Translations under genes and position numbers: made by a program
Shown: positions 1 through 64,000 of the stretch, piece after piece
Position numbering within the stretch: the stretch's first letter is position 1
Layout: the number at the start of each line of letters is the position of its first letter
The notes under the pieces: generated by a model
Database searches by the model: none
Seen by the model: the letters and a program-made list of their open reading frames with translations, nothing else
What the model was told of the DNA's origin: nothing
NCBI GenBank assembly: GCA_964291285.2
Contig: OZ219788.1
Location: 315,136-379,135 of the forward strand
Direction of reading: 5' to 3'
DNA from: Alphaproteobacteria bacterium
GTDB taxonomy: Bacteria > Pseudomonadota > Alphaproteobacteria > Bin95
Length of the DNA: 64,000 nucleotides

Positions 1-457
1 CGCGGGCAAGGCGTTCGAGATCGACGCCGGCAAGCTCGCCGAGGAGGCCCGCTTCGACGGCATCTTCGTGCTGCGCACCAACGCCGGCATGACGCCGCTC
101 AATGCCGTGCTCCGCTACCGGGAGCTGCTCACGGTGGAAGACCTGTTCCGCCGGGCGAAGGCCCAGTTGCGCACCCGCCCGATCTACCACTCCTGCGACG
201 CCGCGATCCGCGGCCACGTCTTCTGCTCCTTCCTCGCGCTCGTCCTCCAGAAGGAACTGGCCGACCGCTGCGCCGCCGCCAACGTCAACGTCGAATGGGA
301 CGACCTGATCCGCGATCTCGACCGCCTGCAAGAGGCCACCATCGAGAAGGACGGCAAGCGCATCACCACCCGCACCCATGTCGAGGGCCAGGTCGGAAAG
401 GTCTTCCAGGCCGTCGGCATCGCGCTGCCGCCGAACTGGCGCGAACACAAAGCCTGA
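1..457 (+). CDS. IS1634-group DDE transposase, C-terminal part (5' end off window)
   Basis: The open frame runs from the window edge. The translation ...GKAFEIDAGKLAEEARFDGIFVLRTNAGMTPLNAVLRYRELLTVEDLFRRAKAQLRTRPIYH... is identical to copy 2. Confidence 0.85.
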   Translation, partial: AGKAFEIDAGKLAEEARFDGIFVLRTNAGMTPLNAVLRYRELLTVEDLFRRAKAQLRTRPIYHSCDAAIRGHVFCSFLALVLQKELADRCAAANVNVEWDDLIRDLDRLQEATIEKDGKRITTRTHVEGQVGKVFQAVGIALPPNWREHKA

Positions 458-556
458 CCGTCCCCAAAATCAACGAAATGTAGTGGGTACACCCGGCGAT
501 GCCGGTGTAACTCCCTGTTCTATCGAATACTTTTAATCGTCACTGTTGAAGTTGGG
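1..556 (+). mobile_element. IS1634-group (IS4 family) insertion sequence, copy 1; only the 3' part is in the window
   Basis: nt 1-556 are the reverse complement of the 9747-10302 region. The 129-aa translation 68..457+ equals the C-terminus of 9846..11159-. The terminus ...CACTGTTGAAGTTGGG ends at 556. Confidence 0.85.
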
Positions 557-1037
557 TTAGACGGATATTCCGGGGCTTGACGCGGATGAGTCGGATGTCG
601 TCGCCGACAAGCGCGCCCTGGATCGGCTGTCGAAGTCGGCGCGCGTCTATGGCGTCAACGAAGCGATGGGGCCGGACCACGATATTCTGGAAGGCTTTTG
701 AGAAAGGGAGGCACGCTCGTCGCTTCCGGTCAGCAGAGATCCTTTTCTGCGGCACGCCTGAATTGGACCGGTGGCGAAGTTCACCACGGGGCTGTGCACG
801 CGGGATATCGACATTTCGGACCGGCACCCCTACGCTACCAAAGTGAAGGCGCGGGATTCTCGGGTGTATTAACCAAGATGCTGACGTCGCACATAGCGCT
901 GTAGGAAGACAATCCTAGCGGATACCGGCTTTATAGATCTCGACATACTGCTCACACGAATTCGGCATACGCAGTCGAAGGTTTATTTCCTAGACGCTGT
1001 CAAAGCCTACAAGGCAGGTGCGCTTCGTGCCTCACTA

Positions 1038-1912
1038 GGCCCTGTGGACGTATTGACTCAGGAGCGTGTTCAGGGATTCCCGTGCGAGGATTTGTCTGAA
1101 TCATGAGGCGTCGGCGATTCGGGGGTTTCTTTGATGTCGACGAAGATGACGAATGGAGACTGGGAGGTTGCGCTGGAGGTTTTCCGGCTTTGCCTTCCGA
1201 GGCGGGGTGCGAAGGCGAAGGACGACCGTCTGTTTCTGGAGGCGCTGCACTTCTTTGCGGTTCACAACATCACCTGGCGGGCGCTGCCGGAGCGGTTCGG
1301 GCACTGGAATACGGTATGGCGGCGTTTTCACCGTCTGAGCCGTTCAGGGGTGTTCGAGGACTTTTTCGCCACGCTGGCGGATTTGAGCAGCACGGCGCAC
1401 CTGGTTCAGATGTTCGATTCGACCGTGACCCGCGCGCATGTATCGGCGGCCGGCGCAAAAGGGGGCAGCAGGGTCAGGCGCTTGGACGCTCGCGGGGCGG
1501 TTTCAGCACCAAGATCCACCTGAAGACCGATTTCGACGGCCTGCCGATCGCCTTCGACCTGACCGGCGGCGAGGCTGCCGACAGTCCGCATTTCGAGACC
1601 CTGATGGACATCGGCCCCGATGTCCGGCCCCGCGCCATCGTCGCCGACAAGGGCTATGACAGCGCCGGAAACCGCCAACTCGCCCGGAAAAGAGGCGCCC
1701 TGACCGTCATTCCCTACCGGAAGAACATCAAAAACAGGCCAAAGCGCTTCGCAAGCGCGCTCTACAGAGGACGGGCGCGCATCGAACAGGCCGTCGGCAA
1801 GCTCAAACGCTTCAAACGCATCGCCCTGCGCTGCGAAAAGACCGCCACAAACTTCAGCTCTTTCGTCGCACTCGCCGCTGCCTTCATCTTGATCAAATCC
1901 GTCCACAGGGCC
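1038..1912 (+). mobile_element. IS5-family (IS427-like) insertion sequence, 875 bp
   Basis: Terminal inverted repeats GGCCCTGTGGACG (1038-) and CGTCCACAGGGCC (-1912) are flanked by TA on both sides. The element encloses a two-frame transposase. Confidence 0.8.
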
Positions 1913-1915
1913 TAA
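1131..1915 (+). CDS. IS5-family transposase made from orfA (1131-1523) and orfB (to 1915) by a probable programmed -1 frameshift
   Basis: orfA reads ...WRALPERFGHWNTVWRRFHRLSRSGVF.... orfB reads ...GGFSTKIHLKTDFDGLPIAFDLTGGEAADSPHF...ADKGYDS...RIEQAVGKLKRFKRIALRCEKT. The frames overlap at the slippery run AAAAGGGGG (1457-1465). Confidence 0.8.
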
Positions 1916-2024
1916 AAGCTAATCTTCAAAAGCGATTCCCCTGGAGCGCAAGCTTCTCGGACTTGCTTGACGGTGGGGGGGGGGGTAGACTTTGCGTCCG
2001 TAACAGGATCGGGAGGATTTTATC

Positions 2025-4460
2025 ATGGTTATCATGGCTATCGAGCGGACCGGCGGCGCTGGCGACGACACCCTGACGGGGGGCGTCGGCAATGACATCC
2101 TGAAGGGCGGCCTCGGCGACGACATCCTGACGGGCGGCGACGGCGACGACACGCTGACGGGCGGAACCGCAAGCCCGGGAGCCGACGCGGACTTTCTCCT
2201 CATGAACCCCGGCAGCTCGGACGATGACACGCTGGACGGCGGCGCGGGGAACGACACGCTGGACGGCGGCGCGGGCAACGACGCGCTGGACGGCGGCACG
2301 GGCAACGACACGCTGTATGGCGGCGACGGGGACGACACGGTCGATGGCGGCGCGGGCAACGACCGTCTGGAAGGCGGCCGGGGCGCCGACAGGCTGACCG
2401 GCGGCCGGGGCGCGGACTCGCTCTATGGCGGCAGTGGCCATGGCGTCGACGTCTTTGCGTTCTCGGTTGGCGACGGGGCCGATTACATCGGCGATTTCGA
2501 GGCTGGCGACATCATCGAGATTGCCGGGGTGTCCGGCGGTTTCGGGGGTCTTGTGATCGAGCAGAAGGGCTTCAATACCGTCATCAGCTACGGCGACGGC
2601 GACACGATCAAGCTGGAGGGCGTGACGGCGGCCTCCCTTGGCGCGGACGACTTCCGGTTCCTTCCCGTCGAGGCAGCCCCGCCGGAGGGCGGCGGCGAGG
2701 ACGCTCCTGCACAGGGTGCGCCGCCGGACGGCAACGATGACGGCGACGATGATGCCTCGAGCGGCGGGCCTTCTGGCGGGGAGGTGCTGAAGGGTAGCAA
2801 GGACGCGGACACGCTCACCGGCGGGGCCGGCGACGACACCCTGCGTGGCTACGGGGGCGCCGACACGCTGACCGGCGGGGCCGGCGACGACCTCCTCTAT
2901 GGCGGCCTGGGCGCCGACACGCTGACCGGCGGGGCTGGCGACGATACGCTGGGGGGCGGCAAGGGCAACGACACTCTGGACGGCGGCGCGGGCGACGACA
3001 CGCTGCGCGGCGCCAGGGGTGCCGACACGCTGCGCGGCGGCGCGGGCGATGACACGCTGGGGGGCGGCAAGGGCGCCGACACCTTCGTGTTCGAGGCGGG
3101 AGACGGCCACGACACGATCACCGACTTCGGAGCCGGCGACCGGATTCGCCTTGACGGCGAGTCCGGCGGATTCGTGGCGCTGGTCATCGAGCAGGACGGC
3201 GCCGATACCGTCATTCGCTACGGCGGCGGCGGCGACACGATCAGGCTGTCGGGCGTGTCGGCGGACAGCTTGGATGCGAACGACTTCATCCTGCCTGCTG
3301 GCGGTGGCGGCGACGATCACGACGGCGGCAATCCCCTCGATAGCGACAACGACGGTGGCAACCCGCTTGACGACGACGATGACAACGACCCGAATGCCAA
3401 CAACGGCGGCGACGAGGACACGATCCCGGGCACCTCGGGCGATGGGACGCTTGATGTCGAGAACACCGGGGACGGAGGCGGCGACTCGGACGTCGGGAGA
3501 GACGACGACGACAGCTGCAATAAACCGGGCGAGCTTCCTCGCATCGTCGGTCAGGGCCAGACCGGATACAGCATAATCCACGGCACCGAGGACTCGGAGT
3601 TCATCTACGGCGGTGCCGGATGGGTCTGGAACACGCTCTACGGCCACGGCGGTCATGACACAATGGCAGGCGGCTACGGCAGCGATGTGCTGGTCGGCGG
3701 CAAGGGCAACGACTGGCTTCGCGGCGACTGGGGGGGATGGGTCTACGGTGACACCTACATTTTCAATCCGGGCGACGGCTTCGACTACCTGTTCGAGCTG
3801 AGAAAGGAGGATACGATCGAGTTTCACTTCGGCGATCAAGACATGGGTCCCTTCCAGTTCGTCGATCACCAGGCGCGCTACTCCATGGATGCGGTCATCG
3901 TCTACGGCGATGGTGGCACGTCGGACGGCACCATCCTCTCGCACACCGGCTTCGCCTGCGCGCTGCAGGTAGACGGCGGCGCGGGCGGCGGAACTGTCCG
4001 GATCGGCGACATGTCGCTGGCCGAGTTCAAGGCCTCCGGGATCGGCTTCACCGTCCGGGGCGGTAACGGCGACAATACGCTCCACGGCGCCTTCGGCCGG
4101 GACATCCTCCAGGGCCTCGGGGGCGACGACACGCTCCACGGCTACGATCGGGACGACCGGCTTTCGGGGGGGACGGGCGATGACACGCTGATTGGAGGCA
4201 AGGGCAACGACCTGCTCCACGGCGGCGCCGGTGCCGACCGATTCGTCTTCGACAGCGAGTCCGATACCGACCGCATCCTGGATTTCGAGGACGGCACCGA
4301 CATCTTGGTCATCCGTGGGAACCTCCAATTCTCCGATCTGGACATCAAGCAGAGTGGACACAACGCCGTGATCGGCGATCCTGACAACACATTCTCGATC
4401 GTGGTCGAGAACATTCAGGCGTCGCAGCTGACCGAAGCCGATTTCGACTTCGTCGGCTGA
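2025..4460 (+). CDS. RTX-type calcium-binding repeat protein (hemolysin-type GGxGxD nonapeptides), 811 aa
   Basis: Dozens of GGAGNDTLxGG / GGxGxDxL repeats. There are three repeated modules of the form F(A/V)Fxx(G)DGxDxIxDFxxGDxI...DF. An SD-like GGGAGG lies upstream of the ATG. Confidence 0.85.
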   Translation: MVIMAIERTGGAGDDTLTGGVGNDILKGGLGDDILTGGDGDDTLTGGTASPGADADFLLMNPGSSDDDTLDGGAGNDTLDGGAGNDALDGGTGNDTLYGGDGDDTVDGGAGNDRLEGGRGADRLTGGRGADSLYGGSGHGVDVFAFSVGDGADYIGDFEAGDIIEIAGVSGGFGGLVIEQKGFNTVISYGDGDTIKLEGVTAASLGADDFRFLPVEAAPPEGGGEDAPAQGAPPDGNDDGDDDASSGGPSGGEVLKGSKDADTLTGGAGDDTLRGYGGADTLTGGAGDDLLYGGLGADTLTGGAGDDTLGGGKGNDTLDGGAGDDTLRGARGADTLRGGAGDDTLGGGKGADTFVFEAGDGHDTITDFGAGDRIRLDGESGGFVALVIEQDGADTVIRYGGGGDTIRLSGVSADSLDANDFILPAGGGGDDHDGGNPLDSDNDGGNPLDDDDDNDPNANNGGDEDTIPGTSGDGTLDVENTGDGGGDSDVGRDDDDSCNKPGELPRIVGQGQTGYSIIHGTEDSEFIYGGAGWVWNTLYGHGGHDTMAGGYGSDVLVGGKGNDWLRGDWGGWVYGDTYIFNPGDGFDYLFELRKEDTIEFHFGDQDMGPFQFVDHQARYSMDAVIVYGDGGTSDGTILSHTGFACALQVDGGAGGGTVRIGDMSLAEFKASGIGFTVRGGNGDNTLHGAFGRDILQGLGGDDTLHGYDRDDRLSGGTGDDTLIGGKGNDLLHGGAGADRFVFDSESDTDRILDFEDGTDILVIRGNLQFSDLDIKQSGHNAVIGDPDNTFSIVVENIQASQLTEADFDFVG

Positions 4461-4893
4461 CGCACCTGACGCGCGCCGCCAGGGCCATGCGAGAAGCGCC
4501 GCGCCGAATGCTGGCCAGAGGGGCAGGAGCGTCGCGGCCCCGACGCGCGGGCGCCCGGCGGCAGTTGACTGTGGCATGGATGCAACAGGTCCGGGCAATC
4601 GGCGTTCGGGCGCCCTGTCCGTTCCCTCCCGGCACATGCGGCCCGGGCGCGCCGTCTCGCCTACGGCCTCATGCGCTTTCCCCGGCCCGTTTTCCGCCGC
4701 CGCGCCCGTTCGACAAGGCCTGTCCAACCCCGCCCGGCGGACCGGTTCAACGGGCCCCACAATATCCCCGCCGAGGCAAGGGGGACCTGATACCACCGGT
4801 CGTTGATTGGAACCGATAGCAGAGCCTCCCTCCGTAGCCTGCCCCCTGAGCCGAGGCCTCGTACTGCAAGAGGTAATCTCCGCCGAGAGAGGC

Positions 4894-5127
4894 TTATCGG
4901 GTCTTATCTGTGGCCGCTGGCGTGGGCAGACGCCCAAGGATGCGGTTGATCTTGGCGTCGATCTTGGCGTCAACCCTTGCAAAGGCGGCCTTGAATGCCT
5001 TTCGGTCATTGTTGACGGAACCCGCCCACATGCCCCCGCTGAACAGGATAACCATCAGCGTCAGGGCAGCAGCCCCGACCCGCAGGGGGTCCGCCAATAT
5101 CCACTCAAACACCGTCTCAAACACCAT
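4894..5127 (-). CDS. small hypothetical membrane protein (77 aa, one predicted TM helix)
   Basis: Strong SD AGAAGGAAGGGGAACG precedes ATG 5127. MVFETVFEWILADPLRVGAAALTLMVILFSGGMWAG is followed by a charged tail. The longer track ORF (to 5391) runs across the IS66 end and into the IS21 element, so the short start is preferred. Confidence 0.45.
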   Translation of the reverse strand: MVFETVFEWILADPLRVGAAALTLMVILFSGGMWAGSVNNDRKAFKAAFARVDAKIDAKINRILGRLPTPAATDKTR

Positions 5128-5434
5128 CGTTCCCCTTCCTTCTCGCGCTAATTCTATCCCCGCCGCACCTGCCTGATCAGTAAGCGGTGCGGCTGAGCCC
5201 CCTTCCAGTTGCAGGCGTGTGTCAATGGCAGCCGAAAATTGCGCATTTTTGGCAAGTGAAAATTGCTCACTTTTGTCTTTGATCCCTTTCGCCCGGCACG
5301 GTGCTTGGGGTGTGGGCCTCGATGGAGCTGTGGGTAACCGGGTTGGCGCAGCGACCGCCGCGAGTCTGGCGGCGACAACCCGGTTATCCATAGCGGGCGG
5401 CGGTCACCGTTGCCGTTTTTGCTCCGGGCGGGGA

Positions 5435-6232
5435 TCACGCGGCGGCCCTCTTGCGTCGCCGGTCCGAGCCGGACTGCAGCAGGTTCTGATGATCGCGCAT
5501 CCGGTAGGAGTTCCCCCGGATGTTGACGATGTGGCAGTGGTGGACCAGGCGGTCGATGAGAGCCGCCGCCATGACCTCGTCGCCGAGCACGCCGCCCCAG
5601 TCCTCGAAGCCCTTGTTCGAGGTCAGCACGGTCGATGCCTTCTCGTGCCTGGCGTTGATGAGCTGGAAGAAGAGCACGGCGCCGTCCTGGTTGACGGGCA
5701 GGTAGCCGATCTCGTCGACCACCAGCAGCGCCGGGTGTGTGAGCACGCGCAGCCGGTGGGACAGGTTGCCGGCGGCCTTGGCCTCGGTGAGGGAGTCGAT
5801 CAGCCCTGCGAGCGTGCCGTAGTAGACGCGCCGTCCAGCTTCGGCCGCGGCGATCGCGAGGCTTATGGCCAGATGCGTTTTGCCGACCCCGGGCGGACCA
5901 AGCAGGATCACGTTCTCGCGGCGGTCGACGAAGCCGAGCTCGTGCAGGCTCTCGATCTGCTCGCGCTTGATGCTGGGCTGGAAGGCGAAGTCGAACTGGT
6001 CGAGCGTCTTCACCGCGGGCAGCCTGGACGAGCGCATGGCGGTCTGGAGCCTGCGGTTGTTGCGGAGCACGATCTGGGCGTTCAGCAACTGCTGGATGGC
6101 CTCGGCCGCGGTGATCGAGCCGCCGTCGGCTTCGGACAGGATGCCGTCGACGGCCTCCAGCGCGCCGGGCATCTTCAGGTCGGCCAGCATCGCCCGCAGC
6201 CTGTCGCGCCGGCTCGGCGCCGGGGGCTTCAT
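5435..6232 (-). CDS. istB: IS21-family helper ATPase IstB
   Basis: Walker A LLGPPGVGKTHLA and ...LLVVDEIGYLP.... The ATG overlaps the istA stop (ATGA at 6229-6232). The track ORF extension to 6784 is rejected. Confidence 0.9.
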   Translation of the reverse strand: MKPPAPSRRDRLRAMLADLKMPGALEAVDGILSEADGGSITAAEAIQQLLNAQIVLRNNRRLQTAMRSSRLPAVKTLDQFDFAFQPSIKREQIESLHELGFVDRRENVILLGPPGVGKTHLAISLAIAAAEAGRRVYYGTLAGLIDSLTEAKAAGNLSHRLRVLTHPALLVVDEIGYLPVNQDGAVLFFQLINARHEKASTVLTSNKGFEDWGGVLGDEVMAAALIDRLVHHCHIVNIRGNSYRMRDHQNLLQSGSDRRRKRAAA

Positions 6233-7251
6233 TGCAGCGCCTCCGCATAGACGCTGAGCGGGCGCCGTTCGACCTCCACACTTGTCGGAAAGCGCCGTCG
6301 TGCGGGCTCCGGAGCCTGGCGGAGGCCGAGACGCCGGTAGGGAGAGATGGCCAGGGGGCGAAGCGCCGCCCGTTCGTCGCGCTCGAAGCGGTCGACGGGG
6401 CGTTCCCCGGTCGTGGCGTGCCGGCGAACGTTGGCCGTACCCTCCAGCCAGCCCGCGGCCTGTTGGTTGAGATCGTCGTCGTTCGCGAAGCTGCGTCCGT
6501 AGAAGAAGCTCTCGCGGATGTAGCGGATCGGACGCTCCACCTTGCCCCTCGTCCGGGCCCGACAGGGGCGGCACGAGCGGGGCATGAACCCCCAGTGCGT
6601 GGCGAAGCGCAGGAACTCCGCGTTGAGCACCAGGCCGCCGGCGCCGGTGCGGTCGTCGGACAGCACCACCGCGCGCATCTGGTCGAACAGCAGCTCCTCC
6701 GGAACCCCGCCGAACCGACCGAAGGCGCTCTCCAGTCCCTCCATCAGCACTGCCATCGTCTGCCGGGGGAAGAACCGCAGCCACAGAAGCCGGGAGTAGC
6801 CCAGCACCACCACCAGGGCATGACGCCGGCCCCAGGGAAGCCGGAACGTCCCGAAGTCCACCTGGCCCTGGCGACCCGCCGGCGTCTCGAACCGCACCAC
6901 CGCCTCGACCGGCTCGCGCGGCCGCGTCGCACGCACATAGTCCAGCACGCGGCGATAGCCGCCCGGGTAGCCCGCCGCGCGAACCTCGTCGAACAGACGC
7001 TTCGCCGAGAGCTTCGGGAACTCCTCAAGGCGCGCGTCGATGATCCCCTTGTAGGGATCCAGCTTGTGAGCCACCGGGGGGCGCGGCGCATAACCTCGCG
7101 GGCCGGCCGACAGATCACGGTCCAGTTGGCCCGTCTCGATCCAGTAATGGATCGTGCGCCGGTTCACCCCGAACCGGCGCGACAGCTCCGCCTTCGAAAC
7201 GCCCCGGTCCAGATAGTGCTTCAACAACATCCTCGTCTCCCATCCATACAT
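6229..7251 (-). CDS. istA: IS21-family transposase IstA (340 aa)
   Basis: N-terminal HTH (VSKAELSRRFGVNRRTIHYWI) and a DDE core (GQVDFG...VVVLGYSRLLW...FDQMRAVV). Confidence 0.85.
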   Translation of the reverse strand: MYGWETRMLLKHYLDRGVSKAELSRRFGVNRRTIHYWIETGQLDRDLSAGPRGYAPRPPVAHKLDPYKGIIDARLEEFPKLSAKRLFDEVRAAGYPGGYRRVLDYVRATRPREPVEAVVRFETPAGRQGQVDFGTFRLPWGRRHALVVVLGYSRLLWLRFFPRQTMAVLMEGLESAFGRFGGVPEELLFDQMRAVVLSDDRTGAGGLVLNAEFLRFATHWGFMPRSCRPCRARTRGKVERPIRYIRESFFYGRSFANDDDLNQQAAGWLEGTANVRRHATTGERPVDRFERDERAALRPLAISPYRRLGLRQAPEPARRRFPTSVEVERRPLSVYAEALQ

Positions 7252-7413
7252 CCGCGCGCCGCACCCCGCTCCGTTGGCAAAGCCAACAGAGCGGCCCGAC
7301 GCATCTTCAGCGACAAGCCAAAAGTGAGAAATTTCGGGTTGCCAGAAATGGGAAACTTACGGGTGCCACCAACAGCGTGATTTGGGATTCCCCTTTTGTG
7401 ATTTGAACAGGAG

Positions 7414-7812
7414 GTGAGTTTCACAATGTTGGGCTCAGTTGAGACACTCAGGAGCGTAGAAGTGCTTCCGGTTGGAGGCGGTTGTCGTCGCTGGCCGGAT
7501 GATTTGAAGGCGCGGATTGTGGCGGAGACGCTGGAGCCGGGTGCGACGGTTCGCGAGGTTGCGCGCAGACATGGCGTCCATGCGAACCAGTTGACGGGCT
7601 GGCGTCGCCTGGCGCGGGAAGGTCGGCTTGTTTTGCCTGCGGCGGAAGTGGCGTTTGCGCCGCTGGTTGTCCGGGCGGAGGGTAGCGGTGTCGGTGAGGC
7701 GAGCGGCGCGCGTCTGGAAGTCGTTATGGACAGGGTTACGGTCCGTCTGGACGCGGCCGTGCCGGCGGGACGGTTGGCGGAGATCGTTTCTGCGCTGAAC
7801 GCGGCGTCATGA
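7414..7812 (+). CDS. tnpA: IS66-family accessory protein TnpA (orf1); an alternative start is ATG 7426
   Basis: RRWPDDLKARIVAETLEPGATVREVARRHGVHANQLTGWRR is a typical IS66 orf1 HTH. AGGAGG lies at 7408-7413. Confidence 0.85.
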   Translation: MSFTMLGSVETLRSVEVLPVGGGCRRWPDDLKARIVAETLEPGATVREVARRHGVHANQLTGWRRLAREGRLVLPAAEVAFAPLVVRAEGSGVGEASGARLEVVMDRVTVRLDAAVPAGRLAEIVSALNAAS

Positions 7813-8162
7813 TCTTCCCATCGAACCGTGTGCGGATCGTCGTTGCGACGAAGCCCGTGGACTTCAGGAAGCAGCACGACGGCCTTGTTGCGCATGTGAA
7901 GAGCGTGTTGCGCAAGGACCCGTTCACGGGAACGGTCTTCCTCTTCAGGGCAAAACGAAGCGACAGGCTGAAGCTCGTCTTCCATGACGGGACCGGGTTG
8001 GTGATGGTCTACAAGCGTCTGGAGGATCAGGGCTTCGTGTGGCCTGCGATCCGCGACGGTGTCATGACGCTGAACCATGCACAGTTCGAGGCGCTGTTCT
8101 GCGGGCTGGACTGGCGTCGTGTTCGGGCGCTGTCCGTCCGGGCCCCGGCTGAGGCGGAATGA
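7809..8162 (+). CDS. tnpB: IS66-family TnpB (orf2)
   Basis: MIFPSNRVRIVVATKPVDFRKQHDGLVAHV...FLFRAKRSDRLKLVFHDGTGL.... There is a 4-nt overlap with tnpA. Confidence 0.9.
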   Translation: MIFPSNRVRIVVATKPVDFRKQHDGLVAHVKSVLRKDPFTGTVFLFRAKRSDRLKLVFHDGTGLVMVYKRLEDQGFVWPAIRDGVMTLNHAQFEALFCGLDWRRVRALSVRAPAEAE

Positions 8163-8213
8163 CTCAGCGGATCGGGGCCCCCGGCTCCCCGACACTGTGC
8201 TATCGAGCGGGCC

Positions 8214-9746
8214 ATGGCAGCGCTTGCGGAGATGGACCTCGACACGCTGACGCCGGAACAGGCGGCGGCTGCGAGGCAGGCGCTTGCGGCTCTGGAGACG
8301 CTTCGCACCGGGAACAGGACGCTGACGGAAGAGAAGGTCTGCCTCGCGGGTGAGAATGAGGCGCTGTCGGCGCGCATCCGCCGTCTGGAGCATCTGAACC
8401 TTGAACTGGTCCGCCTTGTGTATGGCAAGAGGTCGGAGAAGCTGTCGGCGGACGAGCGCCAGCTGGCGTTCGAGGAGCTGGAGGGCGCGTCTGCGGAGGG
8501 GGAAGCACAGGCCGCGGCCGACAATCCGTCGCCGCCGCGCGCACCGAGGAAGCCCCGCCCGGAGCGCAATCCCGGCCATTTGCCGGAGCACCTGGAACGG
8601 ATCGAGCAGGTGATCGAGCCGGAGAGCACGCTGTGCCCCTGCGGCTGCGGGGAGATGGTGAAGATCGGCGAGGACCGCGCCGAGAGGCTCGACATCGTGC
8701 CGGCGCAGTTGCGGGTAATCGTCACGGTGCGCCCGAAATACGCCTGCCGCAAGTGCGAGGAAGGCGTTACCCAGGCGCCGGCGCCGGCGCGGCTGATCGA
8801 GGGCGGGCTGCCGACCGAAGGCGCCATCGCCCATGTCCTGATCTCCAAATATGCCGACCACCTTCCGCTGTACCGCCAGGCCCGGATCCATGCCCGCTCG
8901 GGGCTGCAACTGGACCGCTCGACGCTGGCCGGCTGGGTCGGCAAGGCGGCGTTCCACCTCGGGCCCGTGTATGAGCGCCTGAAGACGGCGCTGAAGATGT
9001 CGAGCACCCTGGGTCTGGACGAAACCACGGTTCGGGTTCTCGACCCGGGCCGGGGCAAGACCAAAACCGGCTATCTGTGGACCATGGTGCGCGACCAGCG
9101 GGCCTGGTCCGGGGCGGACCCGCCGGGGGTGGTCTATGAGTATGCGCCCGGGCGCAGCGGCAAGCATGGCGAGAAGCTGCTCGAGGGCTTCCAGGGATCG
9201 GTGCAGGTCGACGGCTATGCCGGCCACAACCGGCTCGGCCGGGCGGATCGCCCGGGCGGGGCGCTGACGCTCTGTGCCTGTTGGGCACACGCCAGGCGCG
9301 GCCTTGAGACGGTGTTCGACAGCAGCCGCTCGCCGATCGCGAAGGCCGGACTGGAGCGCATCGCGCAGCTCTACAGGATCGAGGACAGGATCCGGGGCGA
9401 GGAGCCGGCGACGCGCCAGTTCGTCCGCTGGACCGGGTCCGCGCCGCTGGTGAACGCCTTCGGGGTGTGGCTCGACGAGCAGCGCTCGCGCGTCTCGCCC
9501 AAGTCCCGCCTCGGCGAGAAGTTGACCTACATCGCCAACCAGTGGGACGGGCTGCTGGTCTTCCTGCACGACGGGCGCGTCGAGATGGACAGCAACTTCG
9601 TCGAAAATCGGATCCGGCCGATCAAGCTCACCGCGAAAAATGCGTTGTTCGCCGGCCACGACGAGGGCGCGCGCTCCTGGGGCCGCATCGGCTCGCTCAT
9701 CGAGACGGCGAAGATGAACGGCGTCGAGCCCTACGCCTGGCTCAAG
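8214..9746 (+). pseudogene. tnpC: IS66-family transposase TnpC, 5' 511 codons, cut by the IS1634 insertion (3' end at 33484-33570)
   Basis: Leucine-zipper N-terminus, a CPCGCG zinc motif and ...GYLWTMV.... The frame is broken after ...EPYAWLK at 9746, and the track ORF only continues into IS sequence (NFNSDD*). Confidence 0.9.
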
Positions 9747-9845
9747 CCCAACTTCAACAGTGACGATTAAAAGTATTCGATAGAACAGGGAGTTACACCG
9801 GCATCGCCGGGTGTACCCACTACATTTCGTTGATTTTGGGGACGG

Positions 9846-11154
9846 TCAGGCTTTGTGTTCGCGCCAGTTCGGCGGCAGCGCGATGCCGACGGCCTGGAAG
9901 ACCTTTCCGACCTGGCCCTCGACATGGGTGCGGGTGGTGATGCGCTTGCCGTCCTTCTCGATGGTGGCCTCTTGCAGGCGGTCGAGATCGCGGATCAGGT
10001 CGTCCCATTCGACGTTGACGTTGGCGGCGGCGCAGCGGTCGGCCAGTTCCTTCTGGAGGACGAGCGCGAGGAAGGAGCAGAAGACGTGGCCGCGGATCGC
10101 GGCGTCGCAGGAGTGGTAGATCGGGCGGGTGCGCAACTGGGCCTTCGCCCGGCGGAACAGGTCTTCCACCGTGAGCAGCTCCCGGTAGCGGAGCACGGCA
10201 TTGAGCGGCGTCATGCCGGCGTTGGTGCGCAGCACGAAGATGCCGTCGAAGCGGGCCTCCTCGGCGAGCTTGCCGGCGTCGATCTCGAACGCCTTGCCCG
10301 CGCCCGTGCGGCGCAGATAACGCCGGTAGGCGCTGTTGCCGATCAGCGCTTTCTCGCCGTCCGCAAGGCGGCGCTGGAGGCCGTCCACCACGGCCTGCCG
10401 GTCGGCGCGGTCCTTCTGTGCCTCCGCCTCGTTGCGGCACACGATGTAGCGCGCGCCGCCCACCGTGACTTCCTTCACGAACAGCTGCGTCTCGCCGCGC
10501 GGACGCTTGAGGAGCAGCGGCACAAAGGGCTTCGTGTCCTTCAGCACCACCTCGCGGACCACCTTCGTGCGCCGCTCGCGCGCGCCCAGGATGTAGTCCA
10601 GCCCCCGCTCTTCCAGCGCCGCTATCGTCGCCGCCGAGATCATCCCCCGGTCCGCCACCACGCACACACGACCGATCCCGAAGCGTGACCGAAGACGGTC
10701 CACGATCGGCAGCAGCACCCTGGTGTCGGCCGTGTTGCCCGGCAGCATCTCCGTGCACACAGGCCGGCCCTCGCCGTCCAGCACCACCGCCAGAACCATC
10801 TGGCGCAAGTCCGGGCGATGGTCCTTCGAGTAGCCGTGCGCGCCCAGCGTCTCGCCGCCCGCGCCGTGGAACGACAGCGTCGTGGTGTCCATGAACACCA
10901 CAGACAGGTCGGTGAACAGGTCCCGCCTGTGCTCGAACAGACGCTCCTCGATCCCGTCCTTCACGCAGCGCGGCGCAAGCGCGCCTTCCGCCGGCGCCTC
11001 CAGCTCCTCCCCGAGCCAGGCCATCGCCCGATACAGCTGATGAAGCCGCAGCCCCTCGATCCCCTCGATCGCGTAGTCGGCCATCCACTTCTCGCACGAC
11101 CGGTCCGAACCCGACACGAACAGACGGTGCAGAACGCTCACGAACACCGCGCGC
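9846..11154 (-). pseudogene. IS1634-group transposase, C-terminal 432 codons (detached from its N-terminus by the IME)
   Basis: ...AVFVSVLHRLF...DTTTLSFHG...YSKDHRPDL...VVADRGMIS...IYH.... It continues exactly from the N-terminal fragment at 32969-33305. Confidence 0.85.
11144..11154. repeat. 11-bp direct repeat ACACCGCGCGC, putative attL core of the IME
   Basis: The identical 11-mer occurs at 32969-32979. Both lie at the two break points of the IS1634 transposase reading frame. Confidence 0.7.
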
Positions 11155-11273
11155 CGCACCTGTCGGTTCTAACCTGTTGATACAGCGTCTGTTTTTCCTC
11201 GTGCAACAGCGGGTCAGGGGTGCAACTGCAACCGCAATGTGCCCCGCCTGCAAATGGATGCAGGAGGAAATCC

Positions 11274-12395
11274 ATGCCCATCGTACGCCTCAACGAGAGC
11301 CGGATCGAGGCCCTTGAATCCCGAAAGGCGCCATATGATGTCCGCGACGCAGAGCTGAAGGGCTTCGGCGTCCGCATCCTGCCTTCGGGCAGCAAACGCT
11401 ATTTCATTCACAGCCAGCATCAGGGCCGGCGCCTCTGGAAGACCGTGGGCGACGCCGGCAGCATCGGCTTCGACGAAGCCCGCCGGCAGGCAACGGAACT
11501 GCTTGCCGCCATCCGGCGCGACGAACCCGCCGCGCTTCCCGAAGACAGGCTCTTCGAGGCCGTGGCGGAGGAAGTCTTCTCCCGCTACGGGCGGCACTGG
11601 AAGCCCGGAACCATGAAGGTCAACCGGGGCTATCTGCGCAGCACGATCCTTCCCCGGTTCGCCGGGATGAACATCGCCGACATCACGAAAGCCGACGTGC
11701 AGCGCTGGTTCGCGTCCCTTCATGCCACGCCGGTGGCGGCCGACCGGTCGGCGCCGATCCTGTCCGTCATCATGCGCCAGGCCGAACTCTACGGCTACCG
11801 CCCCGAGGGCAGCAATCCCTGCACCGGCATCCGCCGCTACCGGCGCAAGGGACGGGAGCGGTTTCTTTCGGCGACCGAGCTTCGCCGCCTCGCGCGCGTG
11901 CTCGGAGATCATGAAGACCGGCATTCGCGCTGCGTCGCATTCATCCGCCTGCTGCTGCTGACCGGCTGCCGCAAGAGCGAGATACTGACCCTGCAATGGT
12001 CCGACTGCCGCGAGGGGCGCCTGTTCCTGCGCGACGGCAAGACCGGGCCCCGGACCGTGTGGCTGTCCTCGCCCGCGCGCGCCGTCCTGGACGGGCTTGC
12101 CCGGCAGGGCAAATGGGTCTTTCCCTCGCCGCAGAGGCAGGGGCCGGTATCCGCAACCGTCTTCGAGACCTTCTGGTGGCGGGTCCGGGAGGAGGCGGGG
12201 ATTGCCGATGTGCGCCTGCATGACCTTCGGCATACATATGCCAGCATCGCCATCATGGGGGGCGAGACCGTCACGGCGACGGCGCGGCTGCTCGGGCACA
12301 ACGATGCGCAGACAACACTGAAATACGCTCATTTGTCCGACCGTTCGGTCCGGGAGGCCGCCGACGCCCTCGGCTCCATCCTCGGGGAGAGCTGA
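11274..12395 (+). CDS. tyrosine recombinase / phage-type integrase with a DUF4102-like N-terminal arm-binding domain (373 aa)
   Basis: AGGAGG lies 6 nt upstream. MPIVRLNESRIEAL...YDVRDAELKGFGVRILPSGSKRYF.... Catalytic region ...LLLLTGCRKSEIL...HDLRHTYAS...LLGHNDAQTTLKYAH. Confidence 0.9.
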   Translation: MPIVRLNESRIEALESRKAPYDVRDAELKGFGVRILPSGSKRYFIHSQHQGRRLWKTVGDAGSIGFDEARRQATELLAAIRRDEPAALPEDRLFEAVAEEVFSRYGRHWKPGTMKVNRGYLRSTILPRFAGMNIADITKADVQRWFASLHATPVAADRSAPILSVIMRQAELYGYRPEGSNPCTGIRRYRRKGRERFLSATELRRLARVLGDHEDRHSRCVAFIRLLLLTGCRKSEILTLQWSDCREGRLFLRDGKTGPRTVWLSSPARAVLDGLARQGKWVFPSPQRQGPVSATVFETFWWRVREEAGIADVRLHDLRHTYASIAIMGGETVTATARLLGHNDAQTTLKYAHLSDRSVREAADALGSILGES

Positions 12396-12398
12396 TCC

Positions 12399-13544
12399 AT
12401 GCCGAGGCGGAAAAGGCTCACCGACGCCGGCATCGCAAGGCTTCGGGCCGGGGCGCGCGAATATACGGTCTGGGATACCGGGGTCGCCGGGCTCGGGGTC
12501 AGGGTTCGCCCCTCCGGCAGCCGGACGTTCATCTACCATCGCAAGACGGCCGACGGGTTGCGGAAGATGTCCTTCGGTCCGGCAGCGCTGCGCAAGGTCG
12601 CGGATGTGCGCCGCGCCTGCATGGAGGCCGCGACCGGGGCCGCCGACGCGGACGCAGCCTGTCGCGAAAGGGCGCCGCTGTTCGGGAATTTCGTGGCCGG
12701 TCAGTGGGAGGCGGATTGTTTCGAGCGCTGCAAGCCGTCCACGCAGAGGAACTTTGCCGGCATTCTGAGACGGCAGCTGCTTCCGGCCTTCGGCTCCCGG
12801 CGCCTCGACCGCATCACCCGCAGCATGGTGCTCCGCTGGTTCGAGGCTTGCAGCCGGACCGCGCCGGGGGCGGCCAACGCCGCCCTCGCCCTGCTGCGGC
12901 AGATCCTCAACCACGCCATCGCCTGCGGGTACATCGAAACCAACCCGGTGCGCGGCATCCGCCGCAATCCCGGCCGGAAGATGACGCGCTTCCTGTCCCG
13001 AGAGGAAATCACACGGCTTCACCGTGTCCTCGATCGGTATGCGCAAGGGACGGTCTCGCAGGCTCAGCAGGCCGACATCATCCGCCTGCTGCTGCTCACC
13101 GGCTGCCGCAAGGGTGAGATCGTGTATTTGCGCCGGGAGGAAGTGAAGGACGCCCGGCTCGAACTTGCAGACGCCAAGACGGGACCGAGAACGGTCCTGC
13201 TGAACGCGCCGGCACGGGAGATCGTCGCGCGCCGGATGCGGCAGGGAAACGGCCCCTGGGTCTTCCCCTCCGTCAGGGACCCGTCCCGGCCCCGATGCCG
13301 GGAGCTTCCCCTCTGGTATCGGGTTCGGCGCGAGGCCCGCATAGAGGACGTGCGCCTGCACGACCTTCGCCATACCGTCGCCAGCCAGGCGGCGATGAAC
13401 GGCGTGCCGCTGCCGGTCGTCGCTCGCCTGCTCGGACACGGCAATGTGCGCATGACGATGCGCTATGCCCATGTCGGAGACCGCGAGATCGAGGCGGCGG
13501 CGGAACGGGTCGGGCGGGCGATTGCAAACTTGATGGCGAAGTGA
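12399..13544 (+). CDS. second tyrosine recombinase / integrase, a paralog of the preceding gene (381 aa)
   Basis: It starts 3 nt after the int1 stop. ...EYTVWDTGVAGLGVRVRPSGSRTFIY...LLLLTGCRKGEIV...HDLRHTVAS...LLGHGNVRMTMRYAH. Confidence 0.9.
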   Translation: MPRRKRLTDAGIARLRAGAREYTVWDTGVAGLGVRVRPSGSRTFIYHRKTADGLRKMSFGPAALRKVADVRRACMEAATGAADADAACRERAPLFGNFVAGQWEADCFERCKPSTQRNFAGILRRQLLPAFGSRRLDRITRSMVLRWFEACSRTAPGAANAALALLRQILNHAIACGYIETNPVRGIRRNPGRKMTRFLSREEITRLHRVLDRYAQGTVSQAQQADIIRLLLLTGCRKGEIVYLRREEVKDARLELADAKTGPRTVLLNAPAREIVARRMRQGNGPWVFPSVRDPSRPRCRELPLWYRVRREARIEDVRLHDLRHTVASQAAMNGVPLPVVARLLGHGNVRMTMRYAHVGDREIEAAAERVGRAIANLMAK

Positions 13545-13624
13545 TCGAGCTTCGCCGATGGCATACCGTTTCTCACGGCCCCGGAACACGCTCCCAGGCA
13601 TGACGACACGGCACACGGCACACG

Positions 13625-16762
<3,138 letters not shown>

Positions 16763-17314
16763 CGGGAAGGGACAGTCAACTGGTTCATGACGCGACGGAT
16801 CATCAGGTCTTTGTTGGCCGGTGCGCTCTCGGCAATCAACGGGGTGAGCCGGTCAGCACTCGGGGATCAAGCCGGCGCGCGACGCACTCCTGCGCCAGAT
16901 AGGGCAGGAAGAGGAGCGCAGATGCGTTTGTAGTCGTCGGTGACGGACGGCCCTTACCAATGAAGTAGAGCAGATGCACCACCTCCTCCTCACAGCTGCG
17001 GCAGAGCGGTTCGCCGGACATGGTCCGCTTGATGTTGCGACGATAGCGTCCAGGGCATCGCTGCGCTGGTTGCCGAAGAGCGGCGATGCCTCGCCTCTCG
17101 CTACGAGAACGCGTCTCGGGTCCTTGATGGCATGGGTTGCGCGGTCGGCGTCGAGTGCACCGACAGCCGGTTTCACGCCGGCCGGCCTTTCCATGCGGTT
17201 TTCGTCGTATTCCAGGAAAAGACGCCACATCTCGGTATTGGCCGAGCTGATGTCGGAAACAGCCGAGCCGGTATCGCCGGCCGGTTCAACCATATTCCGG
17301 ATTATCTTCGTCAT
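16763..17314 (-). pseudogene. decayed or frameshifted ORF(s) of unknown function between orf380 and hsdR
   Basis: Good GC3 coding signal runs from ATG 17314 (MTKIIRNMVEPAGDTG...EMWRLFLEYDENRMERPAG...DALDAIV). It then switches frame near 17020 (RNIKRTMSGEPLCRSCEEEVVHLLYFIGKGRP...). No single intact frame spans the 523-bp gap. Confidence 0.3.
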
Positions 17315-18428
17315 CGCGCAGGACGCTCTCCAGTTGGGGGTTCAGCAGCTTCCATCGCTGACGTACCCGCTCGAGATCACCCTTGAGGATGACCGGCACC
17401 CGGTCCTTATGGGCCTGAACCACGCGCTCGTAATCGGCCTGTTCCAGAACCGCCGCGACCGACTGCCATTGCCCGTCGATTTCGGTGCGGAACCTGATCG
17501 TCCCGTCCACATCTTCCTCTTTGCGTTCCAGGACACGAACGAAGCCATACAGAAGCACATCGGGCCTTGGCGCACGCTCTCGCAGGGAGCGCGCGGCCTC
17601 GCGCAGCAATACGGCATCCTTCGATCCGAACTGGGAAACCGACGGCGGCGTCTTCACCGGCCGCGTCCGTGCCCACGAGACGCTGATATCCAGCTTCGGG
17701 AACGGTTCGACGATTCTGGCAAGCGCCTCACAGAGATTGGCGCTCACCCCGCTGGATACTGCCTCTCCGAAGGCACCGCCATCGTCGGAACCCGCCCGCT
17801 CTGCCGCCCGACGTACCGCGGCCAGCGCCTCGACAAGCCGTTTCGTCATCCGGCGAAAGATCGGCGCGTTAAGGTCATCCGAAGCCTCATCCTCGAACAA
17901 CATTAGCATGGGCGGCGGCATGGCCGGTGTCAGCAATGTCACCACAAAACTGCCCTGGTCCGTCTGCCCAAGCCGCATCTGCCGCAAAAGGTCCGCCGCG
18001 TCCCTGTTTGCACGAGCACGGTACACCGGCCGCGGGTCATGAAGCGAGCACGCCGCCGCCAGCACCAGGTCGCTGGCGCCATCGATCAGGGTCACGCCGT
18101 CGTTCAGTCCCAGGCTGCCGTCGTCGCTCTCCGCCGCCCGGATGCGAATCGCATCGCGGTCCGCTGTCGTGAGCGCACGGTAAACGGTCAACGTGTCCTG
18201 GTCGGCTACCTGCGCGAAGGTCTCGATCAACGCCGCCACGGCACTTGCATAGTCCCCGAGGCGCGTCGTCAGCGGCACGACGATTTCCGGCAACGTGTCG
18301 CCGACATAGATGTCCGAATGCTCGCGATACGAGTCGCAGCGGCTCCAACCCGCGATGCGGGCGTAGGCGGACAGCGCCGCCGGTGAAATCGCCAGCAGCG
18401 CGTCGCGGTCTTGAATGCTGACTTGCAT
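17286..18428 (-). CDS. hypothetical protein (380 aa), no domain recognised; partner of the DUF4365 protein
   Basis: The ATG shares one base with the upstream stop (TGATG at 18428). Protein-like composition with high GC3. I could find no catalytic motif. Confidence 0.7.
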   Translation of the reverse strand: MQVSIQDRDALLAISPAALSAYARIAGWSRCDSYREHSDIYVGDTLPEIVVPLTTRLGDYASAVAALIETFAQVADQDTLTVYRALTTADRDAIRIRAAESDDGSLGLNDGVTLIDGASDLVLAAACSLHDPRPVYRARANRDAADLLRQMRLGQTDQGSFVVTLLTPAMPPPMLMLFEDEASDDLNAPIFRRMTKRLVEALAAVRRAAERAGSDDGGAFGEAVSSGVSANLCEALARIVEPFPKLDISVSWARTRPVKTPPSVSQFGSKDAVLLREAARSLRERAPRPDVLLYGFVRVLERKEEDVDGTIRFRTEIDGQWQSVAAVLEQADYERVVQAHKDRVPVILKGDLERVRQRWKLLNPQLESVLRDDEDNPEYG

Positions 18429-18928
18429 CAGAGTTCTCCCGTCCTGGATTGCTCCATCAGCCTTTGCAGGGCCTCAACATCGAGTATGTTCCGCTCGGGG
18501 ATATGAACGGTAACGGTCTTCTGACCGGCGACTTCATCATGGCCCCGTTGCAGGCTCAGCCAGTAGGCGCGACGCCGCAGGATGAGAGCCTCCTCGGTCA
18601 CGGACAACCAGCGCGCTTCGTCTTCGGGAAGCTCCAGCACCACGAGCAGCCGAGGCGTCTGCGTCCCGGCACGTAGATCGTCGTAGTTCTTCAAGGACAG
18701 TCGAAACGGCAGGACGCCGTTTCTTGGCCCGCTGAGATCGGCAGTGGCCTTGAGTTGCAAGTCGAGGGCCGGGCGATATGTACCTCCCGCCTGAACCCGC
18801 AGGTCGACGCTGTCGCGGTCCGGCGCCGGCACAGAAGTCAGAAACCCTGCACGCGCCGCCAGCGCCTTGACATAGACCAGGGACAGCCCCTCCTTCCTGT
18901 CAGGAGAGGTGAGCAGGCCGCCAGTCAT
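18428..18928 (-). CDS. DUF4365-like protein (166 aa, predicted restriction-endonuclease-like fold)
   Basis: EGLSLVYVKALAARAGF...DRDSVDLRVQ...ALDLQLKAT matches my recollection of the DUF4365 pattern (D...(D/E/Q)xK core). There is a 4-nt overlap with the hsdS stop. Confidence 0.65.
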   Translation of the reverse strand: MTGGLLTSPDRKEGLSLVYVKALAARAGFLTSVPAPDRDSVDLRVQAGGTYRPALDLQLKATADLSGPRNGVLPFRLSLKNYDDLRAGTQTPRLLVVLELPEDEARWLSVTEEALILRRRAYWLSLQRGHDEVAGQKTVTVHIPERNILDVEALQRLMEQSRTGEL

Positions 18929-20544
18929 GCAATCTCTCCGACAATCTGTTCAGCATCCCGAAGTCGGACTTCGCCGGACATCAGTTTGGGAAGCAGCCCG
19001 TGTAGAATGCCGACGAGAGAATGACTTTGCCGGGAAGCCGCACTTGCTCGAGCGATAGGCGGACGAACCAGATTTCCGAACGCGACGGCGACTTGCTCTG
19101 TCGGGCACGCAAGTGGGAATTTTTGCAAGGCTTGGGCCTGCACCCGCTGGCGACCGCTTGTACCGGTCATGTTCTGAATGGCAAATTCGCGGAAACGAAA
19201 ACTTCGGGCGAGACAATATGCGAATTCATACGGAAGCGGAGACTTGGGGCGCAAGACAATGTACTCTGTGGATCCCCAACCTACCTCGCCTTCCTGCAAG
19301 AAATCGACATAGGCCGTCTTTCCGTTCTCTAGGCATGGCGTGATACGAGCCATAAGTGTATCGCCGTTCATGAACTTTGTCCCCGAGCCAAAGGGACGAG
19401 CAGAGATGGTATCAGGTATATGTCCCTTGGCTGGCATGTTCGCCATATCGAGGTACGGAGCGGTTTGCCCCTTGGGCAAACGCCGCAGGGGATTGACTGA
19501 GATCAGATCGTCGAGCGGGCTCACTTCCCACCCCTCCGGTATCTCGCCGATTTCGGAATTGGCGAAGCGGTCGGGAAACAGTTTCCATATTTCGGGAGGC
19601 AGATAGGGCGCACGCCCTTCCATCTTCGCCCGGACCGGCCCGAAATCGACGAACCAGTCCTTGAAGATCGCCCGCGCCATCGCCTCCAGCGTCCCGTTCA
19701 TGCGCCGGTTCAACGCGATCTTGTCGTCCAGCGCGCCGAGGATGCCCGCAATCGCCCGCTGCTCGGGAAGGGGTGGTAAATCGATGTTCAGATTCTTGAT
19801 ATCCGAGGGCCTTATTGACGGATAAGCCGAAGTACTGTGTTCGGCAATGGTATGAAGCTGGTTGATAATTCGTTCCTGAACAAGAAACCAATAGATGAAA
19901 CCAGTGTCAGCAATGTCTTCACGCGCACGAAACACCGCAAAGCCAGTAGATGCGAGAAAATTCTCTGGAACATCCCGTAGCAACCCGAAGTGCCTCTGAT
20001 TGGGCCGGACGGTTGAGAATACGATGTCGCCCGGTTCAATTTTGCGACGCGCACGGTCAGGCAGCTTGTCTTTGTTCAGCTTCAGGCATTGAATCCTCTC
20101 TATTCGGTTATCTGTGATGCTGCCTGTATCAAGGTAATTGACAAATGGCCAATCTTCCTTCGGGGAATATGTTGCTTCATTCATTACGGTGCATTCGCCA
20201 AGTCGTATCCTGTGCCAATGATTGGCAGGAACTAGCGGTTTGGCCAGTACCACATGGTCTCGCTCAATTTGCTTCCGGAAGGAGCCCGGCACGTCATCCC
20301 AGACGAACAGGTCCACCCGGAATGGGAGACTGCTTTCCTCCAACGCTTCCCGGAGGTCGGAAACGGCGCGCTTCTGTTCGGGCGTCGCGAACACCACCAT
20401 ATCGATGTCGGATTGGGGGCGAGAGGTCCAACTGACCCGGGAACCGTAAGCCCAAGCCTTGGTGTCCGGGAGATGGCGTTCGAGCAACGCCAGAATATCT
20501 TTGCGTTGCCCGGCGGTGATGTCGATGGAGAAGTTTATTCCCAT
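18925..20544 (-). CDS. hsdS: fusion protein (539 aa): N-terminal minimal nucleotidyltransferase (MNT) domain joined to a type I restriction specificity subunit HsdS
   Basis: aa 1-~105 carry the MNT signature AYGSRVSWTSRPQSDIDMVV. The rest is a two-TRD HsdS with conserved LPPLPEQRAIAGILGALDDKIALNRRMNGTLEAMARAIFKDWF and a C-terminal LLPKLMSGEVRL. It is one continuous frame with no internal stop. Confidence 0.8.
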   Translation of the reverse strand: MGINFSIDITAGQRKDILALLERHLPDTKAWAYGSRVSWTSRPQSDIDMVVFATPEQKRAVSDLREALEESSLPFRVDLFVWDDVPGSFRKQIERDHVVLAKPLVPANHWHRIRLGECTVMNEATYSPKEDWPFVNYLDTGSITDNRIERIQCLKLNKDKLPDRARRKIEPGDIVFSTVRPNQRHFGLLRDVPENFLASTGFAVFRAREDIADTGFIYWFLVQERIINQLHTIAEHSTSAYPSIRPSDIKNLNIDLPPLPEQRAIAGILGALDDKIALNRRMNGTLEAMARAIFKDWFVDFGPVRAKMEGRAPYLPPEIWKLFPDRFANSEIGEIPEGWEVSPLDDLISVNPLRRLPKGQTAPYLDMANMPAKGHIPDTISARPFGSGTKFMNGDTLMARITPCLENGKTAYVDFLQEGEVGWGSTEYIVLRPKSPLPYEFAYCLARSFRFREFAIQNMTGTSGRQRVQAQALQKFPLACPTEQVAVAFGNLVRPPIARASAASRQSHSLVGILHGLLPKLMSGEVRLRDAEQIVGEIA

Positions 20545-20951
20545 ATCTGTTCGGTCATCGTTTGGTAGAGGCCTATGGCGTCGTCGATAAACGTGGGCAT
20601 CAATGCCAGGCAGGCTTTCGCTTTCTCGCCGTCGTAATCGTGCGACGTATTGATACGCGCTTCCGCATATTCAAGCCAATCTTCCAACGGAGAAGCGAAC
20701 AGGCTGTTTTCATGTGCAAGCCTGAAGAGAGGCTTGGGACTGTTGGGTACTTCGGCAATGCCGAGTTTCTCGTTAAGGTATCTTTTCAGTACCTTCCACA
20801 AGTAGTCGTAGCAGGTCTCGAAGCGCTGAATGACCGACTCGGCGACCCCTTCCCGGGTCATTTCGGATAGTCCTTCGTCGGGCGACTGATAGTTGTCATG
20901 TTGCTCCTCCAGGCGTTTCAAGGACAACTCGAATTTTCCATAGTCGATCAT
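20535..20951 (-). CDS. HEPN-domain protein of the HI0074 / nucleotidyltransferase-substrate-binding type (138 aa)
   Basis: MIDYGKFELSLKRLEE...VIQRFETCYDYLWKVLKRYL... with an Rx4H motif (RINTSH). It overlaps the MNT::hsdS start by 10 nt. An alternative upstream start is at 21023. Confidence 0.75.
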   Translation of the reverse strand: MIDYGKFELSLKRLEEQHDNYQSPDEGLSEMTREGVAESVIQRFETCYDYLWKVLKRYLNEKLGIAEVPNSPKPLFRLAHENSLFASPLEDWLEYAEARINTSHDYDGEKAKACLALMPTFIDDAIGLYQTMTEQIWE

Positions 20952-20973
20952 GTACAGCCCTTCCGCACCGCTT

Positions 20974-21221
20974 TCACCAGGAAGAGCGGCGCAAGACCAG
21001 CGCCTCAACGGTTCCGGCCGCATCCGGCTCCCCGTCAGGCAACCCTTCGGGGTCGCCGTGCTTTCCCTGCCAGGACTCCGTTCCCGTATCGAGGTCGATC
21101 TTCTTCACAATCATGCGCTCGGGAGACAGATCATCGTAACCCCCTTCGTAGCCGTCCACCACGACATGCAGCACGGGCGGATAGCCGCCAGGCAGCTCGA
21201 TCAATTCCGCAACCGTCATGC

Positions 21222-21225
<4 letters not shown>
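20974..21225 (-). CDS. small hypothetical protein (83 aa)
   Basis: The start overlaps the hsdM stop (ATGA at 21222-21225), which suggests translational coupling. Acidic, protein-like sequence with no recognisable domain. Confidence 0.4.
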
Positions 21226-22826
<1,601 letters not shown>

Positions 22827-23044
22827 GCTGCGCCCTTTCCGGTCAAATCCTGCGCCGCCACCCTAGGTCTCCGCTTGCCGGACATTTCCCCGAAGGCGCT
22901 CCGCGATGGTCGGCGCAAGGCAACCTTTAGCGCGCCGCCAGACAGCCTGCAATCGACCCCATGAGACGACCGGCGCGGGAACGGCTTATGGCGGATCCCG
23001 GCCCGGCGCAAGAAAACGCCGATGCTGCCCTTGCCCGCGCCTGC

Positions 23045-26000
23045 TCATTGTGTGGCGATTCCGTACAATTTTTGAAACCGGAGGTCGCCAGAAATTCCGC
23101 AATTCCCGGCGCACAGAGCGTCAAGCAATTTCTTGAGACCGGGCTTGTTATAGTCCGGCAGAACATCGATTACCTTATTCAGCACCTTGAGCAATGGCTC
23201 CGGATGCTGTTTCGCGCAGCCATTCCTGTTGAGAACGAAGAAGCTATGCCCGACGCCGCCGCTGCCTTCCACGGGCCGCAAATATGTCAGCCACCATTCC
23301 GCCGCCTGAGGAAATGCATCGCCGCACTCCGCAAGCATCTTCAGTATCGCTTCCGAGATCTTCGCAGTATTGCGGCCCTGCTCTCGCGGCCAGTAGCTGC
23401 AAAGCCAGCGGTGCAATTTCTCGTCCCAGATCCGCTGCCGTTCGTCAGGTGTCCCGGTGAGGCGCCGCCTCAGGCTCCCAAGCACAGTCACCAGCCCTTG
23501 TTCGGGCATGGGGGCGACAACGTCGCGAATCTCTTTCTCAGTCAGATCTCCCGGCGCATCAAGGCAGACCGCCATGAACAGGTCTCTCAGTCGGCGCATT
23601 CTCCGGTCTTCAAGCCTGTCGTCGTGCAGGATTTCGAGAAACGGCGCCCTGATGGCTTTCAGGAGGTCCGGACCCAGACCTGGCGACCAGCTGTATGCAG
23701 ACCATAGGTCGACAGCTTCCTGTGACTTCAGGCAGGCGAGGCGCGCGATCAGGTGCTGCCGGGTCCACTCAGCGTCGACCGCAAACAGCGGGCGCAATCT
23801 GGTCGCCAGAAGCACGCGGCCTGGATGCCCGAGCGGGTCTTCGGCCATGGCGTCGAAATACGGCCGGACCGGTGGAGGGAATCCCGCTCCGGCTGGCAGT
23901 TCGTATTTCGACAGCCGGGTCAATGCCGCTTCCGCCAGCTTTCCGGCCGGATGGTTCAAGGCGTTCGTCAGGGTTTCATTCTGGTCGGCCATCTCCGATT
24001 CGCCCTCGCCCTTTCCGACCCAGGATTTCATCCAAAGGACACCGAATTCAGCTTCCCGATCGGTTTCCCATGCGTCCGCAAGCTGTTTCACGAAGCCCGC
24101 GACGGCGGACGCTACCTCGCCGAACAGCTCGCCGGGAGCCTCGGCAAGGATTCTTGCCGCACAGGCGTGCAGTTCCGCCGGCCGCTTTGGTTCCGGCAGC
24201 TCCCAGAGGAAATCCCGCCAGTACCCTGCAGGCCATTTGCCCTGTTTTCCGAGCTGTCGCAGCGCGGAAAAAACCTCTGCCGGTTTCCGGGCAGCCAGCC
24301 CTCGCAGTCCGTCCTGAACGATTTCCCCGGTATCGAGCGCCACCACGATGTCTTCGACCGATCCCTTGAGGAGATGCTTGGGCGCATAATCTTCGATGCC
24401 GATTCGTTCATACTTTACCTCGCCAAAAAATTCATCGATCTCTCCCTCGATTTCCTCCATTTTCTGGGTTATTGTTTCAGCCATCGCTCTTGATTTCTTG
24501 TCCAGCTTTATCCCGGACATGCCCAGCATGTGCAGGAACAATGCCTGTTCTTTGCGCAACCCTTCGTCACTGCCGAAGGATTCCCGGATTTTATTCGATT
24601 TCGGTCCAGCGTGAATTGCGTCAATGATGTCGCTGCGGAGATCTCGGGGTAACCGCTTGCCCGCCAATCTCAGAAAACGCATCGTTTCGCGCCGCATATC
24701 GAAGTCCCAGAGACCGAGGTTTCGACCTCCCAGAAGCAATTTCTGGGCAAGCCGAATATCGGCTCTCGGGTTTTCGGTCAGCGCGTGCAGCGCCAGCCTC
24801 CCGAACAGCGGCTCTTCGGAGTCCGCCCAGCGAAGGAGAAGATTGTACGCGCGTCGGCTCTCGTCGGGAACCAGCGCAAGATAACTGTCCCGCGCCAGAT
24901 CGATGAGGCGGGTCCAGTTGTCGAAATCGTTGTTTTGCTCGTGAGGCGCGATCGACGGCCGATACAGGTACGACCGCTGGTAGACATTGCCATCGGCCTT
25001 ACCCAGGGAAAGGGCGTGTTCGAGATGATCGGTCAGCGTCTCGGCGTGTCTCGAAAGCACTTCCCGGTCATCGAGAATAGCCTTGAATAGCGCCCAAACC
25101 CTGTCGCATGCCGACATCAATTCGAGATGTCCGCATGTATCGATGGGCTGCGGCGCTTGCGGGGTATTCTCGTAATTCAGCCGTACTTGCCGGACCATGG
25201 AAAGACCCGGTCGGACGACGAGACGCGGCCGGATACTCTCCATGACCTTGTCCTCGATGAGCCTGCGTTCGTCGGGGGACATCGCGGCCCGATGACGGTC
25301 GGAAAGCCAGAGCCCGTTCCAGGGATCATCGGGCCTGCTGCCCAGAAGAACGGTCCAGAGCAGTCGCAGCCTGTCGGGAATGTCCGGAAGCGCGGAAGCC
25401 CGCTCAGTCAGACGGCTCTCGACCTGCTGGCGAAGAAGAGGGTGGAGATGAGCGCCGTTCCGAAGCGCCCAGGCCAGCAGTTGCGGCACATGCAGATGGT
25501 TGGCCAGCCAAACCGAGAGATGGTGCCTTGTCCTATCCAGATTGTAGGGATTCACCGATTCGAGACCGGTATCTACGAGATGCCGGTCCGTCCCGTTAGC
25601 GGCAGAGCGCAGCAGACCCTTTTCCGCGAACATGTCGAGCCACTTCTCGAACTTTGCATGGTCCTCCTCGTTCGACATGGGAGGGGCTTCGGCAAGCGCC
25701 TGTGCGGCCGATGCGTCCTGTAGCGCCCAGACGACCCGTTCCACAACCGGCCCGGCCGGCATCTTGTTAATCTCGTCGATGGCGATCCGGGAACGGGCTC
25801 GAAGGGGATCGCTTCGGATCCGCGCCCATTCAATCAGTGTGTCTGCGAGAAGGCGGTGTCCGTCCCGCTCGTCATAGAGGATCGGTTCGACATTCTTCGC
25901 GACCCAGGCGTCACGCGCCCTGGATATCCCGGCTTCGGAACCATCCATGGCGGCGAATGCCCAAGCCATTCCGAAGCCCGCGCCCTTTGACCGCTCGGCG

Positions 26001-26701
26001 GCAAGGGCGTCGACCATGTACCCCATGACAGGATCGTCGAGGCTGTAGCCGACGAAGACGACCGAGAATTCGCGAAACAGTTCGGTGACGAACCTCGCCG
26101 CCCAGCGCTCGGTCAGATATGCGCGCCCGAAATCTGCCGCGGTCAGCACCAGGTTCGAGCCATCTTCCTTCGGTGCGATGCGGCCGTGCAGATGCACCAG
26201 GCTCGACCAGGCATGAGGCTTGGGTATCGGAAGCCGGGGCGCGGCATCGACCGTCAGGGATTCTTCCGCCGCTTCGGCAAAGCGGTTGTCGAAATTGGTG
26301 GTAACAAGTCGGACGCCGCTGTCGAAATTGGTGGTAACAGGTCGGACGCCGCGTTCAGTCCGCGACAGCTTGAGCAATGCCTTGTGGAGTTTCAGGTCAC
26401 CGCTTCGCGGTCGAGAAAGCCGGTCGATGACCGCACCCCGCAAGTGGTTCGCGCCCAGGCGGCGTTCCAGAAGCCCGAGCGCCCTGTCCCAGGCCCCGCT
26501 ACATAGCGCTTGCCGTTCGGCGGGATCGGGTTCGATGTGGTTGGCATCATATACATGTTTCACGAGGGCTTTGAAGCTCGGCAGGTCAGACCCTTCTGCC
26601 ATCGAGACCCCGGCGCCGCAGAAGAAAACGACATTGCCGTCGTCCAGCCCGTTCAGGAGGGGCGCCGGAATGTCCGGGCCGTCTTCAATCAGTTCAGGCA
26701 T
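23045..26701 (-). CDS. giant SIR2-like (SIR2_2-type) domain protein, 1218 aa, with a ~950-aa helical C-terminal region of unknown function
   Basis: N-terminal VVFFCGAGVSMAEG...VTTNFD...LVHLHGR...VFVGYSLDDP is the prokaryotic defence-type sirtuin pattern. It is co-directional with, and 218 bp upstream of, hsdM. Confidence 0.8.
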   Translation of the reverse strand: MPELIEDGPDIPAPLLNGLDDGNVVFFCGAGVSMAEGSDLPSFKALVKHVYDANHIEPDPAERQALCSGAWDRALGLLERRLGANHLRGAVIDRLSRPRSGDLKLHKALLKLSRTERGVRPVTTNFDSGVRLVTTNFDNRFAEAAEESLTVDAAPRLPIPKPHAWSSLVHLHGRIAPKEDGSNLVLTAADFGRAYLTERWAARFVTELFREFSVVFVGYSLDDPVMGYMVDALAAERSKGAGFGMAWAFAAMDGSEAGISRARDAWVAKNVEPILYDERDGHRLLADTLIEWARIRSDPLRARSRIAIDEINKMPAGPVVERVVWALQDASAAQALAEAPPMSNEEDHAKFEKWLDMFAEKGLLRSAANGTDRHLVDTGLESVNPYNLDRTRHHLSVWLANHLHVPQLLAWALRNGAHLHPLLRQQVESRLTERASALPDIPDRLRLLWTVLLGSRPDDPWNGLWLSDRHRAAMSPDERRLIEDKVMESIRPRLVVRPGLSMVRQVRLNYENTPQAPQPIDTCGHLELMSACDRVWALFKAILDDREVLSRHAETLTDHLEHALSLGKADGNVYQRSYLYRPSIAPHEQNNDFDNWTRLIDLARDSYLALVPDESRRAYNLLLRWADSEEPLFGRLALHALTENPRADIRLAQKLLLGGRNLGLWDFDMRRETMRFLRLAGKRLPRDLRSDIIDAIHAGPKSNKIRESFGSDEGLRKEQALFLHMLGMSGIKLDKKSRAMAETITQKMEEIEGEIDEFFGEVKYERIGIEDYAPKHLLKGSVEDIVVALDTGEIVQDGLRGLAARKPAEVFSALRQLGKQGKWPAGYWRDFLWELPEPKRPAELHACAARILAEAPGELFGEVASAVAGFVKQLADAWETDREAEFGVLWMKSWVGKGEGESEMADQNETLTNALNHPAGKLAEAALTRLSKYELPAGAGFPPPVRPYFDAMAEDPLGHPGRVLLATRLRPLFAVDAEWTRQHLIARLACLKSQEAVDLWSAYSWSPGLGPDLLKAIRAPFLEILHDDRLEDRRMRRLRDLFMAVCLDAPGDLTEKEIRDVVAPMPEQGLVTVLGSLRRRLTGTPDERQRIWDEKLHRWLCSYWPREQGRNTAKISEAILKMLAECGDAFPQAAEWWLTYLRPVEGSGGVGHSFFVLNRNGCAKQHPEPLLKVLNKVIDVLPDYNKPGLKKLLDALCAGNCGISGDLRFQKLYGIATQ
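26288..26353. repeat. 33-bp in-frame tandem duplication (2 copies, 2 mismatches) inside the SIR2 core
   Basis: GTCGAAATTGGTGGTAACAAGTCGGACGCCGCT is followed by GTCGAAATTGGTGGTAACAGGTCGGACGCCGCG. On the coding strand these give GVRPVTTNFDS and GVRLVTTNFDN. Confidence 0.9.
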
Positions 26702-26794
26702 GGCGAATTGTACCGTCGTTCATTTGGCGCCGGCCTCATGCGGGTCATCGGGTAATGTTGCCGCCTCCCAGTAGCGGTTTCTGTAGAATTTCGC

Positions 26795-26826
26795 TGCACT
26801 GCTAAACTCGTGCACTGCTAAACTCG
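26795..26826. repeat. 16-bp perfect tandem repeat TGCACTGCTAAACTCG x2 in the divergent SIR2/relaxase intergenic region
   Basis: Read directly. It is followed by the related TGAACCCGTGCACCCG. It could be an operator, an iteron or an oriT accessory site. Confidence 0.8.
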
Positions 26827-27125
26827 TGAACCCGTGCACCCGAAGCGTCTTTAACCTTCATAGCCCGATTCGCAATCCGCTTGCTGATCCTGTCGGGAGC
26901 GCCGCACAGCCCGGGCCCGGCATAGGCGCCAGCAGCGAACAGGCGGCGCAGCCAGAGAGGATGAATGGCGCATGGATTTCAGCACGGGCGTCGCGACGTC
27001 GTTTCCCTAAATACCCGTGCCGAGCCTCGGCCTTGAGCCTTTCCGGCAGCTGGCACGGCGGTCACGGCTTCGGCGGCCTCTGGACGGTTGACACGCCGCC
27101 GTCCGCGATGGGGTAAGCTCCGCCG

Positions 27126-30100
27126 ATGGTGGCGACGGTCTTCAACCTGACCTCGGCTTCCTCGACGGTGCACTATTTCCGGCGCGAGGGGCACGGGCTC
27201 GGGCCGAACCTGCCGGCGAACGACGACGAGGCGGGCGACTACTACGCGCGCAAGGATGACGAGCACCGCAAGGCGAGCCGGTGGCGGGGCAGCGGGGCGG
27301 CGGCGCTGGGGCTGACGGGCCATGTCGAGCCGGTGGAGTTCCGGCGTGTGCTGCAGGGATACGTTCCCGGCACGGACATCCGGCTGGGGCGGCTGCGCGA
27401 CGGCGAACACGAGCACCGCCCGGGTGTGGACATCACGTTTTCGGCGCCGAAGTCGGTGTCGCTCGAGGCGCTGCTCGGCGGTGCGGGTTCGGCCAGGGCG
27501 ATGCGGGCGCACGATGCGGCGGTGCGGGCGACGCTGGACTACATCGAGACACGGCTCTTGCGAACCCGGCGCTGGAGCCGCGAGGAGCGGCGCTCGGTGC
27601 AGGTGAATGCGCCCATGCTGGTGGCGGCGACCTTCCGGCATATCACGAGCCGCAACAACGACCCGCAGCTTCACACCCATTGCGTGGTCGCGAACATGAC
27701 GCGCGACGGCGGGCAGTGGCGGAGTGCGGAGACCGGTCTGCTGCGCCGGTCGGAGAAGCTGGTCGGGGCCTTCTACCGCAACGAGCTGGCGCACCGTCTG
27801 CGCCGTGAGGGTTTCGCGCTGCGTCCGTCGATGATCGGGCGGGTTCCGGGGTTCGAGATCTCGGGCTGGCCGCGTGCGGTGCTGGAGGCGTTCTCGAGCC
27901 GGCGGCAACAGATACTGGCCTACATCCGGGAGAAGGGCTGGCGCTACGATGCGCACACCGCGCAGGCGGCGACGCTGGCGACGCGGGCGCGCAAGAACGA
28001 GCCGCGCCGGGCGGAGCTTGAGGCGCTGTGGCGGGCGTTTGCCGAGGAAAATGGCCTCGCCAGGCGGACGCTGCGGAAGATCGGGGTGCGGCATGCGGCG
28101 CCGCCGACGGCGCTGGAGATCGCCTGGCGGGCTCTTGAGCAGCTGGAGGAGCGGGCGAGCGTCTTCCCGGCGCGGGACGCGCTGGCGCTGGCGCTGGCGC
28201 TGGCGCATTCGCCCGGCCTCTACCGGCTTGAGGAGATCGAGGGGGCCTTTGCGGAGCTTCGACGGGACAAGCATTTGCTGCCGGCGATCCGGCGCGGGGC
28301 GGGCGAGGCCTGGACGACGGCGCGGGCGGTCAACGCCGAACGCGAGGTGCGCGAGCGCACGATCGCCAATATCGGTGCTGTCAGGGCGCTCTCCGAAGCT
28401 CCCGTCCCCGGAGAGGCGCTGGAGGGCCTGACCGGGGGCCAGCGCGAGGCGGTGCGGCTGATCCTGGAGAGCCGGGACCGGGCGGTCGGGGTGCAGGGCC
28501 ATGCGGGCACCGGCAAGACGGTGATGCTGCGCCGGGCCGTGTCGTGCATGGGAGAAAGGCGGGTGCTGGGACTGGCGCCGTCGGCCTCGGCGGCGCGGAC
28601 GCTGTCGCGCGAAACGGGCCTCGCCTGCCGGACGCTGCAATGGTTCCTGACGCGCTGCCAGGAGGTGTCCGACGGGGTGGCGGACGCAAGGACGCTCGCC
28701 GCGCTGAGAGAGCGCCATGGCGGCGCGGTGGTGGTGGTGGTGGACGAGATGTCGCTGGCGGGCACGGCGCAGGCGCGCGCGCTGCTGCGGATTGCCGAGC
28801 GCCTCGACATTGCCCGGCTTGTGCTTGTGGGCGACAGCCGGCAGCTGCGGGGCGTGCAGGCGGGCCAGCCCTTCCGGCAGATGCAGCAGGCGGGCTTGGG
28901 CGTCGCGGAGATGGACGAGGTTCGCCGGCAGCAGGACCCGGACCTGCTGGCCGCCGTCCAGGACATGATCGAGGGCGAGCCGGGCGCGGCGCTGGAGCGT
29001 CTCGGAGGCAACCTGCGGGAACTGCCGGCGGAGGAGATCGCGGGCATGGCGGCCGCGCTCTGGCTGCGGCTTTCGCCCGGGGCGCGGGCGGGTACGGCGT
29101 TGCTGGTTCCGACGCGCGCGCTCAGGGCCGAGGTCGAGGAGGCGGTGCGCGAAGGCCTCGAAGCCGAGGGCGCCCTGCACGGGTCCTCCATCGGGATCGA
29201 GACGCTCGTGCCCCTCAACCTCACGCGCGCGGAGACGGGGTCGTGCGGCTGATACCGAGCTTCTCCCACGGCCCCTCAACCTCACGCGCGCGGAGACGGG
29301 CGACGTGCGCAACTGGCGCGAGGGCGACATCGCGCTCTTCAACCGCGAGCGGAAGAACTACCGCATCCGCAAGGACGACGCCTGCACGGTGATGGAGGTG
29401 GAGGAGGACCGGGTGATCCTCGCCCATCCCGATGGCCGGCCGCGCCACCTGAAGCCCGGCGGCGACCTGCGCTACCGGCTGGACCTGTTCGAGGCGAAGA
29501 CGCTGCGGATCAGGGAGGGCGAGCAACTGCGCTGGACGCGCAACGACAGGGAGCGCGGCCTCGTCAACGGCGACCGTGTGGAGGTGGCCGCCATGGGAAC
29601 CGGAGCGCTCCGCATGCGCCTCTCCGACGGGCGGGAGATGCGATTCGCGCGCGACGACCCGCAGCTTCGTCATCTTGCATACGCCTATGCGTCCACCGTG
29701 CATGCGGCGCAGGGGCAGACGCACGACCGTGTGGTCGCGGTGCTGGACACAGGCGCGGGGCCGCTGGTGAACCAGCAGACGCTCTACGTGCAGCTCAGCC
29801 GCGCGCGGGAAGAGGCGCTGGTGCTGACCGACAACCGCGAGCAGCTTGTGGAGACGCTGGAGGCGAACACGGGCGAGCGGCTGACGGCGCTGGAAGCCAT
29901 CGGCGAGACGGAGACGATGAAGGCGCCGGCGAAGCGGACGGTCTCCGGGGAGGCGGCGTCTGCGTTCCTTGACGGCCTGCGCGCGGAGCGGGAGCGCCGC
30001 GCCGAAGCGGAGGCGGCCTTGCGCCGGCTGGCGGAGGCCGAAGCAGCGCTTGCCGCAGCCCGCGCCCATGCGCAGGAAGCCGGATACACCTTCGCCGCCC

Positions 30101-31434
30101 TGCCGGCGGTCGATCCGGACGACGGACAGACCCTTCAGGACCGTCTCGCGGCGGCCAAAATTGTGCAGGAAGCGGCGCATGATGTCTCGGCTGCCGCCCA
30201 TGCGGTGCTGGAGGCGGCGAAGGCGGCGGACCGCGTCCCGCCGCTCGACGATGCCGCGATGGAGGCGGCGAAGACCGGCGAAACCGAGGCAGCGGCGCGC
30301 CTTGTGGCATACCGGTCGCTGGAGACGGCCTTGACGGCGGCGAACAGGGCGTCCGGACGGCTGGCGCCCGCAGGCGCGCTCCGCGACAAGGATATCGACG
30401 GGGCTTCGATGCAGCGCCATGGCGCCGCCGCCCGGGAGGCGGCCGCCGCCTTCGACGCCCTCGCGCAAAAGGCGCGGGCAGCGGGCGAGGCGGCGCTGGC
30501 CCGGCGCGCGCGGGAGAGGGCTTCGGACCTCGGGCTGGCGGCGCTGCACTGGAGCTACAGGCTGGCGGGCCACCGGTTCGCGGTGGCGCGGCTGGCCGAG
30601 CGGGACATGGCGCCGCCGCACACGGTCGGGGACGTGCGGCGCTGGCAGGACCTGCGCCAGCGCCAGGCGGACGCGCGGACCGGGGCGGCAGCCGCGGCCG
30701 AGGCGGTCGCGCCGGAGAGCGCGGACGCGGCGGCCCGGTGGCGTGAACAGGCGGCGGACTACCGCAAGCAGGCCGGCGCGATACGCGGCTCGCTGGCGGA
30801 ACTGGAGGGGCTGAAGACGCTGGTGCGGACCGCGGAAGCCGCGTCGGACGACGCGGCGGCATGGAGCGCGGCGGCGGGCGCGGCGGAGACGATCCGGAAA
30901 GGCTCCGGCCGGGGTCTGGAGGACGAGGCCGCGCGCGTGCGTGACGAGGAGGCGCGCCGCCGACAGGAAGGGCGCGAGGCGGCGCGGGCACGTTTCGAGA
31001 CCCTGAGCTCGGAATGGGACGCGTTCGAGAGGAAGGTCAGGGCCGGGGGGCGGGTCGGCTTTGCGGACAAGCGCAGCCGGCAATATGTCGACCGCGCGCG
31101 GCGGCTGGAGGCGGACCCCGATCTCGATGCGGAAGCGAAGGAGACGCTCGCGGCGTTCCTGCACGAGCACGATGTCGTGCGCCCGAAGGTCGTCCGGCGC
31201 TGCCGGGAGCTGTTCGCGCAGTGGAACGCGGTCCGCGCAACGGCAAGGGCCCGCGGCGTCGGCCGGTTCATCCCTCCGGAGAGCGCGGAGGTCGTTGCGG
31301 GGATGCGCAAGCTCGCCGCCGGGAGCCCGGAGCACCTGACGCGCAGACAGAAGGAGACATTCGAGACGATCACCGAGGAATACGCCCTCCATGTCGAGCG
31401 GCAGCGGACATGGGTGATGACCATGAGGCCGTGA
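27126..31434 (+). pseudogene. MobF-family conjugative relaxase / helicase (TrwC/TraA-like), disrupted by a 61-bp insertion
   Basis: Relaxase motifs (DYYARKDDEH; HITSRNNDPQLHTHCVVANM) and a RecD-like helicase Walker A (VQGHAGTGKTVM). The frame breaks at 29240-29271. Removing 61 nt gives 4248 nt = 1416 codons. Confidence 0.85.
29210..29300. repeat. 30-bp perfect direct repeat (29210-29239 and 29271-29300) flanking a 31-bp unrelated spacer inside the relaxase gene
   Basis: GCCCCTCAACCTCACGCGCGCGGAGACGGG occurs twice, 61 bp apart. Both copies encode PLNLTRAETG in the respective frames. Confidence 0.9.
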
Positions 31435-31785
31435 GCGAGCGGGCCGGACCCCGGCGGCGGGCGCTGTTGTCCTCATCGGTCGGACAGCAGGGCGACGGGA
31501 CGACTGCAACCATGGCCGAAGACCCTGGCAGAAGACGGGGAACGCGTCAGCTTCCGGGAACGCCGCCTGCCCGCGACGCGAGAGCCGCATGTCCGGCGCT
31601 GCAACGGCCATGCAATTCAGGCCCGGAAGCCACATGATCCACCATGCAATCCGGCAATATGTGACACAGTGAATATTGTATAGCCATTCCCGATTCAACA
31701 ATGAAAACAGAATGTTGATGCCATGACTGAACTATATAATATATCCACAACATCCGTAATGAAGGCCATATGACCTCCTGTCCGG

Positions 31786-32331
31786 TCATCCTGCGCCGCC
31801 CGCTTTCCCGCCACCGGCCCGCATCGCCGCCCGGCGGGCGATGTCGGCAGCGCGCTCCGGGCCGGTGACCGGCGCCAGCAACGCTTCCATCCCGTCCCTT
31901 CGGCCCTCGCGCGCCATTTCGTCGAGGCGCGCCTCGAACAGCAGCGCGACGGTCTCGCGAAGCCCGGCGGGCGCATCGCCGGAAAGGCCCGACAGCACCG
32001 CCGCCGCGCCTCGCACGGCCTTCCTTCCGCTGCCGGAACCGAAGCTCGCTGGCAAGGAATGCGAGCGCCTCGGCCATCGTCACCCCGCTGCCGGGCAGGG
32101 GGCCGGCAAGCCCGTCGCCGAGGGACGCAAGCTGGACCGCGCTGTCGTGCAGGGCGGCTGCTCGTCGCCCGTCAGCGCCATCCGGCAGTCCTCGCCCAGC
32201 ACCTCCCTCAGGATGAAGGACGAGGTCTTCATCCCCGCTTCCTCCGCCAGCACCCGGATCGCCCACCAGTCCGACTGCGGGCAGGTGATGCAATACTGCC
32301 GTGCGCCGCTTACGTCAGCCCTCCCGCCCAT
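31786..32331 (-). pseudogene. RHH/MobC-like putative relaxosome accessory gene with about two frameshifts
   Basis: The GC3 signal passes through three frames: ...QYCITCPQSDWWAIRVLAEEAGMKTSSFILREVL..., then AALHDSAVQLASLGDGLAGPLPGSGVTMAEALAFLASELRF, then GSGSGRKAVRGAAAVLSGL...LLFEARLDEMAREGRR.... Confidence 0.35.
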
Positions 32332-32635
32332 CGTCGGCCACAGACGCCTCGGCTTCCTCCACCAGCCGCCGCCAGACACCGCCCCGGCCCTCGTCCTCGA
32401 AGCGCATGCGCTCCGCCAGAACGAGAAGGCGCAGGTCCACCAGCGCGCGGCGCCTCACCGCCAGGGAGAAGTCTTCCGCGATCTCCGCCGCCAGCTCCTC
32501 AGGCGCGAGCCCGCGCGAGATCAGGAAGTCCGAGGCCGACATGTCCGCCCTGCCGGCGCGGCTGCGGACCAGGCGCCAGTCGCTGTCGGTCGCCATCACC
32601 GAGCGCGGTCTCTTCCTGCCGTCATCCGCCGCCAT
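32315..32635 (-). CDS. RHH/MobC-like small protein (106 aa), a paralog of the N-terminus of the following gene
   Basis: GGAGAGG lies 4 nt upstream of ATG 32635. The motif SVMATDSDWRLVRSRAGRADMSASDFLISRGL resembles plasmid mobilisation RHH proteins. An upstream GTG at 32692 is also possible. Confidence 0.4.
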   Translation of the reverse strand: MAADDGRKRPRSVMATDSDWRLVRSRAGRADMSASDFLISRGLAPEELAAEIAEDFSLAVRRRALVDLRLLVLAERMRFEDEGRGGVWRRLVEEAEASVADDGREG

Positions 32636-32968
32636 CACACCTCTCCGGCCCCGGGACACAGGCATGACCCGTGCCTTTTTACCGTGAACCACAGGAACGA
32701 TACATCAATGTTGTATCCATGTTCATACGGTATGACCTTCTCCTGTCCATTCCTTGCCTTGCTTTCAGACAGGCACAGGCTCAAGTCCCTACAAAATTCC
32801 CAATCCGTTACCGAAGTGCCTCACTCTTCCAAATCTCCTACAAGAATGATCATGACACAAGGTGCTTGCATCTACCTCCATGATCTCCTATCATGAGCCA
32901 CCTTGCGAGGAAGTCAGTGCTTCGGTCAACAGGGTGTTCCTATAGCCAAGAATTCGACTATCTTTGGC

Positions 32969-32979
32969 ACACCGCGCGC
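32969..32979. repeat. 11-bp direct repeat ACACCGCGCGC, putative attR core of the IME
   Basis: Identical to 11144-11154. Confidence 0.7.
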
Positions 32980-33305
32980 TCCACCGCGAACCCGAAGCCG
33001 CGACCGTCCAGAAGCTCCTTCACGACAGCGCCCACGCCCAGCCGATCCCACAGCCGACCGAACAGCAGCGGACCGCCGACCCGCACGCAGGCCAGCGCGC
33101 CCGCCTCCATGTCCTCCAGCACCACGGACCGCTCCGAATGGCGCGCCAGGGACGCGATCAGACGGTCCAGCTCCCCGCTCGCCTGCAACACGTCCTTGCG
33201 GCCGAGCGCGCGGATCGTGCGCTGGCGCACCCGCTTGCCCTCGCGCACGCTCTCCACGAGGTAGAGATAGCGGTGGCCCCGGGCGGTCGTTTGGCGCACG
33301 AACAT
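32969..33305 (-). pseudogene. IS1634-group transposase, N-terminal 112 codons (detached by the IME)
   Basis: MFVRQTTARGHRYLYLVESVREGKRVRQRTIRALGRKDVL...GRGFGFAVERAV. The frame then runs into IME sequence and stops (CQR*). Confidence 0.85.
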
Positions 33306-33478
33306 GACCGCGTTGTATGTCTTCGATATCGACCAATCAAGAAAACAAGGCCAAATCAGCAAAAATGTTTCACTACATTTTTCTCAACCCGCGCCAATCA
33401 TCACCCCACTATCCAATCATTTCAACAACTTGGCGAAACCGCGCCCGGCAAAAATCGACACCGACTGTTCAAGTTGGG

Positions 33479-33570
33479 TCAAGATCACGCTGGAGAGAAT
33501 CGCCGCCGGCCATCCAAACAGCCGCATCGACGAACTCCTGCCCTGGAGCTTCAAGCCCCCGTCAAGCTGA
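33479..33570 (+). pseudogene. tnpC: IS66 TnpC 3' end (last 28 codons, after the TSD copy)
   Basis: 33484-33570 reads ITLERIAAGHPNSRIDELLPWSFKPPSS*, in frame with ...YAWLK at 9746 once the IS and one TSD copy are removed. Confidence 0.85.
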
Positions 33571-33650
33571 AAGCCGGGTGCCGCCGCCGCACCGCTTACC
33601 TTGGCGCGGGCAGAAGAGCTCTCCGGAGTGGAAGAACCGGACCACTAATA

Positions 33651-34813
33651 CCAGCGGGCATAGTTCAGAACCCATTGGCCCATTTTCGGGTTCCGATGGA
33701 GGCGATGCGTTCTGGTTGTGAGACGAGATTGTTCCAGGCCTGGCAGCAGTGATCGAGTATGTCGTCGTAGTTCTGGAAGACGCGGTTCGAGAGCCAATTT
33801 TCGCGCATGAACTGCCAGACATTCTCGACGGGATTGAGCTCGGGGGACCGGGGCGGGAGCGGCATCAGGGTTATGTTGTCGGGGACTTTGAGGGCCGGGG
33901 ATGTGTGCCATCCGGCCCGGTCGAGCATGACGAGGGCATGGGCTCCGGGTTCAACGGTGAGGGCGACCTCGGCGAGGTGGGCGTTGAGTGCCTCCGTGTT
34001 GGCGTGGGGCATGACGAGGCCGGCGGCCTTGCCCTTCTGCGGGCATATGGCGCCGAAGATGTAGGCCGAGATGGTTCTCTGGTCCTTGGGCGCTGACGGT
34101 CGGGTGCCGCGTTTAGCCCATCGCCGGGTGATCTTGTTCTTCTGCCCGACGCGCGCCTCGTCCTGCCACCAGACTTCGACCTCGACGCCGTCGCCGAGTG
34201 CAGCGCGGATCTCCTTCAGGCGGTCGGGGAAGTTTTTTTGAACCCTGCCAGCGCGGCTTCGTCCTGGGCATAGTGGCGCGGGCGCGCAGAGAGCTTGGCG
34301 TAGCCCATCCGGCGCAACTCCCGCCCGACCGTCGTCTCCGCCAACGAGATGCCGAACTGCTCGCTGAGCCATGCCGCCAGGTCGCAGCGCCGCCACCGCA
34401 CCACGCCGTGGATCGCCGGGTCCGGACCGCTCTCCACAACCGCCGCCAGCGCCGCGCGCTGCTCCCCGTTCAACTTGCGCGGCGGACCTGAGGCCTTGCG
34501 ATCCTTCAATCCCTCCGGGCCTTCCGCGTTGAAGCGAAGAACCCAGTCCCGGATGATCTGCAAGCCCACCCCCGCAAAACGCGCCGCATCCGAACGACGG
34601 TAACCGTCGTAAATCACCGCAAGCGCAAGAAGGCGACGGTTCTGCGAACCATCCCGGCTCCGCTGCGCCAAGCCGCGCAACTGCGCCGCATCAAAATCCT
34701 CCCTCAAGGGGATTGCTGCCCTCATAACGACCCTCCAATCGCAGAATCGCTATTGAGTCAGAACTCGATAACCTTGGGAATCCCCTCAATGAGTCTCAAC
34801 CCTCAACCGCTGG
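33651..34813 (-). mobile_element. IS630-family insertion sequence (1163 bp) flanked by a TA target duplication
   Basis: The inverted ends CCAGCGG (33651-33657) and CCGCTGG (34807-34813) are each flanked by TA (33649-50, 34814-15). Confidence 0.8.
33665..34725 (-). CDS. IS630-family transposase (orfA HTH + orfB DDE) joined by a programmed -1 frameshift
   Basis: orfA ends ...ALAGFKK and orfB continues NFPDRLKEI...WWQDEARVGQK...MLDRAGWH...LPPRSPELNPVENVW. The A7 slippery run on the coding strand is at 34233-34239. Confidence 0.85.
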
Positions 34814-34906
34814 TATAAGGTCTAACCCGGCTACTTGCCGGGATGAATCAAGGCACTTTTCTTCCATAATCTGCCATGCCATGCTGCCCGGCAGGGAGGA
34901 CATGCC

Positions 34907-35059
34907 ATGACCGAGACACGCAAACGAGGACGCCCGGTAGAGAAGCCGGAGCCGGACCCCATACCCGACAGCCCGGAGAATGTGCTGCGCGCGCTTGTGA
35001 CTGCGCCGCCGCGCGCGGAGGACGATTGGGACTATCTCAAGCGGGTGCCCCGGCCGTGA
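34907..35059 (+). CDS. small hypothetical protein (50 aa), below the ORF-track size cut-off
   Basis: My own translation is MTETRKRGRPVEKPEPDPIPDSPENVLRALVTAPPRAEDDWDYLKRVPRP*. It has high GC3 and lies just upstream of an integrase fragment. Confidence 0.35.
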   Translation: MTETRKRGRPVEKPEPDPIPDSPENVLRALVTAPPRAEDDWDYLKRVPRP

Positions 35060-35183
35060 GTCTGGAGTATCGCGAATATGTCGAATGGTGGTGTAGGTCG
35101 TTCCTTGACGTGTCTCATGAATCTGGAAGCATGCCGGCTAACTGGACGGACATAATTGCAGCGTGCATTGAGTTGGCTGCAAA

Positions 35184-35782
35184 GTGCGAGGCTCTGCCAC
35201 CGATTCCTCCAGGATAGGTGCCTTGGCACTTTCGTATATAATCCCCAGGGAAAAGGCCATTGCCGCCATCGCCGAAGCCAAAGCCGACCGCGAGACCGGG
35301 CCGCTGTTCGCCGACTTCGCGGCCGACTTCATGCGCCGCCAGGGGCGGCGCTGGAAACCCTCCACGAGGAAGGCCAACGCCCATCTGATCGAGCGCCGCC
35401 TCGCGCCCTTCTTCGGCGCGATGCCCGTCGCGAAGATCGACCGCGCCGATGTGCGGCGCTGGTTCGATTCCCTCAGCGGAACCCCCGGCAGCGCCAACCG
35501 GACCCTGCCGGTGCTCTCGGTGATGATGCGCCAGGCGGAGCTATGGGACCTTCGCCCGCAGGGCTCCAACCCCTGCCGCAACATGCGGCGCTACAGGACG
35601 GCGCCGCGCGAGCGGTTCCTGTCCCTGGACGAGTTGAAGCGCCTCGGCTTCGTCCTCGACCATGCGGAGGACCGGCAGGCCGCCGCCGCCATCCGCCTGC
35701 TGCTGTTCACCGGCGCCCGGTCGTCCGAGATCGCCGGCCTGCAATGGGACTGGATACGGGACACCCGCGCGGTGTTGCCGGA
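35184..35782 (+). pseudogene. tyrosine integrase fragment (third paralog), missing both the N-terminal arm domain and the C-terminal catalytic half
   Basis: ...FADFAADFMRRQGRRWKPST...IDRADVRRWFDSLSGTPGSANRTLPVLSVMMRQAELWDLRPQGSNPC...LLLFTGARSSEIAGLQWDWI... aligns with int1 residues ~95-265. The C-terminal cut is at the IS21 end (35783). Confidence 0.8.
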
Positions 35783-35972
35783 TGTCAATCGGCGTTCAAA
35801 GTTGACCCCGGATCGGCGCGGAAGATTGACCCCTCTGTAGGTTGTCCCGGTAGTCAACAGGAGGGCCCCGCGCGGCTCCGCGTAGCGCCCTGCGATACGT
35901 GGAGCGGAGCCGCGCGGGAGGTGCCTGTTGACCCACCGGGGCAACCGGGCCGCCGGCCTGGGCGTCGCCGGG

Positions 35973-36701
35973 TCACGATCGATGTTTGAAGCGCCAGCTC
36001 TCGTTGCCGGTTTCGACAATGTCGCAATGATGGGTCAGGCGGTCGAGGAGCGCGGTGGTCATCTTGGGATCGCCGAACACGGAGGGCCATTCGCCGAAGG
36101 CGAGGTTTGTGGTGATGATGATCGAGGTGCGCTCGTAGAGCCGGCTCATCAGGTGGAAGAGCAGCTGTCCTCCGGCCTGGGCGAAGGGGAGGTATCCGAG
36201 TTCGTCGAGGACGACGAAGTCGCGCCGGGCGAGCTGCTGGGCGGTACGACCCTGGCGCCCGGCGCGATGCTCGGCCTCAAGCAGATTGACCAGGTCGACG
36301 GTGTTGTAGCAGCGCCCGCGGCAGCCCTGCCGGATGCAGGCGCGCACGATGGCGACGGCAAGATGCGTTTTGCCGCTGCCGGTTCCGCCGACCAGGACGA
36401 GATTGCGCTTTCCTTCCAGGAAGGCGCCGGTGACCAGTTCCTGGATCAGGGCCTCGTTGACCGGGGAGGCCGCGAAGTCGAAGTCGGCCAGTTCCTTGGC
36501 CATCGGCAGCCTGGCGCTTGCCATCTGGTATTTGATCGAGCGCGCCGTCTTGTCGGCGATCTCGGCCTGCAGCAGCGCGGCGATGATCTTCGGCGCCGGG
36601 TGGCGGCGCTTGATGGCGTCGGCGAGGATATCGTCCCAGGCGGCGCGCATGCCCGACAGCTTGAGGGCGGTCATCATCGCCAACACGTCATGACGCTCCA
36701 T
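35973..36701 (-). CDS. istB: IS21-family helper ATPase IstB
   Basis: Walker [14 protein letters not shown] and ...[11 protein letters not shown].... Confidence 0.9.
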
Positions 36702-38202
36702 GGCCGGCCTCCCTCAGACGGTCGTAGCGGTGGCAGTCGGCCACTGGCTGATGGCGAAGCTGCAAGCCCTCGGGCGTCGGGATGGGCGGAACCGGCGCCG
36801 GCTGGCGATGCCGGGCGAGGATGTTGAGCACGACGTCGGCGCTGCAGGCGCCATTGGCGAGCGCCTCGGCGCAGGCGGCTTCGACCGCCTCAAGTCCGTC
36901 CTCCAGAACCGCTGTAAGGATCCGGACGATCTGGCGGTCGCCATCGTCATGGCCGGACAGCCGGGCTCGCAGCCGACCGAGGGCATCGGGCAACGGCCAG
37001 TCCTTGAAGGGCGCGCCGTTGCGCAGCGCGCCGGGCTTGCGTGCCAGGATCGGCACGTAGTGCCACGGATCGCAGGTGACCGTGCCGCGCGCGAAGCTCC
37101 GGGGGTGCTCGGCAACCGTCTCGCCGTCCTGGCGGATGACGATCCGGTTGGCGTAGGCCCGCACGTCGACCGGCCGGCCGACGGCGCGGGCGGCAACGCT
37201 GTAGTGGTTGTTGTCGAAGCGCACCAGGCAGGTCTTCGAGACCGCCGACTCAACCGCGTGGAAGCCGTCGAACGGACCGCAATACCCCACCAGGAACGGC
37301 TGCTCCTCCTCGAACACCTCCCACACCGTCTTGCCCGCGATCGACGGATGCGCGCGGCGCTTGGCGTCCCGGATGCAGGCGTCCATGAGCCATGCGTTCA
37401 GCTCATCATGGGAGCGGCCCCGCAGGCGCGGCACGAACAGGCGGCTGCGGGCGTAGCCCACCTGGTTCTCTACCTGGCCCTTCTCCCATGCCGCCCCGGG
37501 GGTGCAGGCCACAGGCTCTACCAGGTGATGGGAGCACATCTCCAGGAAGCGACGGTTGTAGGCGCGCTCCTTGCCGATGAAGATCGCGCTCACCGCCGTC
37601 TTCATATTGTCGTAGATCCCCCGGCGGCACGACCCGCCGAAGAGCCGGAACGCCCGCTCGTGCGCCTCGAACACCATCTCCTGGCCTTCGCGCGGGAAGA
37701 CCTGCACCAGCATCATGCGGCTGTGGCAAAGGCGCATGTGCGCCGCCTTCACCCGGGTCGTCACGCCCGACAGAACCGCGTATTCGTGGCTCCAGTCGAA
37801 CTGGTAGGCCTCGCCGGGGGCAAAGCTCAGCGGCACGAACGCCTGCGAAGCCGACAAGGCACGGCGCTCGCGGCGCCAGACGCCGGCATAGCGACGAACG
37901 GCGTCATAACCGCCGGCATAGCCCAACGCCGCCAGCTCCTCATACATCCGCATCAGCGACAGGCGATCCCGGCGAGCCTTCTTCTCGTTCGCCTCCAGAT
38001 AGCCGTCCAGAACCTCGATCCACGGACCCGGCTTTGGACGCGACTGAACCTTCCGCCCGTAGCTGAACGACGTCTCTCCGCTCCGGACCGCCTTGCGGAC
38101 CGTGTTCCGGGATACCTTCAGCTCCCGGACAAGCTTCTTGATCGGGACCCCCTTGCCCAGATGCTCTCGACGGATACGCGCGATCGTCTCCACAACCAAC
38201 AT
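36688..38202 (-). CDS. istA: IS21-family transposase IstA (504 aa)
   Basis: HTH N-terminus ([19 protein letters not shown]) and a DDE core (YQFDWSHE...MLVQVFPRE...YDNMKTAV). Confidence 0.9.
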
Positions 38203-38556
38203 CTCCCACCTCCTCGTCCATCAAGAAAACGAGGCGGCTTCAAAGGACACAGCCCTCGGGGGGTCAATTTTGGAAGCCGATCACCCCCGAACGGGGGTCA
38301 ATATTCCACGCCGAATTACACACAGTGCAGCCGTCGACTGGATGCTCTCGGCCATCCGTCCCCATGAGTGCTCGATTCTGCTTGCCGGCTGCGGGGTCAC
38401 GGTCGAGGATCTGGCCCGACATGCCCGGACTCACCACTACCAGCGCCGTCTCTTGTGCGCTACCTCAACCAATTCGTCTTTCCCCCGCTGTAGCCTCCAC
38501 GCCCTGAAGGGGATGGGGCGTGCCGCGCCAAAGCTGCTCGAGAGAGAGGCCACGAA

Positions 38557-38730
38557 ATGACGGACATCGACAGGAACCGGCCGGAGGCGCCCGCCGAAGC
38601 GGAGCCGAAAGAGGAGACGAGCCGGGCATCGACGGCGCGGCGCGAGGCAACATCCGATGCGATGATGCAGGCCATCGAGGACGACATAGACCGGCGCTCG
38701 GGCGTCTATCGGCACCTGGCGGCTTCCTGA
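38557..38730 (+). CDS. small hypothetical protein (57 aa), below the ORF-track cut-off
   Basis: SD GAGAGAGAGG lies 7 nt upstream. My translation is MTDIDRNRPEAPAEAEPKEETSRASTARREATSDAMMQAIEDDIDRRSGVYRHLAAS*. Confidence 0.35.
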   Translation: MTDIDRNRPEAPAEAEPKEETSRASTARREATSDAMMQAIEDDIDRRSGVYRHLAAS

Positions 38731-38901
38731 CAGCCCGGAGGCGCTGCGATGGCCCCTGACCTCCACTGGTCGCATGATCCCGCGGGTATGAAGCTCCCGG
38801 TGCACCGGCCGTCTCCCCCCGGGATCCCGTAGATCCCGGGAGAAGAAAAGACCCTGCGTGAGCGCATGCGTCTGCGAATCGCGCCGGTCTGGGGGCGGCC
38901 G

Positions 38902-41900
38902 TTAGAGCGCTGTCCACGCATTGCGGACCTCTACGAATTCACTGGAGTCGCTACAGATCGCCCGCCAGCGCCTGATCGATCCCGGCTCCTCCTTCCCCAA
39001 CGCGCTGTAGCGCTCAGCCAACGCCGATGCCAGGGCCGCGGCCGAGGCCCGGGTCGGGATCAGTTCGTCCCCATCGTTACCCCTGACGCGGTTCTGATCG
39101 GTTTCTTCGGAGATATGACCGAGGCCTGCCAGCAGACCGCATTCTCTCTCCCTGGGCAGGAACCAGGGCAGCCTCCTGACCAGGCTCCCCGTATAGCGCA
39201 GCCTCGCGGCAAGCGCTGGACGGTGGCGCCACCAGATACCATCGGCAAGCGTCGTCTCCACTGCGGAAAATGTCTCGCGCCTGTCCTCCGGCAGCGTATG
39301 CGCCGCCAGAAGTTCCGTCGCAGACAGCGCATCGACTATCACGCCGCGCTCGGTGTCAGACAACGCGGCCTTCACTCGCCCGATCACCCGTTCCAGCATT
39401 TCGGGCACGACCTTCAAGGCCGCCGCTTCGAGCCTCAATGCAGGGATGCCGTCTCCCTCTAGGTCCGCAAGGAACGTCCGTAGCGCATCTGCCAGATTGT
39501 CGTTGTCGACTGCTGCGGGGACGCGGGCAAATACGGCTGAAAGGGCGTCAACGCCTCCAGAAATTACCTTATGAGTGTGTTCAGCAACTGAACCGACAAA
39601 CGGATCCGGCTGGGAGTCATGCGTCCCGTGCTTGTTGCTCCGCCACCAGTTCGAGGCTTCCGCAAGCAGCTCCTTCGCCTCCGGACGGGTCCATTTGACC
39701 CAAAACGCCGAGTTGCGTAGCTCGTTCATGGAGTTGTCCGGGACGGTGCGTCCCCAATGTGGAATTTTCGACCTCAAGCGCTGCTTCACGAGCGGCTCAG
39801 GGTCGATGTCGGCGGGGTGAGGCAATCTCAGACACATGAAGTCGGGGTATCCAGGCACCACCGGCACTTCCGGCGCTTCCACGCCGTCCCACACCAAGTT
39901 CCCGAGGCGTTTGGACTGTTCTTCGTCCAGCTGGTCTTTCTCGTGCAGCCAGACAAGCGGCGCTGCCGCCCAGTCCCGCTCGGCCTTGGAGGTGCTGCAC
40001 GACATCCGATCTAGCAATTCGTCGACCTTGCCGGGCTGTATGCCGAGTGCTCCTGGCCGAACCGGTTCAGGCAGATTCACCAACAATACCGGGTGAACGT
40101 GTTCCCCAACCGGAATCCCTCCGCCAGGCCCCATCGGTAACGGCTGCGGGAGCCCGATCAACGTCGGCGCTGCCCGCGCCAGCTCCACTGCCGACATGCT
40201 TTCGAGAAGACGATGAACAAACCGGGGGATGTTGAACACCAGCCTCCATCTGAGCGGCAGGCCGTAGATCCGACCGAGCATTTCCACCAGGCACTCTCGG
40301 TATTCTGGTGAGCACTTGCAGCAGAGGCGCGAAAACACCTCCGGGAGCGTACGCGCGAGCGGCTCGAGAATTCCGTCGCCGGACGGAGCCGTTCCTTCGA
40401 ACATGGACACTATGCGGTCCAGCGCCTTTAGGTAAGCGTCGCAATGCCTATCGACTTCGGTTTGCGTCAGGCCAGCGAGATACTCACGGTCGAACAGGCT
40501 GTCTGCGGCTCTCTCGCTGCCCAGGCGGGCGATGGCCACCAATGCCCAGTGCGGCGACTGCATGCCCATGCGACGCACTGCGCCCTCGAGCCACCTGCCA
40601 ACGAACGTTGTGTATCCAATGCGGTAGGGCATGCCGAGGTCTTCGTACATCCGCAGCAGCCTGTAGGCCGAAAGCGCCTCTTCATCGGGGCCGAAGCGGT
40701 AGTTTCTGAATACAAGGCCGGTATCGAAATCAGGGGTCTCTACCCTCGTGCTCCAAGGAGGAGTCGGCGGAGCAGACCGGACATGCGCGGACAACAATTC
40801 CACCTCGCGATGCGGCGCGCAGTTGTATCGGACCAGCTCGTTCTGCCGCTCCGTCAGGTCCCGCAGGTCGATGCCGCTGGGTTGCTCCGAATCCTCTTCC
40901 ACCGTCAGCAGGCCGGAGTCGAGCATCTGGTAATGAAGCATTACCACTGACTCCTGCGAGACGAGCGTGTAGTCGTCGGCGCCCCGGTTCTGGCGCTGCT
41001 GTCGACGGATGGTCGCAAGGCTCGATTCAAGAGCCGGGCGGGCGTCCTTATCCCCCTGCAACTCTGCCAGCAGGACGGTGCGGTTTGCGTCCAGGAAGGG
41101 CGTGGCATCGTTGTCTGGCCACTCGTCGGCCAGCAGCTGCCTGGCTTCCTCCGGGTCGAAACGGAACAGCGCCTGCAACGCTGTCTCAAGCCGGAACCGG
41201 GCCCTGTATTCGAGCGTTATGGCGTTGAGGTTGAGGCTTGCCTCGAGCCTCCTCCTTACCGCCTCCCATTCGTCATGCAGGCCCTGCTCACGATAGTGCC
41301 GCATCAGCCATAGCCGGACTTCGAAGACGGCGGCGACTACACAGGTTGTCTCCCTGCCAACCTCTTCCAGAAACTCCGCCGAAGCGTTGCCGTATTTGTG
41401 CTCAACCTCTTCCAGAAACGACGACAGGTCGCCCACCGTCGGCACCCTGAGCGGCATAAGGCACCGGTCTAGGCGCCACGCCAGCTCGAACGCCAGGTCC
41501 AGGTCTAGGCCCGGCTCCAGCGCTTGTCGTTCCGCTCCCGACAATCCGGACAGATGCGACAGCCAGTTTTCGGTGTGGAGCCAAAGTTGCAGTCGCCCTT
41601 CTGCCGGCGCCACCACCCAGCCCGGGTAGTCGAGGCGTTGTCGGCGCCATTCCTCCACGACTTCGCCGTACCTGTGGGGATCGCTCTGCCGTAACCAAGG
41701 CTGCTCTTCCGGCGACACCCTTGGCCATTCCGAGACCCGCGGCTTGCGCTCCTCAAGTTCCTTCAGGAGCCAGTTCAACGCTTCTTCTTCGCGTTTTTCG
41801 TGGCCCGGCGCGATCCACGACAGGTCGATCGGGACAATGCCCCGGTCGCAGAGCAGCTGGTTGTCTGCCTCACCAAGGCGACCGAGTGCGACAAGATAAA

Positions 41901-42585
41901 TCCCGAGCGCGTCCTTCCTCCCGATATGGTCGCGCATCCAGCCGAGCCATTGCAGGAAGTTCGGGTCGTCCGCCGAAAAGCCGACTAGGCATAGCTTGTT
42001 CTCAAGCAGGGCCTGGCGAACCGTGTTTACAAACGGATCGTGGTCGAGAGGATATCGGCGATAGTCCTCCTCGGTGATGATGAACGGCCCCTCCGGGAAG
42101 CTGCCGTGCAGCTTGACGATCCTCGCCCCCTCCGCATCCGGGATTTCCTTCTCCGTGGTGACGACGGTGTAATGCTTGAGCGGTACGGCCGGCAACGCCC
42201 GCTCCAGGAGCGTGTCGTAGTTCGTCGTGAACACATCCTTCCAGGGCAAGCCCAGCAACCGGCTATGTAACAGCGATGGCGGATGCCGGTCGGGGATGGC
42301 CTGACGGAGCAGGTCGTCCAGGGCAGGTCGCCCGAACATGGCCTGGACCTGCCCGGCCAATTTGAGAATGTCCAGATACCTGGCGTCATCTCCCGGAGAA
42401 CATCCGTGAATTCTTTCGTAGAACCGGTCCCCCAGCTTCTGCCAGATCGGGAATTCCGAACTCGCATTCAGGCTGAACCCCGCGCCGACCATCACGGCAG
42501 CCTTGTTCGCCCACAACCGGGCTGCGAGATCGTCGAGACAGCATTTCACATGGGCAGGGGCCTCGTCGGACATTGCCAGCCTCAT
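38902..42585 (-). CDS. second giant SIR2-like (SIR2_2-type) protein, 1227 aa (probably 1223 aa from ATG 42573), stand-alone
   Basis: AAVMVGAGFSLNAS...VFTTNYDTLLE...IVKLHGS...LCLVGFSADDPNF is followed by ~950 aa of helical sequence. GAGG lies 6 nt upstream of ATG 42573. Confidence 0.8.
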   Translation of the reverse strand: MRLAMSDEAPAHVKCCLDDLAARLWANKAAVMVGAGFSLNASSEFPIWQKLGDRFYERIHGCSPGDDARYLDILKLAGQVQAMFGRPALDDLLRQAIPDRHPPSLLHSRLLGLPWKDVFTTNYDTLLERALPAVPLKHYTVVTTEKEIPDAEGARIVKLHGSFPEGPFIITEEDYRRYPLDHDPFVNTVRQALLENKLCLVGFSADDPNFLQWLGWMRDHIGRKDALGIYLVALGRLGEADNQLLCDRGIVPIDLSWIAPGHEKREEEALNWLLKELEERKPRVSEWPRVSPEEQPWLRQSDPHRYGEVVEEWRRQRLDYPGWVVAPAEGRLQLWLHTENWLSHLSGLSGAERQALEPGLDLDLAFELAWRLDRCLMPLRVPTVGDLSSFLEEVEHKYGNASAEFLEEVGRETTCVVAAVFEVRLWLMRHYREQGLHDEWEAVRRRLEASLNLNAITLEYRARFRLETALQALFRFDPEEARQLLADEWPDNDATPFLDANRTVLLAELQGDKDARPALESSLATIRRQQRQNRGADDYTLVSQESVVMLHYQMLDSGLLTVEEDSEQPSGIDLRDLTERQNELVRYNCAPHREVELLSAHVRSAPPTPPWSTRVETPDFDTGLVFRNYRFGPDEEALSAYRLLRMYEDLGMPYRIGYTTFVGRWLEGAVRRMGMQSPHWALVAIARLGSERAADSLFDREYLAGLTQTEVDRHCDAYLKALDRIVSMFEGTAPSGDGILEPLARTLPEVFSRLCCKCSPEYRECLVEMLGRIYGLPLRWRLVFNIPRFVHRLLESMSAVELARAAPTLIGLPQPLPMGPGGGIPVGEHVHPVLLVNLPEPVRPGALGIQPGKVDELLDRMSCSTSKAERDWAAAPLVWLHEKDQLDEEQSKRLGNLVWDGVEAPEVPVVPGYPDFMCLRLPHPADIDPEPLVKQRLRSKIPHWGRTVPDNSMNELRNSAFWVKWTRPEAKELLAEASNWWRSNKHGTHDSQPDPFVGSVAEHTHKVISGGVDALSAVFARVPAAVDNDNLADALRTFLADLEGDGIPALRLEAAALKVVPEMLERVIGRVKAALSDTERGVIVDALSATELLAAHTLPEDRRETFSAVETTLADGIWWRHRPALAARLRYTGSLVRRLPWFLPRERECGLLAGLGHISEETDQNRVRGNDGDELIPTRASAAALASALAERYSALGKEEPGSIRRWRAICSDSSEFVEVRNAWTAL

Positions 42586-42951
42586 CCATCGAAGCGAATG
42601 GCCAACCCTAGTCCCGTTCTCTCCACAGCGCTACGCCGGCCTTCAGCGGCATCCTTCGGCCGCATTGTCGTAATCGGGATGAGCCTGAATTTTTTGTTGC
42701 CCCACTTCCAGTCTGAAGTGCAACATCCGGCCCTCATCGCAGTGAGGGGCGTAGCCCGAACGGAGATGAGGTCCAGATGTTACACAAATTTTCCCCCTCT
42801 GTCCCTCTCGATTCCGCCCGGGAACAGCTTCAGTTCCTTCAACATCGAGCTTATGCAACGCCTTTGTCGGCTTCAAGCCACTGTTTCGCCGTCGCGCGGC
42901 ATGGACCCTGCTGCACGTTGCGGCTTCGGAACGCAGATGGTCAGGGCGGTT

Positions 42952-43648
42952 TCACTTCAAGATTACCTCCGTCGGCGATCCCGGGACTTTCCGAGTGTTG
43001 AGCCGATCCTGTACCTTCTGAACATCTTCGTTGCATGTCGCGCGAAAGTCCGTGCCCTTCGGGAAGTACTCCCGCACCAGGCCGTTGGTGTGCTCATTCA
43101 AGCCGCGCTCCCGGGAATGGAAAGGCGAAGAAGAAATCTGCGTCAAGTGCGACACGGCTGTGGTCTGCGAACTCCTTGCCGTTGTGATTGTGTGGACCAA
43201 TAGCGCACCAGAGCCGAGCAGGCGGATCATGACCGAACCGACCGTGTCTTTCTGTCCACCCGGCCGGAATGGCATCCGCCCTTCCAGTTCGGCTTCTTGC
43301 CGCGCCGCCGAAGCTTCTTCCACAAGACGCCCCCGGCTCTCCGGTCTTCGGCGATCATGGATCCGTTCACGGCCCTCCAGTCGAAAACGGCCGCTGCTCG
43401 GAACCCTCCCGCAGCTTTTCCTGAGCTTCAACCCGAGGCGTCAACCGCCAGGAAACAGACGAGGCTGCCCTGCGTTTCTGCCATCCTTTGCGCCTGCTTG
43501 TGACGGTAACCCCGTCCCCCGGTGTTGCGCTTGATCTCCCGGAAAATTCGGTCACGGCCCGGCTGCCGAGCAATCGTACCTTGTGAAAGACCGCTTTTCT
43601 GCCTCAATCTGGCATCGCTCTTCGCAGGTGACGGTAGCCTTTGGACAT
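42952..43648 (-). pseudogene. IS30-family transposase remnant with several frameshifts and internal deletions
   Basis: The N-terminus MSKGYRHL..CEERCQIEA...IARQPGRDRIFREIKRNTGGRGYRHKQAQ and the C-terminus ...ERGLNEHTNGLVREYFPKGTDF...LNTR lie in different frames. Only ~700 bp remain. Confidence 0.65.
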
Positions 43649-44668
43649 GAACAAGCCCCCTTCATCTTGTACAGGAACTCTCGCCACTACCGCTCCGCAA
43701 CATCATGCGTCTAAAAACACATGGCCACAGCCCATCATGTGTTGCACTTCACTATGGAACAGGGGTTGTATCCCTGATCGGCGAGCTGATTTTTTTGGGT
43801 TCTTTTTGGTCGCTTGGGGAAGCGCTGACGATAGTTGTCTGGTGGTTTCCGCTGCCCCGGGCGGGTCTGGAGCGTTTGATGATCGGGCCGGGTGCAATTT
43901 TTGGGGGCTCGGGGGGGCGCCGGTCGTTGCCACCAAGCAGACGGGGCCGGCGCCGCATCGTTCTCAGCAGCCCCAGTCTACCCCCTCGCGCAGCCCGGCG
44001 ACCCTCGCTGCGGTCGCCAGCACATCCCCTCCCTCAGGCAGGCGAAAATCTCAACGCAACGGGGGCCGGCGACTCCAGTCGGGCTACGCCCTCCTTACGT
44101 CCCTGGCCCCCGTCGCAAATGCCGCGGCGCCACCATCACAATCCTCGGCGCGCTCAACAAAAAAGCGCAACGCCAGCAAATAAGCGCCTTTTGTGACCGT
44201 CACCTACACGAGCATAGAATTCCGGTTCGATCGCGCCCATCCCGCTCTCCTCCAGGTCCCGGTCCTTTCCGGCGCCGCCCGCAGCGAACCGGCAACCGGC
44301 GCCACTCTGGAGGCCGCCCCCTGTCTTGCAAAGGAATCAGTCAGGGGATTTCCATCGCCCCGGACATGCGCGCCAGCCCGCGGACACGCCGGATGCGCGC
44401 ACCCCCGAAGTTCACGGCCGCCACACGATTGCCGCCCGGCGCATTCGGACCGGTGTCCGCGGATGTACGGCCGACCGCCGCTTGCCCGTCCGCTCGCCGA
44501 ACAACTCGACGGCGTTTCACGCGCGCGACGGGCGACGGACCGTTTACCGGCATGCGCGAGCCGGCAACGCCCCATTTCGGATCGGTCCGGTCTCGGACCG
44601 CTATCTGGAAAGAGGTTTGATTTTCAGGAGGGCTGGAAAAATCCGTAATATCAGCGTTTTATATACGA

Positions 44669-44710
44669 TTAGGAATATCCCGCAACATTGGTGTCCAGGA
44701 GATATTTCAC
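44669..44710 (-). pseudogene. vapC: vapC (PIN toxin) remnant: the first 9 codons are recognisable, with a stop after 13
   Basis: GTG lies 2 nt after the antitoxin stop. It reads VKYLLDTNV, the canonical VapC N-terminus, then AGYS*. The sequence changes to AT-rich unrelated DNA after ~44684. Confidence 0.6.
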
Positions 44711-44712
44711 GG

Positions 44713-44994
44713 CTACAGGCGCACGTCGCGGCCCGGCGTTCTCTCGCGCAGATCGCCGAACAGCTCGCCGGGGTCGAGGGCAAGTTCCTCAAGCCGGACT
44801 GCGCTTGCGAATTCGCGGCAGGCGTTCGCGAAGCCCTGCCGGCCCGAGGAGAGCCGCTCGAATTCCCGGCGGCCCACCAGAACGGCCACCGGCTCGCCCC
44901 GCCGGGTAAGCTCCACGGCCTTTCCGCTCTCCGCATCGCGCACCAAGGACGGCAGGTTGCGCCGCGCTTCCGCAATCGAATGCCGGTCCGCCAT
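44713..44994 (-). CDS. Phd/YefM-family type II antitoxin (93 aa)
   Basis: MADRHSIAEARRNLPSLVRDAESGKAVELTRRGEPVAVLVGRREFERL is the typical Phd/YefM N-terminal domain. Confidence 0.75.
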   Translation of the reverse strand: MADRHSIAEARRNLPSLVRDAESGKAVELTRRGEPVAVLVGRREFERLSSGRQGFANACREFASAVRLEELALDPGELFGDLRERTPGRDVRL

Positions 44995-45069
44995 TGTCTC
45001 CGCCGCAATGTTCATCGGTATGTACACAATAGACGGTTCCGCAGAAGAACGGAACCCCCGGCGGCCGGA

Positions 45070-46443
45070 TCAGGAAGGGCTGAACTCCAGACTCACCCTG
45101 AGCCCGGGCGGGCGGTCGTCCGGCGCCGCGTCGGAAAGCACTAGGCGGGCGTTGTGGCGCCGGGCGGCGGCAGTGGCCAGCGCCAGGCCGAGGCCGTTGC
45201 CGGGCAGGTGGCGGCTCGGGTCGAGGCGCACGAAGCGTTCGAGCACGCGCTCCCGGTCTTCCGGCGCGATGCCGGGGCCGCTGTCGGCCACCGCCACGCC
45301 CGATGGGCCGACGATGACGGCGACCCGGCCGCCTTCCGGCGTGTATTTGACTGCGTTGTCGATGAGGTTGGAGAGCGCCTGGGCCAGCAATTCCGGCTGC
45401 CCCCGGACTTCCGGGGCCGGCCCTTCCTTTGCGAATTCGAGCGCAATACCCCGCTCTTCCGCCGAGGGTGCATGGAGCTCGACCAAGTCTTCCGCGAGCC
45501 CGGCAACATCGACCGGAACGGGCGGCGTCGGACCGGACTCCGCCCGCGCGATCGCCAGCAGCATGTTGAACGTGTCTATCAGCTCCGTGACTTCCTGGCC
45601 GGTGCGGACCAGCGCATCCCGGTAGCTGCCGGCATCCACCGGCCCCCGCAGCACATCCTCCAGCCGCGCATGGAGCCGGGCCAGGGGCCGGCGGAGGTCG
45701 TGGGCGACATTGTCTGTCACCTCGCGCAACTCGTTCATCAGCAGCTCGATGCGCGCCAGCATCCGGTTGACGCTCGTTGCCAGGTCGTCGAATTCGTCGC
45801 CGCGCCCTGTCACCGGCACCCGGCGGGACAGGTCCCCGTCCTCCATGATGCGGCGGCCGGTCTCATCCACCGCCTCTGCCCGCCGGCGCAGGTCGCGGGA
45901 AACCAGAATGCCCGCCGCCAGCCCCGCCAGCAGGATCAGCCCCCCGGCCGCAGCGCCGAAAACGACGATCCGGCGGCTGAGCGCGACCTCCTCGTCGATA
46001 TCGTGAGCGACCAGAAGCCTGAAGCCGCCGGCAAGGTTGGCGACATAAGCGCGGGCGGTGTGCCGGTGGGCGGGCTCGCCGCCGTGCGCGCGGCGATAGT
46101 GGAAATCGTGCCACCGGCCGGGCTCCTGCGCCGTTTCGGGCCATGAGGCGAGATTGCCGGCGACCTTGCGGCCCCGCCGGTCCGCCAGCAGGTATAGTGA
46201 TTGGCCCTCGCGCCTGCTTCGCCCCTCTATGACGGCGCTGAGCCGCAGAGGCCCGAACGCCCGGTAATGCTCCGCCAGCCCCTCCAGTTCCGCCCGAACG
46301 ATCTGCCGGCTCTCCTCCTGCAGCGCTTCCAAGGACGCGCTGTAGAGAAAGCGGAAGCCGGCGAAGCCGAAGACCCCCAACACGGCCAGATAAACCAGGG
46401 TCAGCCGGAAGGCCGACGTGCGCAGAAGCTCAATCGGCCGCAA
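45070..46443 (-). CDS. two-component sensor histidine kinase (HAMP-HisKA-HATPase)
   Basis: Two TM segments, H-box EVTDNVAHDLRRPLARL, N-box LSNLIDNAVKYTP and G-box VADSGPGI. Confidence 0.88.
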   Translation of the reverse strand: MRPIELLRTSAFRLTLVYLAVLGVFGFAGFRFLYSASLEALQEESRQIVRAELEGLAEHYRAFGPLRLSAVIEGRSRREGQSLYLLADRRGRKVAGNLASWPETAQEPGRWHDFHYRRAHGGEPAHRHTARAYVANLAGGFRLLVAHDIDEEVALSRRIVVFGAAAGGLILLAGLAAGILVSRDLRRRAEAVDETGRRIMEDGDLSRRVPVTGRGDEFDDLATSVNRMLARIELLMNELREVTDNVAHDLRRPLARLHARLEDVLRGPVDAGSYRDALVRTGQEVTELIDTFNMLLAIARAESGPTPPVPVDVAGLAEDLVELHAPSAEERGIALEFAKEGPAPEVRGQPELLAQALSNLIDNAVKYTPEGGRVAVIVGPSGVAVADSGPGIAPEDRERVLERFVRLDPSRHLPGNGLGLALATAAARRHNARLVLSDAAPDDRPPGLRVSLEFSPS

Positions 46444-47110
46444 GGCGGTATCCGACGCCCCTGACGGTATGCAGCAGCGGAGCGTCGAAGTCCCTGTCGA
46501 TCTTGGCGCGCAGCCGCGAAATCTGCGCGTCGATCACATTGGTGCCCGGGTCGAAACTGAAGTCCCAGACCTGCTCCAGCAGCATGGTCCTCGTGACCAC
46601 CCGCCCGGCATGTTCGGCCAGCACCTCCAGCAACCGGAACTCTCTGGGCTTGAGGGCCACCGGCTTCCCCGCCCGGTACACACGGCGCTCCACGCGGCGG
46701 ATCTCGAGATCGCCTATGGCGAAATCGGTTTCCGCTGCCGCCGCCGGGGACCGCCGCCGGGCGAGCGCTTCGATGCGCGCGCGCAGTTCCGCAAAGGCGA
46801 AGGGCTTGACGAGGTAGTCGTCCCCCCCGGAGTTCAGCCCCTTCACGCGGTCGCCGACACTGCTGAGCGCGGTGAGGAAAAGGACTGGCGTGCGGTCGCC
46901 CTCGGCGCGCAACGCCCGCACCAGGCTGAGTCCGTCCAACTCCGGCAGCATACGGTCCACCACCAGCACGTCGAAGCCGCCGCCGCGTGCCGTTTCGAGT
47001 CCTTCCGGGCCGTCAGCGGCGATCTCGACCCGATGCCCGTCCTCGCGCAGGCCCTTGGCCGTGTAGGCCGCCGTCTCGCAGTCATCTTCAATAATGAGAA
47101 TCTTGAGCAT
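46430..47110 (-). CDS. OmpR-family response regulator
   Basis: Receiver domain MLKILIIEDD...DVLVVDRMLP and a winged-helix output domain (LKPREFRLLEVLAEHAGRVVTR...VRGVGYRL). It overlaps the kinase gene by 14 nt. Confidence 0.9.
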   Translation of the reverse strand: MLKILIIEDDCETAAYTAKGLREDGHRVEIAADGPEGLETARGGGFDVLVVDRMLPELDGLSLVRALRAEGDRTPVLFLTALSSVGDRVKGLNSGGDDYLVKPFAFAELRARIEALARRRSPAAAAETDFAIGDLEIRRVERRVYRAGKPVALKPREFRLLEVLAEHAGRVVTRTMLLEQVWDFSFDPGTNVIDAQISRLRAKIDRDFDAPLLHTVRGVGYRLAAD

Positions 47111-47211
47111 GACGGGGGCATCCTAGCATGGCCCGGCATTGAGCCGGGCCGGGAAAAGGCCGGACGCCCGCCGGCGGGAGGAGGAACCGGCGGGCGTCCG
47201 GAGGCGAGGAA

Positions 47212-48633
47212 TCAGGCCGTGTCCAGCGGCAATGCCACGAACCGGTCCCTGTTCTCCCGCCTGAGGAGCATGAGCACGGCCTTGCGGCCGGCCGTCCTGA
47301 GCTCGGCGACGATCCCTTCCACATCGCCGGGCGTCTCGACAGCCCGGCGGTCCACCGAAAGGAGCACATCGCCTTCGCGCACGCCCTTGCGGGCAGCCGG
47401 GCTGCCGGGCATCACATCGGCAACCACGACCTTGCCGTCCGCCACGCCGAGATCGAGCCCCGCAAAGCCGCCTTCGGGCACACCGGCTTTCGCGACTTCG
47501 TTGCCGGCCGGCATGGCGGCAAGCACCGCCTCCACGCTCGCCTCCGCGCCGTTCCGCCAGAGCTTCAGCCTCACCGTCCGGCCGGGGTCCCGCTCGGCGA
47601 TCATGCGAGGCAGGCGCCGCATTTCGACCACGCGCTCGCCGTCCACCCCCAGGATTACGTCGCCCGCCTTCAGGCCCGCTGCGGCCGCCGGTCCGGAAGG
47701 ATCGACCGAGGCCACAAGCGCGCCTTCGGGCTGTTCGAGGCCGAGGCTTTCCGCAAGGTCTTCGCCGACATGCTGGATGCGGACGCCGAGCTGCCCGCGC
47801 TCGACCGCGCCGTTTGCCTTCAACTCCGCCACGATGTCGTTCGCGAGAGCCGAGGGCACGGCGAAACCGATGCCGACATTGCCGCCGTTGGGCGAGAAGA
47901 TCGCCGTGTTCACGCCGATGACCTCGCCCTGGAGGTTGAAGGCCGGGCCGCCGGAATTGCCGCGGTTGATCGGGGCGGAAATCTGGAGGAAGTCGTCATA
48001 GGGGCCCGCGCCGATCTGGCGCCCGCGCGCGGAGACGATGCCGGCCGTGGCGGAATGGCCGAGACCGAAGGGGTTGCCGACCGCCACCACCCAGTCACCG
48101 ACCCGCACCTGCCGGGAGTCGCCGAACGCGACGTGCGGCAGTGCTTCCTCCGCCTCCACCTTGAGGAGGGCGAGGTCCGTCTTCGGGTCGGCGCCGACGA
48201 GGCGGGCCGGCAGTTTCCGCTTGTCGTGGAAGGTGACGGCGATCTCCTTCGCGCCCGCCACGACATGGTGGTTGGTGACGATATGGCCGTCCGCCGAGAT
48301 GACGAAGCCGGAGCCGACGCCCGTCGCCGGCTGCCAGTCGCGCCATTTCTCGGGCCAGGGCGCACGGTCGCCGAAGAAGCGGCGCATGAACTCCTGCGGA
48401 CCGGCGGGCATCTCCGCCTTGAGGCTCTTCTCGACGCGGATGTTCACCACGGCGGGCGTCACCCGCTCGATGGTGCCTGCCAGGCTCGGCAGCGCGGCCG
48501 CTGCGGCGTCGGGTGCCCCGGAGGCCTGGAGCGCGCCCACATGGTACGCGCCGCCGGCCGCAAGCGCGCTCCCGAGCAGGATCGCGGCGACCGTGCGCCG
48601 GGCGGGCCGGCTCACAAACAGTCTGGTTTGCAT
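47212..48633 (-). CDS. degP: periplasmic serine endoprotease, DegP/HtrA family (473 aa)
   Basis: Signal peptide MQTRLFVSRPARRTVAAILLGSALAAGG, catalytic GNSGGP and two PDZ-like regions. The track ORF extension to 48957 overlaps meaB and is rejected. Confidence 0.88.
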   Translation of the reverse strand: MQTRLFVSRPARRTVAAILLGSALAAGGAYHVGALQASGAPDAAAAALPSLAGTIERVTPAVVNIRVEKSLKAEMPAGPQEFMRRFFGDRAPWPEKWRDWQPATGVGSGFVISADGHIVTNHHVVAGAKEIAVTFHDKRKLPARLVGADPKTDLALLKVEAEEALPHVAFGDSRQVRVGDWVVAVGNPFGLGHSATAGIVSARGRQIGAGPYDDFLQISAPINRGNSGGPAFNLQGEVIGVNTAIFSPNGGNVGIGFAVPSALANDIVAELKANGAVERGQLGVRIQHVGEDLAESLGLEQPEGALVASVDPSGPAAAAGLKAGDVILGVDGERVVEMRRLPRMIAERDPGRTVRLKLWRNGAEASVEAVLAAMPAGNEVAKAGVPEGGFAGLDLGVADGKVVVADVMPGSPAARKGVREGDVLLSVDRRAVETPGDVEGIVAELRTAGRKAVLMLLRRENRDRFVALPLDTA

Positions 48634-48719
48634 GAAGTCTTCCCTTCTGCTGACGGTGCGGCGCAAGCCGCGCTCAGCAGAAGATAAGAACCGGGCCTTA
48701 CCGGAACCTTGCCGGCGCC

Positions 48720-49700
48720 TTACGATCCGGCAAGGAAGCGGGAGAGAAGCCGCCGGGCGGCCGCGGCCGGCGCCGCGCGGCCCGCCGCCACCTCGCCTTC
48801 CAGCCTGCCGGCCAGCGCGCGGAGCGCGCGGTCGCGCCGGACCGCATCCAGCGCGCCCTCGGAGACCTCGTTCCACATCCAGGCGGTCGCCTGCCGGGCC
48901 CGTCGTTCCCTCAGCCCGGCGCCCAGCGCCTCGCGGAACGCGCCGACCGCCTCCCAAGCTTCCGGGATGCCGGCTCCGGTAAGCGCCGAGCAGGTCTGCA
49001 CCCGGACCGTCCAGCCGGGTGCGGACGAACGCAGCAGGTGGATTGCCGCCTCGTAATCGGCCGCCGTGCGCCGCGCCTGGCTCTCCAGCTCGCCGTCGGC
49101 CTTGTTGACGAGCACCAGGTCGGCAAGCTCGATGATGCCCCGCTTGATGCCCTGGAGTTCGTCGCCGCCGGCCGGCAGCAGCATGAGCAGGAACATGTCC
49201 ACCATGTCGGCGACGGCTGTTTCCGACTGGCCGACCCCGACCGTCTCGACCAGCACCACGTCGAAGCCGGCGGCCTCGCAGGCGAGCATCGCCTCGCGCG
49301 TGCGCCGCGCGACGCCGCCGAGCGTCGTCCCGGCGGGCGAGGGGCGGATGAAGGCGGCGCCGTCCCGCGCGAGCGCTTCCATGCGCGTCTTGTCGCCCAG
49401 AATGGAGCCGCCCGAGCGCTTCGAACTCGGATCGACCGCAAGCACGGCGACCCGGTGGCCCGCCTCGATGAGGTGCCGGCCGAACGCCTCGATGAAGGTC
49501 GATTTCCCGACCCCCGGCGAACCGCTGACGCCGAGCCTCACCGACCGGCCGGCCTCCGGTAGCAGCGCCTCCAGAAGCGCATCGGCCCGGTCCCGGTGGT
49601 CGGGGCGCGAGGACTCGATCAGCGTGATCGCGCGCGCCAGCGCCCGGCGTTCACCCGTGAGCACCGCCGCCGCGAGGCGGGAAGGGTCGGTCTCCTCCAT
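48720..49700 (-). CDS. meaB: methylmalonyl-CoA mutase-associated GTPase MeaB (ArgK family)
   Basis: P-loop [12 protein letters not shown] and ...[10 protein letters not shown]...NKADG. It lies directly downstream of the mutase. An alternative start is at 49742. Confidence 0.88.
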
Positions 49701-49713
49701 GCGTTCCGGGCGC

Positions 49714-51864
<2,151 letters not shown>

Positions 51865-51943
51865 GGCAGCCTCTCCCTCCGTCCGGCGGGCCGACCCATA
51901 TTACCGCGACTCGGCGGCGGGGCGTCAGTCCGCCCGCCGGGCG

Positions 51944-52234
51944 TCAGTCCGCCCCGTCCACAGCGATGAACTCGCCGACGCCGGCATGCGCCCTGAGCGC
52001 CCTGATCTCGGTATATTCCGGCGAGTTGTAGAATTCCTTCGCCCGTTCGAGCGAGGGAAACTCGATGATGACCATGCGGTCGCTGAACTCGGGGCCCTCG
52101 AGCGTCACCGTTTCGCCGCCGCGTGCGATGAAGCGTCCGCCGAAGGAGGCGACGCAATCGGGCGTGCGGGCGGCATAGCGCTTGTACTGCTCGGGATCGG
52201 TCACCTTCATGCGGACGACGATATAGGCGCTCAT
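51944..52234 (-). CDS. DUF1330-family protein (96 aa)
   Basis: MSAYIVVRMKVTDPEQYKRY...GGRFIARGG...VIIEFPSLERAKEFYNSPEY matches the DUF1330 pattern. Confidence 0.75.
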   Translation of the reverse strand: MSAYIVVRMKVTDPEQYKRYAARTPDCVASFGGRFIARGGETVTLEGPEFSDRMVIIEFPSLERAKEFYNSPEYTEIRALRAHAGVGEFIAVDGAD

Positions 52235-52295
52235 CGGGGGCTTCTCCTTCCTGCCGGCGGACTTCGACCGGCATCCACTCTACCGCAGCTCCGGT

Positions 52296-52862
52296 TCACG
52301 GGACATGAGGCCGGGGCATCATCGCCGTGCCGGCCTCGCGGTCCGTCAGGGCGGGGTAGCGGCGTGGGCGGAACAGCTGGTAGTGCCACCATTCGCGCAT
52401 GTAGAAGTCCCAGCCCGCCGCGCTCATCAGGCCGAGCAGCAGGGCGCGGTTGCGCTGCGCTTCCGGGGAAACCGCCGCAGACCCGTGATGCGAGGCGGGC
52501 GTGAGGTCGTCGAAGCCCGTGCCCATGTCGAGCGGCTTGTCGTCCGGCCCGGTGAGCGTCAGATCGACGGCGACGCCGCGCGTGTGGATGCCGCCCCGGC
52601 GCGGGTCGCTGATGTAGGCCGGGTCCGGGACGGCGCGCCAGAGCGCCCATTGCGCCTCCAGCGGCCGGAAGGCGTCGAACAGCAGCAGGCCGAGCCCCTG
52701 CGCCTGCGCGAGCTCCGCCGCCTGGACCAGCGCCGCCTCCGCCTCCGGCACCAGCCACGCGGCCGGGCGGGAATAGATCGGCTTGCCCGCGACATTGTCC
52801 GCCCGCGCATAGGCGATATCGAAGGCGATGCCGTGGCGCTCCGGCGACAGTTCGACAAGCAT
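52296..52862 (-). CDS. ddpX: D-alanyl-D-alanine dipeptidase (VanX/DdpX family, 188 aa)
   Basis: ...FDIAYARADNVAGKPIY...LLLFDAFRP...HTRGVAVDLTL...REWWHY. The start is chosen at MLVELS, and the longer track ORF is rejected. Confidence 0.8.
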   Translation of the reverse strand: MLVELSPERHGIAFDIAYARADNVAGKPIYSRPAAWLVPEAEAALVQAAELAQAQGLGLLLFDAFRPLEAQWALWRAVPDPAYISDPRRGGIHTRGVAVDLTLTGPDDKPLDMGTGFDDLTPASHHGSAAVSPEAQRNRALLLGLMSAAGWDFYMREWWHYQLFRPRRYPALTDREAGTAMMPRPHVP

Positions 52863-52873
52863 GGCGCCGGACT

Positions 52874-53347
52874 CTAGCGGGCGGAACCGGGTTCGAGGAA
52901 GATCAGGACGATCCCGGCCGCGACCATCGCGGTTCCGGCGAATTGCCGCCAGCCGAAGCTTTCGCCGAAGACGACCGCCGAGGCGACCGCCGCGATGACG
53001 ACGGTGCCTGCGACGATCACCGGAATCGCCACCCCGGCCCGCATGGGCCTGTCCAGGCCGGTCCCGCCGAAGAGGTAGAAATACCCGATCTCCGCGGCGC
53101 CGATGCACAGGCCGGCCAGCACGGCCCACAAATACGCCCTCGGCGCGAGCGCGAAGACATGGCCCCCCTGCGCCGCCAGGAAGCCCAGGAACAGCACCGA
53201 GGTCGAAAGCGCCGCGACCTGCAGGCAGACGGTCGCCAGCACCGTCGTGGTGGCCGACGCCGGGACATGGGCTCCCGACAGCTTGATCAGCAGGTTGTAG
53301 CCCGCATAGAGCAGCGTCACCGCCGCCAGGAGCATCGCCGCGACCAT
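52874..53347 (-). CDS. EamA/DMT-superfamily small membrane transporter (157 aa)
   Basis: About five predicted TM helices. It ends ...FGESFGWRQFAGTAMVAAGIVLI, which is typical of EamA domains. Confidence 0.65.
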   Translation of the reverse strand: MVAAMLLAAVTLLYAGYNLLIKLSGAHVPASATTTVLATVCLQVAALSTSVLFLGFLAAQGGHVFALAPRAYLWAVLAGLCIGAAEIGYFYLFGGTGLDRPMRAGVAIPVIVAGTVVIAAVASAVVFGESFGWRQFAGTAMVAAGIVLIFLEPGSAR

Positions 53348-53385
53348 GAGCGCCCTCCCTCCGTTTCCCGGGCAGGCCGGATCGC

Positions 53386-54021
53386 TCAGGCGACCCTCAT
53401 CCTGCCGTAGCTGTCCATCGCCGCCAGCACTTCGTCCAGGGACCGCCGGGCGCCGGTCTGCAGATATTCCATCGCCCGCAACGCGGCCTCATGCGCCTCC
53501 GGGCTGGACCCGGCGACGCAATCCTCGATCACGCGGCAGAAATAGTCGCCCTGGTGGCCGTCGACGAAGGTGTAGTGGACGCAGACATCGGTCAGCCCGC
53601 CCGTCAGCAGCAGCGTATCGGCCCCGAGCCCCCGCAGCAGGATTTCCAGATCGGTGCCGTAGAAGGCCGAGTAGCGGCGTTTCTGGACGAGGTAGTCCCC
53701 GTCGCGGAAGTCGATCACCTCCTTCGCGAGCGCCGTTTCCGGGTTGTCGTCGAGGCAGTGGACGTCCTCGCTGCCGTCGAGTTCCCGGCCGAAATCCACC
53801 AGGTCGGCCCGGTGGATTTCCTGGATGAAGACGACCGGGATTCCCGCCTCGCGCGCCCGGTCGATGGCGAAGCGCGCCCGGGCGACCCGCCCGGCATAGT
53901 CCGGCATGTGGGGGATCGAACGGACCTCCTTCTCCACGAAGGCGGATTGCTGGATGTCTATGACGATCAGGGCCGGGCGGCCTTCGATCAGCTTGCGTTT
54001 CGGATTTCCGGTACCGGTCAT
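53386..54021 (-). CDS. isochorismatase-family cysteine hydrolase
   Basis: ALIVIDIQ...VVFIQEIH...LLLTGGLTDVCVHYT carries the D-K-C triad pattern. An alternative GTG start is at 54057. Confidence 0.8.
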   Translation of the reverse strand: MTGTGNPKRKLIEGRPALIVIDIQQSAFVEKEVRSIPHMPDYAGRVARARFAIDRAREAGIPVVFIQEIHRADLVDFGRELDGSEDVHCLDDNPETALAKEVIDFRDGDYLVQKRRYSAFYGTDLEILLRGLGADTLLLTGGLTDVCVHYTFVDGHQGDYFCRVIEDCVAGSSPEAHEAALRAMEYLQTGARRSLDEVLAAMDSYGRMRVA

Positions 54022-54069
54022 GCGAGGACCCCGCTTCAAGGTCGGGCCGTTCTGCACCGGCCCATGCCG

Positions 54070-55146
54070 TCAGGCCGCCCGGATCCGGGTCCAGGCCGCT
54101 TCGTAGAGCCGGGCGGTCTCCTCGCCCCGGTAGAGCGCCGGCTCGCAGGCCGCCAGCGTCTCTTCCGTCGGGAAGATGCCCGGATTGCCCGTGTAGTCCG
54201 CCGGCAGCAGCGCCTTGGCGGCGGCATTGGGCGTGGCGTAGCGGATCGCCTCCGCAATGGCCGCGCCCGCCTCGGCCTCCAGGATGAAATTGATGAAGGC
54301 GTGCGCGTTTTCGGGATGCGGCGCGCCCCGCGGGATGGCGAGCGTATCCTGCCACAGGATCGACCCCTCGCGCGGCACGACATAGGAGAGGTCGTCGTCC
54401 TCCGCCATCGCCTGCAGCATGTCGCCGTTCCATTCCATCGCGATGTCCACCTCGCCGGAGAGCAGCAGGTCCTGCCCGTTGTCCGGCGCGAACAGCCTGA
54501 GATGCGGCTTCTGCGCGACGATCAGCTTTTCGGCCGCCCCGACGATCTCCGGATCGGCCGTGTTGAGCGGATGGCCCATATATTTGAAGGCCGCGCCCAG
54601 CACTGTGCCCGCCTCGCTCAGCAGCGCGCAGCGCCCGCTGTAGCGGTCGGAGTCGTAGAGCCAGCGCCAGCTGTCGGGCACGCCGTCGCAGCGGGACTTG
54701 CGGTAGCCGATCCCCATCGTGCCCCACATATAGGGGATGGAGTGGCGCCGGCCGGGGTCGAAGGCGGCGTCCCGGAAGGCCGGCTCGATATTCGCCATGT
54801 TGGGAATCGCCGCATGGTCGAGCGGCATGAGCATGCCGGCGGCGATCATGCGCTCGACGAAATCGTTGGTCGGCACGACCACGTCGTAGCCGGGATTGCC
54901 GTCCTTCAGCGTTGCGAACAGCTCGTCATTGTCCGCATAGAGGTCCATCCGGACCGCGATGCCGGTCAGCGCCCTGAAATCCGCAAGCGTGGTCGCGCCG
55001 GTATAGGTGTCCCAGTTGTAGAAATTGAGCCTGGGCTCCTCGCCGGCGGGCGCCGCTCCCGGCAGGAAGGAGAGGCCCGCCGCCGCCGCGCCCGCGCCTG
55101 CGAGGAAGCGGCGGCGCGTCGGCCGGATTCCGAAAGCCGTGCGCAT
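54070..55146 (-). CDS. ABC transporter periplasmic substrate-binding protein, PotD/PotF (polyamine-type) family, with a Tat signal
   Basis: RRRFLAGAGAAAAGL twin-arginine leader. ...LNFYNWDTYTG...YDVVVPTND...IPYMWGTMGIGY.... No cognate permease or ATPase gene is adjacent. Confidence 0.8.
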   Translation of the reverse strand: MRTAFGIRPTRRRFLAGAGAAAAGLSFLPGAAPAGEEPRLNFYNWDTYTGATTLADFRALTGIAVRMDLYADNDELFATLKDGNPGYDVVVPTNDFVERMIAAGMLMPLDHAAIPNMANIEPAFRDAAFDPGRRHSIPYMWGTMGIGYRKSRCDGVPDSWRWLYDSDRYSGRCALLSEAGTVLGAAFKYMGHPLNTADPEIVGAAEKLIVAQKPHLRLFAPDNGQDLLLSGEVDIAMEWNGDMLQAMAEDDDLSYVVPREGSILWQDTLAIPRGAPHPENAHAFINFILEAEAGAAIAEAIRYATPNAAAKALLPADYTGNPGIFPTEETLAACEPALYRGEETARLYEAAWTRIRAA

Positions 55147-55346
55147 CGGCGCCTCCCTGGGCTTTCCGGGGCAGGATCCCGGCGAGTGTCGAGCCGGCGC
55201 GGGGAGAAGTCAAACGCCGGCGGGCGCCGCCCTGCCGACGGTCCCGGCCCCGACAGCGTCGCCCGCGACGTCGTGCCGGCCGCTGTCGCGCGCCGCGCCT
55301 TATACCACCCTTCGCGAGCCGGAGCCGGCGGCCGGCGGGACCCCCC

Positions 55347-55378
55347 GGAAATGTCATGGAATGTCATGTTTCGTCATG
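55347..55378. repeat. block 1 of helically phased hexamers: three (T/C)GTCAT(G) units at an exact 10-bp period
   Basis: GGAAATGTCATGGAATGTCATGTTTCGTCATG, read directly. Confidence 0.85.
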
Positions 55379-55547
55379 CGGCCGGTCTCCGCCCCGGTCG
55401 TTCGCAAGGCATCGCAGCCTCCTTGGCCGAGCCATGGTCCCGGACGCCCCCGTTGCCGGAGGAGCGCCGCCCGCCCGCGCATAATGCGCGCCTGCCCGTG
55501 CGTGCGCGCCCGCCCGCGCGAGGCGGCGGGACCGGCCTCCCCACCGT

Positions 55548-55609
55548 GGATGTCATGGAATGTCATGTTTCGTCATGGAGTCCTGCGGAAATGTCATGGA
55601 ATGTCATGG
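55548..55609. repeat. blocks 2 and 3 of the same phased hexamer motif (3 + 2 units)
   Basis: GGATGTCATGGAATGTCATGTTTCGTCATG, then GAGTCCTGC, then GGAAATGTCATGGAATGTCATGG. Confidence 0.85.
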
Positions 55610-56231
55610 TCCGCTGTCGTCTCCGCCTCTGCGGGCCGGCGCGGCGCGGGCTTGGGCTGCGGGTGCGAGGCGCTCCGGCAGCATCGCCGCCAGTGCGGGG
55701 CGGGGGTCGGTTGCGGTCATCGTCTCTCCTCTCCGACGGGGAGCGGGTCCCTGTTTCGCGCGTATCCCGCGCGGGCGCGTGTCGGCGCCGGCGCGGTTCG
55801 CGCGCCTGATTGCGCGCGCGAGGCGGAGGACGCACGTCTCCCGTCGGCTTCTCACGGGTTTTCAGAAACTGGCGCCGCCCGGCCGCGCGGCACCCGGGGA
55901 CGCGGCTCCGGAGTCCGCTTCCCTGGGGACCATCATACCACAATCCGCCAGATGTCAAGATCAAAACACGAATAAAAATCAAACTTATCCGAAATTGTTC
56001 ATATTCCGCTTGCGGGAGAGGCAGGGAGAGGGCCTTGCGGACGGTCCTTCCTCCGGCCCGGGGACGCCGGCGCGGACTCCCCACCGGCGGGCGTGACCTG
56101 TTGCAGCGGCGCCACACATTCGCCAATCAGATAATTCCGTCCCTGAAAATCGGAAAATCAAGCCTTTTGCCGCCGCAAAACCGCAACAGGAATTATGGGC
56201 AATTTCAGCAGAACGTCCCGCAACGGGGATT

Positions 56232-57506
56232 ATGAGAAATTTCCTCATGACGACCGCAGCCGCCGGCGCTCTGGCATGCGCCGGAGTCATGGCGGCGGGG
56301 CCGGCTTCGGCGGCTGACATGTTGTCGGTCGGCGTCGGCGGTTACATGGAACAGTGGGTGGGCTACGCCAACCGCGACGACAGCGGCGCGGACGGCGGCA
56401 TCACCGTGCAGTCGGACTCGGAAATCTATTTCCAGGGTTCGCTGGAAGCCGACAGCGGGCTCAAGTTCACGGTCCATGTGCAGCTTGAGGCCAACAACGA
56501 CGAAGACAAGATCGGGGACGACACCCCCGAAAACACCGAGATCGACGAGTCGTTCGCGCGCATGAGCGGCGAGTTCGGCACGATCGAGATCGGCCAGCGC
56601 GACCCGATCCATGCGCGCACGCATTATGCGGCGGCGTTCGGCGCGGGCGTCGGCCTGAACGCCGGCGACACGCAGAAGTGGATCCCGGGCGCCTATCTGG
56701 AGACCGCCGGCTGGACGATCCCGGGCGACGACCTGGGCGTGATCTACATCACCCCGCGCGTGAACGGCGTGCAGGTGGGCGTGTCCTACCACCCGGACTC
56801 GACGAACGAGGACGCCCCGACCAGGGCGCCGGAAAACAACGACAACGCCGCCATGGCCGCGGGCATCAACTTCAACCACACCATCGGCGATATGTCGGTC
56901 AAGGTCTCACTGGGGCATGTCAACGTCTCGAACCCCGGCAGCCTGTCGTACAACGCGGAGAACTCCGCCGCCGATAGCGACGACATGATGAAGGGCTTCG
57001 AGGACAAGACCTTCACCAATGCGGGCCTGTCGATCGGCATGGGCGCGTTCACCTTCCAGGCCTCCTACGCCACCCGCGACGACGGCGGCTATGTGGCGGA
57101 GTGCTGGACCGGTGCCGGCACGGAGGATGCGGCCCTAGTTGACTGCGGCAAACTGCCGGAGGACTTGGCCCATACGGCGGCCGACGAAGCGACCGGTGTT
57201 TACCCGAACATTGACCCCGATGGTGCTAATACTCCCATCAACGGCATCCTCGCCGTCGAGGACAAGTCGGGCCAGCACGACACCTTCGCCATCGGCATCG
57301 GCTACACGGACGGCCCGATGTCGGTGAGCATCGGCCACATGGTCCGCGATGCCGAGAACGGCGACGAGCGGACCGCGACCATGGTCTCGGCCGGCTACAA
57401 GCTGGCGCCGGGCGTGGACTGGAAGACCTCGATCTTCGGCGTCGAGGACACCGCCAAGGGCACGGAAGGCACCGCCTTCGTGACCGGCATCGACATCCAC
57501 TTCTAG
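56232..57506 (+). CDS. outer-membrane porin (424 aa)
   Basis: Signal peptide ...AAGPASA/AD, alternating beta-strand pattern, acidic loops and a C-terminal ...FVTGIDIHF ending in Phe. Confidence 0.85.
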   Translation: MRNFLMTTAAAGALACAGVMAAGPASAADMLSVGVGGYMEQWVGYANRDDSGADGGITVQSDSEIYFQGSLEADSGLKFTVHVQLEANNDEDKIGDDTPENTEIDESFARMSGEFGTIEIGQRDPIHARTHYAAAFGAGVGLNAGDTQKWIPGAYLETAGWTIPGDDLGVIYITPRVNGVQVGVSYHPDSTNEDAPTRAPENNDNAAMAAGINFNHTIGDMSVKVSLGHVNVSNPGSLSYNAENSAADSDDMMKGFEDKTFTNAGLSIGMGAFTFQASYATRDDGGYVAECWTGAGTEDAALVDCGKLPEDLAHTAADEATGVYPNIDPDGANTPINGILAVEDKSGQHDTFAIGIGYTDGPMSVSIGHMVRDAENGDERTATMVSAGYKLAPGVDWKTSIFGVEDTAKGTEGTAFVTGIDIHF

Positions 57507-57533
57507 ACCGTCTCCCTCACCGGGAACTGACGG

Positions 57534-57564
57534 GCGGGCCGCCTCCGGGCGGCCCGCTTTTTTT
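57534..57564 (+). terminator. Rho-independent terminator of the porin gene
   Basis: The 10-bp GC stem GCGGGCCGCC / GGCGGCCCGC has a 4-nt loop and is followed by T7. Confidence 0.85.
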
Positions 57565-57636
57565 CCGTGGCCGGCGGCCAGCAGGCAAGCCGCCCGCCCC
57601 CAGCCGCCGCCCGTTTGATACCGGCCGGATACCGCC

Positions 57637-58104
57637 CTAGTCCTGCCGTCCTTCGAGGTCCAGTTCCGGTTCCGCGACTGCGGGCTCTTCGATGGCGAGG
57701 GGCGGGCTGCCGATCCGCCCGCTATTGCCGATCAGGGCCGCGTCGAAGGTGTTCAGCACGTCAACCCCGGCAGCGAGCGCCGAGGCGACATGAACGGAAT
57801 CCCTCGGATGAACGCCATGATCCCATACCAGGTCGCGCGCCGCCTCCGAGATCCGCCGCGTCAGCATCATCGTTCGGATGGACGGGCGGTTGAAGAAGGC
57901 TTCAACCGTTGCGCGCCGCTCCGCCGGCAAGGCGTCCCTGGGCCGAAGCCGCAAAACCTCGGTGAGGGTGAACACGCTTGTCACGATCCCGATTTCGCCG
58001 CGCTCCGCCAGCAGCAATACATCCGAGCATCTATCGGCCCGGCCGTCCTCCTCCTGCAGGTATGCGAGGAAACAGTTCGAGTCCCAGTACCGGCGCTCCA
58101 CCAT
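57637..58104 (-). CDS. PIN-domain protein (155 aa), putative toxin ribonuclease
   Basis: RYWDSNCFLAYL (Asp), TSVFTLTEV (Glu), DSVHVASA (Asp), NTFD (Asp). The ATG shares one base with the upstream stop (TGATG at 58102-58106). Confidence 0.75.
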   Translation of the reverse strand: MVERRYWDSNCFLAYLQEEDGRADRCSDVLLLAERGEIGIVTSVFTLTEVLRLRPRDALPAERRATVEAFFNRPSIRTMMLTRRISEAARDLVWDHGVHPRDSVHVASALAAGVDVLNTFDAALIGNSGRIGSPPLAIEEPAVAEPELDLEGRQD

Positions 58105-58781
58105 CAACCGGAAGCAAGCAGTCCGCGGAATTCGCCGACCGGGGTTTCGTCGTAGGGGAACAATTCGACTTCCTCGGCCCTGATGCTTGTCGGCACCCCT
58201 GCCCGGTCGTAGTGAACCATGCCGTGAGCCGCGACACGCTGTCTCCACATGCCCTGCATGGACTCGACGAGATCATCCGGCACAGTGCATCGCACAGCCA
58301 TATTCCAGACCGGTTCGGAAATCGTGAAGTGGAGGCGGCCCCGGGCACTCAGGGTATCGAGAGTGCCTTCGACGGTGCCATATTCGGCTATCCGGCTCGG
58401 GTGCCGAACGGTCTCCCGCCGGTCTTCGGCCAGGATATCCCGGCGGTCCGCGCCTGCCAGAAGGCGCGTTGCCGGAACCGCACGCGGAAACCGGTGAAGA
58501 CTCCTGCGGATGCGCCCCGTCGGTTCCCGCACGGTTTCATGAATCCGGCTGGCCGTTTCGGTGTCGGTCGCCGCCGGCAGATTGGCCGCAATCAACACGC
58601 TGCCCTCGGAGACCGAAATCTCCCAGTGAACGGCATCGGGGTCGCCACAGGCTTCTTCCGAAATCTCGCTCAGCAATCCGGTGAAGGCCCGCACGACCCG
58701 CTGGAAATCGCGGTAAGGCACCTTGCCTGGACCGAGTTCCAGAGTCAGGGCGGGGGTATCTTCGGCGGCGGCCATGCTCAT
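58104..58781 (-). CDS. hypothetical protein (225 aa), translationally coupled upstream partner of the PIN protein
   Basis: Start chosen at MSMAAAED. High GC3. No RHH, AbrB or HTH motif recognised. Confidence 0.55.
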   Translation of the reverse strand: MSMAAAEDTPALTLELGPGKVPYRDFQRVVRAFTGLLSEISEEACGDPDAVHWEISVSEGSVLIAANLPAATDTETASRIHETVREPTGRIRRSLHRFPRAVPATRLLAGADRRDILAEDRRETVRHPSRIAEYGTVEGTLDTLSARGRLHFTISEPVWNMAVRCTVPDDLVESMQGMWRQRVAAHGMVHYDRAGVPTSIRAEEVELFPYDETPVGEFRGLLASG

Positions 58782-58949
58782 TGCCTCCCGAACAGGGGCG
58801 AAGCCTACGCCATGGACGGGCCCCGGTAAAGCAACCGCCTGGCCTCGATGCCCGGCAAGGCGCCGGCAGCGCGCCCGCGCCCGCCCCTGCATGTCTCCGG
58901 GCCGCCGCCGCGGCTATAGTGGCGGCGGCGGAGGCGAACGGAGGTCGGG

Positions 58950-60392
58950 ATGGCGGCTTTTGCGGACTATGAAAACCACGATGCGGTGGGGCTGGCCGCG
59001 CTGGTCGCAAGCGGCGGGGCCGCGCCGGAGGAGCTTCTGGAGGCCGCGATCGAGCGGGTCGAGGCGCGCAACGGCGCCGTCAACGCCGTCACCGCCCGGC
59101 TCTACGACCACGGCCGGCAGGCCATCGCCGACGGGCTGCCCGACGGGCCGCTCCGGGGCGTGCCCTACCTGCTGAAGGACCTGAGCGCCTCGCTCGCCGG
59201 CTTCCCGACCACGCGCGGCTGCCGGTTCTTCGAGGACGCCGTGCCGGCCGAGGACAGCGAGCTCGTGAAGCGGCTGAAGCGCGCCGGCGTGGTGATCTTC
59301 GGGCGGACCAACACCTGCGAGCTCGGCCTCAGCCTCACCTGCGAGCCGCAATTGCACGGGGCGACGAAGAACCCCTGGGACACGGCGCGCATATCCGGCG
59401 GCTCCAGCGGCGGGGCGGCCGCGGCCGTCGGCGCGCGCATGCTGCCGGCCGCCCACGCCTCGGACGGCTTCGGCTCGATCCGCGCGCCGGCGGCCTGCTG
59501 CGGGCTGGTCGGGCTCAAGCCCACCCGCAACCGCAACACCATGGCGCCCTTCATGGGCGAGGGGCTGGGGGGCCTGTCCACCGAGCACGCCGTCACGCTC
59601 ACCGTGCGCGACAGCGCCGCCCTGCTCGACGCCACGCGCGGGCCGGGCGCGGGCGACCCCTACAGCGCCGCACCCCCGGCCCGGCCCTTCCTGGAGGAGG
59701 CCGGCGCCGACCCCGGCCGGCTGCGCATCGCCTTTACCCGCCGCGCACCGAACGGCGCCGAAGTCGGGGCGGACGCGCTCCGCGTGCTGGAGGAGACCGC
59801 GGGCCTCGCCGCCGGGCTCGGGCACGAGGTGGAGGAGGCCGACCCCGCCATCGACGGCGGGGCCGTGGTGCCGGTCTTCCTCACCCTCATGGCGGCCAAC
59901 ACCGCGGTCAATCTCGCGAGCCACCCGACCGCCGGGCGCGCGGCCCGCGAGGACGAGGTGGAGCGCGTCACCTGGCTCTCCGCGCAGATGGCCGAACGGG
60001 TGAGCGGGGCGGACTATGTGCGCGCGACGCAGGCCATGCACCGGCTCGGCCGGCAGATGGCCGCCTTCCACGCCGGTTACGACCTGCTGCTGACGCCGGG
60101 GCTGGCGACGGGCGCCGCGGTCGAGCTCGGCTGGCTCGACATGATGATGGAGGACGTGGACGAATACTGGCGGCGCGTGTTCGCCTTCTCGCCCTTCACC
60201 GTCTGGTTCAACATCACCGGCCAGCCGGCGGTCATGCTGCCGGTCGGCACGAACGCCGCCGGCCTGCCGGTCGCCGTGCAGGCGGTGGCGCCCTACGGGG
60301 ACGAGGCCGCGCTGTTGCGCTTCTCCGCCCAGATCGAGGCCGCCCGCCCCTGGTTCGCCCGCAAGCCGCCGCTCGCAGGCGGAACGGGCTGA
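58950..60392 (+). CDS. amidase (amidase-signature family, 480 aa)
   Basis: ...GVPYLLKD...GGSSGGAAAAV...ASDGFGSIRAPAACCGLVGLKPT. Confidence 0.9.
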   Translation: MAAFADYENHDAVGLAALVASGGAAPEELLEAAIERVEARNGAVNAVTARLYDHGRQAIADGLPDGPLRGVPYLLKDLSASLAGFPTTRGCRFFEDAVPAEDSELVKRLKRAGVVIFGRTNTCELGLSLTCEPQLHGATKNPWDTARISGGSSGGAAAAVGARMLPAAHASDGFGSIRAPAACCGLVGLKPTRNRNTMAPFMGEGLGGLSTEHAVTLTVRDSAALLDATRGPGAGDPYSAAPPARPFLEEAGADPGRLRIAFTRRAPNGAEVGADALRVLEETAGLAAGLGHEVEEADPAIDGGAVVPVFLTLMAANTAVNLASHPTAGRAAREDEVERVTWLSAQMAERVSGADYVRATQAMHRLGRQMAAFHAGYDLLLTPGLATGAAVELGWLDMMMEDVDEYWRRVFAFSPFTVWFNITGQPAVMLPVGTNAAGLPVAVQAVAPYGDEAALLRFSAQIEAARPWFARKPPLAGGTG

Positions 60393-60484
60393 GCCAGGGC
60401 CGGCGGGCGTTCCCGCCCATTCCGGGTGCATTGCCGATTTGCCCTTGCCCATCCTGCAACAACAAATTATACATACACAGCGCA

Positions 60485-60775
60485 ATGCAATTCGAATGGG
60501 ACGAAGCCAAGGACCGGGCGAATGTCGCCAAGCATGGGATCGATTTCGAGACCGCGAAACGGATATTCGACGGTCCGGTGCTCACGCGGCCGGACCGGCG
60601 CCGGGATTACGGCGAGGAGCGGTATATCGGCATCGGCCGGGTGGCGGCCGCCACGGTCGTCGTAGCATATACCGAACGCGGCGGCCGCCTGCGGCTCATC
60701 TCGGCGCGCCCGGCGTCCGGCAAGGAGAGAAGGGCATATCGTGAGCGGATATTCGAGACCCCTGACGCCGGCTGA
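60485..60775 (+). CDS. brnT: BrnT-family (DUF497) toxin
   Basis: MQFEWDEAKDRANVAKHGIDFETAKRIF...ERYIGIGR...VVAYTERGGRLRLISARPASGKERRAY. Confidence 0.85.
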   Translation: MQFEWDEAKDRANVAKHGIDFETAKRIFDGPVLTRPDRRRDYGEERYIGIGRVAAATVVVAYTERGGRLRLISARPASGKERRAYRERIFETPDAG

Positions 60776-60998
60776 GATCGCGTCCGTCCCGGACGAGGAG
60801 ATCGATTTCACCGACATCCCGGAACTGGACGCGGATTTCTGGCGCGAGGCCGAACTCGGCCGGCCCGACCGCACGGAGCAGATCACCATGCGCGTCAAGC
60901 GTTCGGTGCTGGACTATTTCCGCGCGCCCGGCAAGGGATACCAGACCCGGATCAACCGCGTGCTCGAAAGCTATGTGCGGGCGCAAGGCGGGTCGTGA
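60741..60998 (+). CDS. brnA: BrnA-family (DUF4415-like) antitoxin
   Basis: ...IDFTDIPELDADFWREA...ITMRVKRSVLDYFRAPGKGYQTRINRVLESYV. It overlaps brnT by 35 nt. Confidence 0.8.
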   Translation: MSGYSRPLTPAEIASVPDEEIDFTDIPELDADFWREAELGRPDRTEQITMRVKRSVLDYFRAPGKGYQTRINRVLESYVRAQGGS

Positions 60999-61079
60999 CG
61001 GTGACGAGAAAACCGCGCTGACGGGCCGGATCTGCGCTATCCTGCCGGTTGACGCTTGCGGCTGCTGGAGGACGCCCGG

Positions 61080-62678
61080 ATGGACGACATTCTCATCAGG
61101 GGCGGCGAGGTCGTGAACGGGACCGGCGCGCCCGCGCGCAAGGCGGACGTGGCGATCCGGGGCGGGCGCATCCAGGCCGTCGAGGAGGGCTACACGGGCA
61201 GCGCGGAGACGGTGATCGACGCCGAGGGCCTGACCGTCGCGCCCGGCTTCATCGACATCCACACCCATTCCGACTTCACCCTGCCGCTCAACCCGAAGGC
61301 GGAATGCAAGATCCGCCAGGGCGTGACCACAGAGGTGGTCGGCAATTGCGGCTTCTCCGTGGCGCCCGCGCTGCCCGGCAAGGTGGAGATGCTGCGCGAC
61401 TACCTCTCCGCGAGCGCGCCCTGGCTGCCCTTCGAGGAGACGGACTTCGCCCGCTACATGGACACATGGCCGGCGCTTTCGCTGAACACCGTCATGCAGG
61501 CCGGCCACAACACGCTACGCCTGATGGCGATGGGCATGGAGGACCGCGACCCCTCCGAGGCGGAGCTCCGGCACATGCAGGAGATGCTGGCGGAGGCGCT
61601 GGAGGCGGGCGCGCTCGGGCTTTCCTCCGGCCTCTTCACCGCGCCCGGCTGCTACGCCAGGCCGGAGGAGGTGCTGGCGCTCGGCCGGGTGGTGAAGGCG
61701 CATGGCGGGCGCTATTCGAGCCATGTGCGCGACGAGAGCCACGGCGTGCACGAGGCGGTGGCGGAAGCGATCGATGTCGGCGAGCAGTGCGGCATCCATG
61801 TCCAGGTGGCGCATCTCAAGCTCTCCGGCACCGGGCGCTGGGGCGAGGCGGATGAGCTGCTCGGCCAGTTCACGCGGGCGCGGGCGCGCGGCGTGGACGT
61901 GCACTGCGACCAGTATCCCTATGACTGGGCGACCAACCCGCTGCGTTTCCTGCTGCCGGTCTGGCTGCAGGAGGGCGGCATCGACGCGATGCTGGCGCGG
62001 CTCGCCAACCCGGAGATCCGCTCGCGCGTGCGCCAGAAGATCGCCGAGGTCGGCTTCAACAATTTCGGCCATATCGAGAGCTGGGACGATATCCGCATCG
62101 CCAACTCGCCCGGCGCCGCCCGGCCGGGCATGACCATCGCCGAGATCGCCGCCGAGCGCGACTGCGACCCGCTGGAGGCCGTGTTCGACATCACCGTCGA
62201 GGACCGGGGCGGGACGCGCATCCTGGTGCGCAGCATGTCGGAGGAGGACGTGCGGCGGATCGCGGCCGAGCCCTCCATGACGGTCGGCTCCGACGGCCCC
62301 TGCGTCGCGCCCTACGGCGTCACCTCCCAGGGCAAGCCGCATCCGAGGCTCTACGGCACCTTCCCGCGCGTGCTCGGCCGCTACGCCCGCGACGAGGGCC
62401 TGCTGAGCCTGCCGCAGGCGGTCGCGAAGATGACCGGCAACGCGGCCCGCGCCCTCGGCATGGCGGACCGGGGCCTGCTGCGCGGAGGCCAGGCGGCCGA
62501 TGTCGCGCTGTTCGACGCAGGCACGATCCGCGACGAGGCGACCTTCGACGAGCCGCACACCTACCCGGCGGGCGTCGAGACGGTGATCGTCAACGGCGAG
62601 GTGGTCATCCACGGGGGCGAACACACCGGCGCGCTCCCCGGCCGCCTCCTCCGCCGCCGCGAGGGCGTGCTGGGTTAG
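61080..62678 (+). CDS. N-acyl-D-amino-acid deacylase (D-aminoacylase, amidohydrolase superfamily)
   Basis: MDDILIRGGEVVNGTG...APGFIDIHTHSD...YSSHVRDE...HVQVAHLK...CDQYPY.... An alternative upstream start is at 61056. Confidence 0.88.
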   Translation: MDDILIRGGEVVNGTGAPARKADVAIRGGRIQAVEEGYTGSAETVIDAEGLTVAPGFIDIHTHSDFTLPLNPKAECKIRQGVTTEVVGNCGFSVAPALPGKVEMLRDYLSASAPWLPFEETDFARYMDTWPALSLNTVMQAGHNTLRLMAMGMEDRDPSEAELRHMQEMLAEALEAGALGLSSGLFTAPGCYARPEEVLALGRVVKAHGGRYSSHVRDESHGVHEAVAEAIDVGEQCGIHVQVAHLKLSGTGRWGEADELLGQFTRARARGVDVHCDQYPYDWATNPLRFLLPVWLQEGGIDAMLARLANPEIRSRVRQKIAEVGFNNFGHIESWDDIRIANSPGAARPGMTIAEIAAERDCDPLEAVFDITVEDRGGTRILVRSMSEEDVRRIAAEPSMTVGSDGPCVAPYGVTSQGKPHPRLYGTFPRVLGRYARDEGLLSLPQAVAKMTGNAARALGMADRGLLRGGQAADVALFDAGTIRDEATFDEPHTYPAGVETVIVNGEVVIHGGEHTGALPGRLLRRREGVLG

Positions 62679-63082
62679 TGCCCCGCGGGCAGTTCCGCCA
62701 GTTCGATGACGATGCCGCCGGTGGACGCCGGGTCGAGGAAGGCGATGCGGCTGCCGCCGTGGCCGGTGCGGGGCGTCTCGTCGATCAGGCGCACGCCCTT
62801 GCCTTTCAGTTCCGCGAGCGCGGCGTCGATGTCGTCCACCTCGAAGCAGAGATGGTAGATGCTCTCGCCCTTGTCCTCGATCCAGCCGTTCACCTGCGAG
62901 GCCGGGCCCTCGGCCTGCAGCAGCTCGATGCTGGTCTCGCCGACCGGATACATGGCGAGCCGCGTGTCGCCGATGCGCTCCTCATAGTCGAGTTCGAGAC
63001 CGAGCGTCTCCTCCAGCATCTTCATCGATGCCTTCATGTCGCGCACCGCGATGGCGACATGTTCCACGCGCTTGAGTTTCAT
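62675..63082 (-). CDS. mce: methylmalonyl-CoA epimerase (VOC/glyoxalase family, 135 aa)
   Basis: VEHVAIAVRDM...HLCFEVDDIDAALAELKGKGVRLID...GHGGSRIAFLDP...GGIVIEL. Confidence 0.8.
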   Translation of the reverse strand: MKLKRVEHVAIAVRDMKASMKMLEETLGLELDYEERIGDTRLAMYPVGETSIELLQAEGPASQVNGWIEDKGESIYHLCFEVDDIDAALAELKGKGVRLIDETPRTGHGGSRIAFLDPASTGGIVIELAELPAGH

Positions 63083-63122
63083 GCTTTGCTCACCCGTTCA
63101 TCCGTTACCCGTTCGGGCGGGC

Positions 63123-64000
63123 ATGTTCCTCCGCGAATCCGGCCATTACAAGACCAGTTACCGCGCCGACATGGCGCTGTTCCCGCATCCGGCCGTCGCC
63201 CGGACCGTGTGGGCCTCGCTGTTCCTGCTGTTCGTGCCGGTGCCGCTGTTCGGCAGCGAGCACCTGCTGGCGGTGCTGACGCTCAACGCGATCAACCTCA
63301 CGGGCGCGCTCGGGCTCACCATCCTGCTCGGCTATGCCGGCCAGATCTCGCTCGGCCACGGCGCCTTCATGTCGGTCGGCGCCTACACGGCCGCCAATCT
63401 CGCGGTGCGGCTCGACATGCCGTTCTGGCTCACGCTCCCGGCCGGCGCGGCCATGGCGGCACTGGTCGGCATCGTCGTCGGCCTGCCGTCGCTGCGCATC
63501 CGCGGCTTCTACCTCGCCATCGCCACGCTCGCCGCGCAGCTCGTCATCGAGTGGATCATCAACCGCACGCCGGCGATCTCGGGCGGCATCCAGGCCTCGA
63601 TCCACGTGCCGCGCCCGGAACTGTTCGGGCTCAGGCTCGACAGCGCGGCGGAGCTCTACCTGTTCGTCATGGCCGTGGCCGTCGCCGGGCTGCTGGCGGC
63701 GCTCAATCTCGGCCGCTCCCGCCTCGGCCGCGCCATGGTGGCCGTGCGCGAGCACGAGACCGCGGCCTCCCTCATGGGCGTGGACACCGCCCGGGTGAAG
63801 CTCGCCGCCTTCGCCCTCTCGGCGGCCTATGGCGGCGTTGCGGGCGTGCTGTTCACCTACTATCTGGGCGTCGCCAACTACCAGCAATACACCTTCGCCA
63901 TTTCCATCTACTACCTCGCCGTCAACATCATCGGCGGGCTCGGCAGCGTGTGGGGCGCGCTGCTGGGGCTCGCCTTCCTCAGCCTCGTGCCGCGCTTTGT
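63123..64000 (+). CDS. branched-chain amino-acid ABC transporter permease (LivM-like), 3' end off window
   Basis: My translation from ATG 63123 is MFLRESGHYKTSYRADMALF...LLGYAGQISLGHGAFMSVGAYTAANL...LPSLRIRGFYLAIATLA.... The frame is open to the window edge and is not listed in the ORF track. Confidence 0.8.
   Translation, partial: MFLRESGHYKTSYRADMALFPHPAVARTVWASLFLLFVPVPLFGSEHLLAVLTLNAINLTGALGLTILLGYAGQISLGHGAFMSVGAYTAANLAVRLDMPFWLTLPAGAAMAALVGIVVGLPSLRIRGFYLAIATLAAQLVIEWIINRTPAISGGIQASIHVPRPELFGLRLDSAAELYLFVMAVAVAGLLAALNLGRSRLGRAMVAVREHETAASLMGVDTARVKLAAFALSAAYGGVAGVLFTYYLGVANYQQYTFAISIYYLAVNIIGGLGSVWGALLGLAFLSLVPRF

Follow-up and report, generated by a model that had tools for sequence, protein, structure and literature searches.

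Integrative mobilizable elements (IMEs) of the SGI1 type, like P4-like (DUF4102/Arm-DNA-bind_3) islands, have an integrase gene at one end and short direct-repeat att cores, encode a relaxase without mating-pore genes, and carry adaptive or defence cargo; their integrase is single and their target is a tRNA gene or the 3' end of a conserved gene (PMC5704250). Other elements are built around several recombinase genes. RIT elements have three tyrosine recombinases, SEs carry intA-tfp-intB-srap, GInts the four genes ginABCD, and Tn554 tnpA, a large tnpB and tnpC (PMC10214605, PMC3414803). In CTnDOT and NBU, a short invariant motif abuts a variable crossover segment, and mismatches at the edges are tolerated (PMC2817482).

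Here we analysed a 64-kb stretch of DNA, referred to below as the window, in which an island with two tandem integrase genes, int1 and int2, lies within the transposase gene of an insertion sequence (IS). The coordinates are collected in Table 1. With its own integrases, flanking att repeats and no pore genes, the island resembles the SGI1-type IMEs, but it differs in having two tandem paralogous integrases rather than one. Moreover, the target of its family is a 5-nt motif plus 5-6 nt in arbitrary ORFs, and the family is multicopy within genomes. An island specific for tRNA or conserved genes was ruled out, since the 64-kb window holds no tRNA gene and the relatives occupy many unrelated ORFs. 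We consider it likely that the island belongs to a family of Int1-Int2 elements, recognisable by tandem P4-like integrases beside a conserved left end and by a conserved right end finishing ...GGC ACACC, that integrate by tyrosine recombination, that the 11-bp repeat at its junctions is the shared core, and that the IS site is a chance match.

Table 1. Features of the island and of the interrupted IS (window coordinates)
Feature	Position	Strand	Remarks
IS 3' part	9747..11154	-	transposase residues ~108-544; stop codon 9846-9848; terminal inverted repeat CCCAACTTCAACAGT at 9747
attL core copy	11144..11154	+	ACACC+GCGCGC; IS-side copy
integrated island	11155..32968	+	21,814 bp
conserved left end and int1 leader	11155..11273	+	
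int1	11274..12395	+	tyrosine integrase, 373 aa; Arm-DNA-bind_3, SAM-like and catalytic domains (Pfam)
int2	12399..13544	+	paralogous tyrosine integrase, 381 aa; ~38% identical to Int1
hsdR	13625..16762	-	type I restriction subunit R
PDC-M02B (17286-18428) and PDC-M02A/DUF4365 (18428-18928)	17286..18928	-	candidate defence gene pair
hsdS	18925-20544	-	specificity subunit; MntA-like nucleotidyltransferase N-terminus in the same ORF
HepT-like gene	20535-21023	-	NTase_sub_bind
hsdM	21222..22826	-	type I methyltransferase
Dsr1-type gene	23045..26701	-	SIR2 anti-phage protein, 1218 aa
relaxase-helicase gene, two ORFs	27126..31434	+	TrwC/MOBF type; TrwC and AAA_30/UvrD helicase domains
two small overlapping ORFs	32315-32692, 32080-32331	-	ribbon-helix-helix-like N-terminal motif; conserved by the right end in L014
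conserved right-end sequence	32783..32968	+	ends ...TTTGGC, followed by the core
attR core copy	32969..32979	+	ACACC+GCGCGC
IS 5' part	32980..33478	-	transposase residues 1-~108; start codon 33305; terminal inverted repeat ends 33478

The split transposase is encoded on the minus strand, with residues 1-112 at 33305-32970 and residues 108-544 at 11159-9849. As stated in the preliminary description, joining the flanks restores the frame: deletion of the 21,825 bp from 11155 to 32979, which comprise the island and one repeat, yields a stop-free ORF of 1635 nt (544 aa) that reads ...GFGFAVERAVFVSVLHRLF..., with the DNA ...CTCACGA-ACACCGCGCGC-TCCACCGCG... at the junction. The same description held that the rejoined gene matches an intact copy in the window. 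This proved incorrect, as the second copy consists of only the last 556 bp (window 1-556, residues 394-544), is ended by the window edge and leaves the insertion site uncovered. An intact IS with the site, L038, was found among metagenome sequences. It is 97.3% identical, aligns gap-free over the junction, and has the site once, as ACACCGCCCGC, which differs at one base. When JGI metagenome contigs were scanned for exact matches to a 29-mer from the IS side of the junction, none was found. Both IS halves share the terminal inverted repeats CCCAACTT(C/G)AACAGT, at 9747 and 33478, and are flanked by a single 5-bp target duplication, TCAAG; because the IS has its own target duplication, the halves represent one insertion. 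Assignment to the IS1634 family was based on three traits, namely a DDE_Tnp_1 transposase close to 540 aa in length, inverted repeats at the termini and a target duplication of 5-6 bp. The transposase domain matches Pfam DDE_Tnp_1, the repeats and duplication fit the family, and a PLSDB search with the rejoined IS returned only 73%-identical Acidiphilium copies annotated as IS1634 family. The interrupted element is thus an IS1634-family IS.

The island itself has well-defined ends. Exactly two copies of ACACCGCGCGC are present in the 64-kb window, one at each junction, confirming the direct repeats first described. The right end of the island reads ...CTATCTTTGGC before this sequence, and the left end CGCACCTGTCGGTTC... 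after it. The left end opens with a palindrome, CGCACC-TGTC-GGTTC, at 11155-11169, followed in the int1 leader by CTAA..TTGATAcAGCG, TGCAAC repeats, and the Shine-Dalgarno sequence AGGAGG. A comparison with 44 related left ends from uncultured Alphaproteobacteria, which carry the same integrase pair, revealed that all begin exactly at the base equivalent to 11155, and right-end homology with relatives extends to 32968-32978. These data confirm the island ends as originally placed, and the repeats as an att-type core. The half-sites on either side of the overlap are not mutual inverted repeats. No known RNA was found within the island by Rfam, and folding of single-stranded DNA from either island end or from upstream of the relaxase gene did no better than folding of shuffled sequences. 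A Shine-Dalgarno-sequestering hairpin in the int1 leader was also considered and dropped, as RNAalifold gave no covariation-supported structure there.

Int1 and Int2 are P4-like (Arm-DNA-bind_3/DUF4102) tyrosine integrases. Int1 contains the R..HxxR..H..Y residues, and alignment with XerD and other integrases indicated that the catalytic residues are kept in both proteins. The layout of Int2 is the same as that of Int1, with its N-terminal domain recognised by eye and from the identity between the two. The best PDB and NCBIfam matches of the integrases are Xer proteins, far below the family cut-offs; current annotation calls them simply 'site-specific integrase'. The int1-int2 tandem is present in all related loci whose length and condition allow it to be seen, a pair at ~40% identity was checked directly in the Shewanella oneidensis MR-1 megaplasmid, and Int1 homologues occur as two matches per record in Vibrio and sphingomonad plasmids. 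It is possible that both integrases have a role, perhaps one per half-site in the manner of XerC and XerD at dif, where, by analogy, two paralogous recombinases could each hold one non-identical half-site around a ~6-bp centre. In contrast with XerC/XerD, these integrases are encoded by the element and carry an arm-binding domain at the N-terminus, and no dif-like 28-mer is present. Like the RIT, SE, GInt and Tn554 elements, the island has tyrosine recombinase genes that lie next to each other at one end and are probably translated together, and it shows some target specificity. Unlike them, it has only two recombinases of ordinary size, both with P4-type N-termini, followed directly by cargo, and no tfp-, srap- or tnpC-like partner was recognised beside int1-int2. 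Furthermore, the 'fingerprint' and 'footprint' hexamers of SEs differ, whereas the flanking 5-6 nt of the present family are the same at both ends. Membership in these groups was ruled out, given that their characteristic gene sets are absent.

The structure of the core became apparent from the related loci. An invariant ACACC lies just outside 41 of the 44 left ends and is followed by 6-8 variable bases, the distance from ACACC to the conserved end being 6 nt in 18 loci and 7 nt in 21. Both ends were in hand for five elements (the window island, L014, L007, L008/L007b and L024), and every one of them has ACACC plus 5-6 variable bases at both ends, with at least five of six variable bases identical between the ends. 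Identical or near-identical elements at different sites share this sequence as well: 18 bp between the sisters L004 and L005, 15 of 16 core bases between the 100%-identical L028 and L029, 10 of 11 between L026 and L027, and 10 of 11 between the window island and L002. Given that sister elements at different sites share their core, the 11-mer is best regarded as an att core rather than a transposon-style duplication. The alternative, that the repeat is a target-site duplication produced by a staggered cut and fill-in, with ACACC as a mere target preference, would fit the differences in the 5-6 variable bases among lineages, the transposon-like insertion within ORFs, and the multiple copies in single genomes (at least five in OZ244041.1 and at least seven in CAXXPN01). 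However, the island encodes no DDE or other transposase, every element's own right end finishes ...ACACC, and identical elements elsewhere keep the same variable bases and as much as 18 bp of shared flank, which an arbitrary target copy would not. We regard such a duplication as very improbable.

Integration of the Tn916/CTnDOT type offers another alternative, in which ACACC would be the sole requirement and the flanks would be coupling sequences that are alike by chance or repair. Consistent with this, the first variable base of attL is not the same in L028 as in L029, although the two elements are identical, and the sixth variable base is mismatched between the two ends of L007 and of L008. 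Judging by these cases, the edges of the overlap can accommodate some mismatch, which, together with the invariant motif (here ACACC) beside a variable segment, is a likeness to CTnDOT and NBU. Yet the flanks of coupling-sequence elements are normally unrelated, whereas those of all five complete elements are identical or one edge base off, and sister copies carry the same bases. Heterologous coupling sequences of this kind were accordingly rejected, and we consider heterology-tolerant integration very improbable. The family further differs from CTnDOT and NBU in that its integrases are P4-like, not of the IntDOT type. Because sisters agree in the variable segment, as do the two ends of an element, recombination looks homology-dependent.

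The targets of the related elements are unrelated ORFs, including TauD, luciferase-like, GMC oxidoreductase, SBP_bac_5 and MBL-fold genes, and TauD-family dioxygenase genes are hit repeatedly. Right of the overlap, the target sequence shows no conservation. These observations bear on the earlier proposal that the integrase evolved to target the IS1634-family transposase gene, allowing the island to hitchhike on a multicopy IS. The IS that the island occupies is indeed present at least twice in the window, and each identical copy would offer the same 11-mer and hence more sites, although the 97%-identical L038 already differs at one core base. Against this, an IS1634 transposase lies at none of the 44 related junctions, and the closest relative, L002 (Int1 94% identical), has the same 10-mer, ACACCGCGCG, in a non-IS flank. 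In addition, the chance expectation for ACACCGCGCGC is 0.26 per 64 kb, so that a genome would hold several sites without any IS. Dedicated IS targeting is thus already largely refuted and, in our judgement, very unlikely. The IS contains seven ACACC pentamers, and the only one used is that followed by GCGCGC, which speaks for the repeat as a core. What the junctions have in common is just ACACC with 5-6 matching nucleotides, a string that the IS would hold by chance.

Taken together, we infer from sequence comparison that the island most likely entered by ordinary tyrosine-recombinase site-specific recombination and may be competent for excision. Strand exchange would have taken place between a circular attP (right end-ACACC-GCGCGC-CGCACCT...left end), with the sequence ...CTATCTTTGGC-ACACCGCGCGC-CGCACCTGTCGGTTC..., and a chromosomal ACACC with the same 5-6 next bases. 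In this route, the invariant pentamer is presumably an integrase half-site, and the lineage-specific overlap would be the region where strand exchange needs homology. Several points run counter to the proposal. No circular form or same-strain empty site was seen; a scan for the attP pattern returned seven metagenome contigs, five with ordinary family left junctions and none with right-end homology. A fixed overlap would not normally show the variation in spacing seen between ACACC and the conserved end (6 versus 7 nt). The lack of inverted symmetry between the half-sites, the unconserved target sequence right of the overlap, and the number of elements with both ends in hand, only five, also weigh against it.

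The cargo genes form a defence island comprising type I restriction-modification (R-M), MntA/HepT, PDC-M02 and Dsr1 genes. A search of PLSDB plasmids found no related island, only scattered R-M gene matches. The small ORFs near the right end had no match in Pfam, NCBIfam, PHROG, PADLOC or PDB, and they could encode accessory DNA-binding or excision factors. The integrase genes at one end and the relaxase bear out the original view of the locus as an integrated mobile island. The designation 'mobilizable' needs qualification: a TrwC-type relaxase is present, but its gene is split by a 61-bp insertion at 29210-29270, consisting of a 30-bp direct duplication plus 31 bp, the removal of which restores a single 1415-aa ORF. 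No conjugative pore (T4SS/T4CP) domains were detected among the island ORFs searched, and a MOBF relaxase without mating-pore genes implies that the element is built like an IME. The domains of the relaxase are those of R388 TrwC, and the palindrome at the left end of the island (GCACC-N3-4-GGTGC) resembles the IR2 stem of R388, the sequence of which was checked. A search for oriT gave only weak candidates, none with confidence. One is ATAGCCC at 26860-26866, upstream of the relaxase gene, identical to the R388 nic site on its 3' side. In contrast with R388, the relaxase ORF is interrupted and no good hairpin was found beside ATAGCCC. The region upstream of the relaxase is not conserved in L003, despite a 91%-identical relaxase, and the candidate therefore stays weak.

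For the window, these results are mainly corrective: the island and its att cores are real, while the notion of an IS-seeking island finds no support. Beyond the window, relatives with >78% identity are abundant in uncultured Alphaproteobacteria, and literature searches turned up no account of such a two-integrase element; the family is very abundant and apparently both large and unnamed, with a core composed of a fixed pentamer and a variable overlap. This provides a rule for finding element ends in genomes and MAGs, namely ACACC+N5-6 outside CGCAYCT...CTAA and after ...GGC, and a natural system for how overlap homology and an integrase pair set target choice. More tentatively, and in our view less likely than not, Int1-Int2 elements may represent an undescribed, widespread class of dual-tyrosine-recombinase elements whose targets are set mostly by 5-6 nt of overlap homology beside an ACACC half-site. 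If so, a change in the overlap, for example after mismatched integration, would retarget an element, which would explain near-identical integrases in many ORFs and 5-7 or more copies per genome, and these elements would act like transposons yet use site-specific recombination. Defence systems (type I R-M, Dsr1, PDC-M02, MntA/HepT) travel with the family, which also interrupts host genes.

The 11-bp sequence ACACCGCGCGC, which the preliminary description had placed at both junctions of the island, was found at those two places alone in the window, while window shuffles averaged 0.26 matches. With the rejoined transposase as the tblastn query, the protein was recovered in two minus-strand segments, and computed deletion of 11155-32979 yielded a 1635-nt ORF without an internal stop. 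The reported restoration of the frame is thus correct, but the "intact copy 1" used for comparison is only an end fragment of a second IS1634-family copy, which is cut by the window edge and does not cover the insertion site. An independent empty site is present elsewhere, on contig L038. This contig encodes the closest homologue of the transposase (P0121; 98% identity, 544 aa), and its IS is 97.3% identical to the rejoined IS, is ungapped over the junction and carries a single copy of the site (ACACCGCCCGC, 1 mismatch). The two IS halves share terminal inverted repeats and only one 5-bp target duplication (TCAAG), and therefore represent one insertion that was split later. This IS in turn interrupts an IS66 tnpC gene in its 3' end, and removal of the IS and one TCAAG gives a 539-aa TnpC with the canonical C-terminus. 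The locus is a three-level nest of IS66, the IS1634-family IS and the island, and the original observation is essentially right.

Coordinates of features, left to right (window positions unless a related locus is named)
Feature	Coordinates	Strand	Details
Partial IS1634-family copy	1-556		terminal 556 bp
IS66 tnpC	7809-9770 + 33479-33640		
IS terminal inverted repeats	9747 and 33478		CCCAACTT(C/G)AACAGT
Transposase residues 108-544	11159-9849	-	
attL	11144-11154		direct repeat ACACCGCGCGC
Left-end palindrome	11155-11169		GCACC-N3-4-GGTGC
int1	11274-12395	+	Arm-DNA-bind_3, SAM-like, catalytic domains
int2	12399-13544	+	paralogue, 38% identical to int1 product
hsdR			
PDC-S23-like fragment			
PDC-M02B, PDC-M02A (DUF4365)			
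hsdS with MntA-like N-terminus	18925-20544		single ORF
HepT-like gene			
hsdM			
Dsr1 sirtuin			1218 aa
Repeats plus ATAGCCC	26794-26866		ATAGCCC at 26860-26866
Relaxase			TrwC/AAA_30/UvrD_C
Relaxase insertion	29210-29270		61 bp
Duplicated 30 bp in relaxase	29210-29239 + 29271-29300		GCCCCTCAACCTCACGCGCGCGGAGACGGG
Two small overlapping ORFs	32315-32692, 32080-32331	-	ribbon-helix-helix-like motif
attR	32969-32979		direct repeat ACACCGCGCGC
Transposase residues 1-112	33305-32970	-	
Integrase relic	35184-35840		
IS21 (istA/istB)	35973-38202		
Second SIR2_2 protein	38902-42585		1227 aa
L014 right-end modules	14089-15708, 19912-21083		direct repeat of the whole element: ACACCGGGCAG
TauD-family target, L022	~5860-5882		cut after Trp-His-Thr codons, TGG CAC ACC
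TauD-family target, L039	~8019-8040		same cut
TauD-family target, L045	~3185-3206		same cut
TauD-family target, L040	~10673-10694		same cut
TauD-family target, L023	~9860-9882		same cut
Integrase pair, MR-1 megaplasmid (L046)	6001-8498		

With its P4-like integrases, the island is laid out as an integrative mobilizable element or a defence island. Alignment with XerD and other integrase structures showed that Int1 and Int2 both keep the catalytic Arg, His-x-x-Arg, His and Tyr, and a Shine-Dalgarno-like AGGAGG lies 7 nt 5' of the int1 ATG. In the hsdS ORF, residues ~20-100 form an MntA-like nucleotidyltransferase domain and residues ~107-537 a complete HsdS, with the HepT-like gene adjoining; this could reflect a gene fusion or an overlooked internal start codon. 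Database searches with the two small right-end ORFs returned no match, no mating-pore genes were found in the island, an Rfam search of the island identified no known RNA, and no tRNA gene was found in the window.

Int1 has thousands of homologues, and the best 120 are all at least 78% identical, with named sources that are Alphaproteobacteria MAGs. Related loci were sampled from a one-genome-per-species scan (35 loci), protein look-ups (2) and a metagenome scan (7, of which five are family members). Some genomes carry multiple copies (at least five in OZ244041.1 and at least seven in CAXXPN01). Int2 is encoded directly 3' of Int1 in all related loci long and intact enough to judge; in L001 an insertion interrupts int2, and L032 and L033 retain no more than the 5' part of int1. 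In the alignment of these loci, homology upstream of int1 starts exactly at the base equivalent to 11155 (CGCA(C/T)CT-N1-2-CG(G/A)TGCTAA...), confirming the left boundary as previously placed. ACACC stands just outside the left end in 41 of 44 junctions, separated from it by a spacer of 6 nt (n=18), 7 nt (n=21) or 8 nt (n=1) whose bases vary.

Right ends were recognised with a profile made from the window in L007 (two) and L014 (two), and in L024 by searching every locus for its own core. They read ...GGC ACACC, except in L024 (...TCT ACACC), followed by the same 5-6 bases as the matching left junction. Direct repeats were compared in five complete elements, comprising those of the window and L014 as well as ACACCGGCATC (L024), TGGCACACCGGTCA (L007) and CACACCCGGTC (L008/L007b). 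The reading of the insert as an island bounded by att repeats is correct. L014 also contains an inner, inverted second right-end module (two small ORFs plus terminal sequence), which may be the product of an inversion or belong to a nested or partial element.

An alternative source of such repeats, the duplication of arbitrary target bases, would not produce the common flanks seen in identical or near-identical elements at different sites. Elements identical (100%) over 2.4 kb share CGGGAGGACACCCCGCGA in L004/L005 and GGGCTACACC(G/C)TGATG in L028/L029, and the near-identical pairs L026/L027 and window/L002 share ACACCA(C/T)CGGG and ACACCGCGCG(C/G), respectively. The variable bases follow the element lineage, which fits an attP overlap that requires a matching attB. 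The IS contains seven ACACC pentamers, and the only one used is that followed by GCGCGC. Single mismatches at one of the two outermost variable bases (L028/L029, L007, L008) suggest some tolerance at the overlap edges, from which we infer a route for overlap drift and element retargeting.

The proposal that the island targets the IS was not upheld. At the other related junctions, no IS1634 gene turned up in a tblastn search with the transposase, and targets, read from the flanks in the frame fixed by ACACC, are unrelated ORFs. They include genes for a luciferase-like monooxygenase (L020), a GMC oxidoreductase (L029), a family-5 solute-binding protein (L030) and an MBL-fold protein (L013). The closest relative, L002 (Int1 94% and left end 96% identical), has the same 10-mer in a non-IS flank. 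Several independent members are inserted in TauD/TfdA-family dioxygenase genes, in two different paralogues, directly after the Trp-His-Thr of the iron-binding motif; this conserved codon string is a recurrent docking site. A multicopy IS multiplies any site it contains and is therefore a larger target; no sign of specialisation for the IS was seen among the related junctions, and the island in the IS is an ordinary insertion at a fortuitous site.

Most likely, the element's tyrosine integrases would carry out site-specific recombination between attP (right end-GGC ACACC-N5-6-CGCACCT...left end) and any sequence that combines ACACC with a matching overlap. Because the overlap-flanking sequences GGCACACC and CGCACCT lack inverted-repeat symmetry, and the paralogue pair is invariably co-encoded with int1 and int2 3 nt apart, a heteromeric arrangement is plausible, in which one integrase would act per half-site, by analogy with XerC and XerD on dif.

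A 61-bp insertion, in which a 30-bp direct duplication is combined with 31 bp of filler, shifts the frame and brings in a stop, so that the relaxase reads as two ORFs. The L003 relaxase gene (91% identical) is without this insertion, and deleting it in silico from the island's gene gives a single 1415-aa ORF. Upstream, 260 bp from the relaxase start, ...CCTTC ATAGCCC comes after two tandem ~17-bp direct repeats (TGCACTGCTAAACTCG), and its last seven bases match the R388 nic site on the 3' side; this region is not kept in L003. The left-end palindrome is at the equivalent position in L001-L045, and its arms co-vary in eight loci (GCATC/GATGC), paired changes that would fit either a symmetric protein site or a hairpin. 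Its stem is the same as that of the R388 oriT IR2 hairpin (R388 sequence confirmed in IncW plasmids), and the palindrome may be an integrase site, an oriT element or both. Single-strand folding of the left end, the right end and the region upstream of the relaxase was no better than that of shuffled sequence, and the oriT candidates are weak.

Up to about 44.7 kb (1-44700), the window contains mostly mobile-element and defence-type genes (the partial IS1634-family copy, an IS5-like DUF4096 ORF, an RTX-repeat protein, IS21, IS66, IS630, a second IS21 and a Phd antitoxin), and housekeeping genes (histidine kinase, DegP-like protease, MeaB, methylmalonyl-CoA mutase) begin near 45 kb. At 2 kb to the right of the IS, IS21 cuts off an integrase relic that matches Int1 residues 93-254 at 52% identity, which suggests that the locus once harboured an older element from the same broad family. 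Adjoining the relic, outside the island, is a second SIR2_2 gene whose product is Dsr1-like in size and domain, so that two such sirtuin genes lie within 20 kb.

In contrast with classical islands, the family has two integrases, a semi-degenerate core within ORFs and a multicopy state, and it fits none of the RIT, SE, GInt and Tn554 multi-recombinase classes (PMC10214605, PMC3414803). Our literature searches found no description of a two-integrase element family of this kind. Vibrio, Photobacterium and sphingomonad plasmids also carry Int1 homologues of 35-41% identity, most records giving two matches. The Shewanella oneidensis MR-1 megaplasmid carries an overlapping tandem integrase pair, 39-40% identical to Int1 and Int2 and annotated only as "site-specific integrase" and "tyrosine-type recombinase/integrase". 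Its presence in a cultured gammaproteobacterium implies that the tandem module is old and widespread, and the Int1-Int2 family revealed by the island is of moderate interest.

Follow-up and report, generated by a model that had tools for sequence, protein, structure and literature searches.

A predicted MNT antitoxin domain fused to the HsdS specificity subunit, beside a HEPN gene in a Type I restriction-modification operon

Introduction

[quoted passage not shown] In Type I restriction-modification (R-M) systems, the specificity subunit HsdS is the core of both the M2S1 and the R2M2S1 complexes. To our knowledge, PrrC is the sole clear example of the control of an accessory toxin encoded in an R-M operon; it is a large ABC-ATPase-HEPN protein that is silenced non-covalently and has no MNT partner.

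In the type VII TA systems, the MNT antitoxin MntA AMPylates the tyrosine of the RX4HXY motif in the HEPN toxin HepT (PMC7641770; PMC11586414; PMC13000451), examples being those of Shewanella oneidensis (SO_3166/SO_3165), Aphanizomenon flos-aquae and Legionella pneumophila. In FhepTA, in which MNT is fused to HEPN, the MNT domain gains stability from being fused, and AMPylation is affected by the linker (PMC13000451). HEPN genes are also known to cluster with R-M operons, and the gene of the HEPN RNase PrrC lies in the EcoprrI Type I operon, where its product is kept latent by the R-M complex and is unleashed by a phage anti-restriction factor (PMC3710099). The HEPN/MNT type is known; here we describe a variant in which the predicted antitoxin is a domain of HsdS while HEPN remains a separate protein.

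Results

The window, i.e., the entire 64,000-nucleotide stretch of DNA analysed, contains a Type I R-M operon in the order hsdM, orf81, HEPN, MNT::hsdS, two inserted defence-candidate genes and hsdR, all on the minus strand, to which all coordinates below refer. Thus, hsdM, hsdR and a fused hsdS are found in one locus and on one strand, with the HEPN gene and MNT::hsdS both between hsdM and hsdR. The first gene, hsdM (21222..22826), encodes the methyltransferase subunit of 534 aa (Pfam N6_Mtase, E = 3.5e-102; HsdM_N, E = 1.1e-27), and hsdR (13625..16762) the restriction/translocase subunit of 1045 aa (Pfam HSDR_N, SWI2_SNF2 and T1RH-like_C). Between hsdS and hsdR are the genes of a Pfam DUF4365 protein (18428..18928) and, after it, a 380-aa protein (17286..18428), which match the PADLOC candidate defence pair PDC-M02A (E = 8e-53) and PDC-M02B (E = 2.6e-115), respectively; several related loci have such a gene pair, and it is missing in the 93%-identical operon of one locus (L002). 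The setting is that of a defence island, since Dsr1, PDC-M02A/B, integrases and a TrwC relaxase are found near the operon.

The HEPN gene (20535..20951) encodes a protein of 138 aa that belongs to the HI0074 / NTase_sub_bind family (PF08780, E = 3.6e-21) and is a predicted RNase toxin. Its PDB matches were 1wty, 1wwp and 1jog (E = 2e-7 to 7e-6), although its score against the NCBIfam HI0074 model TIGR01987 (49.6 bits) was below the cut-off of 55.8. The overall open reading frame is longer (20535..21023), and the initial annotation, which gave the span of the pair as 18925-21023, had taken its first ATG at 21023 as the start; the fusion end and the overlap in that span were correct, but the conserved protein begins at 20951 (MIDYGKFE...), as most homologues are 138 aa long with the same start, and the exact 138-aa product is present in a public collection (P0123). 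The protein is a single domain, without an N-terminal ABC-ATPase regulatory domain. The HI0074-type assignment and the Rx4H motif of the initial annotation were borne out by the PF08780 match and by the sequence RINTSHDY (20634..20657), which, as read from the translation, provides the active-site residues R99 and H104 and also Tyr106, i.e., the Rx4H plus acceptor tyrosine of type VII HEPN toxins; the roles of the Rx4HxY residues, including the AMPylated tyrosine, are taken from PMC11586414. Among 22 HEPN orthologues from many phyla, the mean column identity was 80%, and Q42, E45, R99, H104 and Y106 were invariant. In a set of 63 sequences, the R and H of the motif were again invariant, and D105 and Y106 were conserved at 90% or higher.

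The fusion gene (18925..20544) is, as had been claimed, a single 539-codon frame without an internal stop; it encodes an MNT domain that a short disordered linker connects to a complete two-TRD HsdS. The MNT domain (20242..20544; aa 1-101), a predicted antitoxin enzyme, was assigned to PF18765 and PF01909, whereby Polbeta/PF18765 scored 35.9 bits on aa 21-100 (cut-off 26.9) and NTP_transf_2 also matched. Its closest PDB match was HI0073 (1no5, E = 4e-12), and its AF2 pLDDT was about 85-93. These Pfam family-level models were passed, whereas the score against the NCBIfam MntA_antitoxin model NF047752 was 34.8 bits, below the cut-off of 60. The GSx10DxD catalytic motif (GSRVSWTSRPQSDID; 20401..20445) is intact, and in MNT alignments G34, S35, R36, D46, D48 and P74 were invariant and D78 nearly so (at least 90%), such that the third acidic residue of type VII MNT proteins is also present. 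The linker (20221..20241; aa 102-108), with an AF2 pLDDT below 50 at residues 104-108, differs from homologue to homologue both in sequence and in length (about 8-30 aa), and the homologue alignment showed no conserved internal Met in it.

The HsdS moiety (18925..20220; aa 109-539 plus stop) consists of TRD1 (19771..20220), a central conserved helix region (19570..19770), TRD2 (19099..19569) and a C-terminal helix (18928..19098). The PADLOC Specificity_I profile matched fusion aa 107-537 over profile positions 2-444 of 446 (E = 3e-112), indicating a complete two-TRD HsdS, and Pfam Methylase_S also matched (E = 1.2e-18). The PDB matches 5ybb and 3okg covered this part in two stretches. The AF2 model of the fusion showed two TRDs and two long helices (259-299 and 483-523; pLDDT above 90 for the helices), i.e., the two TRDs and two helical regions by which an HsdS is recognised. 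An HsdS with the same TRDs but without MNT was found at 66% identity. Between the stop of HEPN and the start of MNT-hsdS there is a 10-nt overlap, also as initially annotated (20535..20544; ATGGGAATAA). The pattern of this junction, ATGGGAnTAG/TAA, is conserved among loci, and the overlap is likely a point of translational coupling.

A sequencing error joining the two parts had been a concern of the initial annotation. However, public data contain an identical copy of the fusion protein (P0001, 100%), other MAGs encode relatives at 92-94% identity, and, among the 120 best homologues (48-94% identity), about 104 share the uninterrupted MNT-HsdS frame and an intact GSx10DxD; the fusion is thus neither a sequencing error nor a chance event. 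The database search for NTase-HsdS fusions and their HEPN neighbours, which had also been suggested, yielded 258 confirmed loci in species-representative genomes, and the locus counts that follow (fused, HEPN, overlap, hsdM) are for the best 80 of these 258. In these 80, representing more than ten phyla, 69 were fused; the HEPN gene was directly 5' of the fusion in 62 of the 69 fused loci, hsdM was upstream in 61, and the position of HEPN between hsdM and hsdS was kept in 61-62. The identical 10-nt overlap was seen in 56 of the 80 genome loci and additionally in 39 metagenome loci. The layout recurs in hundreds of bacterial loci of many phyla. A Binatia MAG carries an operon that, over its full extent including hsdM and hsdR, is 93% identical to that of the window. 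The initial annotation had allowed that such fusions might be frequent and previously characterised; the fusion is indeed common, but our literature search found no published description of the HEPN + MNT::HsdS arrangement.

Among the best 150 representatives of 50%-identity clusters in the MNT clade, 92 were at least 450 aa long and only about 7 were 135 aa or shorter; judged from these sequences, the clade is mostly HsdS-fused. The 59 full-length fusions constitute one MNT cluster, yet represent 15 or more TRD1 types and 8 or more TRD2 types, and in pairs with MNT domains at least 75% identical, TRD1 was unalignable in 289 of 352. Since one MNT cluster has persisted through such extensive TRD replacement, the fusion has been kept by selection; it is a genuine and conserved arrangement. 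Unfused forms were also found, namely an hsdM-HEPN-MNT-hsdS-hsdR operon on the Acetobacter oryzoeni B6 plasmid NZ_CP042810.1, and split forms at three loci (L089, L091 and L114). The Acetobacter operon has the same gene order and the same HEPN-MNT position within a Type I operon, but its MNT is a separate gene of 99 aa that ends 20 nt before hsdS; it is plausibly the precursor type of the fusion.

The two partners also differed in their dependence on each other. In a set of 80 HEPN loci, MNT was directly 3' of HEPN in 78, the remaining two having no room to tell, and no case of HEPN without MNT was found among these 80. Conversely, 7 of the 69 MNT-HsdS loci had no intact HEPN, and, of the loci lacking HEPN that were examined, at least four (three of them fused, one unfused) contained HEPN fragments. 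This asymmetry resembles the genomic behaviour of TA systems. The order is HEPN then MNT, also in stand-alone pairs of the same clade, and MNT is not a separate gene here; the antitoxin-before-toxin two-gene arrangement of type VII is absent. In MNT-HEPN pairs, the MNT-first order is almost universal (PMC3710099); the order seen here is the reverse of it, which the initial annotation had overlooked.

The conserved 81-aa protein encoded between hsdM and HEPN by orf81 (20974..21219; the frame reaches 21225 with its first ATG as start) is well conserved in alignment. There were no Pfam domains among its 53 homologous clusters, the PDB fold search with its AF2 model (pLDDT 75) returned no match, and the only similarity was a weak one to small uncharacterised phage proteins. 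It is located just 5' of HEPN in 32-34 of the fused loci.

Discussion

The locus resembles HepT/MntA in having a small RX4HXY HEPN beside a GSX10DXD MNT, encoded by co-oriented, overlapping genes, and the reported metal-site Q..E pair of the Legionella HEPN is invariant here as Q42 and E45. It differs in that the antitoxin is the N-terminal domain of HsdS rather than a free protein, that HEPN comes first and MNT second, and that little sequence similarity exists to those HepT proteins that have been studied (E = 0.04-0.45); the present pair is of the HI0074/HI0073 branch. The closest solved sequences, Haemophilus influenzae HI0073/HI0074 (PDB 1no5, 1jog) and TTHA0048/TTHA0636 (1wty, 1wwp), with which PF08780 is shared, occur as stand-alone two-gene modules or as single proteins, and none is linked to HsdS. 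As in FhepTA, a linker connects the MNT antitoxin to another moiety; however, that moiety is its own toxin in FhepTA, whereas here it is the subunit of another defence system and the toxin is separate. As in PrrC/EcoprrI, a Type I hsd operon harbours a HEPN gene, and we favour a functional analogy with it; nonetheless, the HEPN here is minimal, and its link to R-M is through a covalently fused nucleotidyltransferase antitoxin. Since it is a 138-aa single domain without the ABC-ATPase, it is not a member of the PrrC family, and the resemblance would be functional only.

We prefer to view the locus as a type VII-like TA pair with the antitoxin built into the Type I enzyme, serving as an R-M-coupled second line of defence, a reading for and against which we find the case about evenly balanced. 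Judging by the sequences, HEPN and MNT very probably constitute a working TA system with the MNT domain as neutraliser, as was initially proposed and in agreement with the published type VII mechanism (PMC7641770; PMC11586414). The two consequences suggested in the initial annotation, addiction of the R-M system and liberation of the RNase once HsdS is titrated or degraded, are hypothetical. That an anti-phage backup coupled to R-M is the main role is suggested by analogy, and falls somewhat short of probable. In such a mechanism, the 138-aa HEPN would act as an RNase toxin, and the MNT domain would bind it and AMPylate Tyr106 in the Rx4HxY loop in type VII fashion. Because HsdS is the core of the R-M complexes, the restriction enzyme would physically include the antitoxin and probably also the toxin docked to it, and the 10-nt overlap would probably couple MNT-HsdS translation to prior translation of HEPN. 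With the R-M complex intact and ATP present, HEPN would stay modified and silent; if a phage inactivates or dislodges the complex that contains HsdS, or depletes ATP, new HEPN would be unmodified and would shut down translation, i.e., cause abortive infection in the manner of PrrC-EcoprrI. It is also conceivable, if rather doubtful, that the Type I complex is the sensor of the TA switch, such that HEPN AMPylation by the HsdS-borne MNT tracks the state of the complex (intact, DNA-bound, or attacked by anti-restriction DNA mimics). If this were true, the family would represent a widespread, hard-wired guard circuit joining DNA-level and RNA-level immunity through covalent protein modification, with HEPN and MNT::hsdS exchanged among operons as one specificity-plus-toxin cassette.

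Several observations count against this explanation. The curated NCBIfam cut-offs for MntA_antitoxin and HI0074 were missed, and the toxin-first order is unlike that of most described MNT-HEPN pairs. The stoichiometry is also ambiguous, since M2S1 has only one HsdS and would hence carry one MNT domain, whereas solved MntA antitoxins work as dimers inside hetero-oligomers. Moreover, AMPylation is covalent, and 'release' of HEPN would therefore need either fresh, unmodified HEPN or a de-AMPylase, of which none was evident. The HsdS with the same TRDs but without MNT likewise counts against it, and, given the disordered linker and the unfused operons, the physical tether may not be essential.

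The strongest competitor, though in our estimate unlikely, is that HEPN and MNT::hsdS form a selfish specificity cassette, a mobile unit guarding its place in the operon, with phage defence secondary or absent. A recombinant or mutant that lost or replaced hsdS with its antitoxin domain but retained HEPN would die, which would stabilise the cassette and, by way of it, the entire R-M operon or the carrier element. This fits the base composition, as in 45 of 53 loci HEPN and the HsdS part are about 9 GC points below the flanking hsdM/hsdR (0.51-0.54 against 0.68 for the window), which suggests that they travel jointly and apart from hsdM and hsdR; the low GC may, however, come partly from the amino-acid composition of HEPN/HsdS proteins, and the 93% identity of the entire operon to that of the Binatia MAG means that transfer is not confined to the cassette. 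Also in keeping with addiction are the unusual conservation of HEPN across phyla (80% mean column identity), the toxin-first order and 10-nt overlap that bind antitoxin synthesis to this very hsdS, the decayed HEPN beside retained MNT-HsdS, and the location of the operon on an integrative or mobilisable element. Addiction alone, on the other hand, does not account for the dominance of the fused form, since an unfused pair at this place would already stabilise the operon, and an MNT on a stable complex subunit should be long-lived, which would weaken classical post-segregational killing, considering that fusion stabilises MNT (PMC13000451).

Neutral fusion is less probable still. According to it, a hitchhiking HEPN-MNT pair between hsdM and hsdS lost its MNT stop, leaving two independent halves and a functionless tether, for which one may cite the unfused and split versions of the same gene order, the short, disordered and variable linker, the existence of the same TRDs in an HsdS gene without MNT, and the fact that the hsdM-hsdS site takes other genes too (an AAA ATPase pair in L069, another protein in L061). 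Yet the fused form prevails in the MNT clade, is kept in at least 10 phyla despite extensive TRD replacement, and is found likewise in a distant MNT lineage (that of Zymomonas, 29% identical, and of FGSRATWTAKDYSDLD-type fusions in the homologue search); this predominance, phylum spread and distant recurrence point to selective retention or repeated origin. Very improbable, finally, is a two-subunit nucleotidyltransferase, anchored to HsdS, in which MNT is catalytic and the HI0074-type HEPN binds the substrate, whose target would be DNA, a phage component or an R-M subunit (so as to regulate restriction). Speaking for it are the name of the family and the structural proposal first made for HI0073/HI0074 (cited in PMC11586414), as well as the status of these two proteins as closest solved relatives and the invariance of the catalytic NTase residues; but the Rx4H with acceptor Tyr and the QxxE, also invariant, match the residues important for RNase activity and for AMPylation in characterised HEPN toxins, and the lack of any HEPN without MNT among the 80 HEPN loci is the asymmetry of a toxin and its antidote.

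A large natural family with an antitoxin enzyme inside the specificity subunit offers a handle on both the role of HEPN/MNT and the control of toxins by R-M, and predicts a physical complex of R-M and toxin. Because annotation gives these proteins no name beyond 'restriction endonuclease subunit S', it hides their antitoxin domain, and deleting or swapping such an hsdS for better transformability might unleash the toxin. The same architecture has a cultured carrier in Zymomonas mobilis ATCC 10988, whose plasmid pZMOB01 (NC_017180.1; WP_014466388.1 and WP_014466389.1) encodes a HI0074-family HEPN (RRNLTSHTY), then a 527-aa MNT::HsdS (GSRARWTAKDYSDLD), and then hsdR. This fusion is 29% identical in the MNT/TRD1 region, has an overlap of 4 nt as against 10 nt here, and is listed in RefSeq merely under the same subunit S label.

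Structure of the MNT-HsdS fusion and its HEPN neighbor

The open reading frame at 18925..20544 (minus strand) runs uninterrupted for 539 codons, as the initial annotation had claimed. The HEPN frame upstream of it ends at 20535 and MNT::hsdS extends to 20544, and thus the predicted 10-nt overlap of the two genes was also borne out. At the N-terminus, the proposed MNT domain was recognized by PF18765 (residues 21-100, above the Pfam cut-off) and by NTP_transf_2, and it matched HI0073 (PDB 1no5, E = 4e-12). The rest of the protein is indeed a complete HsdS, residues 107-537 aligning with positions 2-444 of the 446-position PADLOC Specificity_I profile; the HsdS chains 5ybb and 3okg in the PDB matched the fusion in two stretches. 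The upstream protein was confirmed as a member of the HI0074 family (PF08780, E = 3.6e-21), its closest solved relatives being 1wty, 1wwp and 1jog, and both motifs named in the initial annotation were found in the translations, namely GSRVSWTSRPQSDID in MNT and RINTSHDY in HEPN. The HEPN gene itself is therefore real, but its start had been placed too far upstream, at 21023; the conserved product has 138 amino acids and begins at 20951 (gene 20535..20951, minus strand). Most orthologues are likewise 138 amino acids long and start with MIDY or MIEY, and the exact 138-residue protein is present in the public collection.

The AlphaFold2 model of the fusion (mean pLDDT 88.9) consists of two confident units separated by a disordered segment; the units are MNT (residues 10-101) and HsdS, the latter showing two target-recognition domains (TRDs) as well as helices that span 259-299 and 483-523. 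The linker residues 104-108 scored below 50 in pLDDT. Among homologues, the linker is about 8-30 amino acids long and variable in sequence, with no conserved internal start. Separate synthesis of HsdS from an internal start was rejected on two grounds: the linker offers no conserved Met or start codon, and the one Met in the vicinity comes downstream of the conserved N-terminal segment of HsdS (W..v.LGe).

Distribution of the fusion

A sequencing or assembly artefact was rejected as the source of the long frame, since independent public assemblies contain the same protein and relatives that are 92-94% identical to it, and the frame is kept, with the MNT catalytic motif at the HsdS N-terminus, in about 104 of the best 120 homologues (down to 48% identity, typical length 530-560 amino acids). 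Two narrow peptide patterns, based on 12 closer sequences, were scanned against genomes sampled at one per species, which yielded 258 confirmed loci. The best 80 of these, nearly all from metagenome-assembled genomes, include Acidobacteriota, Alpha- and Gammaproteobacteria, Binatia, Latescibacterota, Nitrospirota, Opitutales, Rhodothermales, Spirochaetia and others. MNT was fused to HsdS in 69 of the 80, and the HEPN neighbor reported for the window proved to be a regular one, lying immediately upstream on the same strand in 62 of the 69; hsdM was upstream in 61. The exact 10-nt overlap was kept in 56 of the 80 loci. Its junction, ATGGGAnTAG/TAA, is conserved.

The MNT domain alone was also searched against 1.84 billion cluster representatives, which returned 123 clusters at E <= 1e-30. 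The best 150 matches comprised 92 full-length fusions (>= 450 amino acids), 33 mostly partial fusions and about 7 short stand-alone MNTs; thus, this MNT lineage is predominantly a domain of HsdS. A HEPN-profile scan of viral contigs gave a single weak match of 39%, and a phage origin was rejected, the module being essentially absent from these contigs.

The components are known, i.e., Type I restriction-modification (R-M), type VII HEPN/MNT toxin-antitoxin pairs and HEPN genes located inside R-M operons. What is new is the wiring, in which the specificity subunit has the antitoxin enzyme as one of its domains, together with the large conserved family, the toxin-first order and the fixed overlap. 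The initial annotation had envisaged that the fusion might be common and already characterized; common it is, at 258 loci, but full-text searches of openly accessible papers found no description of MNT-HsdS. The available part of a 2013 HEPN survey describes R-M-associated HEPN domains fused to nucleases, helicases and ATPases, with no mention there of MNT-HsdS (PMC3710099), and papers on fused MNT-HEPN (PMC13000451) and on Legionella HEPN-MNT (PMC11586414) do not mention R-M links. RefSeq contains proteins with both Pfam domains, so the architecture has been visible in databases, though unremarked.

Architecture variants were seen in proteins P0070, P0083, P0088 and P0005 and in loci L017, L028, L057, L060 and L080; in some proteins, HsdS is preceded by two MNT domains in tandem, and at some loci a stand-alone HEPN-MNT pair lies directly upstream of a second, HEPN plus MNT::hsdS pair. 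Seven HsdS relatives of about 715-840 amino acids (P0006, P0017, P0024, P0025, P0036, P0037 and P0047) have an added PF04480 (DUF559) domain, and most of them also have PF18741 (REase-like) and the N-terminal MNT motif. These large S subunits are a further uncharacterized fusion family.

Unequal retention of HEPN and MNT

The HEPN-side search of metagenome contigs retrieved 80 loci. MNT followed HEPN directly in 78 and the other two had too little downstream sequence; thus, in these loci no HEPN was seen without MNT. The MNTs comprised about 43 HsdS fusions, about 25 stand-alone forms and 10 that ran off the contig, and a separate hsdS followed the stand-alone MNT in three loci. Conversely, intact HEPN was missing from 7 of the 69 fused genomic loci. 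Of the HEPN-less loci examined, at least four (three of which are fused) retain HEPN solely as fragments upstream of the MNT gene; L033 has a divergent HEPN and a degenerate MNT motif. This asymmetry, of a HEPN that is never alone and an MNT that sometimes is, would be the expected product of a toxin and its antidote.

Origin and transfer of the module

Among 59 full-length fusions, a single MNT cluster was combined with 15 or more unrelated kinds of TRD1 and with 8 or more kinds of TRD2; MNT was at least 75% identical in 352 pairs, in 289 of which TRD1 was unalignable. MNT has stayed joined to HsdS through repeated replacement of the DNA-recognition domains, which, along with the conservation of HEPN and of the MNT catalytic residues, points to selection keeping the fusion in place. 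The MNT-less HsdS P0038, which has the same TRDs, was considered as well; it is a solitary hsdS adjoining a SIR2 gene, without HEPN or MNT, and only shows that the HsdS moiety exists independently.

Unfused arrangements were also found. On a plasmid of Acetobacter oryzoeni, hsdM, HEPN, MNT (99 amino acids), hsdS and hsdR are each encoded separately and in this order, and MNT ends 20 nt ahead of hsdS; three metagenome loci (L089, L091, L114) have split MNT and hsdS, and stand-alone HEPN-then-MNT pairs exist, as on pZA1001 of Z. mobilis NCIMB 11163. It is likely that a HEPN-first pair was inserted between hsdM and hsdS and that loss of the MNT stop codon created the fusion. Plasmid pZMOB01 of Zymomonas mobilis ATCC 10988 encodes a 527-residue MNT::HsdS of a distant MNT lineage, overlapped by an HI0074-family HEPN by 4 nt and followed by hsdR; RefSeq labels it simply 'restriction endonuclease subunit S'. 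This suggests that the fusion is old or has arisen repeatedly. In Z. mobilis ZM4, deletion of the plasmid gene hsdSp left growth normal (Lal et al. 2021, PMC8432527), but this is uninformative about the fusion because the pZM32 hsdS encodes a plain 420-residue S subunit without HEPN or MNT.

In the window, the GC content of HEPN and the HsdS part is 0.51-0.54, against 0.68 for hsdM and hsdR. Lower GC of HEPN/HsdS recurred in 45 of 53 related loci (means 0.54 versus 0.63), the deficit relative to the flanking hsdM/hsdR being about 9-15 points overall, which is compatible with HEPN plus MNT::hsdS moving between operons as a cassette. Whole operons are transferred as well: locus L002, from a Binatia metagenome-assembled genome, matches the window at 93% DNA identity both from hsdM to hsdS and across hsdR.

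Predicted function

In type VII systems, MNTs of the MntA type bind their HEPN toxin and AMPylate the Tyr in its RX4HXY motif, which blocks RNase activity (PMC7641770; PMC11586414; PMC13000451). In alignments of the present family, G34, S35, R36, D46 and D48 of MNT are invariant and D78 nearly so; HEPN shows 80% mean column identity across phyla, with R99, T102, H104, Y106 and the QRFE segment (Q42, E45) invariant. Because both partners retain every residue that this reaction requires, we infer that HEPN acts as an RNase toxin and is neutralized through AMPylation by the MNT domain. Methylase and restriction complexes alike are built on HsdS as their scaffold. Through it, the antitoxin domain would belong to the Type I enzyme, as would, probably, the docked toxin, and the synthesis of MNT-HsdS would be coupled to that of HEPN by the conserved 10-nt overlap.

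Our preferred reading, a tentative one, is a backup role like that of PrrC with EcoprrI. If the R-M complex were interfered with, or ATP depleted in infection, newly made HEPN would stay unmodified and the infection would be aborted; AMPylation being covalent, activation would require fresh toxin or an as yet hypothetical de-AMPylase. HEPN genes are known to cluster with R-M operons, and backup logic has been proposed for such genes (PMC3710099). Addiction, in which cells would be killed by the cassette on losing or replacing its hsdS, is possible but somewhat less probable than backup. It is improbable that the fusion is neutral, as the conservation pattern speaks against this, and a nucleotidyltransferase role outside toxin control is less likely still. 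Some observations do weigh against the proposed toxin-antitoxin mechanism. The proteins missed the curated NCBIfam equivalog and subfamily cut-offs, and one HsdS per complex means one MNT domain, whereas the solved MntA antitoxins are dimers within hetero-oligomers. Moreover, HEPN precedes MNT in the window, the reverse of the order in most described MNT-HEPN pairs (PMC3710099).

Operon layout and the hsdM-hsdS interval

All relevant genes in the window are on the minus strand, in the order hsdM (21222..22826), a conserved 81-residue ORF (orf81, 20974..21219; ORF to 21225), HEPN, MNT::hsdS, a DUF4365 gene (18428..18928), a 380-residue gene (17286..18428) and hsdR (13625..16762). Scanning the operon for promoter and terminator signals gave none above background. 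The DUF4365 and 380-residue genes match the PADLOC candidate defense pair PDC-M02A/B, and are inserted between hsdS and hsdR with overlaps of 4 nt and 1 nt; several related loci share the pair (e.g., L006, L008, L019, L020, L048), but L002, with its 93%-identical operon, lacks it. Immediately upstream of hsdM is a Dsr1-type SIR2-domain protein of 1218 amino acids (23045..26701, minus strand; PADLOC Dsr1, E = 4e-169). Two tandem tyrosine integrases (11220..13544, plus strand) adjoin hsdR, and beyond Dsr1 lie a TrwC-type relaxase with an AAA_30 domain and then an ORF with a UvrD_C_2 helicase domain (27126..31434, plus strand), which may be one gene split in two. With these neighbors, the hsd operon is located in a defense island on an integrative or mobilizable element.

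The sequence pattern of orf81 opens with MTVxELIxLL.. and, beyond 19 letters not shown here, closes with ...ALVLRR.S. The protein has no match in Pfam, NCBIfam or PADLOC and no fold match in the PDB. PHROGs, an AlphaFold2 model and a search of viral folds suggested no function either, its sole likeness being a weak one to small uncharacterized phage proteins. About half of the related operons have orf81 at the corresponding place, and it may be a third component of the module. The site between hsdM and MNT::hsdS may also be an insertion hotspot for accessory genes. Two HEPN-less loci have other genes in this interval: a 579-residue protein and a small ORF in L061 (4840..6960), and an AAA-ATPase-like protein of 395 residues with a 132-residue protein in L069 (5188..6964).

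Follow-up and report, generated by a model that had tools for sequence, protein, structure and literature searches.

The gene at positions 23045-26701 of the alphaproteobacterial DNA analyzed here (a stretch of 64,000 nucleotides, hereafter the window) very probably encodes a member of the Dsr1 family of defence-associated sirtuins, i.e., a single-protein anti-phage system, belonging to a divergent clade of this family. Its SIR2 domain contains a recent in-frame duplication of 33 bp, by which the catalytic motif is present twice. The name Dsr1, for defence-associated sirtuin 1, is reportedly due to Gao et al. in 2020. The coordinates of all features are collected in Table 1.

Table 1. Features of the dsr1 gene and its surroundings in the window (coordinates in nucleotides of the window)
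Feature	Position	Strand	Description or basis
dsr1-family gene	23045..26701	minus	ATG start, 1218 codons + stop, 1218 aa; ORF and translation
N-terminal SIR2 (NADase-type) domain, aa 1-300	25802..26701	minus	Pfam, AF2, Foldseek, Dsr1 alignment
In-frame tandem duplication, 33 bp	26285..26352	minus	TRF (period 33, 2.0 copies); direct reading
Duplication copy 1	26350-26318	minus	Encodes GVRPVTTNFDS
Duplication copy 2	26317-26285	minus	Encodes GVRLVTTNFDN
Asn136 codon (second TTNFD)	26294..26296	minus	Corresponds to the Asn that is invariant across the family; presumed catalytic
His172 codon (HLHG)	26186..26188	minus	Invariant in alignment; presumed catalytic His
C-terminal alpha-solenoid sensor region, aa 301-1218	23048..25801	minus	AF2 model; homology to E. 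coli Dsr1
Type I R-M operon (context only)	13625..22826	minus	Pfam, PADLOC and NCBIfam matches
hsdM	21222-22826	minus	Type I R-M operon member
HEPN	20535-21023	minus	Type I R-M operon member
MNT-HsdS ORF	18925-20544	minus	Type I R-M operon member
PDC-M02A	18428-18928	minus	Type I R-M operon member
PDC-M02B	17286-18428	minus	Type I R-M operon member
hsdR	13625-16762	minus	Type I R-M operon member
Tyrosine integrases, two	11220-13544		Island around dsr1
TrwC relaxase	from 27126		Island around dsr1
Full-length Dsr2	38902-42585		12 kb from dsr1, same window

Identification of a divergent Dsr1 family member

The ORF claimed in the earlier note on this DNA was borne out at its full length, with an ATG start on the minus strand. 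Since the homologues share its N-terminus (MPEL...) and have a similar length (1209-1234 aa), the gene call is considered sound. The query departs from the family at 4 of 288 conserved columns, which is the family median, so the dsr1 gene is not decaying and gene decay could be ruled out; most of its indels are common to its sub-clade.

Profile searches matched Dsr1 models from end to end, in line with the DSR-like reading proposed earlier. The PADLOC Dsr1 model PDLC04167 (E=4e-169) aligned aa 4-1215 with positions 3-1238 of 1248, PADLOC PDLC02183 gave E=3e-158, and the NCBIfam model NF041818 (anti-phage defense-associated sirtuin Dsr1) aligned aa 4-1213 with positions 3-1259 of 1263 (E=1e-204). 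The NF041818 score of 682.7 bits did not reach the equivalog cut-off of that model (1400 bits) and lies so far under it that the query and E. coli Dsr1 need not be functionally equivalent. BLASTP aligned aa 3-1212 of the query with aa 2-1266 of the E. coli protein WP_001159683.1 (annotated dsr1), again end to end, at 29% identity overall (E=3e-123) and 46% in the SIR2 part. WP_001159683.1 was the protein compared; the experimentally tested allele, WP_029488749.1, was not found in five E. coli records.

More than 4600 homologues across many phyla and 565 genome loci were found; relatives were recovered by an alignment-based genome scan, and a scan by exact peptide words gave no match. The clade of the query consists mainly of Alphaproteobacteria, Gemmatimonadota, and other environmental MAGs, and it is separate from E. 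coli Dsr1.

SIR2 domain and presumed catalytic residues

The profile search with PF13289 that the earlier note had suggested recovered the SIR2_2 domain it claimed (aa 132-274, E=4.5e-20), and Pfam contains no other family matching the 1218-aa protein. All of the SIR2 motifs named there could be located in the translation, i.e., CGAGVS at aa 28-33, TTNFD at aa 123-127 and again at aa 134-138, HLHG at aa 170-173, and VGYSLDDP at aa 217-224. Moreover, a Foldseek search with the AF2 model of the domain (pTM 0.84) had the SIR2 NADases of DSR2, ThsA, and KomC as top matches (TM ~0.6), which agrees with the suggested likeness to defence sirtuins.

The GAGxS, TTN[FY]D, and LHG motifs are invariant in the family alignment. 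Asn136, in the second TTNFD, is presumed to be the catalytic residue on the basis of the DSR2 and ThsA literature, and His172 is the presumed catalytic His by analogy with published H171A mutants of DSR2. As E. coli Dsr1 reads YLHG, the second His of HLHG is the conserved one. The DSR2 H171A mutants also appear as PDB entries among the Foldseek matches of the SIR2 model.

Tandem duplication of the catalytic motif

The duplicated unit comprises the catalytic strand and its Asn, and TTNFD is thus present twice, of which the earlier note had listed one. The two copies are identical apart from two nonsynonymous differences in 33 bases. The resulting 11-aa insertion was found in none of 39 aligned homologues and in none of 197 relatives compared, and a metagenome scan for the 33-bp repeat unit gave no match and thus did not corroborate the duplication independently. 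In the AF2 model, copy 2 lies in the beta-strand, part of copy 1 (aa 118-126) forms a loop with pLDDT <50, and the 11 extra residues are predicted to lengthen the loop just ahead of the catalytic strand.

The two closest relatives of the query are P0001 and P0002, both encoded on a single contig. P0001, the nearest one (90% identity), has a different in-frame duplication of seven residues (RFAEAVE followed by RFAEAAE), located four residues past the TTNFD motif, as well as a 1-aa deletion at HLHG-I. Among 121 proteins, tandem duplications in the SIR2 domain were observed in the query and P0001 only.

Because the duplication adds 11 residues before the catalytic strand, the activity of this particular allele is in doubt, and such an insertion beside the catalytic Asn could lower or abolish it. 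We therefore weighed whether the allele is inactivated or attenuated: the additional catalytic strand would disturb the SIR2 fold or its regulation, and the gene would be a toxic effector that is silenced, perhaps revertibly, and no working defence. This is tentatively entertained, and on balance it appears unlikely. Of the 198 sequences compared, no other has the insertion, which sits directly ahead of the catalytic TTNFD strand; however, it precedes this strand N-terminally and is thereby remote from the NAD+ site in a Rossmann fold, and relatives L013 and L071 naturally have loops 4-7 residues longer at the same position. The duplication and deletion of P0001 near the same motif, together with the restriction of SIR2-domain duplications to these two proteins, favor attenuation; against it, the rest of the query protein is conserved at the family-median level. 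The SIR2 model also remains confident with copy 2 in the strand, albeit as a model biased by the alignment, and the Leu to Pro change in copy 1 disfavors that copy as a strand.

A more far-reaching version, in which selection has favored the duplication as a means, potentially reversible, of attenuating a toxic NADase, i.e., as a slippage-type off switch of an abortive-infection gene, is regarded as improbable, although the independent in-frame duplication of P0001 four residues on gives a hint of recurrent active-site silencing in this Dsr1 lineage.

Genomic island and the type I R-M operon

As the earlier note had stated, dsr1 is situated at the head of a type I R-M operon on a mobile element: hsdM follows in the same orientation, with its start 219 bp downstream, and integrases and a relaxase are present in the island. 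The G+C content is lower for dsr1 within this island (0.60 vs 0.68-0.73). When 24 kb of the island were compared with plasmids by megablast, only IS and hsdR fragments were matched.

The suggestion that the gene is a functionally coupled variant, for example part of a composite system co-transcribed and co-regulated with the adjoining R-M operon, did not hold up and is now considered very improbable. It would be compatible with the shared orientation and 219-bp spacing of dsr1 and hsdM, with five loci of a distant Dsr1 clade in which dsr1 lies between hsdS and hsdR (L038, L039, L043, L053, and L054), and with an hsdM-like gene upstream in 10 of 80 loci. However, hsdM, hsdS, and hsdR are all missing within 10 kb of the gene in each of the 21 closest relatives for which flanks were available, and dsr1 (G+C 0.60, GC3 0.69) is compositionally unlike hsdM and hsdR (0.68 and 0.86), an indication that they were acquired separately. 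Furthermore, independent defence genes embedded in type I R-M loci represent a general pattern (bioRxiv 10.1101/2024.01.29.577857). No neighboring protein family was found in more than 10 of 80 Dsr1 loci. Judging from these comparisons, Dsr1 is a single-gene system without an obligatory partner, and its R-M neighborhood reflects co-location in the island with no coupling, the R-M operon being outside the Dsr1 system.

C-terminal sensor region

The C-terminal ~920 aa were modeled by AF2 (pLDDT 86.8, pTM 0.53) as ~55 helices with few short hairpins, forming two confident helical halves with a low-confidence linker (aa 750-767) between them. The region is thus almost entirely helical in the model and without a Pfam family, as had been anticipated from the sequence. 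Foldseek of this model yielded only generic HEAT/ARM-type solenoids (TM 0.17-0.29), with no specific solved relative and hence no hint of function. When the protein sequence and the family profile were searched against the PDB, they gave only weak SIR2 matches (KomC and DSR2), with no Dsr1 or Avs7 structure. Nevertheless, the label "uncharacterised" given to this region has to be dropped: it is homologous to the Dsr1 sensor, which has been described as an Avs7-type TPR sensor (PMC12803255).

The C-terminus alone is co-linear with that of E. coli Dsr1 at 24.6% identity over 887 columns (E=3.6e-56), or 26.5% over 882 columns when aligned by MAFFT. The earlier note had named clear full-length homology to DSR1 as the finding that would make this a known system; such homology is present in substance, and it is unambiguous, although the C-terminal identity of 24.6-26.5% stays just under the 30% mentioned as an illustration.

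The idea of a distinct family, in which a SIR2 domain and an unrelated solenoid sensor would be combined apart from Dsr1 and Dsr2, draws on the recognition of the SIR2 domain alone by Pfam, the score under the NCBIfam cut-off, and the lack of a specific structural relative of the C-terminus in the PDB. It is refuted by the Dsr1 HMM matches over the whole length, the BLASTP alignment to E. coli Dsr1, and the co-linear C-terminus, and full-length relatives that range without a break between 63% and 27% identity connect the query to Enterobacterial and Pseudomonas Dsr1, which leaves this idea hardly credible. Equally little credence can be given to a Dsr2-like protein sensing the phage tail tube protein, as membership in Dsr2 is ruled out by the lack of a PADLOC Dsr2 match and by an alignment to the Dsr2 of the window that is limited to the SIR2 domain, with DSR2 chains also absent from the Foldseek matches of the C-terminal model, even though the SIR2 fold is nearest to DSR2 in the PDB and the two proteins share a layout of SIR2 plus alpha-solenoid.

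Proposed mechanism and comparison with known systems

DSR1 has been reported to deplete NAD+, to protect against phi29, and to work as a single cloned gene (bioRxiv 10.1101/2021.12.14.472415), the last point also speaking against coupling to the R-M operon. According to a 2026 preprint, the Dsr1 sensor is homologous to that of Avs7, being a bilobed TPR sensor for which the major capsid protein of the phage is the trigger, and activation by this protein was reported for EcDsr1 and SeAvs7 (PMC12803255). By homology, NAD+ depletion triggered by the major capsid protein is the most likely mechanism for the query. The alpha-solenoid sensor would bind a conserved phage structural protein (the major capsid protein in the case of E. 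coli Dsr1), and binding would release or assemble the SIR2 domain, which would then hydrolyze NAD+; the fall in NAD+ would halt phage replication. The protein would act independently of both the adjoining R-M operon and Dsr2. As the sensor is only ~25% identical to that of E. coli Dsr1, the trigger may differ. The domain architecture, the conservation of the presumed catalytic Asn and His, the full-length Dsr1 homology, and the lack of any conserved partner gene are directly supported, while NADase activity, a role in defence, and the nature of the trigger are inferred from published homologues at ~29% identity.

The query resembles E. coli Dsr1 (WP_001159683.1) in being a single gene for ~1220-1275 aa with an N-terminal SIR2 domain (GAGxS, TTNFD, and LHG) and a co-linear helical sensor of ~900 aa, and in its occurrence on mobile islands with no conserved partner gene; it differs in the moderate to low identity given above for the whole protein, the SIR2 part, and the sensor, in its score (683 bits against the 1400-bit cut-off), in belonging to a separate clade, and in the unique 11-aa duplication of the catalytic strand. 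The two helical halves and low-confidence linker of the model are reminiscent of the bilobed Dsr1/Avs7 sensor of the preprint. In contrast to the query, which has a SIR2 effector and no STAND NTPase domain, Avs7 is a STAND NTPase with a nuclease effector, and the putative sensor link between them rests on that preprint (PMC12803255) and on homology to E. coli Dsr1. B. subtilis DSR2 (PDB 8WKS, 8WY8, and others) shares the SIR2 NADase fold (TM ~0.6), the single-protein SIR2-plus-solenoid layout, and presumably NAD+ depletion as output, which for the query derives from its homologues; however, the C-terminal regions are unrelated and Dsr2 senses the tail tube protein. The SIR2 effectors ThsA (Thoeris) and KomC have the same NADase fold and motifs, but they are short, lack a solenoid sensor, and are activated by signaling nucleotides or partner proteins.

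Implications

Public records name these proteins "SIR2 family protein" or "hypothetical", and the Dsr1 assignment is thus useful as an annotation correction. With it, a defence family for which both effector chemistry and trigger are known from earlier work gains another member, from a divergent clade that is mostly environmental. Several modules are gathered on the mobile island, namely Dsr1, Dsr2, a type I R-M system, PDC-M02, and a HEPN/MNT pair. As a small and cheap test case, the duplicated catalytic motif could show how much change the SIR2 core tolerates and whether such effectors undergo silencing in nature.

Assignment to the Dsr1 family

The ORF proposed in the earlier note was recovered exactly in position and length, on the minus strand, with all of its motifs present in the translation: CGAGVS (aa 28-33), TTNFD (aa 123-127 and again aa 134-138), HLHG (aa 170-173) and VGYSLDDP (aa 217-224). 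SIR2_2 (PF13289) is the sole Pfam match of this protein (hereafter the query; aa 132-274, E=4.5e-20), and more than 100 homologues of 1209-1234 aa agree with it in length and start (MPEL...). Family comparison revealed that N136 and H172, the presumed catalytic Asn of the second TTNFD and second His of HLHG, are invariant.

Dsr1 models cover the query almost end to end: PADLOC PDLC04167 (aa 4-1215 against 3-1238 of 1248, E=4e-169), a second PADLOC model (E=3e-158) and NCBIfam NF041818, 'anti-phage defense-associated sirtuin Dsr1' (aa 4-1213 against 3-1259 of 1263, E=1e-204). The NF041818 score (683 bits) is under the equivalog cut-off of 1400 bits, which is why such proteins carry public labels like 'SIR2 family protein' or 'hypothetical'. 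A genome scan using the family alignment gave 565 loci, and among the best 80 of these, identity to the query is graded from 63%, mainly in Alphaproteobacteria, Gemmatimonadota, Acidobacteriota and other MAGs, down to 27-31% over the full length in Pseudomonas, Pantoea, Citrobacter, Paraburkholderia and others. From the Citrobacter gene the search moved on to genes of E. coli that RefSeq names dsr1; 76 of 5426 complete genomes carry them. By BLASTP, query aa 3-1212 are co-linear with aa 2-1266 of E. coli WP_001159683.1 (29% identity, E=3e-123), with 46% identity in the SIR2 part and 26.5% in the C-terminal 918 aa; the C-terminus alone aligns at 24.6% over 887 columns (E=3.6e-56). No similarity was found between the C-termini of the query and Dsr2.

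The earlier note left the choice between a DSR-like protein and a new family. The former reading is upheld by these matches and the latter is wrong, and because the models, BLASTP and the C-terminus alone all indicate full-length homology to Dsr1, the evidence named there as pointing to a known system was found in substance, at a C-terminal identity of 24.6-26.5% (the example given was >30%). Judged by homology, the query belongs to the already known Dsr1 family as a new and divergent member; its architecture, the invariant N136/H172 and its homology to the E. coli proteins that bear the Dsr1 annotation are shown by the present analysis.

Modelled with AlphaFold2, aa 1-340 (pLDDT 85.7, pTM 0.84) align at TM ~0.6 with SIR2 domains from DSR2, ThsA and KomC. 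The model of aa 301-1218 (pLDDT 86.8, pTM 0.53) has about 55 helices and a few short hairpins, in two halves parted by a low-confidence linker (aa 750-767). Foldseek of this model against PDB returned only generic HEAT/ARM solenoids (karyopherins, CAND1; TM 0.17-0.29), and neither sequence nor profile search found a solved Dsr1 or Avs7 structure.

Genomic context

The dsr1 gene lies in a mobile island of lower G+C (0.60 in dsr1 versus 0.68-0.73 in the flanks), which runs from integrases through the type I R-M operon, dsr1, a relaxase, an IS630-type element and an IS21-cut integrase fragment to Dsr2, with core genes from about 44.7 kb. With integrases, a TrwC-type relaxase and lower G+C around dsr1, the suggestion of an integrative mobilisable element is reasonable. 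Dsr1 and Dsr2 are 12 kb apart in one island and are unrelated outside the SIR2 domain.

Features in and around the island carrying dsr1 (window coordinates)
Feature	Position	Strand	Remarks
IS66-type transposase	8214-9770		
IS4-type transposase	9846-11159		
Two tandem tyrosine integrases	11220-13544	+	full-length; left of island
hsdR	13625-16762		left-hand gene of type I R-M operon
PDC-M02A (DUF4365, 166 aa) + PDC-M02B (380 aa)	17286-18928	-	candidate defence pair between hsdS and hsdR
HEPN/MNT pair, with HsdS in the MNT frame	18925-21023		between hsdM and hsdS
HEPN (NTase_sub_bind) gene	20535-21023	-	
hsdM	21222-22826		right-hand gene of type I R-M operon
dsr1-family ORF	23045-26701	-	ATG start, 1218 aa
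33-bp in-frame tandem duplication in dsr1	26285-26352 (TRF: 26287-26352)	-	TRF and direct reading
Duplication copy 1	26350-26318	-	GVRPVTTNFDS
Duplication copy 2	26317-26285	-	GVRLVTTNFDN
TGCACTGCTAAACTCG repeats	26793-26839		
TrwC-type relaxase-helicase	27126-31434	+	two ORFs in different frames
Relaxase ORF 1	27126-29252	+	TrwC + AAA_30
Relaxase ORF 2	29305-31434	+	UvrD_C_2
IS630-type transposase	33665-34396		
Third integrase	35184-35840	+	N-terminal half only; cut by/adjoins IS21
IS21 (istA/istB)	35973-38202	-	
Dsr2, second large SIR2 protein	38902-42585	-	full-length, 1227 aa; PADLOC PDLC02184, E=2.9e-276

The split of the relaxase-helicase may be a frameshift or mark a pseudogene. On the minus strand, an MNT nucleotidyltransferase domain (aa 14-100) shares one open frame with HsdS (aa 107-537) with no intervening stop, either as a real MNT-HsdS fusion or through a lost stop codon. 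In the divergent dsr1/relaxase intergenic region, a ~16-bp direct repeat (TGCACTGCTAAACTCG) occurs in three overlapping copies, some 95-140 bp ahead of the dsr1 start; it may serve as an operator or be related to oriT.

The earlier note also raised functional coupling of dsr1 to the R-M operon. In five loci of a distant Dsr1 clade (L038, L039, L043, L053 and L054; ~28-30% identity), dsr1 is nested co-directionally inside the type I R-M operon, flanked by hsdS and hsdR, and an hsdM-like gene upstream is common to a further sub-clade (L024, L026, L046, L048, L051 and L062). The five cases agree with a documented pattern in which independent defence genes nest in type I R-M loci (bioRxiv 10.1101/2024.01.29.577857). 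By tblastn, the window's Hsd proteins had no match within 10 kb of any of the 21 closest relatives, and clustering of all flanking ORFs gave no conserved neighbour, no family occurring in more than 10 of 80 loci; an R-M-coupled variant was rejected on these grounds.

Duplicated catalytic motif

TTNFD is found twice because of a 33-bp tandem duplication, which takes in the catalytic strand together with the Asn motif. Between its copies there are two base differences, each of which alters the amino acid (Leu to Pro and Asn to Ser); this argues against a trivial assembler stutter and does not in itself prove the duplication real. None of the 39 homologues inspected has the 11-aa insertion. Among 198 sequences compared, the helix-to-strand segment has 14-15 residues in 194, 19 and 21 at two loci (L013 and L071), and 25 in the query, and is missing in one truncated protein; the query is the only case of the 33-bp duplication. 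In the AlphaFold2 model, which is biased by its alignment and says nothing on activity, copy 2 occupies the beta-strand (aa 129-134) and part of copy 1 (aa 118-126) forms a loop (pLDDT <50) on the sheet side away from the NAD+ site.

P0001, the nearest relative at 90% identity, carries another in-frame duplication, of 7 aa (RFAEAVE|RFAEAAE, aa 131-144), four residues past TTNFD and independent of that in the query, together with a one-residue deletion at HLHG-I (HLHGRI). Apart from these two, no tandem duplication in the SIR2 domain was seen among 121 proteins. Another relative (P0002, 88% identical, without the C-terminus) is listed with the same longest contig (448,803 bp) as P0001, and the organism may have two copies. 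Read post hoc, the duplication might suggest that the NADase of the query lineage is being attenuated, which we consider improbable. Of 288 columns with 95% conservation, the query departs from the consensus at 4, which equals the family median; outside the duplication it is not decaying.

Proposed mechanism

A single cloned DSR1 gene guards B. subtilis against phi29, with a transient NAD+ drop and without culture collapse (bioRxiv 10.1101/2021.12.14.472415). According to a 2026 preprint (PMC12803255), the Dsr1 sensor is bilobed and shares homology with the TPR sensor of Avs7, a STAND protein; in a screen of 73 genes, EcDsr1 toxicity was reportedly set off by the phage major capsid protein alone, and effector mutants no longer gave defence. 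From this literature on homologues we infer the activity, trigger and phenotype of the query, for which capsid-triggered NAD+ hydrolysis is therefore the most likely working model: the solenoid would bind a phage capsid-type protein, binding would activate the SIR2 domain, and the resulting NAD+ hydrolysis would stop phage replication. Since sensor identity is ~25%, the trigger could differ from that of EcDsr1. Beside the family assignment, the duplicated catalytic motif and the island with both Dsr1 and Dsr2 are minor curiosities.

Follow-up and report, generated by a model that had tools for sequence, protein, structure and literature searches.

Gene and genomic surroundings

The window analyzed here, the whole 64,000-nucleotide stretch of contig OZ219788.1, carries on its minus strand a gene for a giant sirtuin of the Dsr2 family (38902..42573), which codes for 1223 aa from its likely start. 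According to the ORF listing and translation, the longest ORF at this site spans 38902..42585 (minus strand) and 1227 aa. This matches the preliminary description exactly, and the motifs GAGFS, TTNYD, KLHGS, and VGFSADDP quoted in it are all found in the translation. Translation probably begins at the second ATG (M5, 42573), because a GAGG motif, a plausible ribosome-binding site, lies 6 nt upstream of this codon, the family consensus starts there, and a database copy of the protein (P0001) has 1223 aa. The frame is unbroken for all 1223 codons and colinear with the family profiles up to the last residues. No sigma-70-like promoter was found upstream in a scan that is uninformative for a high-GC alphaproteobacterium, and the counts of predicted promoters and terminators were at chance level. 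Over the whole window, scans for Rfam families and tRNAs returned no hits. With a GC3 of 0.75, versus 0.85-0.90 in the neighboring genes, the gene is compositionally foreign to its host.

Insertion sequences lie on both sides. The downstream side of the gene block adjoins a complete IS21-family element (35783..38320, minus strand) with istA at 36688-38202 (IstA versus NF033546, E 1.8e-83) and istB at 35973-36701 (IstB versus PF01695, E 1.8e-75). Its length of 2538 bp is set by terminal inverted repeats, which read TGTCAATCGGCG from 35783 and, inward from 38320, TGTAATTCGGCG. Together with the profile matches, these repeats confirm the IS21 end that had been placed at 38320. Tandem terminal repeats are present at 38259-38314, and no target-site duplication was found, the flanks GCCGGA and CACAGT being different. 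On the upstream side lies a degenerate IS30-family element (42700..43765, minus strand), bounded by 26-nt imperfect inverted repeats at 42700-42725 and 43740-43765. Since this repeat pair begins at 42700, only approximately 126 bp separate the element from the gene start. The ORF of the element (42952-43431) was rightly called a remnant in the earlier reading, as its match to the transposase profile is limited to the C-terminal third (NF033563, E 3e-14, positions 174-264 of 267). A second, partial copy of the element occurs in L001 with 93% identity.

Between the two IS elements there is no credible partner on the same strand; the other ORFs there are rich in Arg, Pro, and Gly and lack family matches, in agreement with the gene having been described as solitary. 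One such ORF (38465-38917, minus strand), which overlaps the 3′ end of the gene, was considered as a partner and rejected: it has the same composition, matches no family, and is uncalled in a second copy of the region from a metagenome-assembled genome (MAG). "IS-flanked cargo" is a fair description of this arrangement as long as it is not taken to mean a composite transposon. The two flanks come from different IS families; one of them, the IS30 element, is degenerate, and a target-site duplication is lacking around the IS21 element.

Elsewhere, the window contains a second giant sirtuin gene, of the Dsr1 family (23045..26701, minus strand, 1218 aa), which heads a type I restriction-modification (R-M) cluster of hsdM, hsdS, PDC-M02B, and hsdR. 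A TrwC relaxase and a Phd/YefM antitoxin are also encoded, and a neighboring operon is truncated. The Dsr1 and Dsr2-family genes lie 12 kb apart (15.9 kb from start to start).

A block shared between two genomic contexts

The gene, the IS30 remnant, and approximately 0.9 kb of further sequence form a 6.4-kb block (38321..44697), which is also present on the alphaproteobacterial MAG chromosome OZ219790.1 with 99.83% identity and with different flanks on both sides. The two copies of the gene differ at four nucleotide positions. Every family-invariant residue, including the four catalytic residues of the SIR2 domain and A500, is kept in the copy studied here; A500 is lost in the copy on OZ219790.1. 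A megablast search of the region against plasmids returned no match, and an exact 40-mer of the gene was not found in the JGI metagenome contigs. Occurrence of the block in at least two genomic contexts and the plasticity of this IS-rich region indicate, at the level of sequence, that the gene arrived by horizontal transfer.

Alternatively, the gene could be a decaying or silent passenger, left behind between IS elements and no longer working in defense. The region is heavily rearranged. The absent target-site duplication of the IS21 element, the degenerate state of the IS30 element, and the truncated neighboring operon would fit this possibility, as would the short native sequence left upstream of the gene before the IS30 repeat. 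In addition, three of the four nucleotide differences between the copies are nonsynonymous, and truncation is seen in several homologues from other genomes. However, the uninterrupted and fully colinear reading frame, the plausible ribosome-binding site, and the retention of all family-invariant residues argue against decay. Moreover, the copies are only 0.17% apart, so that the arrangement is recent. A relic is thus unlikely, and the gene is most probably intact.

Assignment to the Dsr2 family

In profile searches the protein matched two curated Dsr2 models over practically their full length. Residues 6-1225 aligned with positions 2-1220 of 1222 in PADLOC Dsr2 (PDLC02184, E 2.9e-276), and residues 11-1224 with positions 2-1215 of 1215 in NCBIfam NF041819, "anti-phage defense-associated sirtuin Dsr2" (E 7.4e-284). 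Besides the length class, the profile family shares with the protein the N-terminal SIR2 domain, the single-gene organization, and the context of a defense island. By these profile matches the protein is a member of the already named Dsr2 family of anti-phage, NAD+-destroying sirtuins. Its NF041819 score of 945 bits lies below the NCBI equivalog cutoff of 1400 bits, which marks it as a diverged branch of Dsr2 and separates it from near orthologues of the sequences in the seed. Under the NCBI rule such a score would confer only the name "SIR2 family protein", and this is the name that its database relatives carry. A homologue on a Clostridium tyrobutyricum plasmid, 33% identical to the protein, is annotated as dsr2 in RefSeq.

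Dsr2 stands for defense-associated sirtuin 2, and Garb et al. (preprint, 10.1101/2021.12.14.472415) credit Gao et al. (2020) with the first report of the family. Which DSR2 was tested originally, and how long it is, is judged here from this statement and from the lengths of the profiles. As described by Garb et al. in the same preprint, the family acts by NAD+ depletion and abortive infection.

Relatives of the protein are numerous: over 3400 were found in the databases, and species-representative genomes spread over many phyla contain over 514 loci. The closest ones (44-76% identity) are found chiefly in uncultured marine and sponge-associated bacteria. No conserved partner gene emerged from the neighborhoods of 80 related loci, where no neighbor family occurred at more than 14 of the 80. 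The recurrent neighbors are type I R-M subunits, and members of the Dsr2 family often reside inside type I R-M operons.

Relationship to the neighboring Dsr1 protein

The presence of two giant sirtuins in one window had been interpreted in the preliminary description as diversification within one sensor-effector family, which would have provided a natural pair of paralogues. At first sight this is suggested by their common design, as both are predicted single-protein SIR2 NADase defense systems of approximately 1220 aa in which a SIR2 domain at the N-terminus is followed by a long helical tail, and both reside a short distance apart in the same mobile island. However, each of the two proteins matches a different curated family along its whole length. 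The product of 23045..26701 is assigned to Dsr1 by PADLOC (PDLC04167, E 4e-169) and NCBIfam (NF041818, E 1e-204), whereas the Dsr2-family protein has no Dsr1 match in either collection. BLASTP aligned the two only in a 79-residue stretch of the SIR2 domain (E 0.019), and hhalign only over residues ~20-233, with 27% identity and a probability of 81%. The observation that the sequences clearly differ therefore holds, and the similarity is confined to the SIR2 core. The tails of approximately 950 aa could not be aligned in the profile-profile comparison by hhalign and thus appear unrelated. The sensors of Dsr1 proteins also represent a different lineage, as they are reported to be Avs7-like TPR domains that recognize major capsid proteins (2026 preprint, PMC12803255). 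Recent divergence of one family within the island is therefore very improbable. Judged by their profiles, the proteins belong to two separately named families and are not a diverging pair of paralogues; both can be placed, at the family level, in DSR groups that have already been characterized.

The SIR2 domain

The N-terminal SIR2 NADase domain (41827..42540, minus strand; approximately aa 16-253 in ORF numbering) was recognized as a SIR2 domain in the first reading, and this is corroborated by a match of residues 118-253 to Pfam SIR2_2 (PF13289, E 8.6e-21). With the single sequence as phmmer query, the best match among solved structures was the SIR2 domain of Bacillus subtilis DSR2 (E 3e-17), with the GAGxS, TTNYD, and HG motifs aligned between both proteins. 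Foldseek comparison with DSR2 chains that hold only the SIR2 domain yielded TM scores of 0.74-0.77. Residues S38, N122, D124, and H160 correspond to S51, N133, D135, and H171 of the B. subtilis enzyme, which were named as catalytic in structural work on Bacillus DSR2 (PMC11850899). All four are invariant across 29 homologues.

The SIR2 fold is common to deacetylases, and weak matches to chains named "NAD-dependent protein deacetylase" were obtained, but a sirtuin with a housekeeping or regulatory role, acting as protein deacylase or ADP-ribosyltransferase and using its tail as a scaffold, is hardly credible in place of an immune NADase given the SIR2_2 domain type, the defense NADases DSR2, ThsA, and KomC as best matches, the homologues in type I R-M operons and defense islands, and the foreign composition and IS association of the gene.

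ThsA of the Thoeris system deserves mention, as its SIR2 domain is by profile about as near to the protein as that of B. subtilis DSR2 (7UXT, E 9e-19 with the family profile). However, matches to the PADLOC profiles of ThsA are confined to the SIR2 portion (profile positions 10-213 of 478), and no SLOG domain was detected by Pfam. Thoeris also needs the partner ThsB, whereas the gene described here has no such neighbor and only IS elements alongside.

The helical tail and its relation to Bacillus DSR2

Beyond the SIR2 domain the protein is predicted to be nearly wholly helical, as had been proposed. An AlphaFold2 model of the tail (38905..41718, minus strand; aa 290-1227, approximately 940 aa), based on an alignment made from database proteins only, has a pLDDT of 81 and a pTM of 0.78. 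Together with the Foldseek and profile matches, the model suggests an all-helical sensor of the HEAT/ARM-type alpha-solenoid class. Armadillo-repeat proteins were matched at profile positions ~1040-1190 with E-values down to 1.3e-6. The most variable stretches of the tail in the conservation profile are located at approximately aa 805-885 and 1005-1165.

To our knowledge, the DSR2 of B. subtilis 29R is the only mechanistically characterized DSR2. It has 1005 aa and is represented by PDB entries 8K98, 8WKS, 8WY8, and others. The Bacillus enzyme is switched on by the tail tube protein of the phage and inhibited by DSAD1 (PMC11087589), and the fold class of its C-terminal domain is an alpha-solenoid (PMC11087589; PMC11850899). 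Both proteins share identical catalytic residues and the succession of SIR2 domain, helical middle region, and C-terminal HEAT/ARM-like solenoid, whereas the tail of the protein described here is longer by approximately 240 residues.

With the full-length model, the best 50 PDB matches listed by Foldseek were all B. subtilis DSR2 chains (E ~1e-13, probability 1.0), versus ~1e-8 for the SIR2 domain alone. This gain is no larger than generic solenoid similarity would produce. When the model of the tail alone was searched, karyopherin-type solenoids ranked first, the best 50 PDB matches comprised karyopherins, CAND1, and SF3B1, and B. subtilis DSR2 was absent from these 50. Likewise, sequence and profile matches end near residue 220 and revealed no homology to the middle and C-terminal domains of B. 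subtilis DSR2 (residues 299-1005), which was also not among the matches listed in a broader family profile search. A protein database search with a 206-aa SIR2 fragment of B. subtilis DSR2 returned only fragments of 113-352 aa. "SIR2 family proteins" encoded on Bacillus and Priestia plasmids (1250-1290 aa), which match the protein up to approximately residue 800, were considered as a bridge between the two and discarded, because the one tested, from Bacillus paramycoides, matches the PDB only via ThsA-type SIR2 domains.

According to these models and searches, the two tails are alike only as generic HEAT/ARM-like solenoids. Lacking a similarity that is specific to B. subtilis DSR2, the tail offers no basis for transferring tail tube sensing and DSAD1 inhibition to the protein. 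It is even possible, rather than probable, that the proteins of approximately 1220 aa recovered by the "Dsr2" profiles, including the one studied here, have a sensor tail that lacks homology to the one in the 1005-aa Bacillus DSR2.

Proposed function and implications

Taken together, the colinearity with the Dsr2 profiles, the four catalytic SIR2 residues, the solenoid tail, the lack of a conserved partner, the surrounding defense island, and the foreign composition make it very probable that this is an intact gene for a single-protein defense system against phages, of the Dsr2 family. By analogy with the family, the protein would form an autoinhibited oligomer in the uninfected cell. During infection, a phage protein would bind to the variable C-terminal HEAT/ARM-like repeats and thereby free the SIR2 domain, which would then hydrolyze NAD+ and abort phage replication. 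As the tail has no detectable relation to that of the Bacillus enzyme, the trigger may differ from the tail tube protein.

PADLOC-type annotation would automatically name the gene Dsr2 and its neighbor Dsr1, and the assignment in itself carries little weight as a discovery. Three points are of modest value. The island brings together two predicted NAD+-depleting sensors from different lineages, next to a type I R-M system in which a candidate defense gene is embedded. The occurrence of the Dsr2 block in two genomic contexts with 99.8% identity further illustrates the IS-driven shuffling of defense genes. For annotation practice, as nothing specific ties the long Dsr2 tail to the Bacillus protein of solved structure, trigger assignments transferred from Bacillus DSR2 to genes annotated in this way are unsafe. 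If the two tails are indeed not homologous, the name "DSR2" as used in annotations covers at least two sensor lineages that were joined to similar SIR2 effectors. The long lineage would then sense a target other than the tail tube through its variable C-terminal ARM-like repeats, and the protein described here would complement the capsid-sensing Dsr1 in the same island.

Two giant sirtuins of separate families

The target gene occupies 38902-42585 on the minus strand and encodes, as the preliminary description stated, 1227 aa with the motifs GAGFS, TTNYD, KLHGS, and VGFSADDP. Its start is probably the second ATG (42573), because it follows a GAGG by 6 nt, this Met is the first residue of the 29-homologue consensus, and the near-identical database protein P0001 (99.76% identity, listed as a rounded "100%") has 1223 aa. 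A SIR2_2 domain covers aa 118-253 (Pfam, E 8.6e-21). In profile searches, the protein matches Dsr2 of PADLOC (PDLC02184, E 2.9e-276; aa 6-1225 on positions 2-1220 of 1222) and NCBIfam NF041819, "anti-phage defense-associated sirtuin Dsr2" (E 7.4e-284; aa 11-1224 on positions 2-1215 of 1215). Its NF041819 score of 945 bits is below the NCBI equivalog cutoff of 1400 bits, and the target thus is a diverged Dsr2 member and no close orthologue of the seeds. Under standard defence-system annotation, it would receive the label Dsr2. A homologue on a Clostridium tyrobutyricum plasmid with 33% identity to the target is annotated as "dsr2" in RefSeq.

The other giant sirtuin (23045-26701, minus strand, 1218 aa) matches Dsr1 profiles over its full length (PADLOC PDLC04167, E 4e-169; NCBIfam NF041818, E 1e-204). 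BLASTP relates the two proteins over 79 residues (E 0.019), and a comparison of their profiles gives an alignment of residues ~20-233 (27% identity) that includes no part of the tails. They have only the SIR2 core in common and, with their distinct profile matches, thus belong to two separately named families; this outcome, which the preliminary description had given as refuting, overturns the idea of a diverging paralogue pair and of diversification within one family. Of the earlier reading, the part that holds is that a SIR2 defence gene stands alone between IS elements. The sensor of E. coli Dsr1 is reported to be an Avs7-like TPR domain recognising phage major capsid proteins (2026 preprint, PMC12803255), which underlines the separate origins of the Dsr1 and Dsr2 sensors.

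The protein database contains more than 3400 relatives of the target (E <= 1e-5), among them more than 120 full-length proteins with 44-76% identity. Dsr2-family loci occur at least 514 times in species-representative genomes of Proteobacteria, Cyanobacteria, Acidobacteria, Bacteroidota, Spirochaetes, Firmicutes, and other phyla. Conservation, computed on a family alignment reaching down to 27% identity, peaks in the SIR2 domain (0.66-0.85) and falls to its minimum, 0.35-0.43, in the C-terminal quarter. In other assemblies (loci L005, L045, L051, L065, L073, and L076), family frames are shortened to 435-1029 aa and represent either pseudogenes or assembly errors.

Genomic context and mobility

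Both elements proposed to enclose the target were identified. Downstream lies a complete IS21 element (35783-38320) with IstA, IstB, tandem terminal repeats, and the inverted ends TGTCAATCGGCG and TGTAATTCGGCG; it lacks a target-site duplication, which points to IS-mediated rearrangement rather than simple insertion. On the upstream side, the start codon is 126 bp away from a degenerate IS30-family element (42700-43765) with 26-nt imperfect inverted repeats and a transposase reduced to its C-terminal third. The two elements enclose no credible partner gene, and 80 target-related loci have no universal neighbour.

A 6.4-kb block (38321-44697) recurs with 99.83% identity on the alphaproteobacterial MAG chromosome 1 OZ219790.1 (locus L001, 7878-14253), where neither flank is the same: IS66 and an operon containing AbiEii lie on one side, metabolic genes and another partial IS30-like copy on the other. 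The left breakpoint is exactly the IS21 end. On OZ219790.1 the AbiEii-containing operon is convergent on the Dsr2 gene; in the window, IS21 stands in its place. Between the copies there are 10 substitutions and one indel. The Dsr2 gene contains four of the substitutions; three change residues, each of them in the tail (A500T, L778P, P825S). At A500 the T belongs to the MAG copy, and the other 29 proteins of the alignment all have A there. The same MAG (loci L001 and L002) carries a 50%-identical Dsr2-family paralogue on chromosome 2 (L028, OZ219791.1), with an HsdM-like gene 2 kb downstream. At its other end, the window block borders a Phd/YefM-type antitoxin gene (44713-45027, minus strand; PF02604, E 4e-11) that has no recognisable toxin gene downstream. 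As the boundary at 44697 is situated 16 nt beyond the antitoxin stop codon, the toxin gene may have been displaced when the block arrived.

The GC3 of the target (0.75) and of the Dsr1 gene (0.69) is far below that of adjacent genes (0.85-0.90), consistent with horizontal acquisition of both. The window as a whole forms a mobile defence island, in which the Dsr1 gene heads a type I R-M cluster (13625-26701, minus strand) of hsdM (21222-22826), hsdS (18925-20544), a PDC-M02B candidate defence gene in the hsdS-hsdR interval (17286-18428; 380 aa; full-length PADLOC match, E 2.6e-115; no Pfam domain), and hsdR (13625-16762). Beside these lie a TrwC relaxase gene and then IS21, Dsr2, IS30, and the orphan antitoxin gene. 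The relaxase, which has an AAA_30 domain (27126-29252, plus strand), and the following ORF with a UvrD_C helicase C-terminal domain (29305-31434, plus strand) support the earlier view of the Dsr1 region as a mobilisable element; they may be one relaxase-helicase gene split over two frames, or two genes. The N-terminus of HsdS contains a Pol-beta-type nucleotidyltransferase domain (PF18765, E 8e-9). In an unrelated MAG (L025, 3802-5985), a Dsr2 homologue has an HsdS-like neighbour whose N-terminus, judged by eye, may be a domain of this kind.

HsdM-, HsdS-, and HsdR-like neighbours occur at 14, 11, and 7 of the 80 Dsr2-related loci, respectively. In distant genomes (L078, L017, L020, L038, L067), a Dsr2-family gene comes directly after a same-strand hsdS, at a spacing of -6 to +52 nt. 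The order in L078 (5007-14890) is hsdM, hsdS, dsr2, hsdR, with hsdS and dsr2 overlapping by 4 nt; PrrC occupies the same slot in prr loci.

Comparison with Bacillus DSR2

The DSR2 family, taken from Gao et al. 2020, was studied in the B. subtilis 29R protein (BsDSR2), which depletes NAD+ on recognition of the SPR tail tube protein, is inhibited by the phage protein DSAD1, and needs N133 and H171 (Garb et al., 10.1101/2021.12.14.472415). Cryo-EM showed BsDSR2 to be tetrameric, with a SIR2 core, a middle domain of helices, and a CTD that forms a HEAT-like alpha-solenoid (PMC11087589, PMC11850899). The residues named catalytic, S51, N133, D135, and H171 (PMC11850899), correspond to S38, N122, D124, and H160 of the target, which are invariant in the 29-homologue alignment.

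In a single-sequence search, the best solved-structure match of the target was the BsDSR2 SIR2 domain (E 3e-17, aa 16-219). A profile of close relatives also matched this domain (E 5e-16); the broader family profile listed no DSR2 chain, yet ThsA-type SIR2 domains at E 4e-16. Neither profile matched BsDSR2 past residue ~220. When aa 5-1200 were modelled with AlphaFold (pLDDT 75, pTM 0.65), the 50 best PDB matches listed were all BsDSR2 chains (E ~1e-13, probability 1.0), aligned across both proteins, and SIR2-domain-only DSR2 chains gave TM 0.74-0.77. The tail modelled by itself (aa 290-1227) gave better scores (pLDDT 81, pTM 0.78); its best matches were CRM1, importin-beta, transportins, CAND1, and SF3B1 (E 2.5e-6 to 7e-4), and the first 50 included no DSR2 chain. 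The family profile matched armadillo-repeat proteins at positions ~1040-1190 (E down to 1.3e-6).

The target thus has its effector domain, domain order, and sensor fold class in common with BsDSR2; specific sensor homology was not found by sequence profiles or the tail model structure search. For this long Dsr2 lineage, homology of the sensor to that of the solved Bacillus protein is not demonstrable, and the comparison permits no reasonable inference on the identity of the trigger. For the mechanism, it is reasonable to infer that a phage protein would bind the solenoid and so release the SIR2 NADase.
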